Below are positions 1-38,932 of a DNA stretch of 38,932 nucleotides, piece by piece. Location: positions 1-38,932 of IMG/VR virus record IMGVR_UViG_3300033562_002159; one strand, given 5' to 3'. The translations under genes and the position numbers were made by a program. Each line of letters begins with the position of its first letter. Position 1 is the stretch's first letter. The notes below the pieces were generated by a model. The model saw only the letters and a list, made by a program, of their open reading frames with translations. It was not told where the DNA came from and did no database searches. The DNA is from a virus (taxonomy: Duplodnaviria > Caudoviricetes).

Positions 1-117
1 AAGCTACTCAATTTACTTTTATGTTTATGTATGCTGTAGTAGTTCAAGTAGGAGCAGTTGCAGTAGTTAGATTAGTTGCAAAATCTATTGCAGCTGAACT
101 TGTATTTCAAGAAACCA
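1..117. repeat. Terminal direct repeat copy 1 (circular assembly overlap)
   Basis: 1-117 is identical to 38816-38932. Confidence 0.97.
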
Positions 118-2716
118 TAGTTATTAAACTTCAAGTTGTTGTTACTCATTGTGTTAGAGTAAGAACAGAAACTGTATCTGTAAGAGTTCAAGCTGTTTGA
201 GTTGCTACATTTTCAAGTTTTAAGACACTTCATTGAGTTATAAAAGTTCATCAAATATTATTTACAATATTTTCTCTTCTTATATATGTAGAATTAAAAT
301 TTTGAGTAAGAGAATTTGCTGAATATTGCGAATGAATTCATCAAAAAACATTTAAATCTATAGTCCTTGAAGCATTATCTGTACTCCAAGAATGTATAAA
401 AGTTCAAGGCATTACTCAAGTTATTAATAATCAATGGTCTATTAATCTATCACCTCATTTAAAAATAGCATAAGCTCTTTTATTTGAAGAGCCTCACATT
501 CAATAAGGACTATTATTATTTGCTGGATTAAATCAAGTCCACATTCTTAAAGTATGTTGGTCGTAGTTTATTTTTATACCACAACCACTTTCTCAAGCAT
601 TATATGGAAGTCTATAATTAGTTATATCAATTGTTGGCACTTGAACTGCTGATGTTCAACTTCAAGTTATTTCTATTGCTTTTCAAGTTGATGTTGTGCT
701 TTGATTTATTTTTAATGCAACTAAAGAACTTGAAGCATTAAAAGCATTTATCAATAATCAAGTATGTCATTGTGCTGATGTTCAAGTATCTATCTTTTGC
801 ATTACTGTTGCTCAAGATTGTGTATTTGAGAGAGTGTAGTTTACTAATCAATATGTAGTTGTATTTATACTAGCACTACCATAAACTCAAAAAGCAGTTC
901 ATCAAACTCAAGATTGATTTATTAATAAACCTCATCAATTTGCTCAAGTTCAAGTATTTCAAGGAATATATGTTGTTTCTTGATTATCTATAAAAATTCC
1001 TCCATTAGTTCAACTTCAAGCATTATTTTTATTAAAAATAGCTAAATGTATATGATTGTTTGATGAACTAGTGTTAAAATTACTTCATATTAATATTCAA
1101 GCAGAAACTTGTTGAACTTTTTGTGTATTAGCAATATAATTATTTATATTAATTGCTCAATAAAATCAAGTAATTCTATCAGAATTAATATTTAAAGCTA
1201 TAGCACCTGTTGTTGATATTCAAGTATTATAATTAGCACAAATACTAGTATTTATTTGAGTATTTCAAATTATAGAACTAAATCAAATCGTTCAAGCACT
1301 TGCATTATCTCAAATAGTCGTAGTTGTTCAAGTTCAAGTAGTTCAAGTTATACTATCTCACCAAGCTAATCATCATCAAGCAAATAACACTCAATTTTGA
1401 TATAAATCTCAAGTAAAGTTTATATCTCAAGTTACATCTAATTTATATCAATTATTTGTAGTACTTCAAATAGAAACATTTCATCAAGAATGAAATCTAG
1501 TTGATAAAATTCAATTAGTATATAAGTCTAATGGAAGTGCATCAGTAGTTCAAAGTTTCATTATTTTTCAAGTTGATAACACTGCATTATCACTACCATC
1601 TAAAAGAAATGATAATCAAGAACTTCATCTATATATAGTCGCATAAGTTCAAGCAAAAGAGGCATCATAAATATCAAATAAATGAGTTGGTACAACAGTT
1701 CAAATTCAAACACTTCAAGCAGTTCAATTTGCTAAAATTTTCATTCTATCTCAAGCAGAAATTCTAAAATTTATACTACTTCAAAGTGCACTTGCATTTA
1801 TTTGTAAAACTCAAGAAGTTGTTTTTTCAAATCAAAATAAAGCAGACGGTGTAGTAAGTTTTACAACAGAACCTGAAAATGATTTTATTCAATCAATAGT
1901 TTCATCTCAAGTTGTATGGACTAATCAACTATTTGTATTTGCTGAATTATCTCAAGTATTAGTTCAAGAAGTATTTCATAAAACTATTTTTTGTTCTGGA
2001 GTTACAAAAACTCTTGTTAATGTCTCTGTTATTTGGTCGGCTGTATAATCTCACGATTGAGCTGTAATTATTCAAGTTCTTCAAAAAATTGATGAAACTA
2101 AATCTGTTGGAGTTAATAATTCTTTCCAAGAAGTAAGAATTGAATAAGTTCACGACAATATAAAAGTTTTATTTAAATCAATTCTTATTGCTACATCTCA
2201 AGTTTCTGCTGTTGAAAGTGCTAACATTTCAACTTCAGAAGTAACGATAAAAGTATCTGTTATTGCTAAGGCTGGTAATTGTAATGGATTAATTTTTCAA
2301 TTTAAATCTAATCAAACATATCAATTAATTTGATCTTTGTTTGCTATATTTTCAGCAGTATATCATAAAGCATTTTGTTTTGCATTCCATGTTGATTTTT
2401 CTGTATCTGTTACAAGTCTATGAGTAGAATCATCAGACAAAGAAGCAAGAGTTGTAGGGATTAATAAACTTGTTTCACTTTTTGAATAAACATTTAAATT
2501 TGTTCTTGCTATTTCATAATTTGATAATCATAAAAGATTTTCACTTTTAAACATATCTCAAACACTAATCCATTCAGTATCTAGATTAACATTACTTTTT
2601 TTAGCTAAAACTTGTCAAATTAATCATCAATCAATTAATCAAACTCAAGCTGGTCATTGTGTTTCAGTAGTTACATTGATAATATAATCATCAATAGTTA
2701 CATTTATATCACTCAT
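1..2716 (-). CDS. Long tail fibre / receptor-binding protein (~914 aa; continues across the circular junction to TAA at 38787)
   Basis: MSDINVTIDD...GGLIGQVLAKKSNVNLDTEW; GYVGLDLNGKINPLQLPALAITDTF; SIFGRTGIITAQSGDY; GSVGIGT fibre motifs; Gly/Thr/Ser-rich with TGA=Gly. Confidence 0.85.
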
Positions 2717-2720
2717 ATTT

Positions 2721-3044
2721 TTAAGTTATTTGATAAATAATAGTAAAAGCTCATCTTAGAAATGTTCTAACAAATCAAATAGAATCAATCCATTCAATAT
2801 CATAGTAATAAATTCAAGTATCAATTTTCATATCTTCACTTGTTATCATTATTGTAGCCACTCAATTAATAGTATCAGTTATTATTGCACTCCTTTGTAT
2901 AATAAAACTAACATCATTAATATTTTTTTTAACTGAAAAAGTAATAGTACTTCAAATCAAATTAACAGAATTTCAATTATTGTCTTTAAAATTTAAAGTT
3001 TGTTGAAATGTATCTCATTTTACATAAGTGTAATTATATTTCAT
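2721..3044 (-). CDS. BppU-like baseplate/fibre-adaptor protein (107 aa)
   Basis: MKYNYTYVKGDTFQQTLNFKDNNGNSVNLIGSTITFSVK...GIYYYDIEW...RTFLRGAFTI, typical of the BppU N-terminal family. Confidence 0.75.
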
Positions 3045-3077
3045 TTTTCTATAAATATATAAATAAAATTTAAGTTA

Positions 3078-4076
3078 TTATTGCTTAATTAATTGAACAA
3101 AATTTTCAAAAGCCTCTAATTCAAGTAAAGTTGTTTCTTGAGTATAATTAATTTTTGTAATTAGTAAGTTATAATTTAATACTTTATCAATATTTTTCAC
3201 ATTACAACTATTTCAAGGTATTATATTGTAAGCATTTTGATATTTTTCATTATTTATATTTAATTGAATCTTTTGTTTTGGATTTTTATTTTCAATAATA
3301 TAATTATTTCAAAAATCATTTGCAGTATTTAGATCTGCTATTTGACTATTTTTTATATATTTTTCTCTTCTTCAATAAATTGAAAGACTTGTTGTATCTG
3401 TATATATAGCTGTTCAAGTTTTATAAGTTAAAATTAAAAAATTTACTATATCTGTTGCATCTTCTTCAATATTCAATTCTATAATATCTTTTTGCAAAGT
3501 AAATATATGAGTTGCAATTGTTGGCTTTTCTTTAAATCTTAAAATATAATTATCTAAATACCAATAATAATTTTCTGATAAATCTTTAATATTATTTATT
3601 AAATCAAAACAATTATTAAAATCTAAAATATAGTTTCATATTATTCAAGTTAAAATTCAATCAATAGAAAAATAATTATAAAAAGTATTTACGAAATTTT
3701 TAATATCGTTTATAGTTGTATAAGTATCTTGATTTATATTAGCTGAATAATTTCATCCTACATAATAAATTATTCTTTTAAATAATGAAGCTAATCAATT
3801 GATTTTTAATTCTAATTCTTGAAAATCTGTAATTTTATTTATAATTTGCTCAATATATCAAACATAAATTAAGTTAGTTATTTTATTTTCAAAATTATAA
3901 ATCTCAACCAAATCTCATTGAATAAAATCATAATCAAATTTTAAATCTAATAAAAGAGAGAATTGTCATAATCCTCAATTTATTTGCTTTGTAAAAGATA
4001 TTTTATTTTTTACTATATCTAAATTTATGTTAGTTTTAGGAATATGTAATTTATTATAAATTTTAATTTGATACAT
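3078..4076 (-). CDS. Tail tip / baseplate hub-like protein (332 aa)
   Basis: Open in code 25; SFTKQINGGLGQFSLLL...QGDLVEI; lies in the tail module downstream of Dit. Confidence 0.6.
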
Positions 4077-4086
4077 TTTTATAAAT

Positions 4087-5307
4087 TTATGCAATAAGGT
4101 GTGCTACTACACTTAAATTACCAGTAGGACTTCAAGTTTTAGTCCAAGTTATAGAAAATTGTGTAGTTGAAACAAAGCTTACATATCCGAATTGTCAATT
4201 TCACGACTCATCACTTTTTAATCATAATGAATAAGAAGTTGTAGTAGTTGAAGTTGATCACATTAACACTGATTTATTTACATTAGTTTTTCAAGAAAAA
4301 CTTCATTCACTTCAATAACTAACATTTCATGCTCTAGCAGAAAAAATTATTTGTTTTGGTATTTTTCAAAGTCAGTGCGAATAAGTTACAACTCAAGAAC
4401 TTAATGAAGTATCACGAGTAAAAACAATTGTATCATTAACCATTAAATAATTATCTTTTGCTTGTTTAACTGTAATTGGAAGAGTTGTTGAAATTCAAGT
4501 AATTACTTCAGCATCTATTGGTAAATATACAACTCAAGCTTGAGAAGTAGTTGCAGGAATTGGTGAATAATTATCTTTTATTTGTTTTGGTGTCATTGCA
4601 ACTGTATCAATAATTCAAGCCGCAGCTTCAGCATCTGTTGAAACTCTTAAAACTCATTGAAGTGTTTTCGTTGCATATCATAATGCTTTTGTTATATTAC
4701 TTATCGTAACTTTTACATTATTTGTACCATTATATAAAATTGCAAAAAATCAACTCGTAGGAGTTCCCTCTTCTGTTAATCAATTTATACTTACTGTTGG
4801 AGTTTCAAAAGTAGGAGTTGCTGAAGCTCAATTTGATGTTAATACCTTTCAAAGATCTCATAAAGTTATTTCAGTCTCATTTTTACTTCAATTTGAAAAA
4901 AACATCTTCCAAGCATTTAGTAAACCTACTCTAAGTGCTCATTTATTTAACTTATCATTCTCTAATCTAGTTGACTCATCTTGAATATCTATTATAATTT
5001 TACTAGTAATATTTAAATAAAAATAATCACTAGTTAAAAAAGTTGTTGAAGTATCTCAATCATATCATCTAGTAATAGTTAATATATCTCAAGTTCTATT
5101 TGTAACTAAAACTTTCTCACTCTTAGCAACTCAAGAAGTTGGATTATTTGGTGTAATATATTGAACTAAAACTCAAATGAATTGCTGTGAAGTAGGAAAT
5201 AAACTTCATTGTCCTACTCATAAAGTTAAACTTGTTGTACTTGCTCAAATTCAGGCATCTATTTGTCAAACAGCATTATCTGTAACTCAAAATTTTTGAA
5301 AAACCAT
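4087..5307 (-). CDS. Tail fibre protein (406 aa)
   Basis: MVFQKFGVTDNAVGQIDAGIGASTTSLTLGVGQGSLFP...EKVLVTNRTGDILTITRGYDG; ATKTLQGVLRVSTDAEAAAG/ATTSQAGVV fibre repeats. Confidence 0.8.
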
Positions 5308-5308
5308 T

Positions 5309-6136
5309 TTATAGATAATTATTGAAATAAGATAAAGTTATGTTAAAATCAAAGATTCAATTTAAATTAATTGTATAGCTATTAATTCATACTTCTAATA
5401 TAGGAAATATTCATAAATAATCAACATTAATTCAATTTATTGTTACAATTTTCTCTTTGCAATCTATTTTTATATTATCTCAATTAATGAAGGTATAATT
5501 AATAGTAATTTCTCTTTCTCAAATACTAAAAACTAAAATATTTGTTCAAGAAATAGAATTTAGTAATATATTTATTTCTGGATTAGTTTTTACACTTCAT
5601 CTATTTGTAATCTCTTCTGTAATTCAAGAAGTTAATCAAACAAAAGATTGATTTTGTTTAGTTAATTCAGTTAAAAATCAAGAAACTAATCTAAATTTAA
5701 TATTAAAATCTAACCAAGTAATATTATAGTGTTGTCTATTGAAAAGTGAATCAATATTTATACAACTAGCTTTTGCTCTTCTAATTGTTCAATTTACTTT
5801 AATGTCAATATTTTTATTATTTTGTCATAATATTTTCTTTAATTCATCAATTTTATTATTTAAATCCTCAGCATTATTCATTTTTATAACTCATGTTAAT
5901 GATATCACTTTTTCTTTAAAAAAATAATTTAACTCTCATCATAAATCATTTAATGGATTAGAATAAATTTCACTACTTATAAAGTGTCAATTATCAAAAT
6001 CAACAACACTTGTAATAATATTTGAATTTTGTAATCAATATTCATTGTAAGTAATATCATCTTGTATAATTATAAATACATTACTTGTAGCTATATAATT
6101 AAATGGCTTAGTATTAAACAGAAATGAATTAAACAT
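5309..6136 (-). CDS. Distal tail protein (Dit-like, 275 aa)
   Basis: Directly after the tape measure gene; EKVISLTGVI...LNNKIDELKKIL pattern and Dit-like C-terminus (FPILEVGINSY). Confidence 0.7.
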
Positions 6137-6141
6137 ATTTT

Positions 6142-8511
6142 TTAACTTATTCAAATATTATAAAGCTTAACTTCGTTTATTAGTGTTTTTTTCAATTTTT
6201 CTATTAATCTATTTTCATCTGCTTCTTTTTGAATAACAACTCAACCTAGATTAATATTTATTGTATTTCATCAATTAATTTTATTATTTGGTGTGATATT
6301 TCAACTACTAATAGGTGTAAATATTTCTGGTCACTTTTCTCAAACAAGATAAGAATTTCATCAATTAACTGGTCATCAAGTTGCTCTAGCTCAAGAAATT
6401 CAAGTAGTCATCTCGTTAGGTCAAGCTGTTAATGTATTTATTTTTTTCAATTTTTCTATCAATCATTCAACACTTATTGTTTGTTTTATAATTCTAGCTT
6501 CAAATAAATTAAAGTAATTATTATCTAAATCTTGTTTTGATTGAATTAAATTCTTATAAGTTATTAATTCCGACTGAATTATTAATTCTTTTTCTTTCAT
6601 TAATCAAACAATCAACTCTTTTTCTTGTTCAATGGATATTTTTTTAAAATTTAGAGTTTTTTGTATTTCTTGTCTTTCAATTTCTGCCTCACTTAGTTTT
6701 TGATTTATTCTATCAATAATTACTTGTGTTTCATTTTTTGCATTTTCTATTCTTTGTTGTTCAATAGCCTCATTTCAAGCATAAGCTTCTGCAAGTTTTA
6801 ATTCTTCTTGCAAAGCTATGATTTTTGCTTGATTTTCTTCTGTTGATTGTTCTTTTTTTAAATCTCATAATTGTCATTCAAGCTCTAAAGCTCTTTCAGC
6901 AACACTAAGTTTTCACTCTCAAGTAATGTTTTTAATTTTTTGTTCTTGTGAAATTAATTGATCTTCAATTTTTTTTAAATCTTTAACTCACTCACTTCAA
7001 ATTTCTTTTAGTTTATTTTTTAATTCACTATATCAATCTCTCAAAGAATATAACTTATCTTTTTGAGTATCAACAACATCATTTAAACTTCAATAAGTAT
7101 CTTTTATACTAGATTGAAGTGTATTTAAATAATCTTTTATACTAGAGAGTCAAGGTCAAGTTCATAATTGATTATATATTGCACTTGCTAATTTTGCACT
7201 CGCTTTATCAATATCAGTATATCATTTACTTAGTCAATCTGTCATCATTTTTATTAAATTTGGCATCCGTTTATCACTATCGCTATTTGGTCATTTTTTA
7301 GTTGGAGAACCAAATCATAAATAATCTTTTATTGATTGAGCTATTTCAATAATTTTTCATTCAACAATCTTAATTCACTCACTTAATCACTCAACAAACA
7401 TATTTAACAAATTACTTCACCACTGTTTAGCATCTTGTATCAAATCTAAAATCCATTTTCATATTATCTCACTAATTTCTAAAAACTTAGTTTCAGTAGT
7501 TTGTTTTAATTCTTGCCAATATTGAGGTATTTTCGTTATAAATATTTGTGTTTGTGCTACTATATATCACAATGCTGATCATAAATTATAATAAGACTCT
7601 ACTAAAAATCATATTACTTTTATTACTCACAATAAAGCAGTTGAAACAATATTAACAAAAACTTGTATATCTTTTTTATTAGTTTCAATTAATATTTGCA
7701 ATTCTCAAATTCATTTACTTACTTTATCAAAAAAACCTCATTCAATTATTTCTCAACTTTTACTAACTCAAATAACTGATAAAAGTATTTGATTAAAAGT
7801 ATCTTTTAATGTTGAAAGTCTTCAATTTAAGGTTTTTGATTGCTTCTCCATTCATCCTACAATTCATTCCATTCATCACAATTCTTGTAAATATCATCAA
7901 ATTGCCTCTTTTGTTTTATGAACCTCAACAGTTTGTCATTTAAAAGTTAATTTTACTTTGTCTCAATTTTGTTCAGCTCTTATTCAAAATTCTTTTAATC
8001 TTTCAAACTCTCAAACAATAGCATCATTATAAGCTTCAACTGTTTGCGAAATTCACTTTCATTGACTTGAAGCTAAATCTCAAAGAGCTGTAAGTGTTGG
8101 AATTAATTCTTGATCTGTAACTCAAGCAATTTGCTTTAACTTTAATGTTACATCAGCTAATTCTGGGAACTCAAAAGGTGTTTTTGCTGCAAAATCACTT
8201 ATTTGATTAAGTATTTCATTTGCCTTTTCAGCACCTCAATATAAATTTTGAAATGCTATGTTTGTTTGTTCAATGTCTCATGCCATTTTTATTGCATAAA
8301 ATCATAATCAAGCCAAAGCACCTCAAACTAAAGTTCATGTAGTTTTTAAAGTATTCATACTTTCAGAAGACATTATAGCTTCTTTATTAAATCAAGTAAA
8401 TCACTTTTGTATATCTCAAAACTTACTACTTATCGTTTTTTCAATATCTTTAATCGGTTTTGTAGCTTTATCGATTGCTTCAATTATAAATTGAACTTTA
8501 TTGTCAGCCAT
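6142..8511 (-). CDS. Tape measure protein (789 aa)
   Basis: MADNKVQFIIEAIDKATKP...; ISDFAAKTPFEFPEL; GEFERLKEFGIRA; GGMEKQSKTLNGRLSTLKD; C-terminal ARATGGPVNGGNSYLVGEKGPEIFTP. Confidence 0.93.
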
Positions 8512-8512
8512 A

Positions 8513-8743
8513 TTATCTCTTGTTAATTTTTAAAGTTTTTTGAAGTGCTGATCTTTTTTGTATAATCAATATACAATCATTATAAAAATCTTTTGAGGTA
8601 TTTAATATATCTTTTTCAGTCCACCCAAATTGCTCACACAACATTATATCATAATATCGCTCAATATATTTCTTATTTTCATCATTTATAACAATATTTT
8701 TATTACTTAAAATTAAATCAAATATTTGATTTTTTTTTATAAT
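8513..8743 (-). CDS. Tail assembly chaperone, C-terminal (gpT-like) part reached by -1 frameshift from the upstream gene
   Basis: Open frame that starts at the A9 run in the -1 phase; YYDIMLCEQFGWTEKDIL motif; lies immediately before the tape measure gene. Confidence 0.7.
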   Translation of the reverse strand: MIKKNQIFDLILSNKNIVINDENKKYIERYYDIMLCEQFGWTEKDILNTSKDFYNDCILIIQKRSALQKTLKINKR

Positions 8744-9015
8744 TTTTTTTTATCTTTTGACTTTATTTGATTTAATAATGGATTCATTACTTCTAATATT
8801 TTTTCTATTAAATTAAGCAATAAATCAACACTAAGTTTATTTATTTTTTCTTCTATATTTGAATCTATTGCAAAAGCTTTAATAAATCCAATTCATAATT
8901 CAATATGATCTACTTCTTTTTTCAAAAGAGGTGTAAGTTTTCTAAGATGTCAAATTGTTAAAATATCATCTACATCAAGTTCTATTTTTAAATCTCAAAT
9001 CTCTATAATTTTCAT
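8737..9015 (-). CDS. Tail assembly chaperone gpG-like (92 aa)
   Basis: Between tail tube and tape measure genes; ends GAT AAA AAA AAA TTA TAA (slippery A9). Confidence 0.75.
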
Positions 9016-9039
9016 AATGTTTTAAATTAATTAATAAAA

Positions 9040-10275
9040 TTAAGCTGTATATACTGTTCAAGCTTGATTATTTAAAATTGTCATTTGTAAAGTTCTTCAA
9101 TCAGTATTATCATAAAAACAAGTTCATTCAACATTTACTGCATATAAATCATCTGTTCAAGTTGGCATTAATGCTGAAGTAATTCTTAAATCTGAAATCT
9201 CAAGCTTAATTGTATATTTAAAATTATTTGTGTCATTTATTCAAATAACTTCATTATTACTAATGGTAAGAATACAAGCTTGCTTCTCCATTGCTAAATA
9301 TTTATCTCTTTCTTCTATATTTTCAAAATATTTAGTAAATGTTAGTTTAGCTATATATCATTTTGGAGCTATAACTGATGGACTTGCTCTTAATGACCCA
9401 AATCTTTCTTCAAGTTGATTTTCGTAACTAAAATCCCAATTTTCAATATTTTCTTCAGTAGTTAATGCTGCAGTTATTAAATTGCTTCAAAATTGAAAAT
9501 TACAATTCACAAAACTAAATGGCTTACAAACTCAATAACTTGGTATTTGAGGCACTAATTCAACCTTTGCTTTATTAGTTACTAAATAACTAGCTCATAA
9601 AGTTGCTATTTGTATTGTTTTTGCTGAAGTAGTGATTGTAGTAATGGCATCAGTTTCATTCTTAGGTGTATTATCAAAGATATTTACTGTATCACTAATA
9701 GTTAATCACTCAACAGTTTCAAGAGAAATATCTACATTTGATCAAGATGTAACATCTCAAATCAACAAACTTCTTTGAAATACTCAATGAGCCTTCATTG
9801 CAACCTCCATATTAATTATTCAATCACTTCAAGAAAGAGTTAATGTATCAACCATAGTTCAAAAAGATCTATCAACTTGGTAATTTTGTAAATTATTAGT
9901 AGTGTCTGAAAGATTTCACTTTCATTGTTCTAAAGTAAAGCTAGGAAGTGAATTTGCAACACTTAATACATGTTTATATACTTGACTTGCAGTACTTCAC
10001 ACATCTGTTGTTACTATATTTCACAATGCTCAATATAATAAATATAGTGACTCAATAGCATCCAAATCAAAATTATAAGTTCATTCTGTTGTTATTTGTC
10101 ATTCAACTGGACAAATAGCATTAGCTCTATTATTCATTATTGGATTGTTTTCAATAATTGTTTTATTAACTTCAATATCTCAATCTTTAAATTTTAAAAA
10201 ATGAGTAGGTTTTTCTGCAACGGATGTAATAGCTTCTTTTTTTAGAGCTAAATACGAAAGTCTTGAACTTGACAT
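9040..10275 (-). CDS. Major tail tube protein (411 aa)
   Basis: MSSSRLSYLALKKEA...VYKHVLSVANSLPSFTLEQ; position upstream of chaperone and tape measure; no sheath gene seen. Confidence 0.8.
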
Positions 10276-10299
10276 AATATTTAAAATAATAAAATAAAA

Positions 10300-10482
10300 T
10301 TATTTAGACTTTTTAAAAGTCTTTTTTGAAGAAATTTCATCTTCTTCTACAAATTCTTTAAAATTTGGATTTTTTAACAATAAAACTCAAATAGAATTAT
10401 CAACTTCTCTTATTTCTTTCTTTCAAAAAGAAGGTATTCAAGTCACACACTGAATTTCATTACTAATATTTTCAATTAACAT
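10300..10482 (-). CDS. Small hypothetical virion-module protein (60 aa)
   Basis: MLIENISNEIQCVTGIPSFGKKEIREVD...LLKNPNF; fills the gap between tail completion and tube genes. Confidence 0.65.
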
Positions 10483-10503
10483 AAAAATAAATTAAAAAAT
10501 AAA

Positions 10504-11001
10504 TTATCTATTTCAAACCACATTAACACTTAATAAGATTATTACTTCGTAAGTAGGGAATAATCTAGTATTAAATAAATTATAATTTACACTTAAAATC
10601 TTAGCTAATTGACAAGTATTGTTTCAATTATATGGAAGTTGAAAATTTTTCTCAATTATACCACAAATAGAATTATCAACTGTTTCAAAATTAAATGTAT
10701 TTTCAATTTTTTTAATACTATCTTGAATTATAGCAACTTTTTCAATTTCTGGATTTTCACTAAAAAAAGATTTTGCATTATGTATAAGTTTTATTTCAAT
10801 TGAGTGATTTTTTTGGTCATATCTTGAACCTCTTTGAATATATTCACTATTGGTAGGATTTATAACTAATGCAGGCAAACTAGATTGAGGTATATTTATT
10901 GGATCTCAATAATAAACATTTTTAATATCACTTAAATTAGATTCAGTTAAAAGAATTGCTTTTTTCAATAATTGTTGAATTGCTAATATGACCAAATCCA
11001 T
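10504..11001 (-). CDS. Putative tail terminator/completion protein (165 aa)
   Basis: IKNVYYGDPINIPQSSLPALVINP motif; extends ORF-track 10624..10878 through TGA codons; neck-tail position. Confidence 0.65.
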
Positions 11002-11032
11002 ATAAATAAAATAAATAAGTAAAATTTTTATA

Positions 11033-11061
11033 ATAATAATAAAAAAAAAAAAAAAAACAAC
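11033..11061 (-). promoter_or_regulatory. Putative promoter G-TTGTTT-N16-TATTAT whose spacer is a T17 run
   Basis: Same GTTG/16-bp spacer/TAnnnT geometry as the other promoters; upstream of the tail genes. Confidence 0.45.
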
Positions 11062-11079
11062 TATAATTATAATTGTTTT
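11041..11079 (-). terminator. Rho-independent terminator
   Basis: AAAACAATTAT-AATT-ATAGTTGTTTT hairpin running into a T17 tract at the end of the gpG-like gene. Confidence 0.6.
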
Positions 11080-11549
11080 CCAAAAATTTTGATATCGTTA
11101 TTTATTTTCATTTGAAGAGTTTTTATTATTTTATCATTTACTTTATTTGATAAATCAATAATTGCTCTTTTCGGTAAATTTAATCATCAATTTTGATGGT
11201 ATATTGCATAAGGTGCATTATATATCAAAACTCAATTTTTATTTGTTGCTTCTTTAGTTATATTTTCTTGTAAATTTCAAGTCCATCTTAAAATTCAAGG
11301 ATTATTTGGTGTTTTTTTATAATATCACCACCTTTTTATTCTAGCTTTTTCAACTCTTGGTGTTAACTTTCTCCATTTAGGATTTTTTTCTACATTACTT
11401 CATTCTTTTTCAAATACCTCATCAGTTCTTTCTTTAATAATATCTAATGATTTTTCAAAAAAAGGTTTTAGGTTTTTTAAATTAATAGCTACTAGTCTGA
11501 GATTTCTTGATAATTGTATTTGTCAATTAACTTCAAATTTAATCTGCAT
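11067..11549 (-). CDS. Mu gpG-like virion morphogenesis / neck protein (160 aa)
   Basis: PKWRKLT...ILRWTGNLQ...NAPYAIYHQNGGLNLPKRAII, the signature of this family. Confidence 0.85.
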
Positions 11550-11610
11550 TTTTTATATTGTTTATAAAAATAAATCACTTTTATTAATTTGTAGTATTAT
11601 TTTATATGTA

Positions 11611-12072
11611 TTAAAATTCCATATTAGTAGTGAAAGTAGGCTTTAGATTAAGATTATCGTCAGGAGTTGTCATTACTATACCTCAAGCAACAGCTATTGA
11701 TTTTTTACTAAATTCATTAAAATTTACATCAAATAAATTTGTTTTTCATTCAGTAATTTCTTGAAGCATATTAAGGGCATCCTTTTTCTTAATATATCAA
11801 TCTTTATCTGTTCCTCTTGAATCTATTCAATATTCATTGATTAATAAATAACCACTCGCTAATATTGTTTCTATTCTTTGTAAAAAACTTTCAGCTTGTG
11901 ATCAAATAAACAATAATCAAGTTAAATTATTTGCATTATAAATTGTAGCAACATAACTTAATAATACTCAATTTGCTTGTATTAAATATCAATTGATATA
12001 ATTATCACTAATGTCTGAATTTCAATTAAATCAACTTTCTGCTCTAATTGAATCTACTGTTGTAAATAACAT
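11611..12072 (-). CDS. Head-to-tail adaptor, Mu gp36/DUF1320-like (153 aa)
   Basis: FTTVDSIRAE...YLIQANGVLLSYV...KKKDALNMLQEITEGK pattern; position before the gpG-like gene. Confidence 0.7.
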
Positions 12073-12094
12073 ATTATTATAAATTAAAAATATA

Positions 12095-13357
12095 TTAAAA
12101 TAATTCTTTCCACCTTAAACTAAAATCATAAGTTCAAGAAGTTCATAAAGGTGTTTTTATCGTTAAAATTAAAGTTTCTTGTGGCAATAATTCTAAAACT
12201 TGTTTTTCTAAATCACTCATTAATATTCTATCAACTTTTCATAATGGTATTCAAAATAATAAAATTCAAGTATTGTCTGTAACAGTCATATTAGTTGAAT
12301 ATTCAATAGTCGAGTCATTAATACTAATATTAGTCCAAGTAGGAGTATTTGTAATAGTCATATTTTTTCTAAGTTCCCAACTACTAGATTTTGATAAATC
12401 AGCATTAAAAGAAAGCAAAGTAAATAAGGATTGAATATAATTTGTAAGAGAATTAAATTCATCTCTACTTCTGAACATTACTACTCTCAATGTTCAAGCT
12501 ACAATAGTTTGTTCAGTTCTAACAAAAGAAAATAATCTACTTGCTGGGTCTTCTCATCATCAATCAACTATTCAAGCTGAAAAACTTCAAGTTTTTACAA
12601 TTATATTTGTATTATTTCAAGTATTAGCTACTTCAAGTCTAGGTTGTAAGTTTGTATTTGTGATATGAGTAACTATTGCAGAATTAGGATATTGCATTTC
12701 ATATAATTTAGTCCATCATCAATTTGGAAGCATAACCTCAAAATGAATAGTAGCAAATCAAAGATAACCAAAACTTATTCTGTAAATATTTCATTTTGTA
12801 GGGTTAAATCAATCAAAAACATCATTTAAAGTTATTGTATAACTTGTATCAATTCAAGCTCTTCTTCTTGTAACTTTAAAATCTATTCATTCAAATCAAA
12901 TAAAAAATCAATTATTATCATCAAATATTCAAGACCTTTGATAACTATCAGCAACTCATTGAGTAAAAATTGTAGTAAATACTATAAAAGCTTCGTGTCA
13001 CGGCAAATATCTTAAAGCTTTTTTATTTATTATACAAGCACTTCAAGCAATATTAGTTCCTGTAGTTAAAGTTAACATTGATTCAATTATTGAAATAGTT
13101 CATCAATTAACAATCATTGGTGTAGCACTTCAAGAAGGGAATCAATATTGAAATTGTGCAGCTATTTGAGCTTTTCTTATTCATATTATTTTTTCTCAAA
13201 AAACAGTATTAAAACTCATCCTATTAGAAATATCAACATTTTGAGTTTTTTGTAATCAGTTAATTTGATTATCTTTTGTTGCTGGATTTATTATATTTCA
13301 ATCACTATCAGCACTTACATCTAATTCTGGAATAATATTTTTTGTTCAAATTACCAT
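12095..13357 (-). CDS. Beta-rich putative virion structural protein (420 aa)
   Basis: LRYLPGHEAF...GIFDDNNGFFIGFEG...FNPTKGNIYRISFGYLGFA motif; located in the head operon. Confidence 0.7.
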
Positions 13358-13358
13358 A

Positions 13359-13739
13359 TTAACTATTTAAGAGAAATAAAAGATCTTCACTTCTAGCATC
13401 TTCATTAAAATCTTGTCATTTAATTAATCATTTTTCAATTAATTTTTCAATAATTTCCATTTTAGTAAATTTAGAACTAATAGGTTGTTCAGCATTTTCT
13501 TCAGTTTTAATTCTATTAATAATTTCTTCAGTTTTTTGCTCATTTTCTATTCATTGCTTAAAAGCAGTTCATTTAGTAATAATTTTTAAGTAATTATCTT
13601 GAATTATTTGTTCTTTTTGTTCTTTATTTACTTTAACACAAGATGGAGTAGTAGTAAAACAAAATCAAGCTCTTCTTCTTATTCAAGATGAATGCTTAGT
13701 AGTAACTCTTACAACAATTTTTTCTAATTTCTTTAACAT
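13359..13739 (-). CDS. Mu-like FluMu N-terminal (HI1506-related) protein (126 aa)
   Basis: GIRRRAGFCFTTTP...IIQDNYL motif; directly downstream of the Mu gpT-like capsid gene. Confidence 0.7.
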
Positions 13740-13774
13740 AATCTCAATTTAAAAAATAAAATATAGTATACATT

Positions 13775-13803
13775 ATATTAATAGTATTTATATTAAAATC
13801 AAC
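13775..13803 (-). promoter_or_regulatory. Putative promoter G-TTGATT-N16-TAATAT
   Basis: Intergenic; shares GTTGATTTTAATA with the element at 16992-17020. Confidence 0.55.
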
Positions 13804-13805
13804 AC

Positions 13806-13840
13806 AAAAAAAATACTATAAATTTCTTTATAGTATTTTT
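13806..13840 (-). terminator. Rho-independent terminator after the major capsid gene
   Basis: AAAAATACTATAAA-GAAA-TTTATAGTATTTTT hairpin ending in T8. Confidence 0.8.
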
Positions 13841-13845
13841 AATTT

Positions 13846-14757
13846 TTATCCTTGTCATTTTAAACAATATCTCCAATCACCATAACCAAATGCAAATCTT
13901 GCTTCAGCTGAATAATATAAAGTTTTTCTCATAAAACTATCAATATCTGTATTTTTATCCATTGCTACAAAATTCATTGCTTCTCTATTTTGAAATATGA
14001 ATGGCTTTACTCATCCGGTCATATCCATAATATAATAAGGTGAATTTGCAACAGTTGCAGAATTAGTTAAATAAGGATTAACAACAACTTTCAATAATCA
14101 TTTTAGAGTTGCTTTTGATGGATCAGTTGTAACTGATACAAAAGTTGGATCAAATATTTCTTTTGCAATAAATTCTAAACCGGTTGGAACCATTATGTGA
14201 GTAGGATTTACTCAAATATATTCTCAAGTATCTGATTTATATTGTCTCATTGTTGATATATGTATTTTTGCAACAGTACCTGATAAAGGTGATCAACTTG
14301 AAATATAATTTGATTGAATTCAACTTGTTCATTCTTCGTGGTCAGTATCAAAAAAATTTTGTCAATCATAACATTCAACTGTATGTCAATTTTCAATTAA
14401 TTCAGTTAATGCTCTATCATATCATCTTTTAGACGACATTCACAATGTTGTAACTCTAATTTTTACTTGACCATATTGATCATCTTTTAATGCATTTCTG
14501 TCAACCGCAATAGTTGCTTCATAGTCTTTATTTACGATTGTAAAACCATGTTCTAATAAAGATTTTGGCATTTTTTCATCTTTCCATTCTCTCAATTGAG
14601 GATTATCTCATAACCAAGAATAAATCTCTTCTGACTTCATTGATGGAATTTCAGTAGCTATTTCATTATAAAATGTTGAAATTTGATCATATCATTTCAT
14701 AAAACTTGTTTTTAAACCACTTAATAATAGTTTTGGTATATCTCATCTAGTTAGCAT
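13846..14757 (-). CDS. Major capsid protein, Mu gpT-like (303 aa)
   Basis: YSWLGDNPQLREW; NKDYEATIAVDRNALKDDQYG; YDGQNFFDTDH; VKPFIFQNR; AEARFAFGYGDWR. Confidence 0.95.
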
Positions 14758-14784
14758 TTTTTAATAATTAATAAATAAAATAAA

Positions 14785-15501
14785 TTAAACAGTAGCTTTA
14801 ATTAAAATAACATTAACAGTAGCAGTATCACTTCAAGTAAGTGTAACAGTTACTGTAGTTCAAGAAATATCAACAGTTTTTACATTTTCAGCTCAAGTAA
14901 TTGCTGTTGTATTAAATCAAATTATAGTAGATCAAGTAGTAGCAACTCAAGTACCACTCGTTGCTCAAGAAACATTAACCTCAACAACTTCATAATCTAA
15001 TTTGTCTTTACTTATTGCATTATCTGCAATATCATTAACTCAAATTAAATCTCAATCAACTCAAGCAACAACATCAACAATAATTGATACATAAGCAGTA
15101 GTAGCAGAAACAAATTCTATTATTTTTCAAATCAATACATCAACTCAAGCATCTTTTGTAACTGTAACAACCGAATCATCTGTAGTATTATTAATATATA
15201 CTTTATCTCACACATTAGCTTGTGTTAAAGTATCAGCAAAAGTTAATAAAAAAGAACCATTTCTATATACTCTTACATCTGTATCACCTTCAATAACACT
15301 CGTAATATTTTCAACACATATTCAAGAAAAAATCATTCAAGCTATTAGTGTATTTGTAGTTCAATCATTAGTTAAGGCAAATCAATCAGCATTTACTAAT
15401 ACTGTTGAACCTTTGTAAATTGTTTCAGTAGCAATCATTGGTATTATTTGTATTATACCATCTTTTCTACTTGTTTCAGTAGCAATATTTTTAGCAGTCA
15501 T
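14785..15501 (-). CDS. Capsid cement/decoration protein, DUF2190-like with C-terminal extension (238 aa)
   Basis: TIYKGSTVLVNADG...VRVYRNGSF...TQANVGDKVYI; lies between protease and capsid genes as in Mu-like heads. Confidence 0.75.
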
Positions 15502-15527
15502 TTTTTAATAATTAATAAAATAAGATA

Positions 15528-16964
15528 TTATAATTCTTCAGCTTCTGTAGCAGCTAGAACAGCTTCCTCTTTACTCATTCACATTTTACTCATTAACCAA
15601 TTTACTTTATCTTCTGAGTATTTATGGCCAACATCTTTATTGTGTCAAATTTCTCAAGTTTCAATAGTTTGTAAATTAGTAATTATCTCAAAAAAATCAT
15701 TACTTTGTTTTTCATTAAGAGATAATGTAAAATCTACTATATTGTTTATTGATTTTGGTAAAATTAATCAAGTTTTATTAGTTTCTGAAAAAGATAAACC
15801 ATTTACTTTATTAATAACATCATTTTTTCTTTTTTCTTCAATTAATCACTTAACTAAGTTAGCTTGAGTTTTTAATTCATTTAATTCACTCATACTAATC
15901 GTAATTTCTCACTTGTCGTCAAATTTCTTATCTTCAAGTTTAATTTCTTTAAATTCTTCTTTTTTAACTTCAGGTTTTTCTTCCTCTTCTTTAATTGCTT
16001 CTTTAATTGCAGAAGTTAATTCATCAGTTTTATCTTCTTCAGTTAATTCTGAAAACTTTAAAGCTAGAGTTTTTCTATCTTCAAGAGAAAGTTTTCATTC
16101 AGTAAACTTTGCTAATAAATCTAATATAGTTTTCATATTTGTATCAGTATTAAAAAATAAAATATTTTTATTATAATCTTTATTTGTAAAGGAATTTTCT
16201 TCATTAGCCATTAAAGGTTTCATAGCTTTAAAAAATGGTCTATTAGTAAAAGCTCATCAAACTAAAAGATTTTTAATAATTTTTCAAGTTTCTTCATCCT
16301 TCTTATTAAAAATAAGTTCAGGAGAAAAGTATTTATAAGCTCACTGACTAATTAAATCAGCACCCATCTTTGTTAATTCAATTGTTGCAAATAAAGCATC
16401 ACTTCAAATCTTTTTCAAATCTTTAATCCATCATAATGCTTTGTGATTTGGCTCATGATTTTCATCAATTACTAAATCAATTCATCTCGTATTCTCATTA
16501 TAATTTTTCAAAACTCAATCAATCACAGTTTTATCAACTTTTACCTCTCAATATATTGGATGTTGCCATTTTCCAATTCTCATTATTTGTATTTCTACTT
16601 TATCTCACTCTTTAACCTCTTTAAATTCGTTGATAATTTCATTAAATAACCAAATTGTTTTTTCTTTTTCATTACAACTCACTTCTTGTAAGTTATCTCA
16701 ACTACTACAATCATTTATTATTTGCTCAATTGTGTTATCATCTAAATCTTTAACTAATTTCCAATACTTATTTTTCATAAAATAGTCTTTAATTTTCCGT
16801 AAAATTAAATCAAACTTAGTGGCATCTAATCAATTTTCATATAATTTATCGATTATCTTTTTACTCCATCATTTATCAATCACTTCTTCAAATAACTCAA
16901 TATGAAGCTCTTCAAAATTTATTATAAATTTATTTAGTTGATTTATTTTTATTCATTTTAACAT
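15528..16964 (-). CDS. Mu-like prohead protease (gpI) with C-terminal scaffold (478 aa)
   Basis: IQIMRIGKWQHP; LVIDENH; KALGWIK; GAYKYFSPEL; LVGGAFTNRPFFKAMKPL; charged helical C-terminus. Confidence 0.9.
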
Positions 16965-16991
16965 AAAAAATAATTAATAATAATTAATTTA

Positions 16992-17020
16992 ATAATAAAC
17001 AATTAATTATTAAAATCAAC
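16992..17020 (-). promoter_or_regulatory. Putative promoter G-TTGATT-N16-TATTAT for the protease-capsid operon
   Basis: Intergenic; same geometry as the other promoter copies. Confidence 0.55.
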
Positions 17021-17021
17021 T

Positions 17022-18845
17022 TTATTTATAAGATTTCAATATATCTATAAATTCTTTTTTTATATTTTGATAATAAAACATAGCATCTTCTTCTGTTTTT
17101 ATATTTACAAGAGGATCATATTTACTACTTTTTAAATTATTAAAAACTTCTTTAGTTAATTTTTCTACATCAAATTTTTCTACTTCTTTTGTTAATTCTT
17201 CAATCACTTTATTATAATCTTTTAAAGGAATATCTATTTGTCATTCAAGTTGCATTAAATTAGTTTCTATAACCTTTTTTAAATCAAGTCTAGAAGCTGT
17301 TGAATTTTTAAAAGCTTCATCATTATCAAATACAATCATTTTTCAATTTTTAAATAAAAATCAATAATCGTGTCTATCTTCTTGTCAAGTCAAAACATCA
17401 ATAATAAACATTTTTCTTCTTTCTTTTTCAAAATTTATTAATTGAGTTTTTGTTGCACTATCTTTAAAATCATATAAATTTTTAGTTCATTTAATTAAAG
17501 GTGTTAAATATCCTTCCTCATTCTCATCTCTATAAATATCTAATACATTAAATCATTCTTTTTTAAAAATATTATTTGCGGTATTTGATCAAAGAAATGT
17601 ATCTTTAGTTACTTTTTTATAAACCATAATTCATTTATCTGTTTCAATTACCCTTACTCATCAACTAGTAGTTCAAGCTTCGGACTTATCAAGCTTTAAA
17701 TAATCTCATATTTCTCACAAATCTTTTTTTATTTTTAATTTCTTTTTTAGTGTTTCTTCTTTAATTTCTTCCTCAATCACCTTTTTAGTTAAATCTTCAA
17801 TTTGTTGATTATCTTTTTCTTTTTTTGGAATAATATTTTTATCAATTATTCATTTATAAATAAAATCTTGATTTTTAATAAATTTATCAAATCAATTTTT
17901 AGGATTAAAAGCTGTTATATGATAGATTTTTCAATCTACATTTTCTCAAGCTATTTTTCCATCTATTTCTTTTTTATAAAATTCTAATTCTCATTTAGGA
18001 ATTATATAATAATCTACTATTCAAGTTTTTTTATCTAAAATCTGCACTACTGATGTTTCATATAATTCTTTATTAAATTCGGGCGGATTATCTTCTTGCC
18101 TTTTTCCACTCTCTATAACTTTACTAATCATCTTCTCAATACCTACATCTAAAGCATTATCTTTATATTTCTTCATTATTTTATCTCATTCAGGTATTTT
18201 TATTTCTAGTTCTGGAGGATGTTCTTCATCAACTAATATCTCAACCCATATACTTCTACAATTCCAATGATTGGGTGGATTATATTTTTGTCTTCTTGGA
18301 TCGTTTGGCTTTATTGTTAATCAATCAAGACTACTACATAATTCAGTTGTTGCTGAGTCAAGTATTGCACTATATTGAAAAGCATATACCATTTCAGGAT
18401 TTTGTTCAAATACAACATCTCTTCACATATTAATAGCTCAATGAATAAAAAGAGTTTTTAATCAATTTAAAAATTGTGAAACTAATCACTCTTCACTAAA
18501 TCATTTTGAAGTTAATTTATTTTTTATATCATTTATTATTTTTGTAATAATCTTTCTATTATTACTTTTCATAATATTAATGATTTTTGAATTAGTTTTT
18601 AGTGTTTTTAATTTCATTTCACTTGAAGCACTTTTTTTTCAAACTTCAAAAGCTTCTTTTTGTAAAAATGTTACTATATTTGTAATTTGTTCAATTGTAT
18701 CTTTTGTTGCTTTTTTTTGAACTAAAATAGGAAGAAACTTTATTAATTTCTTATCTAGTAATTGTGATAATCATAATCACATTCTATTTAAATTAATAAA
18801 GTTTACTTTTTTTTCTGCAAATGTTAGTTCTCTATTGTGTTTCAT
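17022..18845 (-). CDS. MuF minor head protein fused to a C-terminal HipA/PI3K-like kinase domain (607 aa)
   Basis: MuF: FQYSAILDSATTELCSSLDG...PPNHWNCRS; C-terminal: EAGTTSGGVRVIETDKGIMVYKK ... MFIIDVLTGQEDRHDYGFLFKNGKMIVFDNDEAF. Confidence 0.85.
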
Positions 18846-20286
18846 TTTTGTGTAAATCAATAATAAATTTCTCATCTATTAAAATTGATAATTCTTCAAA
18901 ATATTTACTATTAAAAATTTCATCCTCATTAAAATTCTCATCTTCTTTTTTTAAATCTTTTTTATTTTCAATTTGTTTATTATCTTCTTTTTTTAAATCT
19001 TTTTTAATCTCTTCTTTTTGTTTAGTTGGTAAACTTAAAAGTTCTCTAATATATATTTCAAGAGCCTCATCTACTCAAAGAATTCAATTAGAAGTAAGTT
19101 TTGTTATATTTTCAATTAAGGAATTATAATCAGTTCTTCATAAGTTTTCATATTTTAATTCTGGATAATATCATTTCGTATCATCAAAATTAATATCAAC
19201 AAGTTCTGGAATTATATTTTTATTAAAAGTGTCTCTAATTTGATTTGCAATAGCTCACAACGAAAGTAAAAATAAATCACTTTGATCTTCTCATAATGCT
19301 CTTGAACCACTTTGAGTGTCTCATAATTCAAGAAACTGAGCTAGTACATTTTTTGCTATTTCTCTATTATGATGTTTAATTGATTCAAATAAATCTGTTG
19401 ATTTATCTGCTTTAGTATCAGCAAATTCAAAAAGCCATCAATCTTCTTTTGGTCAAGGCATTACAATTCAAGTTTGTTCTGTTGATCTTACATTTCTTAC
19501 TATTCTTTGAGCTTCTAACTTATCGTCAGGAGTTGCATTTCTTGGTAAATAAATCAATGGAATTCAAACACTTTGTCTTTCGTGTCTAACTGCATCAAAT
19601 TTATAAAGTTTGTCTTTAATATACCAATGTTTATATGCACTTCTTAAAATAGAAGCTCATTCATAATTTAATCACTCTTGTCTAAAAGTAAATATAACTA
19701 ATTTTTCTTGAGGTATTGATATATTTGATGATTTAGATTTTCAATCTATTATTGAATCGTCTGCTCATACTGACATTTGAGTTACTCAAGGTTTTCAATC
19801 TTCTGTTTCCCATTTTTGAATTGTTGTTTGTTTTCTAGATGATAATTTTTTTAAATAAATCATTCAATCTTTAATTCAATACACTTTCTCGAAAACTGAA
19901 TATCAAAATGGTAACATTGTTAATATTTCTCTAAGTAAGTCATCCCAAGTATTTTCTAATAATTGAAATAAATTTTTATATACAAAATCTGTTATTTCTT
20001 TTGATTTTGTATCTATTTTTCAATCCTCACTTTCTGCGGACTCAATATACCATTTTGTTTGTCTTATTGGAAGCTCACAAACAAGTAAAGTGGCAAATAT
20101 TTGAGCATCTGATTTTCTCATTTTATCATAAACAATAACTCATTGAGGTCATTGTAAATCACTTCTATAATCTTCTTCAATAAATCCTCACACTATTTGT
20201 GTTCAAGATACTCATAATTCATTTAATAAATCTTTTTTAGAAGTGGATTTAATTACTTCTGCGAATTTCTTGTTTTTTGATTTCAT
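18832..20286 (-). CDS. Portal protein, Mu gp29/DUF935-like (484 aa)
   Basis: VYDKMRKSDAQI; MLPFGYSVFEKVY; NYEGASILRSAYKHW; IKHHNREIAKNVLAQFL; GSRALGE. Confidence 0.92.
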
Positions 20287-20306
20287 ATATACTAGAATAT
20301 TTAATT

Positions 20307-21707
20307 TTAAAAATCTTGTTTAAGTATATTGTTTTTTGATATTTCCTCAACTCTTTTTTTTCAAATTCTTTTTCTTTGTTCTAAGCCTCACTTAACAAAA
20401 GTTTTATTTATATCTGCTAATAATTTAAATGAAAGTTTATCGACTCATAGATACATTAATCAATATCTCAATGCATCTGCAGCATGATCTTCTCAATCAC
20501 TATTTAAATCCTCAACTTTTACTTTATCATAAATTAATTCTGGTAATGTTTGAATTAAATTAAAACAAGTTTCGCAAACTTCTAAAATAGCGGTAATTGA
20601 GTCGCTATTTGGATCAAAATAATGTCTCAATGCTTCTCTTACAACATTCCATCAAATAATTCTCTTATTATTAGCTCAAATAATCTTCCATCTAAGTATC
20701 ATTCAAGCTTCATCTAGAAAACTTGTTCAAGTCGAATCACTTTTTTTATTTAAAACAGCAGGATCAATAACTACACACTCGATTTCTTCAGCAATTCAAG
20801 TTAAGGCTTTAATTTTAATTGCTAGTTGTTTGTAGGTGTGTTCCGTTACATATAATTCTCTATAACAAGTTATTTTTCAAGTAGTGGATTTGTTTAACCA
20901 ATAAATAGCAGAAGGTTTAGAGTAACCATAATCTCAACAAATGATTTTTCTTCATTCTGGAAGATGATTTTTACAAACATGTATCTCTCTTCTCCACTCA
21001 GTAAAATATTGTCACTCAAAAACATCCCAATCTCATTCTAAAAATGCCTTTCTTTGTATTTCTGGCAATCATTCGAGTGCTTGCACATAAAGTGGATCGT
21101 TTTCAATTAGTGTTGGATTATCATAAACAAAAGATTGTGTAAAGGAATATTCTTCAGCATATTCATTTTCCTCAAACTCTCTATTAATCCATAATCTCTT
21201 AACCCAATTGTGTCAAATCCCTCAAGGATTAGTTGTAGCAAAGAAGTTTGGAATAATTCATTTTTTAGTTGATCTAAGAGAGCCCATTAAACTTTTCCAC
21301 TCTTTGAATGTCCAATGAGTTAATTCCTCTATAGCTATAAAATCATATTCCACTCATTGATATTTCAAAACATCTTGAAGATTTCTGCAGAAAGAAAATT
21401 TAACAGTTGATCAATTGTCAAAAGTCATAATTCATTTTGATTGATTATAATTATATATATGTTGTGGTAATTCAGTACATATTGGAATAATAGTATTTTC
21501 ATAAACTTCCGGGAATGTTCTTCTTAAAACCAATCATCTAACTTTAAAGTCTCAATTACATTGAGCACTTACTTCACTTCTTAACCAATAAGATTTTCAA
21601 CCACCTCTAGCACCTCAAAATAGTCTATATTTTGCTATCATTAAACTACATTCTTCTTGTTTTGGATGTAGTGGATATATTATAATTTCTTCCAACTCTT
21701 CACTCAT
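20307..21707 (-). CDS. terL: Terminase large subunit (466 aa)
   Basis: Walker A YRLFGGARGGGKS (two Gly are TGA); Walker B DFIAIEELT; TTNPGGIGHNWVK; AFLEGDWDVFEGQYF; GDYGYSKP; DHAADALRY. Confidence 0.96.
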
Positions 21708-21716
21708 CTTAATTTT

Positions 21717-22277
21717 TTATTTTTTTAAATTATCTTTTGAATTAAAAGGACTTGCTGGTCTAGCGAAAACTACTTGCATTTTTCATTTTAAATTTAAATC
21801 TTCTTCTCTTTTTTCAATATATCAATGCTTTGACAATAGTAACTTAGTTATTGTTGGATTATAGATTCAACTCAATCATCACACAATTAATTTTTGAGCT
21901 TGTTGAGTTCTTAAATCATTTAACATATTAGCAAACTCTTCTTTTCACTTCTCTTTCTCCCATCTTTCAAAAGTTTGAACAGCAAATCAGGTGAAAATAG
22001 CAAATCACTCCATAGTTGGTATTTTAACTCTTAATTTATTTTCCCAAGATTTTGAACTTCATGTATTTGAAATTGAATTACTTTTTACTAATTTAAACCA
22101 CGAATCTTTGCTTTTTTTCAAATATTTTACATATTCTTTTCTTAAAAATATTATATCATATTCTGATGGCCTTCATCATTTAGATGTAGTTTTTCATTTA
22201 TTTATTTCTTTAAGTGTTTTTTCTTTTTTCTCTTTATCTATTCATATATATTTTTTTTTAACCACAATATACTTCAT
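21717..22277 (-). CDS. terS: Terminase small subunit, P22 gp3-like (186 aa)
   Basis: GGRPSEY...PTMEGFAIFTG...LIVGGLSGIYNPTITKLLLSKHGY; directly upstream of terL. Confidence 0.85.
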
Positions 22278-22305
22278 TAAGTAATAAAATAATATTTTTA
22301 ATAAA

Positions 22306-22563
22306 TTATTTAAAATTATTATTTTTAAATTCTTGAATAAATTTTTGATCTCTTATAGCTTTAATATTATAATTAATATCAAACCATTCATCAGTATTAA
22401 ATATGTAAACTACTCATTCAAAAATAGAAATAATAGTTGGAACATAAGTAAAACAAAAACAAAAATATAAAACTCATTGTATGTATTTTCATAAATAGAA
22501 TTTATGTACACCAATTGAACCAAATAATATTGCTAAAAATCAAGCAAAATATTTATTTCTCAT
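22306..22563 (-). CDS. TM2-domain (NINE) membrane protein (85 aa)
   Basis: MRNKYFAGFLAILFGSIGVHKFYLGKYIQGVLYFCFCFTYVPTIISIFEGVVY, a canonical TM2 motif. Confidence 0.9.
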
Positions 22564-22731
22564 AATAAATTAAATTAATAAATTAAATTCATTTTAAAAT
22601 ATAATATTAATAAATTATTTATATAAAGGATAAAATAATCTATTTTTCTTATTTTTCTTTTTTTTAATGTTTTACATAATTTTTGAAAAGTTGTTTTAAA
22701 GTGTTTTGAAATGTTTAAATTTCTCATAAAT

Positions 22732-22989
22732 TTATATTATTTTTAAAGTTATTAAATAATTGTATATTTTCTCATAAACTTCTTCAGTTTGATTATCAAA
22801 AAATTTTGAAATATCTTCTATAATAGAAAATATTTCTTTTAAAATTTTAAAATTAGATAATTTTATTTCATTAATAAAATTAGCATTACTAAAGTTATAA
22901 TGTATATTTTTTTCTTCACAATACATTCTAATATGTCTTTCTTCTAATGGGTTTCAAATTATTTCTTTTATTCAATATTCATCTGTCAT
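22732..22989 (-). CDS. Hypothetical protein (85 aa; the frame stays open further upstream without an ATG)
   Basis: MTDEYGIKEIIGNPLEERHIRMYCEEK...; extends ORF-track 22732..22926. Confidence 0.5.
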
Positions 22990-23147
22990 TAATTCTGATA
23001 ATCACCGACCTATATTTATGAAATTTTTTCATAATATATTTTTATAATCATAAAATTAAAAATTATAATCTTTTAGTTTTAGTTTTTAAATCAATATATT
23101 GTTTTTAAATACTAATATTCACTTTATATATATCATATTGTTTTAAA

Positions 23148-23312
23148 TTAAAAAAATATATAAAATATAATTATTAATATAATAAATCAAATAATATACC
23201 TACTTTCATAAATCATATCCTCTAAGCCTCTTTTTAAAGTTCTAGAATTTTTATTACTTATGTTATAAGTATGTTTTCTACAATTACAATCTCTTATAAT
23301 TAATGTTTGCAT
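23148..23312 (-). CDS. Small hypothetical membrane protein (~54 aa)
   Basis: MQTLIIRDCNCRKH... with a hydrophobic C-terminus. Confidence 0.4.
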
Positions 23313-23322
23313 AAATTTATAG

Positions 23323-23484
23323 TTAAGTGATATTTATTTTTATACTATCTTTGATTGTTTTTCTAGTTTCTTTAACTCAAATTTGAAATCAAATAATAGT
23401 AAATAAAAATAACATAAATATTCAAACAAATATAATTATAATTAAGTCTTTCACTTCGTAAATTGAAATTATTGCAGTTTCCAT
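23323..23484 (-). CDS. Small single-TM hypothetical protein (53 aa)
   Basis: METAIISIYEVKDLIIIIFVGIFMLFLFTIIGFQIG...; first ORF after a promoter repeat. Confidence 0.5.
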
Positions 23485-23550
23485 AATATAAATATTAAAA
23501 AATAATAAGTATATTTGTTTTTGTTTTTGATTAAGTATTTCTCTTAATTG

Positions 23551-23595
23551 AACACATCTTACTCATTTTTCTTTTTTAGACAACTTTTTTATCTA
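23551..23595 (-). promoter_or_regulatory. Repeated promoter copy (TAGATAAAAAAG-TTGTCT-N16-TAAGAT)
   Basis: Near-identical to the copies at 27592, 32022, 36066 and 36381. Confidence 0.8.
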
Positions 23596-23611
23596 TTCTC
23601 ACTTATTAATT

Positions 23612-23633
23612 AAAAAAAAGACCTTGGTCTTTT
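23612..23633 (-). terminator. Rho-independent terminator after ssb
   Basis: AAAAGACC-AA-GGTCTTTTTTTT. Confidence 0.7.
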
Positions 23634-23636
23634 AAT

Positions 23637-24068
23637 TTAAAACGGAATATCTTCAATTGAAATAGCATCTCTATTATTTTTTTTATATCAATTTTGATTT
23701 TCAGTTACATTAAGTGAATCAGTTATTCAATCTTGCTCTCTTTTTTTCTCTAATAAAATGATATTTGAAGCATTGATTTGATGTTTGTATCGCTTAGTTC
23801 AATCTTGAGCTTCCCAAGAAATAGTTTGCAACTCTCATTTAATAAAAACTTTTTGACCTTTTGATCAATATGTAGTAATAATTTCGGCTAATTTTCACCA
23901 TATTACAATGTTGTGAAACTGAACTTGTTCTTGTTTTATTCACTCACTATCGGTGTAATTTTTATTTGTAGCTACTGAAAAATTTGTAACACAACTTCCA
24001 TTTGGTGTTTGTTTCAATTCTATCTCAGAAGTAATTCTACCTATTAAATTCACTTCATTTAAATCCAT
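23637..24068 (-). CDS. ssb: Single-stranded DNA-binding protein (143 aa)
   Basis: MDLNEVNLIGRIT...FSVATN...FHNIVIWGKLAE...KGQKVFIKGELQT...DGTKRY; C-terminal EDIPF. Confidence 0.97.
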
Positions 24069-24084
24069 TTTTCTTTTTTAAAAA

Positions 24085-24669
24085 TTAAATAATTTTTCTT
24101 TTTTTTAATTCAAAATAACAATTTCTAGTGGTAGTAATATCTACCATTGCATCATGTGCTCAATCAAATCATTTTCCAAATAATATTTTATGTAATTCAA
24201 TTAACTTAGGCCACTTATATGTTCAAAATTTTCCTGGTATTTTACAAAAGTCAACAGTATTAAGCATTGTACAAAAAGATTTAGCATTTACTATATCCAT
24301 TACCTCTTTAAGTCTAAATTCATTATCTCAAAGTATTCTTTTAAATTCAAATTCAAGAGCTTTATTATCAAAATTAATATTATGTCAAACTATTAAATCG
24401 ACATCTTTAATTATAGAAACGAGTTCAGGTGCAAAAGATCTAAATCTAGGTTCATTTTTTATATCATTAAAATAAAATCCATGTATTTTAGAAGCTTCTA
24501 CACTTATCTCAATCTCTGGATTAATTAAAAGATTAATTTTTCTTTCATTACTTTCATGAAATCAATTTTCTTGATATTCTCAAATTATACCTCAAAATTG
24601 AAGTATAGCTGGTGGATTGAATCAAGTAGTTTCTGTATCATAAAATAATATTTTTGTTACTTTATTCAT
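24085..24669 (-). CDS. DEDDh 3'-5' exonuclease, DnaQ-like (194 aa)
   Basis: FYDTETTG; IVGHNINFD; WPKLIELH...GAHDAMVD. Confidence 0.92.
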
Positions 24670-25154
24670 TATGCAATATTATTATTTTGATAAATTCAAT
24701 TATATAAGTCTCACTTTTCTGATTTAAAGAAAATCATTTGAGCTATTCTTACTCATTTTTCAATTAGTAGATCTGATTGAGTTACATGCAATATTCATCA
24801 CATTGGTCAACTAAATCAAGCATCATACCATCAACTTGTAATAAAATTTCATCATCTATTAAGTGTACTTCTAGATACAACAAACGAAGAAATTCAATTA
24901 GGTAAACTTATTTTTTCTCAAAATAAAATATCATATCTTCATGGCTTTAATTGTATTAAATCTCAAGAAAATATTAACTCATCTCTTGTACAATGCTCTC
25001 TACTTGTTTTTGTTAATATATTTAATCATCAAGTGTTTATTTTCCAAATTCTATTAATTGTTAAATCGATTCAATTTTGTTGTAATTGTTCTTGAACATC
25101 CTCTACCTCAAGTATTTTATTTTCTATGATATATTTAGGATTTACTACTGTCAT
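24669..25154 (-). CDS. Trimeric dUTPase / dCTP-deaminase family protein (161 aa)
   Basis: QQNGIDLTI; SRSTLNRGG; SGGYDAGFSG; GVRIAQMIF; YNGIYQ. Confidence 0.88.
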
Positions 25155-25164
25155 ATTTATATAA

Positions 25165-25377
25165 TTATTTATTAAATTTTATTTCTTTTTTTGATATAGT
25201 GATTATTTTTTCACCATCAATATTTCAAATTTTTTGATTAAAGACTTTACATTTTACATTATCTCAAAGTTCTTCAATTATAACTCATTCATAAAGAGGA
25301 TATCATTCATTCTTTTCTCAAATGAACCAAATATCACTTCAAGGATATATGATTTTTTTTGCTGTAAATTTTCTCAT
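25165..25377 (-). CDS. Hypothetical protein (70 aa)
   Basis: TAATG-coupled to the upstream DpdA-like gene; open in code 25. Confidence 0.55.
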
Positions 25378-26171
25378 TATATTACATCTTTTATCATACT
25401 TATATTTTTTAAAATACAAGCCAATTGACTTGTACTTAATATTCAATCGTAATTAAAGTCTACTTTTTCTTTAATTTTTCAACCTGGTATTTGTAAATCT
25501 TGATTATATGTTTTATTATACATTCAAGTCATAAAAGCACTACAACTATCATTACTTACAATCCAAGAATATTGTTTTACATCAATTAAATCTTGTAAAG
25601 ATTCTCATAATCATAATAAATGAACCGGCTTATTGATATCAAGATAGAAGTCTAACATTTCCATCATTATTTGTCTAGATTTAGTTATTTCAACTTTATC
25701 TTTTTCTCAAACACTTTTTGTAATACTTAATATTGACATAGCTATCATATCTACCTTTTCATTTTTTAATGCCCATTTAAATCATAAACAGTAAGTCATT
25801 AAATTATCAGCTTGTACCACATAAGCTAATTTTCATTTATATCAATAAGAGGTTGCTAATATAGAAAATTCTTCAAAAGCTTCTTGTGTTTTTTTATTAT
25901 CATAAAGATGGTCTGGACAAAATATTACATCAACTTCTAATAACATTGCTTTTATAATTAGATTTTCAGCATCTTCTGGCTCTCAATTTTCAAATAATCA
26001 ATTATCAAGATAAAGTTTTTTTCAAGTTCTTTGAAATTCTTTCACTTGTTTAGCATATTCATTATCACATTGTATATTTAAAAGATGAGATAATACTAAA
26101 AGAAAATCACTTTGTCATCCTATTTTAGGGTCGTTTATATATTTTGTAGGTGTAATTATACAATACTTCAT
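25377..26171 (-). CDS. dpdA: DpdA-like DNA guanine transglycosylase (TGT fold, 264 aa)
   Basis: LYLDNGLFENG; IFCPD; AYVVQA; KPVHLLGLG; SNDSCSAF, matching TGT/DpdA motifs; clustered with folE/queD/queE. Confidence 0.8.
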
Positions 26172-26251
26172 AAAACTTAACTTAAAAAATAAAAATAGTT
26201 TTGAATCGTTTCGGATTTTCTTTAATTTAATCTATTTTTATATCAATTATT

Positions 26252-26392
26252 TTATCTACTTTTCTTTTTAGGATATAGAATAAAATAAATTAAATCACAA
26301 ATTTTTAATTTTTCAATAGTTAAATCAATTCAAGTTTCTTTCTCTTCTTTCTCAAGATACTCAAATCTTTCTTTTAATTCATCAATGCTCAT
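26252..26392 (-). CDS. Small hypothetical protein (46 aa)
   Basis: MSIDELKERFEYLEKEEKETGIDLTIEKLKICDLI; short ORF with an AT-rich leader. Confidence 0.45.
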
Positions 26393-26481
26393 AAATTTAT
26401 ATTAGTATAGTATTGTAAATAAGTATCTTGTTTTTACTTGAAAAATATATCTTTGTTCTTTTTTTTTCAAATTCTTTAAGT

Positions 26482-27165
26482 TTAAGTTCTTTCGCTTCTT
26501 TTATTTCATTTATTTGTATCATTTTTTAGTTTTAAGATTCAAAATGCCATATAATTCAAAACATCAATTAATTCATCATATATTTTAGGTTCAATTTTAT
26601 CTAAATTAGTAATTCTATGTAATTTCATTTCACACAAATTTGCTAAACCTTGTATTGTTAAAATCTTCCAACTATCTCAATACATCTTTGTTCTTTCGAT
26701 CATTAAATTATGAGCCTCTCTTAATATTTTTTCAATTTTCTCCATATCATTTACTTCTTCTTCTATTACTTCTTCTTCTTCTATTACTTCTTCTTTTTCC
26801 AAAATAATTAACTCACTTAACTTATTTAACTTATTTAATAAATCTTCAGATATTGAGTAGTTAATTGACTCTAGTATTCATTTTACAAAGTTTTGAAATT
26901 CAATATCTTTAGTAAATTTCTCATCAAATTCTTTTGCTTCATTAATTTTTTGTCTTTTTTTAAGTTCTTCTAAGTAATATTTTATTACTTGTTCAAATCT
27001 ATTTTTTCAACAAGCAATATCCATTAATGTCTCTTTTGACATTTTATTTATAACTTCATTATTGTATTTTTTTTTATTTAATTGTTCAAATCTTTTTTTT
27101 AACTCTAAAAATCTTTCAACCTCATAATCACGAAGCTCTCTGTTATATTTTGGACTTATTATCAT
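26482..27165 (-). CDS. Protein with a C-terminal DUF1599 (all-alpha NTP-pyrophosphatase-like, nucleotide-modification-associated) domain (227 aa)
   Basis: ERTKMYGDSWKIL...EMKLHRI...YDELIDVLNYMAF; acidic EEVIEE linker. Confidence 0.72.
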
Positions 27166-27167
27166 AA

Positions 27168-27524
27168 TTACATATTAGCATATAAATTTACTCCATTTTC
27201 TCAATCTTCATTGATTGATATTTTGTTTATAGAATACTCTGGAGAAAAATACTCTAAAAGAGCTTCAGCTACTTGTTCGCAACTTCATACACTATATCAC
27301 ATATAAATTCATTCAGTTTTTTTGTAAAGATTTTCAATAGCTTTCGCAACTTCATTTTGCATAATAAAAAACTCTAACTCTCTATCATTATGAGTAACTT
27401 CAAACTCAATCTCAATATTAAAAATATGTCTATGTACATCTCTTAGAAAAATAACCTCTTCTGGAGCATTACTCCACTTATGATTACCAATAAATGCAAA
27501 CTTTACATTTATAAACTTTTTCAT
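27168..27524 (-). CDS. QueD-like T-fold protein, DpdL-type candidate CDG decarboxylase (118 aa)
   Basis: HKWSNAP..VIFLRDVHRHIF (LxxxHRHxF); HNDRELEF; GSCEQVA; NEDGENG; ORF-track 27309..27524 extended through TGA. Confidence 0.75.
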
Positions 27525-27591
27525 AATATTACTTTAAATAATAAAATATTTATAAGGTGTTTTTAATTCTTCTCTGAACTTTTATCTTACA

Positions 27592-27636
27592 AACACATCT
27601 TACTTCTTTTTCTTTTTTAGACAACTTTTTTATCTA
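27592..27636 (-). promoter_or_regulatory. Repeated promoter copy overlapping the end of the MT-A70 gene
   Basis: TAGATAAAAAAG-TTGTCT-N16-TAAGAT. Confidence 0.8.
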
Positions 27637-28180
27637 TAAAAATACTGTTTTCTATTTGATTTCAAAATACATCCCATCATTCAGTTGAATTTCTTGCAAA
27701 AAGTTCTAATTTATTTCAATTACACATTTTTTCAATATTGCTTCTAATAATATCAGGTTTTTTAGAATGTCACTCCCTATCAGCAATTATAACATTACTA
27801 ATATTTTTATTCAATATTTTAGGCTTTCACTTTACACCAATCAAACAAGCTTCTACATTACTTCTAGTATAAGATCATATACCAAAACATATTTTTTTAC
27901 TCTTTGGATAAGTTTTTACCCAATTAAATCAAATAGTTTTATACTTAAATCACCAACTCTCAATTACCTCAATTCATTCTTTAATTAGAGGGAATGTAAT
28001 CCATATAAATAAAATACAATCATTGTTGCAAATTTTATTAACATCTAGATTTTTTATATCATTTAATGTCATTGATTTATAATACTTCGCTGTCTCTCAA
28101 CTATTATTTTCAATATAATTAGCTCTTTTTGAATTATAACTCCGAGGTGGATCTGCATAAATTACATCATATTTCTTCAT
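27617..28180 (-). CDS. MT-A70 family adenine N6-methyltransferase (187 aa)
   Basis: KYDVIYADPP[CGG]SY; LFIWITFP; SWGFKYKT; GSYTRSNVE; HSKKP; LELFAR...GWDVFGNQ. Confidence 0.93.
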
Positions 28181-28198
28181 AGTTAAAAATATAAAAAA

Positions 28199-28402
28199 TT
28201 AAAATCATTTTAAACTAAATCATAATTGAAAAATATTCCACAATAATTCATTATCAACTGTTTGAGATTTAAGTTTAAAACTAAAATCTTTTCAATAAAT
28301 ATTAATTAAATCTTTACTTACAAATTCAAAATCTAATAAATTTATTATTGATTTATTTTCATAAGTTTTTATAAGTTTTCAATATCTAAAAGCTGCTATC
28401 AT
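28199..28402 (-). CDS. Hypothetical protein (67 aa)
   Basis: Open in code 25 between queE and the MT-A70 gene. Confidence 0.5.
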
Positions 28403-28421
28403 AAAAATGTATTAAAAAATA

Positions 28422-29111
28422 TTATTTTCATTTTCAATTTCAAAACCACAACAAATGAGATCTTGTACAATATCTATAATTTTTCAATAAGCAATATTGA
28501 ATCAAATAATGATTTATTTGAGATTTTATATCAATTCACAAAGGCATTAAATAAATTAACATATCTTTAATTTGCTCTTTATATTTTTTTAGAAATTGTT
28601 CCATTTCTTTGATATCTTTTAAATTTCAAATAACAAATTTTAAATCTTTATTTCAAGTCCATCAAATAGAATTAAATATTTGCATATCATATTCTTTATT
28701 TCAACTCATTCAAAGTTTAGGACTTATATTTGTTTGTAATAAATTTATTCATCTTGTTAATTCTTTACTTCAATTAGTCTCTAATTCATAACTATAGTAA
28801 TCGCAATCTACTACTAAAGAAAGTAATTTATCTTGAATGGCTATAATTTGTTCTTGAAATAAGGTTGGCTCTCATCAAGTGAAAATTATATGCTTACAAG
28901 GATATGATTGTATTTTCTTAATAATTTCCTCTAAGTGCATCATTTGAGCTTTTTCTATTAAAGGATCCCAACTATATTTTGAATCACAGAAATCACATTT
29001 TAAATTACATCACCAAAATCTTATAAATATTGACGACTTTCAAACATTTCTTCACTCTCATTGAAGAGAGTAAAAAATCTCACTTATTGGAATTAAAATT
29101 TTATCTTGCAT
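28422..29111 (-). CDS. queE: 7-carboxy-7-deazaguanine synthase (radical SAM, 229 aa)
   Basis: EIFYSLQGEG...FIRFWGCNLKCDFCDSKYSW; IIFTGGEP; IETNGS; NISPK. Confidence 0.95.
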
Positions 29112-29135
29112 ATTTTTTTATTAAAATTAAAATAA

Positions 29136-29169
29136 TATTTTCAATTAAGAAAAAACTTAATTGAAAATA
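29136..29169. other. Perfect inverted repeat at the 5' end of the queE transcript
   Basis: TATTTTCAATTAAG-AAAAAA-CTTAATTGAAAATA just downstream of a promoter copy. Confidence 0.6.
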
Positions 29170-29207
29170 ATATACTCCTATTTTTTTTTAGACAACTTCT
29201 TTATCTA
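29168..29207 (-). promoter_or_regulatory. Repeated promoter copy (TAGATAAAGAAG-TTGTCT...TATATT)
   Basis: Variant of the repeat upstream of queE; spacer 15 or 17 depending on the -10 chosen. Confidence 0.7.
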
Positions 29208-29215
29208 CTTTTCCC

Positions 29216-29485
29216 TTAAAATCAAAATATAAATTTAGATAATGTTTTTTTTTGTGATAACTCTAAACAATTATCAAATATCTCTTGAATAGTTTCAGAG
29301 GTGGATTCACCTTGATATCTCCGATTAAAATAATCTCTACACTCTTCATTAAATTTTCAAAATGTTTTATATTGTTTTTGATAATTTTCTATTTTAGAAT
29401 ATTTATCTAATTGTTTTTAAGTTTTCAATTTATACAATTGTTTTCTTAATTGTATAAAACTATAATAAACTCACTCTCAATACAT
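29216..29485 (-). pseudogene. Hypothetical 89-codon ORF interrupted by one in-frame TAA (29417-29419)
   Basis: ATG at 29485; the frame continues with protein-like composition for 66 codons after the TAA. Confidence 0.4.
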
Positions 29486-29510
29486 AATATAAAATTATTA
29501 TAATAAACAC

Positions 29511-30227
29511 TTAATCTCTTTTCTTACAATGGTACCAAAATTCATTTCTTGTTGCTTCACTATGTAAAAATAAACCTCACATCAATGCAGTAGCTGTACT
29601 ACTACACGGTTCCTCAACTCATCTAACTTTCATACAATTATGAATACAATCAATTGAAATTGCTATATTTTCAGTTTGTAATTTATTTTTAAGAAATTCA
29701 AATATTTCTTGAATTAAAAATTCTTGAGTTTGGGGTTTTCTTGAAAAAAAATCTACAATTCTACTAAATTTTGACAATCAAATTATTTTTTTTCCTGGAA
29801 TGTATGCAATTTGACAATATCAATCAAAGTTTTGAAAATGATGAGCACACATACTGTGTACTTCAATATCTTTAACAACAACCATTCAATTATAATTATT
29901 CTTATTGTCAAAGTCTGTTATTTTAAGATCTCAAATATCATTAAATAATGATGAGCAAGTTTCATTTATATACATTCTAGCTACTCTGTCAGGAGTACCT
30001 ACAAAATTATCATCATTAAGATCTAGTCATAAAGCTAACATAAAATCTTTAAAAGTTCTTTCAATTTCTGCTTTTTTATTCATTTTATTTTTATTAAAAA
30101 TTAAATTTGCTTTGTAATTAATATATAATTTTCAAGCTTGTGATGAGTTTTCAAAATCATAACTATGTACTTCGTTTTGTTCTCATTGAGTTTTTGTACA
30201 ACTTTTATCTTTTTTTAAATTAAACAT
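29511..30227 (-). CDS. folE: GTP cyclohydrolase I (238 aa; alternative start at 30083 gives 190 aa)
   Basis: [54 protein letters not shown]. Confidence 0.95.
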
Positions 30228-30244
30228 ATTTAAATAATTAATAA

Positions 30245-30700
30245 TTAACAATATGGATTATATGTAGCTGAACTTGTTGGAGTTTCCCACACCTTAAGAT
30301 AAATAAGTTTTATATCATATTCATCATTAAGAGGTTTTTTAATCATTTCAAACCAGAATTTTGCCAAATTTTCTGCAGTAGGAATAAAATTCACAAAATG
30401 CATTTTGGCTGCATCTTGATCTTCAAAACTTAAAAGTAAATTAAGTATGTTTACATATTTATCATCTTTATAAAAAACAGCTCAATGATCAAAAAATTTA
30501 TCAATATAATTTATCATTATTTTTTTTAAGTCTGAATAATCTACAACCATTCAAGTGTTTGCTACTCAAGATTTTTGAATAACTTCTCATTCAACTCAAG
30601 CTTCAATCACATATCTATGTCAATGTAAATTTCTACATTTACTTTCGTGATTTGGTATTCTGTGAGCCATATCAATTTCTATTTGCTTTGTAATTAACAT
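30245..30700 (-). CDS. queD: 6-carboxy-5,6,7,8-tetrahydropterin synthase (151 aa)
   Basis: MAHRIPNHESKCRNLHGHRY; GMVVDYSDLK; FDH; PTAENLA; VWETPTSSA. Confidence 0.95.
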
Positions 30701-30710
30701 TTTTATTTAG

Positions 30711-31028
30711 TTAAGAATTATTTATATGTAAATTATCTAATCTACAATTTTTTTTATTTCAATCTTTATATTTAACAAAATTGGAAGCTTTTCATACAAA
30801 AGTTTCGTATACTAATTTTGCTACATCGAAGTGTGTACAACTTCAATCATGCCGTTGAATTTGAGAATATCAATACTTAGAAAAATCTAATTTTTTAATT
30901 TTTTCTTTAATTTTTCTAAAGTTATTATTACCTACATGTACTAATCTTGAAAGACTTTTAATCTCTCAAAAATTACTAATTTCATAACAATCCTCAAATC
31001 ACTCAATAACCTTCCATTCTTTTTTCAT
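30711..31028 (-). CDS. NUMOD4 domain protein with a degenerate HNH motif (105 aa)
   Basis: EWKVIEGFEDCYEISNFGEIKSLSR; KLVYETFVG...VKYKDGNKKNCRLDNL (catalytic His absent). Confidence 0.82.
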
Positions 31029-31037
31029 AACCTCAAC

Positions 31038-31193
31038 TTAAAGAATATTTATTATTTTATCAACTATATAAAAAGCAATATCTATAGGTAAAAATATAGG
31101 TAAAAATATATATATAATTCACCACATAATTCACCATACTTTAAATGTATAAATCATTGAAACTAACCAATAAACAAATCAAATTATTTTCAT
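31038..31193 (-). CDS. Small hydrophobic membrane protein (51 aa)
   Basis: MKIIGFVYWLVSMIYTFKVWGIMWGIIYIFLPIFLPIDIAFYIV. Confidence 0.55.
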
Positions 31194-31714
31194 AGTTTTA
31201 AAATTAGATTATAAAATTTAAAACTTCATATTTTAATTTCCTCAATAATATTTTTTTCTAAACATTTTTCAAGAAATTCTTTTCAAAATTTTGAAATAAA
31301 TTGATCTCTACGAATAGGTTTTTTTCTTTCTTTTAGAAATTTTACCATATCATTAAATTCATTTTTTACTTCTTTTTCATTAATCACTTCATCATTTTTT
31401 ACTTCTTTTTTCTTAGTTATTTTTTTATCTTTTCTTGATTTAATAACTTTTTCAACTATTTTTTTATCTTTTCTCATTTGATCTTCTACATCATTTTCAT
31501 TTACATTACTTTCAAATATTTGAATATTTGAAAGTTTCATAATTTTCGATTCAAATAACCGATGTGGATTATGATTTTTCCGAAGTGTAACCCTTCTTTT
31601 TCAATTAAGAGTTAACCACTTCAATTCTTTCTCTTTGTTATTATGATTAGAAATTACTACTCTTTTTTCATCATTATATTTATAATGAATGAATTCTTTT
31701 ATATTGTGTAACAT
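31184..31714 (-). CDS. Hypothetical protein (176 aa), possibly DNA-binding
   Basis: Extends ORF-track 31283..31540 both ways through TGA; NGKRRVTL[CGG]KN segment resembles NUMOD4/HNH-associated beta hairpins. Confidence 0.6.
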
Positions 31715-32021
31715 AAAATTAGAATTAAAAATATAATTTTTTATTTAATTAAATTATTTAAAATATTTTCAGATAGTTTAATATTATTTAATATAATATC
31801 TATATTAAAAATAATATATTTTCATTGAACTACTCTTGAAGTTTTTCATAATTCTATTTTTTGTTATTATAGATTTATGTTTTATAATTAATTTTCATAT
31901 TAATTCTTCTTTTGTAAGTTCCTGATTATATTTTTTCATAATAATTAAATTATAATATAAAATTTAAATTTGTATTGTTATCAATTTCTCTTAATTGCGA
32001 GAGGTTGTTATCTCAAACTTG

Positions 32022-32066
32022 AATACATCTTACTCATTTTTCTTTTTTAGACAACTTTTTTATCTA
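32022..32066 (-). promoter_or_regulatory. Repeated promoter copy
   Basis: TAGATAAAAAAG-TTGTCT-N16-TAAGAT. Confidence 0.8.
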
Positions 32067-32072
32067 AATATA

Positions 32073-32468
32073 TTAATTTTTCTCATAAAATTCAATAATA
32101 TTTATTGCATCTAGTGCTCAATAAGCAATTTCAGCACCTACATTATTTATTTCTTCTAATTTTTTAATCCATTCCCTTTGTTCTTTTGAAACAATACTAA
32201 CACTTGTTCATAATTCTCAATTTTTTAATCTTTTTTTCTTTCTCTTTAATTCTAAAAATAATAAACTTCATCTTTTTAAAATAATCATAAAATCTGGTAC
32301 TCAAGAAGACATTCACATATCTTTTTTCTTTTTCATCATTTTTATAATATTATAAGTTCATTTTTGTCCACTCTCATTTGCAATATGAGAAAATTTATAC
32401 TTTTTTAATCTTAGCCACTCAGCTAATGTTATAGCTTCTTCATCTTCAAGAGGTATTATGTTATTCAT
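32073..32468 (-). CDS. VRR-NUC / PD-(D/E)xK nuclease (131 aa)
   Basis: FSHIANES...KKDMGMSSGVPDFMI...LFLELKR...VSKEQREWIKKL. Confidence 0.9.
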
Positions 32469-32835
32469 AATTTAATCAAGTTTTATAGGTTTCAATTTCA
32501 TACTTTAATTGATTTATAGTTAAATCTTTTCTTGTTGTTATTCAATATCTTTTATAAATAACTAATTTTTCATTCTCGTATTCACCTCAAATTTTTTCTA
32601 CATATTTTCTTATAAAAAAATCTAAATCTTGAAGTAATTTATTTCTATTTTCATCGTCTCAACATCAAATATCCTCAAATACTAAAGCTCATAAACTTCA
32701 ATCTCTATTTAATTGAAATAATTTTTGCTCTAATTCATTAGAATAATCTTCCTTTTTTACAATAAAGGTAATTTTCAATTCTTCAAATTTATTTTTTGAA
32801 ATATTTTGTATTTTTGTCTCTTTAATAATTAACAT
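32461..32835 (-). CDS. Hypothetical protein (124 aa)
   Basis: Open in code 25; C-terminal KRYGITTRKDLTINQL. Confidence 0.6.
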
Positions 32836-32839
32836 AATT

Positions 32840-33292
32840 TTATTTTTTATAATTTAAAATATTAATCTTTTCTCAATTTAAAATCCTTTTCTCAATTTCT
32901 CTCTTGTTTCAAGTTACATATTTATCAACTAATCAATGTTCTTTTAATCATTTAACAATACATATATTATTTTTAAATAGTCGCAAATATGCAAATTGAT
33001 TTTTATTTAATATGTGAGCAAAGCACCAAACTTTAACATCATTGATACTAAATTTATCTCAAGATATTTCACAAGTTAAATTTCAATCCTCATCTTGATT
33101 TTCAATTAAAATAGAATTAAACATTGCTTTTTCACCTCATCAAGAGTTTATTTTTTCTTGTTTTTTTCTTGAAACTAATTTTATTTTTTTTGTTAGTTTT
33201 TTATAAACATTTTCCTCAAAGTAACAAATTGAACAATAAGGTATTAATGGATTTTTATTTAAAACTCAACACTTTTTACAATATTTTGCCAT
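32840..33292 (-). CDS. NinG-like / HNH-family nuclease with N-terminal CxxC zinc ribbon (150 aa)
   Basis: CKKCG...CSIC; CEISG...FAHILNKNQFAYLRLFKNNI...EH...D. Confidence 0.65.
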
Positions 33293-33295
33293 TTT

Positions 33296-33760
33296 TTAAT
33301 TTTTAATTTCTAAAATCTTATTTTTAATTTCAATTTTTTTTAACTTTTCTAATTTTTCAATAGTTGTTTCTAAATTAAATTTTTTTTCTTCAAAAGCTAA
33401 TTTCTTTAAAATTTCATCTCTTTTTAGTATAAAATTTTTTTTAATATTTGGATAAATTTTTTTTAATATTTGTTGATTTCTTTTTCTACTTTCCTCTCTC
33501 TCTTCTTCTGTATATAATTTCTTAAGTTCTTTAGGTGTAGGTAAAGATAAATAAAGAGTTTTTCATTTTTCTTTTTTTATTTGAGAAAAATATAAATTGC
33601 AATCATAATTAAGTAAATATACTTTCTTCTTTCAATCTTTTGTTAATTTTTCAACCATATCATTCCATTGTTGAAGAGTTTTATTATTTAGAATATATTC
33701 CTCATTATCGAAGGTTGTAACAATAACAATATTTTTAACTAAGTCACTGCTGTTACTCAT
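33296..33760 (-). CDS. Hypothetical protein (154 aa) downstream of the replication initiator
   Basis: Open ORF overlapping the initiator stop; charged helical C-terminus. Confidence 0.6.
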
Positions 33761-34548
33761 GTATATAAATTATTAATATAATGTTTCTTTGCTGGATCAA
33801 TTAAAACAATAAAATAAGGAATTCATTCTCTATTCTTAGATCTCAATTTATCAATTGTTTGAATTTGATCTAACCAATAAAAATTTTTTCAAGGATTATT
33901 TATTTTTGAATCACAAGTAATAAAAGAAATAATAAAAGTAATTTCTTTTTCAGAAAATCCATCAATTCTTTTTAATTTGTTAACCGAATTAGCAAATATT
34001 TGTATAATTTCTTTTTCGTTTTTTGATTTTAATTTATATAAAATAGAAGGAGTTTTATTATTAATGTGAGCATTAAAAAAAATTTTAGCCTCTATGTATT
34101 CAAAACCTTCTTGAAAATATAATAAATCATTTACTTGAGGATATAATGCCTTCTTTATTATTATTTCTTTATTTGTAATTCTATCTTTATTAGTTTGCGG
34201 ATTTTCCGTCACCGGATTTTCCGTCACCGGATTTTCCGTCACCGGATTTTCCGTTATGGTATTAATTGATTCACTATATAAAATATATTCAACATCCCAT
34301 TGTCATTTATTATTTTTAAATCTTTTTCTTATTAAATATCAAAGATTTTCAAGTTCTGCTAATCAACTCGAAATTCAATCTTTTCAATCTTTTCAATCTT
34401 GACATATTCTATTTACTGCAAAATCCCAATTATCGGGCTTACTTTGAATATATCAAAATAATCATTTAGCTTTAAATGTTAAATCTTTATTATTTAATAC
34501 ATTATTTGGAGTTATACCAAATCTGTCAATTATAGTTAATTTACTCAT
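33739..34548 (-). CDS. Phage replication initiator (N-terminal winged HTH, internal iterons; 269 aa)
   Basis: PNNVLNNKDLTFKAKGLFGYIQSKPDNWDF...DGKDGISSGLAELENLGYLIR; internal TENPV repeats. Confidence 0.88.
34198..34254. repeat. Four 15-bp-period iterons (CGGATTTTCCGT-CAC), probable replication origin
   Basis: Exact tandem GC-rich, internally palindromic repeats inside the initiator gene, next to an AT-rich tract. Confidence 0.85.
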
Positions 34549-34587
34549 TTTATTAAAATAGAAAATAAAATTATATAAAAATATAAC

Positions 34588-34842
34588 CTATCATGTATTT
34601 TTTTCTAATTCATTTTCTCTTTGATTTTTTAATAAAATATCAAAAGTTTTTTCCGAAATTCACAAAGCTCAACAAATCTTCAAAATAGTCCTCTTTTGAG
34701 GCTTATTTTTATTTTTATTATTTATTACTCTATAATATGTATTTACATTAATTATTTTATTCATTCCTTTAGGTAAACTTATTCATCTCAATTGTCTCAA
34801 CTTATCAAAAGTCAAAGTTTCAATTTTTATTTTTTTATCCAT
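34588..34842 (-). CDS. XRE/Cro-like HTH transcription regulator (84 aa)
   Basis: FDKLRQLRGIS...INVNTYYRVINN...PQKRTILKICGALGIS. Confidence 0.75.
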
Positions 34843-34873
34843 TTTATTTTATTATAAATATAAAACTTAATTA

Positions 34874-36001
34874 TTATTTTTTAGTAGGTTTTTTAGTAGG
34901 TTTTTTCTTTTGTACATCTTTTACCTCTTTTTCTTTTACCTCTTTTTCTAGTGAGTGTTCTTCATTAATACACTCCTTTTTTAATTCTAAAACCTTTTTA
35001 TCATTCTTAAGTTTTAATATTTTTTCATCTAATTTCTCTAAAAACAATAAGCCTTGCTCTTTGTTTGCTTCTGTTATAGTATTTGTATTTATTATATTCT
35101 TCCAAGTAGCAGCCCTTATTATTTCATTTTTTTCTTTTGTATATCTTATATTTCATTTAGAATCTAATTCATTTGGATATAATTCTATTGATAAATTCCA
35201 CATTGTATTCCAAGCAGTAATTATATTTTTAATTTGTTTAGCGGTAATTTTTTCAATATTTACATTTGGTAAATCTTTTTTAATTCAATCATCTGTATAT
35301 TTAAAATCATTAACTATTTCATTTTTAGATAATTTTAAATTTTCAATATATCATTGAAAAATTGAGAAATTAGGCTCAATATCAATAGGGAATTGATTAA
35401 ATCTATCTTTAGTTAAATATTTTTGACTTCATTTAGTTAAGATATAATGTTCTCAAGTTTTATTAATTCACATAAAACAAACTAAATCCATATATGCAGC
35501 GATATCTCTTGCTGTTTGACCATTTAACATCGGAACTATCTTATCAATTTTATCCTCATCTTTACTTTCTTTTGCTAAAGCGGTAAAAATAATATGTTTA
35601 TCGAGGTTTCTGAATTTTCTTAAAATAGCTTTAATTTCGTCTTGAATTTTTCACCAATCTCTTCAATCAAGATCTCTTCATCATTTTTTAAATTTAATAT
35701 CATCTTTAATTATTTCATTAATTTCTGTAATTGAATCAATAATAATAGTATCAATTTTAAATCAACTTTTTTCATTTTCATTATTTTCAACATAAATTAA
35801 AGCATCTTTTAAATCTTTAATAGACTCGATTTTTATACCAATAGGATTAGTATGCATAACTGAGGCTAATCCTCACTCTGCACTTAACCAAAAAGGATTA
35901 GATGCTGTTGAGCCAAACACTGTTTTTCATGAACCACTCTCTCCATATACAAGACATTTTATTTTATGATCTTGTATATTAAATCTTTCAACTTTCGTCA
36001 T
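34874..36001 (-). CDS. AAA_24 / Sak4-like ATPase (recombination/annealing; 375 aa)
   Basis: Walker A LVYGESGSGKT (last Gly is TGA); Walker B IIIDSITE; RDWGKIQ; HIIFTA; IAAYMDLV. Confidence 0.88.
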
Positions 36002-36065
36002 AATTTTAAACAATTAAACAAATAAACTTACATTTATAATAACACATTATGTATTATTATAAATA

Positions 36066-36107
36066 TAAGCTTACTTCTTTTTCTTTTTTAGACAACTTTT
36101 TTATCTA
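36066..36107 (-). promoter_or_regulatory. Repeated promoter copy driving the replication operon
   Basis: TAGATAAAAAAG-TTGTCT-N16-TAAGCT. Confidence 0.8.
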
Positions 36108-36149
36108 AAGTTAAAAAATTATTATATTTTAGAATTTTATTTATTTAAT

Positions 36150-36379
36150 ATTAAATACATCAAACATATTTAATATTAAATATGTTTGATATATTTAAAG
36201 CTATCTAGAATAGCTAGTTTTTTATAGTCCTTTCTTAGACTCATTAACCAATTTATCACTAATACCTTTTAGTTTGTCACCATTGACAGTCGAGAACTCT
36301 GTCCCGAATTAGGAATCGAACCTTGCTACTATTTTGTATCTAAAATTATTAATAATTTAATTAAGTATTTCTCTTAATT
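36150..36379 (-). ncRNA. Candidate ~230-nt structured non-coding RNA with a tRNA-like T-loop
   Basis: Downstream of a promoter copy; no ORF; locally GC-enriched; consecutive hairpins including AGG-UUCGAUU-CCU, UGUCA-AUGG-UGACA, AGCUAU-UCUAG-AUAGCU and a terminal 48-nt palindrome. Confidence 0.5.
36151..36198. repeat. 48-bp palindrome with one mismatch
   Basis: TTAAATACATCAAACATATTTAAT|ATTAAATATGTTTGATATATTTAA; the mismatch is a G-U pair in minus-strand RNA. Confidence 0.9.
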
Positions 36380-36380
36380 G

Positions 36381-36425
36381 AACACATCTTACTCATTTTT
36401 TATTTTAAGTCAACCTTTTTATCTA
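36381..36425 (-). promoter_or_regulatory. Repeated promoter copy (TAGATAAAAAGG-TTGACT-N16-TAAGAT)
   Basis: 36361-36400 is identical to 23531-23570. Confidence 0.8.
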
Positions 36426-36449
36426 AAAATTAAATAAAAATAACAATTT

Positions 36450-36737
36450 TTATATTTTATAACAATGTTGTTTGAAATAATAATCTAACTCTTTATTGCT
36501 TAAAAGTTTAATAAAATCACTTTTTACTTCTTTCGTTAAAGAGGTATTATTTATTCTTAATATTTCTATAATTTGTCAAGGGAATACTAAGTTTTGAAAT
36601 ATTGTATGAAATGCTTGGTGAGAAACATTCTTTAACATAATTTTATTATCAAAATGATTTGTTCATTTTACTTTAGTTCAATCATTTAATATTCAATTTT
36701 GACATACATTATGGTGACAAGTTAATCAATTTTTCAT
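36450..36737 (-). CDS. Small HNH-family protein (95 aa)
   Basis: TCHHNV...GTNHFDNKIMLKNVSHQAFHTIFQN. Confidence 0.65.
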
Positions 36738-36755
36738 AATATTAAAATTAATAAT

Positions 36756-36785
36756 AAAAAAAAAGATAATATTAAAATTATCTTT
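36756..36785 (-). terminator. Rho-independent terminator after the peptidase gene
   Basis: AAAGATAAT-TTTAAT-ATTATCTTT running into T9. Confidence 0.65.
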
Positions 36786-37362
36786 ATATAAACATGTATT
36801 TTGTTCTTTGATCTATTGTTTTTAATACCTCTTTAATATTACAAGAATAAATCCATTCTCTTTTGTGTGTATTAAATGCATAATTATCAATCATATAATC
36901 TCTCTTATTAGTATTGATTATATTTAAATAATGCTTTAAATCTGTTCATTGAAAAGAAAAATAATTTATTCCATTAATTGTTCAATCTTTTACATCTTCT
37001 GTAAATTTTTTATTAACAGAGATTCAAAGTATTATTGCATATTCTTGATTGATATATTTTACAACATCTTTATTTAGTGTAAAAGATTTTAATTCTGGAA
37101 TTTTCCAATTTCTATTGATAGAATTTTCAATTATGTAATTTAAAATATATCTAGTTACAATTCTTCATTCTGCTCAATAATTTTCAACAAACTTTCAATC
37201 AAAAATCATTTTATTACAAATTGTATCCAAATCATTTAAAGATAACATAATTCAACAATTATATGCTAAATTAACTGCACTTGAATATAAGGTACATTGA
37301 TATAATCTATCTTTTCTACTTCACTGATTTAATATATGATTATATAATTTAAATTTATTCAT
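36784..37362 (-). CDS. Papain-like cysteine peptidase, candidate endolysin (192 aa)
   Basis: LNQG...QCTLYS (oxyanion Gln, catalytic Cys), KHYLNII (His), MIDNY (Asn/Asp) in C1/C39-type order; at the end of the late region. Confidence 0.6.
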
Positions 37363-37404
37363 AAATTTATAGATAAGTTTCTAAATTTTCTCACTCTTTT
37401 TATT

Positions 37405-37596
37405 TTATTTTTTATTAATTTCTTTTTCTGAAGCTAAAATAGCTTCAAACTTTTCAAGTATTATTATTCTTTGAAGAATGATACTTTTTTTATAATTTTT
37501 TTCATTATCGTATCAAATCATTCTATCTATTGACTTAAATTCTTGATTAAGTTTTTTAATATCATTACTTTTATTGATGAAATTTAAATATTCCAT
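37405..37596 (-). CDS. Hypothetical protein (63 aa)
   Basis: MEYLNFINKSNDIKKLNQEF...; open in code 25. Confidence 0.5.
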
Positions 37597-37605
37597 ATAT
37601 TATTT

Positions 37606-37896
37606 TTAACAATTAAAATTAAAATATTTTTTTCAAAAAAATCTTACTGTAAAATAATATAAATAAGCCCAAATATAAAAATAAAATCTTTTATAAAAAA
37701 TTAAATTTTTTATATCTAATTTAATATATTCAAGTAAATAAATATCTGCAATTTTTCTATCAATATTATTTCATCACTTATTATATAATTCATCATGTTT
37801 ATTACAACAAGCTTTAAACATAATATTATATGGTGGCTTAAATTTCGCTCATTTACCTCCACATCAATTTACTAGATTTTCTTTTAATTCTTTCAT
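37606..37896 (-). CDS. Phospholipase A2-like protein (96 aa)
   Basis: NGCGGKG...FKACCNKHDELYNKGG...DRKIAD...AYLYYFTVRFFG: CCxxHDxxY plus downstream Asp. Confidence 0.75.
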
Positions 37897-37918
37897 AATA
37901 ATAAAATTAAAAAATAAA

Positions 37919-38194
37919 TTATTTTTTTAATAAAATATTTATAACTTGATCTATCTTTATATTATTTTTATCTATTTCCTCTTTAAGGTCACTTTTCATT
38001 ACATATAAATACTTTTGTAATGCTTCGTATTTTTCTTCTAAATTGATTATTTTGTTTCTATTTTCTAGTATTTTAGACTCTGCTCAAAAAACTAAACTTC
38101 ATCACTGAAATCATAATACTAATAAAAAAACAATAACACTAACCATTATTCACACACTAACTGACACAGAGTATTTTTCAATAGATTCTCCCAT
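37919..38194 (-). CDS. Single-TM plus coiled-coil protein, holin/XhlA-like candidate (91 aa)
   Basis: VSVGIMVSVIVFLLVLGFQGG TM helix followed by a coiled coil; located after the fibre genes. Confidence 0.5.
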
Positions 38195-38216
38195 TTTCTT
38201 TATATTAAAATAATAA

Positions 38217-38696
38217 TTATTCTTGTATAATTAAGTCAAAGTGAATCAAGACATCCATCAAGTCTTGATTTATTTCATCTGGAATATTATCCATTTTTAT
38301 TTTTTCTAATTCAATTTTAGATTTTTCATTTAAAAATTGATTATAAACTTTTAAAACTTCTTTGAATTCAGTTATTTCTTTTTCGAATTCTAAATTTAAT
38401 TTACTTAATTCTTTTTGAAATTTATCTTCGTTTAAAATGTCGTAATTTGATATACCTTCAATTATCTTGTAAATAAAATTTCATTTTTCATCTTTTTTAC
38501 AATATTTTTCACATATTTTTCATCTTTTTTCATCATATTCTTTATATTTATCTGATTTTACTAAAGTTTCTTCAATAATCTTTAATTCATTTATTAAAAT
38601 ATTTTTATTTTTTCAAATAAAATACTTAAAAAAAGAATTTCAAACATTAGATTTATTGATTATTAAAAAAATTTTTTGTAGGTTTCAATTATTCAT
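38217..38696 (-). CDS. DUF1617-like protein following the tail fibre (159 aa)
   Basis: FKYFIGKNKNIL...YDEKRGKICEKYCKKDEKGNF...KIELEKIKMDNIPDEI pattern. Confidence 0.6.
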
Positions 38697-38766
38697 AATT
38701 ATAATTATTAATATATAAAATATACTACTATAAGTAATATTGTAGTAGTACTATTTGGACTACATT

Positions 38767-38795
38767 AGTATATTTAATTTTTAGATTTATACAAC
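38767..38795 (-). promoter_or_regulatory. Putative promoter G-TTGTAT-N16-TATACT for the post-fibre/lysis block
   Basis: Overlaps the fibre stop codon; followed by a TACTAC..GTAGTA inverted repeat at 38723-38750. Confidence 0.55.
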
Positions 38796-38932
38796 TGATT
38801 TTGCTTCAATTCTATAAGCTACTCAATTTACTTTTATGTTTATGTATGCTGTAGTAGTTCAAGTAGGAGCAGTTGCAGTAGTTAGATTAGTTGCAAAATC
38901 TATTGCAGCTGAACTTGTATTTCAAGAAACCA
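38787..38932 (-). CDS. C-terminal end of the long tail fibre (continuation of 1..2716)
   Basis: ...TAYINIKVNGVAYRIEAKSVV*; in frame across the junction. Confidence 0.85.
38816..38932. repeat. Terminal direct repeat copy 2 (circular assembly overlap)
   Basis: Identical to 1-117. Confidence 0.97.

Follow-up and report, generated by a model that had tools for sequence, protein, structure and literature searches.

Phages in which UGA is read as glycine (code 25) have already been published (Liu 2023; Borges 2021). The sections of Liu et al. 2023 (PMC10746230) drawn on here report 57 Gracilibacteria phages and 50 Absconditabacteria phages assigned by spacer matches, as well as 27 prophages. An earlier reading of the present DNA, made from its letters without database searches (the sequence-only reading), held that few phages of these lineages are described; by these counts that was overstated, although only 4 of the 38 Gracilibacteria phages longer than 20 kb are clearly recoded (PMC10746230). 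Among cellular codes, the portions of Shulgina and Eddy 2021 (PMC8629427) used here give UGA as Gly, CGA as Arg, and CGG as Trp for “Gracilibacteria clade 1,” at a GC content of ~0.23 and with Arg dominated by AGA; for low-GC Gracilibacteria, the assignment of CGG to Trp is left “pending additional evidence.” The Absconditabacteria code in the same source shares UGA as Gly and CGG as Trp, whereas CGA is Trp there.

The window (the whole stretch of DNA analyzed, 38,932 nt) agrees with the clade 1 code in each of these respects, but it represents a phage rather than a cell. As far as the sections drawn on from PMC10746230 and bioRxiv 2021.08.26.457843 describe them, code-25 phages and prophages have in common with it genome-wide in-frame TGA read as Gly, a near-empty annotation under code 11, and decoding supplied by the host. 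The window likely adds to these a change in a sense codon, CGG to Trp, and its host is assigned from codons and the single-stranded DNA-binding protein (SSB) rather than from spacers, as was done for the phages in PMC10746230. Its size is like that of the complete CPR phages of 36–55 kb in the excerpted parts of PMC11310336. We consider it highly probable that the window holds a complete phage genome with TGA as Gly, CGG as Trp, and CGA as Arg, and that its likely host, whose tRNAs would do the decoding, belongs to the low-GC Gracilibacteria (order BD1-5, provisional “clade 1”). Code-25 phages are unsurprising in themselves; what this genome adds is independent support for a host code that is still provisional. 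Our literature search, whose coverage left out most subscription papers, returned no paper on a phage with CGG as Trp or on a CPR phage with dpd genes.

Genome content and TGA codons

The window corresponds to a circular, siphovirus-like genome of 38,815 bp. Because it carries a 117-nt terminal direct repeat (Table 1) and the reading frame of the last tail gene runs through the circle join, the genome is complete, as the sequence-only reading had proposed. From table-25 ORF calls we picked a set of 53 genes (27 late/structural and 26 early/middle), all of which lie on the minus strand; coding sequence in this set makes up 92% of the window, and the GC content of the phage is 0.229. Among sequencing runs, one was listed as containing this DNA, X1 (labelled “microbial mat metagenome”), and it may be the source; no RNA run was listed. 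No sheath family matched among the tail genes. We rejected a transposable Mu-like phage, as only the head genes are Mu-like and a MuA/MuB transposase was not found; no transposase or integrase match rose above threshold, and one sub-cutoff match to Phage_int_SAM_6 (E = 0.006) was seen. ARAGORN and Rfam identified no tRNA genes in the whole window, in agreement with the earlier statement that no suppressor tRNA is visible, and Pfam and PHROGs searches identified no release factor or synthetase among the phage proteins.

Table 1. Features of the window, with coordinates, strand, and basis of assignment
Feature	Coordinates	Strand	Basis or remark
Terminal direct repeat, copy 1	1..117	n/a	117 nt; assembly overlap of the 38,815-bp circle
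Terminal direct repeat, copy 2	38816..38932	n/a	
Tail module, including neck and fibre-like genes	2..11549	-	Family matches
Dit	5309-6154	-	Tail module
Tape measure protein	6142-8511	-	Tail module
CGG, tape measure codon 415	7267..7269	-	Trp in 24/39 aligned rows
Likely tail chaperone	8737-9015	-	Tail module
Tail tube	9040-10275	-	Tail module
Mu-like head module	13846..20286	-	Family matches
gpT capsid	13846-14757	-	Mu-like head module
Structural protein	14785-15501	-	Mu-like head module
Head protease	15528-16964	-	Mu-like head module
CGG, head protease ORF codon 56	16797..16799	-	Pairwise-aligned relatives: Trp 4/5, Tyr 1
Mu-F	17022-18875	-	Mu-like head module
Portal	18832-20286	-	Mu-like head module
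Large terminase (TerL), 26 TGA	20307..21707	-	Family match
Small terminase (GP3_package)	21717..22277	-	Family match
SSB, host-like	23637..24068	-	Homolog matches
CGA, DGTK[R]Y motif of SSB	23790..23792	-	Arg in 119/119 homologs
DpdA-like DNA guanine transglycosylase	25377..26171	-	tblastn: vB_FspM_immuto_2-6A (E 2e-9); Campylobacter phages
DpdL-like, LxxxHRHxF motif	27168..27524	-	tblastn to phiST and ACP17
MT-A70 methyltransferase	27617-28180	-	Homologs and Pfam
CGG, DPP[W] motif of MT-A70	28142..28144	-	Trp in 118/119 homologs
QueD/FolE/QueE block	28422..30700	-	Family matches; GTP to 7-carboxy-7-deazaguanine route
QueE	28422-29111	-	
FolE	29511-30251	-	
QueD	30245-30700	-	
NUMOD4/HNH gene	30711-31028	-	
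CGG in NUMOD4/HNH gene	30852..30854	-	Not scored
ORF without detected homolog	31184-31714	-	
Two CGG in the homolog-less ORF	31580-31582 and 31559-31561	-	Not scored
Replication/recombination genes, including HTH gene	32073..36013	-	Family matches
VRR-NUC	32073-32468	-	Replication/recombination block
ORF with a single homolog	32840-33292	-	L014, 30% identity
CGA in ORF 32840-33292	32981..32983	-	Arg in the sole homolog found
Replication initiator	33739-34548	-	Replication/recombination block
Sak4-like AAA	34874-36013	-	Replication/recombination block

Under table 11, ORFs of at least 60 aa covered 14% of the window. Treating TGA as sense raised this to 86%, which bears out the coding-density comparison that the sequence-only reading had proposed; with TAG as sense, 27% was covered. 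In-frame TGA occurs in all 53 called genes, the earliest ones included, so translation in a standard-code cell is impossible. TGA supplies 692 of the 801 glycine-type codons (86%; GGN supplies 109), and its share is 88% in the late/structural genes and 83% in the early/middle genes, consistent with the earlier claim that both classes are recoded alike.

We aligned the genes with TGA masked as X, keeping columns with at least 60% consensus, against 214 loci classed as not recoded and 119 MT-A70 proteins. Across seven genes, 42 of the 46 conserved TGA columns were Gly, and Trp, the placement against which the sequence-only reading had set its claim, was seen in none; the controls gave Trp for 18 of 22 TGG columns and Arg for 30 of 34 AGA columns. 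In MT-A70, all four TGA columns are Gly in 119/119 homologs. Pfam scores were higher under table 25 than under table 4 for all five genes compared. The seven motifs quoted in the sequence-only reading each contain TGA at Gly: TerL FGGARGGGKS (two of five glycines), AAA GESGSGKT (one of three), QueE SLQGEG and TGGEP (two of two in both), QueD LHGH, capsid WLG, and exonuclease ETTG. As that reading stated, every closed gene ends in TAA (49 of 52) or TAG (3), a result that is partly by construction because the genes were called under table 25. Based on the coverage, column, and Pfam comparisons, we discarded table 4 and readings with TAG or TAA as sense. At the level of sequence, the reading of UGA as Gly throughout the phage genome is confirmed.

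CGG and CGA codons

The called genes contain six CGG codons, taken from the assembled sequence; three are testable, and all three fall in Trp columns of unrelated genes (Table 1). Reading CGG as Trp raised the Pfam score of MT-A70 from 105.7 to 112.3 bits. In the tape measure protein, most rows without Trp at codon 415 also lack the SPT..P...DKWMPN motif; many tape-measure homologs are stored as translations with TGA as Trp, and the clean witnesses are the low-Trp proteins P0129 and P0139 only. The two CGA codons in called genes both align to Arg, and none of the 34 tested AGA codons falls on a Trp-consensus column. Arg is encoded by 296 AGA, 16 AGG, and 11 CGN codons. Counted over all genes, CGG occurs at 5 per 10,000 codons, compared with 0.5–3.1 in the Pfam-aligned codons of clade 1 hosts in the tabulated data of PMC8629427, and CGA occurs at 1.7 per 10,000. 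It is likely that CGG is read as Trp, based on three codons, and that CGA is kept as Arg, based on two. Coming from a phage under purifying selection, these sites lend support from outside cellular genomes to the provisional host code, and they name peptides for testing.

Under plain table 25, CGG would instead mean Arg in a Gracilibacteria host, and true Trp-to-Arg substitutions or assembly errors would account for its presence at the three Trp columns. Only three sites are involved, TGG to CGG is a single transition, the CGG calls come from assembled sequence, and in seven related recoded loci either CGG falls at Arg columns, as it does in the nearest relative by gene order (L096), or Arg usage is rich in CGA. 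However, plain table 25 requires three independent losses of a conserved Trp, one of them in DPPW, and no CGG was found at any Arg column. The same MT-A70 residue is present on two contigs in the protein collection (P0001), which are perhaps not independent. We regard plain table 25 as unlikely. The sequence-only reading was thus right in assigning UGA to Gly, but its table 25 is likely not the full code, and it missed the CGG codons at Trp columns.

With CGG as Trp and CGA as Arg, AT pressure would have moved GGN to TGA via G-to-T at codon position 1, and the drift of rare TGG codons to CGG would have been synonymous once CGG meant Trp. Such phages would be mistranslated by table 25, and the public records made with table 4 (P0001) are worse.

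Host assignment and related phages

Among the 119 SSB homologs listed, all 13 that carry an organism name are Candidatus Gracilibacteria, including HOT-871 and 28_42_T64; the sequence-only reading had proposed an SSB best-match comparison as a check. For the SSB tree, Gracilibacteria rows were picked by similarity to the query, and none of its rows was a labelled SSB from Absconditabacterales or high-GC BD1-5. In this tree the phage protein groups with those of Gracilibacteria (SH-aLRT 98), whereas six related recoded phages have SSBs that fall outside this group. HOT-871 and 28_42_T64 both belong to the eight BD1-5 species in rows 11-18 of the Fig. 4 source data of PMC8629427, rows that, by our reading of the figure legend, are “clade 1.” In those rows, GC is 0.21–0.29 and Arg is mostly AGA, a profile matched by the GC and AGA-dominated Arg of the phage; CGA is called Arg in five species and “?” in three, CGG is called Trp in two and “?” in six, and tRNA(CCG) is present in six of the eight and an annotated tRNA(UCG) in none. 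Taken together, TGA as Gly, CGG as Trp, CGA as Arg, the SSB affinity, and the GC and codon profile point to low-GC Gracilibacteria and argue against Absconditabacteria. The Gracilibacteria/Absconditabacteria host of the sequence-only reading therefore stands as a code-25 host but is narrowed to the former. In line with what has been published on these lineages, such a host would have no RF2 and would decode UGA with tRNA-Gly(UCA); it would decode CGG with a tRNA(CCG) predicted to be charged with Trp, and the phage would need no code switch.

One portal-alignment scan of genome contigs for prophages returned 17 loci, none in a record labelled Gracilibacteria or SR1. In ~400 sampled Patescibacteria genomes (overlapping sets of 251 and 401), no SSB or L2 match was stop-interrupted or BD1-5-like, and no code-25 cell genome turned up, which is a blank in the sampling rather than an absence. 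The host link is indirect. Being complete, the genome offers a way to connect phage and host in a lineage where clearly recoded phages are few.

The portal relatives variously use plain code 25, CGA and CGG as Trp, or code 11. In four of them (L152, L168, L170, and L177) CGA falls on Trp columns; one of these, L177, is the sister of the window’s portal (SH-aLRT 91-92). These four would fit an Absconditabacterales (SR1) host with CGA and CGG both as Trp, and CGG as Trp is part of that code in the portions of PMC8629427 used. However, both CGA codons in the called genes are at Arg, one of them invariant; in the ten genomes listed in that source, CGA occurs at 13–37 per 10,000 codons and GC is 0.29–0.38, both above the values in the phage; and every named SSB match listed is from Gracilibacteria. 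An Absconditabacterales host is more doubtful still than plain table 25.

Alternatively, the host could be a bacterium with the standard code, in which the recoded phage changes code in the course of infection; this behavior has been proposed for Lak and crAss-like phages. Such a host would fit the binning of L096 in a MAG labelled Marinimicrobia, where all four SSB matches are stop-free, and the position of the code-11 phage L150 among the close portal relatives. However, L096 has phage-like ORFs only and no host flank, which fits mis-binning. Phages that switch code have recoded stops concentrated in late genes and often encode a suppressor tRNA or release factor; searches of the present phage found neither of these, nor a synthetase, and the uniform recoding of early genes contradicts a switch. 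In the excerpted parts of Borges et al. (bioRxiv 2021.08.26.457843), recoded genes make up ~90% in phages of code-25 hosts vs 26–71% in switchers. We consider such a switch very improbable. TGA as Trp (table 4), as in the public protein records of the window genome (P0001), is scarcely credible, since the many SSB and tape-measure homologs with W at TGA columns are 5–9% Trp and Gly-poor, a composition that marks them as recoded DNA translated by a pipeline with TGA as W, and the TGA columns against non-recoded references and all five Pfam scores tested go the other way.

Having set these alternatives against a low-GC Gracilibacteria host, we tentatively suggest, at a little below even chances, that one family of Mu-head siphoviruses occurs in four codes (standard; UGA as Gly; the same with CGG as Trp, as in the present genome; and with both CGA and CGG as Trp) and crosses code barriers between hosts. 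The present genome would then be an intermediate stage of Arg-to-Trp change (CGG first, CGA still Arg), codon content would type uncultured hosts to sub-order level, and the same suggestion includes a CPR phage with 7-deazaguanine replacing DNA guanine. Repeated switching or interleaving of codes on the portal tree is not statistically shown: a single clade was not rejected for the four CGA=Trp loci (p-AU 0.23), and the 13 rows in which TGA is recoded gave the same outcome (p-AU 0.55). The family node had a support of 98 in the first portal tree and was without support in the 22-row tree, both of which are quick trees. L160 is at most a candidate recoded locus; its label came from density alone, and it has zero TGA in conserved columns.

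Predicted 7-deazaguanine pathway

Genes for FolE, QueD, QueE, a DpdL-like protein, and a DpdA-like protein (Table 1) predict DNA that contains 7-deazaguanine; when the 53 proteins were searched against Pfam and PHROGs, no QueC family matched. FolE, QueD, QueE, and DpdL would make 7-deazaguanine from GTP, and DpdA would exchange it into DNA, which would then be shielded from restriction. The activity of DpdL is only proposed in the part of Cui et al. 2023 (PMC10516641) drawn on here.

The DpdA-like gene is probably of the DpdA3 type, judging from its homologs; its tblastn match at E 2e-9 is annotated as a DNA guanine transglycosylase. Its product had no match in Pfam, NCBIfam, or PDB and no relative among the viral contigs, and a single-sequence structure model was unusable (pLDDT 34). 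Based on the same part of PMC10516641, the 7-deazaguanine (dDG) cluster of Cellulophaga phage phiST and the predicted one of the window both include FolE, QueD, QueE, a DpdL with the LxxxHRHxF motif, and a DpdA or DpdA-like gene, with no QueC found; however, the DpdA-like gene of the window matched Flavobacterium phage immuto_2-6A and Campylobacter phages rather than phiST.

Glycine at TGA codons throughout the genome

Gene calling under several genetic codes separated the alternatives: ORFs of at least 60 aa occupied 14% of the window under table 11, 86% with TGA as a sense codon and 27% with TAG as a sense codon. We chose 53 minus-strand genes from the table-25 ORF list, covering 92% of the window. 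All 53 contain at least one in-frame TGA, and their Gly-type codons comprise 692 TGA and 109 GGN. A sequence-only reading had proposed that every gene ends in TAA or TAG, and under table-25 calling the 52 closed genes do so (49 TAA, 3 TAG); TGA is likewise present in all seven conserved motifs that it quoted. The TGA share of Gly is 88% for late and 83% for early genes, in line with the proposal that recoding spans both, and neither ARAGORN nor Rfam identified a tRNA in the window, as expected if no suppressor tRNA is carried.

We masked TGA as X and aligned the proteins to a reference set of 214 loci judged not to be recoded and 119 MT-A70 proteins. Of the 46 TGA columns, drawn from seven genes, in which consensus reached 60%, 42 were Gly and none was Trp, so UGA=Gly stands; at 80% consensus, 26 of 28 columns (from seven genes) were Gly. 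The control codons gave the expected result, with TGG on Trp in 18/22 columns and AGA on Arg in 30/34. Pfam scores under table 25 versus table 4 were 105.7 versus 76.5 bits for MT-A70, 39.3 versus 17.8 for terminase, 175.4 versus 152.3 for FolE, 230 versus 192.2 for capsid and 115 versus 93.9 for AAA_24. TGA=Trp (table 4) was rejected, as it lowered the score in all five genes compared and no Trp occurred among the 46 columns. The genome-wide use of TGA as glycine is therefore real.

Many database homologs do show W at these columns, which we attribute to pipeline translation with TGA=W because many such proteins contain 5-9% Trp; the public record of the window's own MT-A70 is among the entries translated in this way. 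Most top matches to the tape measure in the public protein set (P0122-P0149 and other homologs) also contain 5-9% Trp. That set therefore contains a sizeable code-25 phage family in mistranslated form (TGA=W).

The proposed host lineages are reported to lack RF2 and to use tRNA-Gly(UCA) (PMC8629427, PMC13695967), and no translation genes were found in the window. Under the mechanism we propose, a host tRNA(CCG) would be charged with Trp, GGN to TGA and TGG to CGG changes would arise by synonymous drift, and a standard-code cell would not support growth of the phage. Borges et al. (bioRxiv 2021.08.26.457843) give ~90% recoded genes for phages of code-25 hosts versus 26-71% for code-switching phages, compared with 53/53 here.

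CGG, CGA and the host

CGN codons are almost missing from the called genes (2 CGA, 6 CGG, 3 CGT and 0 CGC versus 296 AGA). All three testable CGG codons fell on Trp, the tally excluding the other three, which have no informative homologs. In the MT-A70 DPP[W] motif, 118 of 119 homologs have W, and reading CGG as W raised the Pfam score by 6.6 bits. At tape measure codon 415, W occurs in 24 of 39 aligned rows, the remaining rows mostly lacking the motif, and two of the W homologs have normal Trp content. At protease codon 56, pairwise alignments gave W in 4/5 and Y in 1/5, and the multiple alignment adds one R. The CGA codon in SSB corresponds to Arg in 119/119 homologs, and that in ORF 32840 to Arg in the sole homolog found.

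In the source data of Shulgina and Eddy (PMC8629427), eight low-GC BD1-5 species (GC 0.21-0.29, AGA-dominated) have CGA called Arg in five and '?' in three, CGG called Trp in two and '?' in six, tRNA(CCG) in 6/8 and tRNA(UCG) in 0/8. We take these rows to represent clade 1, the low-GC Gracilibacteria whose provisional code is UGA=Gly, CGG=Trp and CGA=Arg; the table itself carries no clade label. The phage's codon and GC profile agrees with these eight species.

Among the 119 SSB homologs listed, an organism is named for 13, all Candidatus Gracilibacteria, including HOT-871 and 28_42_T64, both among the eight species; this NCBI label also takes in some table-11 genomes (PMC13695967). In an SSB tree, the phage protein and the 13 Gracilibacteria sequences, which were picked by similarity in a sampling with no labelled SR1 or high-GC BD1-5 rows, formed one group (SH-aLRT 98) that excluded both the sampled Patescibacteria SSBs and those of six related recoded phages. 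This pattern suggests that the SSB was captured from a BD1-5 host. A portal scan of genome contigs revealed no prophage link to a host (17 loci, none in a record labelled Gracilibacteria or SR1), and the roughly 400 Patescibacteria genomes sampled as a source of spacers included no code-25 cell.

Code-25 phages and prophages have been published for Gracilibacteria and Absconditabacteria: Liu et al. 2023 (PMC10746230) count 57 and 50 spacer-matched phages, respectively, and 27 prophages, with 4 of 38 Gracilibacteria phages >20 kb clearly recoded. In the literature searched, we found no published account of a phage with CGG=Trp or of a CPR phage carrying a dpd cluster.

Codes among portal relatives

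Of the 20 portal loci with the highest scores, some of them duplicates, 16 have in-frame TGA in the portal gene; none of the lower-scoring loci does. Across genes shared with the window, TGA fell on Gly in 14 of the 15 relatives tallied. The CGA/CGG tally leaves out L011 and L014 (unscored), and the code classes leave out L160: CGA fell on Arg in L013, L044, L096, L153, L154, L155, L157 and L164, with CGG on Arg wherever scored (L096, L154, L155, L157, L164), and CGA fell on Trp in L152, L168, L170 and L177, with CGG likewise at Trp columns in L168. The codon pattern of the latter four is that of the Absconditabacteria-type code.

Genes of L150 end in TGA, which assigns it to code 11; this locus (like L012 and L151) is a standard-code phage with 62-63% GC, and its portal, 52% identical to the window's, is placed among recoded relatives. 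No tRNA was detected in the 17 relative loci checked. One portal family with four codes fits a host-imposed code. The portal tree lends no statistical support to interleaving of the codes, as a single clade was not rejected either for the CGA=Trp loci (p-AU 0.23) or for the recoded loci (p-AU 0.55). The closest relative by gene order, L096 (TGA=Gly, CGG=Arg), is a contig of phage genes only, and its presence in a MAG labelled Marinimicrobia is most likely a binning error.

Genome form and gene content

The 38,932-nt window (GC 22.9%) has a terminal direct repeat of 117 nt and thus represents a 38,815-bp circle. Based on Pfam and PHROGs, the genome is siphovirus-type, with small and large terminase, Mu-like head genes (portal, F protein, protease, gpT capsid), tail genes (tube, tape measure, Dit, fibre-like), replication and recombination genes (replication initiator, Sak4, VRR-NUC, exonuclease, SSB), a dUTPase/dCTP deaminase-like gene and an MT-A70 methyltransferase; the same searches of its proteins gave no tail sheath match and no transposase or integrase above threshold. 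The top-ranked terminase match among 50,697 GenBank phages is only 38% identical, so no close isolate is present in that set.

Features located in the window
Feature	Position	Strand
Possible frameshift region (A-rich end of the gene upstream of tape measure, and a second open frame)	8512-8760	-
7-deazaguanine cluster (QueD, FolE, QueE, DpdL-like, DUF1599 gene 26482-27165, DpdA-like)	25377-30700	-
15-nt tandem repeats (four to five; TENPV) within replication initiator gene	34183-34257	
Candidate lysis region	36450-38194	-
Repeat of ~45-70 nt, six copies, upstream of early/middle genes	near 23595, 27636, 29207, 32066, 36107, 36423	-

The MT-A70 gene interrupts the 7-deazaguanine cluster. The DpdL-like protein carries the signature LxxxHRHxF, the DpdA-like protein matches a protein annotated as DNA guanine transglycosylase (E 2e-9), and no QueC was found in the window. 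Following Cui et al. (PMC10516641), where DpdL activity is putative, this gene set would predict 7-deazaguanine (dDG) in phage DNA, with dCDG or dADG as alternatives. L168, a CGA=Trp relative, likewise has QueD-, FolE-, QueE- and DpdL-like genes.

Upstream of the tape measure gene, another frame is open for ~70 codons as far as that gene and contains one further CGA, an arrangement that resembles the programmed frameshifting by which tail assembly chaperones are made. The tandem repeats are possible origin iterons. The candidate lysis region, without named family matches, comprises ORFs of 192 aa and of 96 aa, the latter rich in Cys and His, and a membrane ORF with one helix; the 192-aa ORF has a Gln...Cys pattern like that of papain-like peptidases. 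The six-copy repeats, in which a TAAGAT-like hexamer lies 16 nt after TTGTCT or TTGACT, are likely sigma70-type phage promoters; the one copy tested scored under the threshold of a promoter consensus scan. Four-base palindromes are rarer than expected on both strands (observed versus expected: ACGT 0 versus 19, CATG 46 versus 138, GATC 106 versus 183, GTAC 62 versus 104), which suggests restriction avoidance.

Follow-up and report, generated by a model that had tools for sequence, protein, structure and literature searches.

A low-GC tailed phage with a likely TGA=Gly, CGG=Trp, and CGA=Arg code and its inferred Gracilibacteria host family

General features of the phage genome

The sequence analyzed here, referred to as the window (positions 1..38932), is the whole of record IMGVR_UViG_3300033562_002159, a tailed phage. 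It measures 38,932 bases, carries direct terminal repeats, and has a GC content of 22.9%. All the called genes lie on the minus strand, and the main ones are listed in Table 1 together with the codons discussed below. A 953-aa tail-fibre-like gene, devoid of CGN codons, spans the termini of the record (from 2716 to 1, continuing from 38932 to 38787), and the genome is therefore circularly permuted. Identical proteins were found on a second contig of 39,070 bases, probably from the same sample.

The stretch between 24669 and 30700 is a DNA-modification cluster (FolE, QueE, QueD, DUF1599, a dCTP-deaminase-like protein, and MT-A70), a gene content that suggests 7-deazaguanine and m6A modification. 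Five copies of an element of ca. 37 bases, 89 to 100% alike and all on the minus strand (27600-27636, 36071-36107, 23559-23596, 32030-32066, and 29173-29207), are mostly intergenic within the non-structural region and could be a phage promoter or operator. An open frame at 8516-8740, after the 92-aa gene at 8737-9015, had no family match and is placed like a frameshifted extension of a tail chaperone; it contains a third CGA (around 8657-8659), upstream of the first ATG there.

Long reading frames covered only 14% of the window under translation table 11 versus 86% when TGA was read through. When the genes were aligned to those of relatives, 196 TGA codons could be placed: 61 lie at Gly columns, Trp columns received none, and 75 had too few partners. 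The phage thus has TGA at conserved Gly positions, as in translation table 25, and these Gly columns rule out code 4 (TGA=Trp). No tRNA genes were detected by ARAGORN in the whole window, and none of the 32 phage proteins scanned belonged to Pfam tRNA-synthetase or release-factor families; recoding machinery of the phage's own was thus not found.

TABLE 1 Phage genome, CGG and CGA codons, and host tRNA loci considered in this work
Feature	Position	Strand	Gene or context
Whole phage	1..38932	-	Terminase, Mu-like portal, protease, capsid, tail tube, tape measure, SSB, MT-A70 methyltransferase, FolE/QueD/QueE
CGG	7267..7269	-	Tape-measure gene 6142-8511, residue 415
CGG	16797..16799	-	N-terminal extension of Mu-like head protease gene 15528-16964, residue 56
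CGG, DPPW catalytic motif	28142..28144	-	MT-A70 gene 27617-28180, residue 13
CGG	29321..29323	-	ATG-less 66-codon open frame 29219-29416, putative gene only
CGG	30852..30854	-	NUMOD4/HNH gene 30711-31028, residue 59
CGG	31559..31561	-	ORF 31184-31714, residue 52
CGG, VTL-x-KN	31580..31582	-	ORF 31184-31714, residue 45
CGA	23790..23792	-	ssb gene 23637-24068, residue 93
CGA	32981..32983	-	HNH-like ORF 32840-33292, residue 104
Ala-type tRNA-UCG loci	L341, L357-L360, L363		Six genomes

Codon usage and CGG sites

Among the 11,958 coding codons there were 695 TGA, 94 TGG, 6 CGG, 2 CGA, 3 CGT, 0 CGC, 299 AGA, and 16 AGG, i.e., Arg is dominated by AGA (299 vs 11 CGN codons), together with the low GC content. 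CGG made up 6 of the 11 CGN codons, while only 3.6% of the codons end in G in the other four-codon boxes, a share therefore above chance (binomial P of 9e-7, or 9e-5 if the G-ending rate is set at a generous 8%). The CGG:TGG ratio (0.064) was similar to that of the synonymous pair CTA:TTA (0.096) and far above CGA:TGA (0.003), which indicates that CGG acts as a synonym of TGG and not as the product of a general T-to-C error.

A preliminary description of this DNA had flagged nine CGG and CGA codons, all of which are real, in frame, and on the minus strand; the seventh CGG (at 29321), listed there among the in-frame codons, falls in a short open frame lacking an ATG and not in a shown gene. In the MT-A70 gene (187 aa, PF05063, E value of 2e-30), the catalytic motif DPPW is spelled GAT CCA CCT CGG, as described, and the column of this CGG contains 118 W and 1 Y in 119 homologues (the top 120 of 1,143 matches, excluding the window's own). 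The gene had also been called otherwise intact, which is largely correct, as 51 of 56 highly conserved columns are matched, but the five misses (this CGG plus four more columns) leave room for some mild decay. The tape-measure CGG was likewise found at the usual Trp position, with 131 W, 17 Y, 1 F, and no R in 149 homologues (the best 150 of 1,980 matches less the window's own), 20 of which look like translations with TGA as Trp. In the NUMOD4/HNH gene, Trp had been considered plausible within GYSQIQ-x-HDG; the column does favor hydrophobic residues and not Arg, but they are Leu and Phe (7 L, 1 F, 0 R, and 0 W in eight homologues, seven of them hand-picked among the 20 best of 511 phage matches, plus one).

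No aligned homologues were found for the other four CGGs (31580, 31559, 16797, and 29321): the search with the ORF carrying the first two found none, and relatives of the head protease align only from residue 104 on, leaving no column at residue 56. The three alignable CGGs of seven thus correspond to two Trp columns, one Leu column, and no Arg column, the pattern of CGG at Trp and never Arg columns that marks the Gracilibacteria clade 1 code. The statement that no CGG lies at a conserved Arg held, with no Arg among the 276 homologous residues at these three columns.

This last figure bears on whether CGG could be plain Arg in a code-25 phage, the cases at Trp columns being TGG-to-CGG missense mutations or sequencing or assembly errors. 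Such a change takes a single transition, and the four additional columns missed by MT-A70 would fit a decaying gene. Nevertheless, this explanation is hard to reconcile with the statistical excess of CGG, with T-to-C changes 20-fold rarer at TGA, and with the same CGG pattern being repeated across the host family (see below), and we regard it as very improbable.

CGA sites and the reading of the code

At the CGA of ssb, the column (37 matches) is R16 H8 K5 N4 M2 Q1 S1, with no W or A, and the SSBs of two host-family genomes (G162 and G205) have the same neighboring residues with AGG/AGA at this site. Since the second ORF with CGA had no family match, viral contigs were scanned with its motif leaving the CGA codon free. 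The 51 matches had AGA/AGG (24), Lys (22), or CGA/CGG (5) at this position, and never Trp or Ala; collapsed to 28 distinct peptides, they were 19 R and 9 K. A full-length orthologue in L412, a phage with 24% GC and TGA=Gly, has AGG there. The label "NinG-like" given earlier to this ORF had no support in Pfam, PHROGs, or NCBIfam, although the motif itself is present in those 51 viral contigs. The proposal that CGA sits at Arg positions is borne out by both columns, which are led by Arg; by themselves they also allow Lys.

Column-profile log-odds favored Trp over Arg for the three CGGs (W +6.7 vs R -6.1) and Arg for the two CGAs (R +3.9, K +2.7, A -3.0, and W -4.2), in agreement with the CGG=Trp and CGA=Arg split that had been proposed on top of the TGA recoding. 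To judge from these alignments, TGA=Gly, CGG=Trp, and CGA=Arg is the best reading of the code of this phage.

A variant of this reading keeps CGG=Trp and makes CGA either Trp, as in the Absconditabacterales code, or Ala, as in a host from the six-genome subclade described below. The phage has only two CGAs, CGA=Trp is found in two of its relatives (L296 and L308), and a tRNA-UCG of Ala type exists in the host family. In contrast, Trp was absent from all 37 + 51 homologous positions, so the CGA at Trp columns expected from Absconditabacterales was not seen, and Ala was equally absent; besides, the phage SSB scored only 116 to 124 bits against five genomes with the odd, Ala-type tRNA, versus 126 to 134 bits against five other genomes of the family. 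The chances of CGA being anything other than Arg in this phage seem minimal.

Relatives of the phage and their codes

Relatives were defined by common portal, terminase, or tail genes. The nearest prophages sit in standard-code genomes: those of G258 (C1:124506-147994), G283, and G179 use TGA as stop and had CGG in 9 and CGA in 12 Arg columns. They are collinear with the phage, with 40 to 60% amino acid identity in most shared genes, but these three genomes were rejected as hosts because of their TGA stop and GC content of 40 to 48%. A second set of relatives (L008/L304, also L016) has TGA=Gly and plain code 25, with CGA in 13 Arg columns and CGG in one Arg and no Trp column. Finally, L296 and L308 read TGA as Gly, and their CGAs fall in Trp columns (2 in L296 and 8 in L308) but in no Arg column. 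As judged by these columns, the phage lineage would use four codes, namely, the standard code, plain code 25, TGA=Gly with CGA=Trp, and the split code of this phage.

No close low-GC relative turned up: scans of viral sequences with the tape-measure and DPP-CGG motifs, the capsid, and the tail tube retrieved only distant standard-code phages or nothing, and the MT-A70 motif gave no matches in the metagenome scan. The complete phage L412 (record G619, 36,226 bases), in which the stretch examined has the GC content and TGA=Gly code given above, has the HNH-like gene in common with our phage, but not the terminase.

The likely host family

The class was reached by a TGA-specific pattern and, within it, a family of 96 genomes, mostly low GC and with TGA=Gly, which would correspond to "clade 1" of the order BD1-5; this order differs from the one holding the named Absconditabacteria. 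That the code would narrow down the host clade had been anticipated, and code, GC content, and the ssb gene do point to this one low-GC, TGA=Gly family outside Absconditabacterales as the probable host. The best matches of the phage ssb are those of the family, with ca. 65 to 75% nucleotide identity, a value inflated by the shared low GC, and it is closest to genomes without Arg-type tRNA-UCG. No direct host link was found: a portal homologue was absent from the 96 genomes, and no CRISPR spacer match was seen among the two best candidates scored per genome, a weak test.

Syntenic stretches, 20 kb long at most, were compared among 41 genomes of the family and 20 others, sorted by their tRNA state. 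The alignments were dominated by a protein of ca. 4,200 aa (L194:2762-15355 in G205) that 193 of the order's 201 genomes possess, and the host CGG counts rest largely on this giant protein; G262 and G603 had no aligned genes and contribute nothing to the tallies. In the 33 family genomes without a detected tRNA-UCG, the 95 CGGs were distributed in 61 Trp, 0 Arg, 21 variable, and 9 other conserved columns (4 had too few partners), although the Trp cases do not represent independent events, as they come from only 10 distinct columns shared by kin. The same genomes had 61 CGAs, 7 in Arg columns and none in Trp columns, and both assignments were seen within single genomes (G320, G524, G505, and G196). 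The six sampled family genomes with an Arg-type tRNA-UCG had CGG in 4 Arg and 0 Trp columns and CGA in 39 Arg columns; two with an odd tRNA-UCG had CGG in 6 Trp columns and none of 11 CGAs in Arg columns; and the other families had CGG in 40 Arg and 3 Trp columns and CGA in 97 Arg columns. These 3 Trp cases come from two low-GC genomes outside the family, G330 (one) and G598 (two).

The single-contig genome G205 has 34 Rfam tRNA matches, among them those for Arg (TCT, two copies, CCT, and GCG), a CCG tRNA, Trp (CCA), and Gly (TCA), with no credible TCG or ACG tRNA. Its tRNA-CCG was matched in 71 of the 96 family genomes, in 68 of them over nearly the full length, but there was no near-full-length match in any of the 14 genomes with an Arg-type tRNA-UCG (G496, G255, G497, G498, G185, G499-G502, G504, G310, G174, G514, and G515), of which the sampled ones read CGG as Arg, a state that may be either retained or a reversion. 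A tRNA-CCG with Trp identity elements had been named as something to look for in candidate hosts, and A1:U72 and G73 (plus G3:C70), which are Trp-like, were found in all 30 examined. In the D-loop of these 30, however, G18 is missing and position 20 is an A, which counts as an Arg identity element; by the rule of Shulgina and Eddy, this is therefore not a clean Trp tRNA. Judging from its acceptor stem, we infer that it is charged with Trp.

The tRNA-GCG has C33 in 16 of 18 cases (the search pattern required G37). The tRNA-Arg(GCG) with this C33/G37 loop (G205 family, L370-L391) occurs in genomes without tRNA-UCG or tRNA-ACG that have, nonetheless, CGA at Arg columns; G495, for instance, contains 29 CGAs in 6,442 codons. 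G205 has a tRNA-like gene (L178:18055-18128) with a TTA anticodon call, U1:A72, and G73.

The mixed elements of tRNA-CCG raise the alternative that CGG is ambiguous, decoded as Trp with some Arg, with a phage that tolerates mixed products. The tRNA does keep both sets of identity elements (A20 with C35/G36 beside A1:U72 and G73), and CGG is rare, with 6% of the Trp codons. However, not a single CGG fell in an Arg column across the 33 host-family genomes, the phage tolerates CGG both within a catalytic motif and in a protein of the virion, and A20 may be hidden by the altered D and T loops. We consider ambiguous decoding improbable.

It seems to us highly probable that this is a tRNA-less phage relying on a low-GC Gracilibacteria (BD1-5) host with TGA=Gly, CGG=Trp, and CGA=Arg, where CGG is a near-synonym of TGG. 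In the proposed scenario, AT pressure would empty the CGN box and the host would lose tRNA-Arg(UCG). The lone host tRNA(CCG), with A1:U72 and G73, would be charged by TrpRS, leaving CGG free to change alone, and the CGGs of the phage would arise by TGG-to-CGG drift, now silent. The rare CGA would still be decoded as Arg, but in a non-standard way, probably through the host tRNA-Arg(GCG), often with the odd C33/G37 loop.

A candidate CGA=Ala code in six genomes

Six genomes among the 204 of the order (G492, G520, G521, G522, G214, and G542) carry a tRNA-UCG whose acceptor stem is of the alanine type. This tRNA has G1:C72, G2:C71, G3:U70, G4:C69, and A73, and no A20; the first four pairs and A73 are identical to those of the tRNA-Ala of G205. 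The G3:U70 pair is the alanine identity element. At nine aligned CGA sites of G521 and G522, homologues averaged 0.22 Ala and 0.04 Arg+Lys; these sites can be considered Ala-like because they resemble GCN reference sites (0.27 Ala and 0.07 Arg+Lys) and not AGR sites (0.03 Ala and 0.55 Arg+Lys). Homologues with solved structures have S/A, G/A, and A/Q/L at three of the CGA sites. Over seven distinct columns, the score was +4.7 for A and -6.8 for R, rising to +6.9 for A when two structure columns of G492 were added, a small sample from three of the six genomes.

These six host-family genomes are likely to use a TGA=Gly, CGG=Trp, and CGA=Ala code, as far as tRNA and alignments tell; the phage itself does not use the CGA=Ala state. 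We think it reasonably probable that the family represents a codon-capture series, in which CGG became Trp and tRNA-UCG was lost, and then CGA either remained as a rare Arg codon without a cognate tRNA (the state of the phage), came near extinction, or was recaptured by the tRNA-UCG with the Ala stem. The last, in the six genomes, would be an unreported three-codon bacterial code, and the phage lineage would span four codes. CGA=Ala was not found in print in the literature searched, a scope that stops short of the supplementary Codetta tables (42,109 genomes) of PMC13092985 and of Supplementary file 1 of PMC8629427.

Comparison with described codes and implications

The preliminary description was right that CGA and CGG to Trp are known in Absconditabacterales, but it understated the prior art, since the exact Gly/Arg/Trp combination is already listed for a Gracilibacteria genome, GCA_002412935.1 (UGA Gly, CGA Arg, and CGG Trp; Shulgina and Eddy 2021, PMC8629427). 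The same report gives CGG-to-Trp in "Gracilibacteria clade 1" as a provisional code, "pending additional evidence," for cells only, and rows 11 to 18 of its codon table have GC contents of 0.21 to 0.29, tRNA(GCG), no tRNA(UCG), and tRNA(CCG) in 6 of 8. Our phage resembles this clade (order BD1-5) in UGA=Gly, CGA=Arg, CGG=Trp, low GC, and dominant AGA; what differs is that here a phage uses the code, and that our comparison of 41 genomes backs the code and divides the family among three tRNA states. The Absconditabacterales code, as given there, shares UGA=Gly and CGG=Trp with the phage, but CGA is Trp instead of Arg.

Anaerococcus and Onthovivens, both Bacillota, have the same CGG=Trp and CGA=Arg split, but with a tRNA(ACG), presumed to be inosine modified, for the other CGN codons, while the BD1-5 genomes as tabulated list none (PMC8629427; PMC13092985). 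Among viruses, two phages (GCA_902730795.1 and GCA_902730815.1) follow the AGG-to-Met change of their Bacilli host without a tRNA of their own (PMC8629427); they similarly track a sense-codon change of the host with no cognate tRNA, although codon and host are different and there is no stop recoding beneath. The code-25 phages of Gracilibacteria/Absconditabacteria (mBio 2023, PMC10746230) have dense in-frame TGA=Gly as here, and the main text of that report, which leaves sense codons aside, contains no CGG, CGA, or Codetta. Plain code 25 has been applied in Gracilibacteria proteomics (PMC11452946). The bacterial sense reassignments listed in PMC13092985 and bioRxiv 10.64898/2026.05.03.722492 name neither the BD1-5 split nor CGA=Ala in those lists, and PMC13695967 deals with UGA only. 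No published CGG=Trp phage was found in the literature searched. The phage is, in this sense, a further case of a provisional host code and of the known habit of phages of following host reassignments.

With these data, a code that was "pending additional evidence" becomes well supported and a virus is shown using it. Standard code-25 annotation places Arg where catalytic Trp residues belong; in addition, the public protein records encountered here were mistranslated, with TGA as Trp. CGG and CGA usage is a host marker and, given that the relatives of one phage lineage fall in four codes, a tree can be used to follow code switches that accompany the host. The candidate CGA-to-Ala change comes with a specific tRNA open to charging assays and, if true, would add a new kind of sense-codon reassignment to those of bacteria and put the codon-capture model to a direct test in nature.
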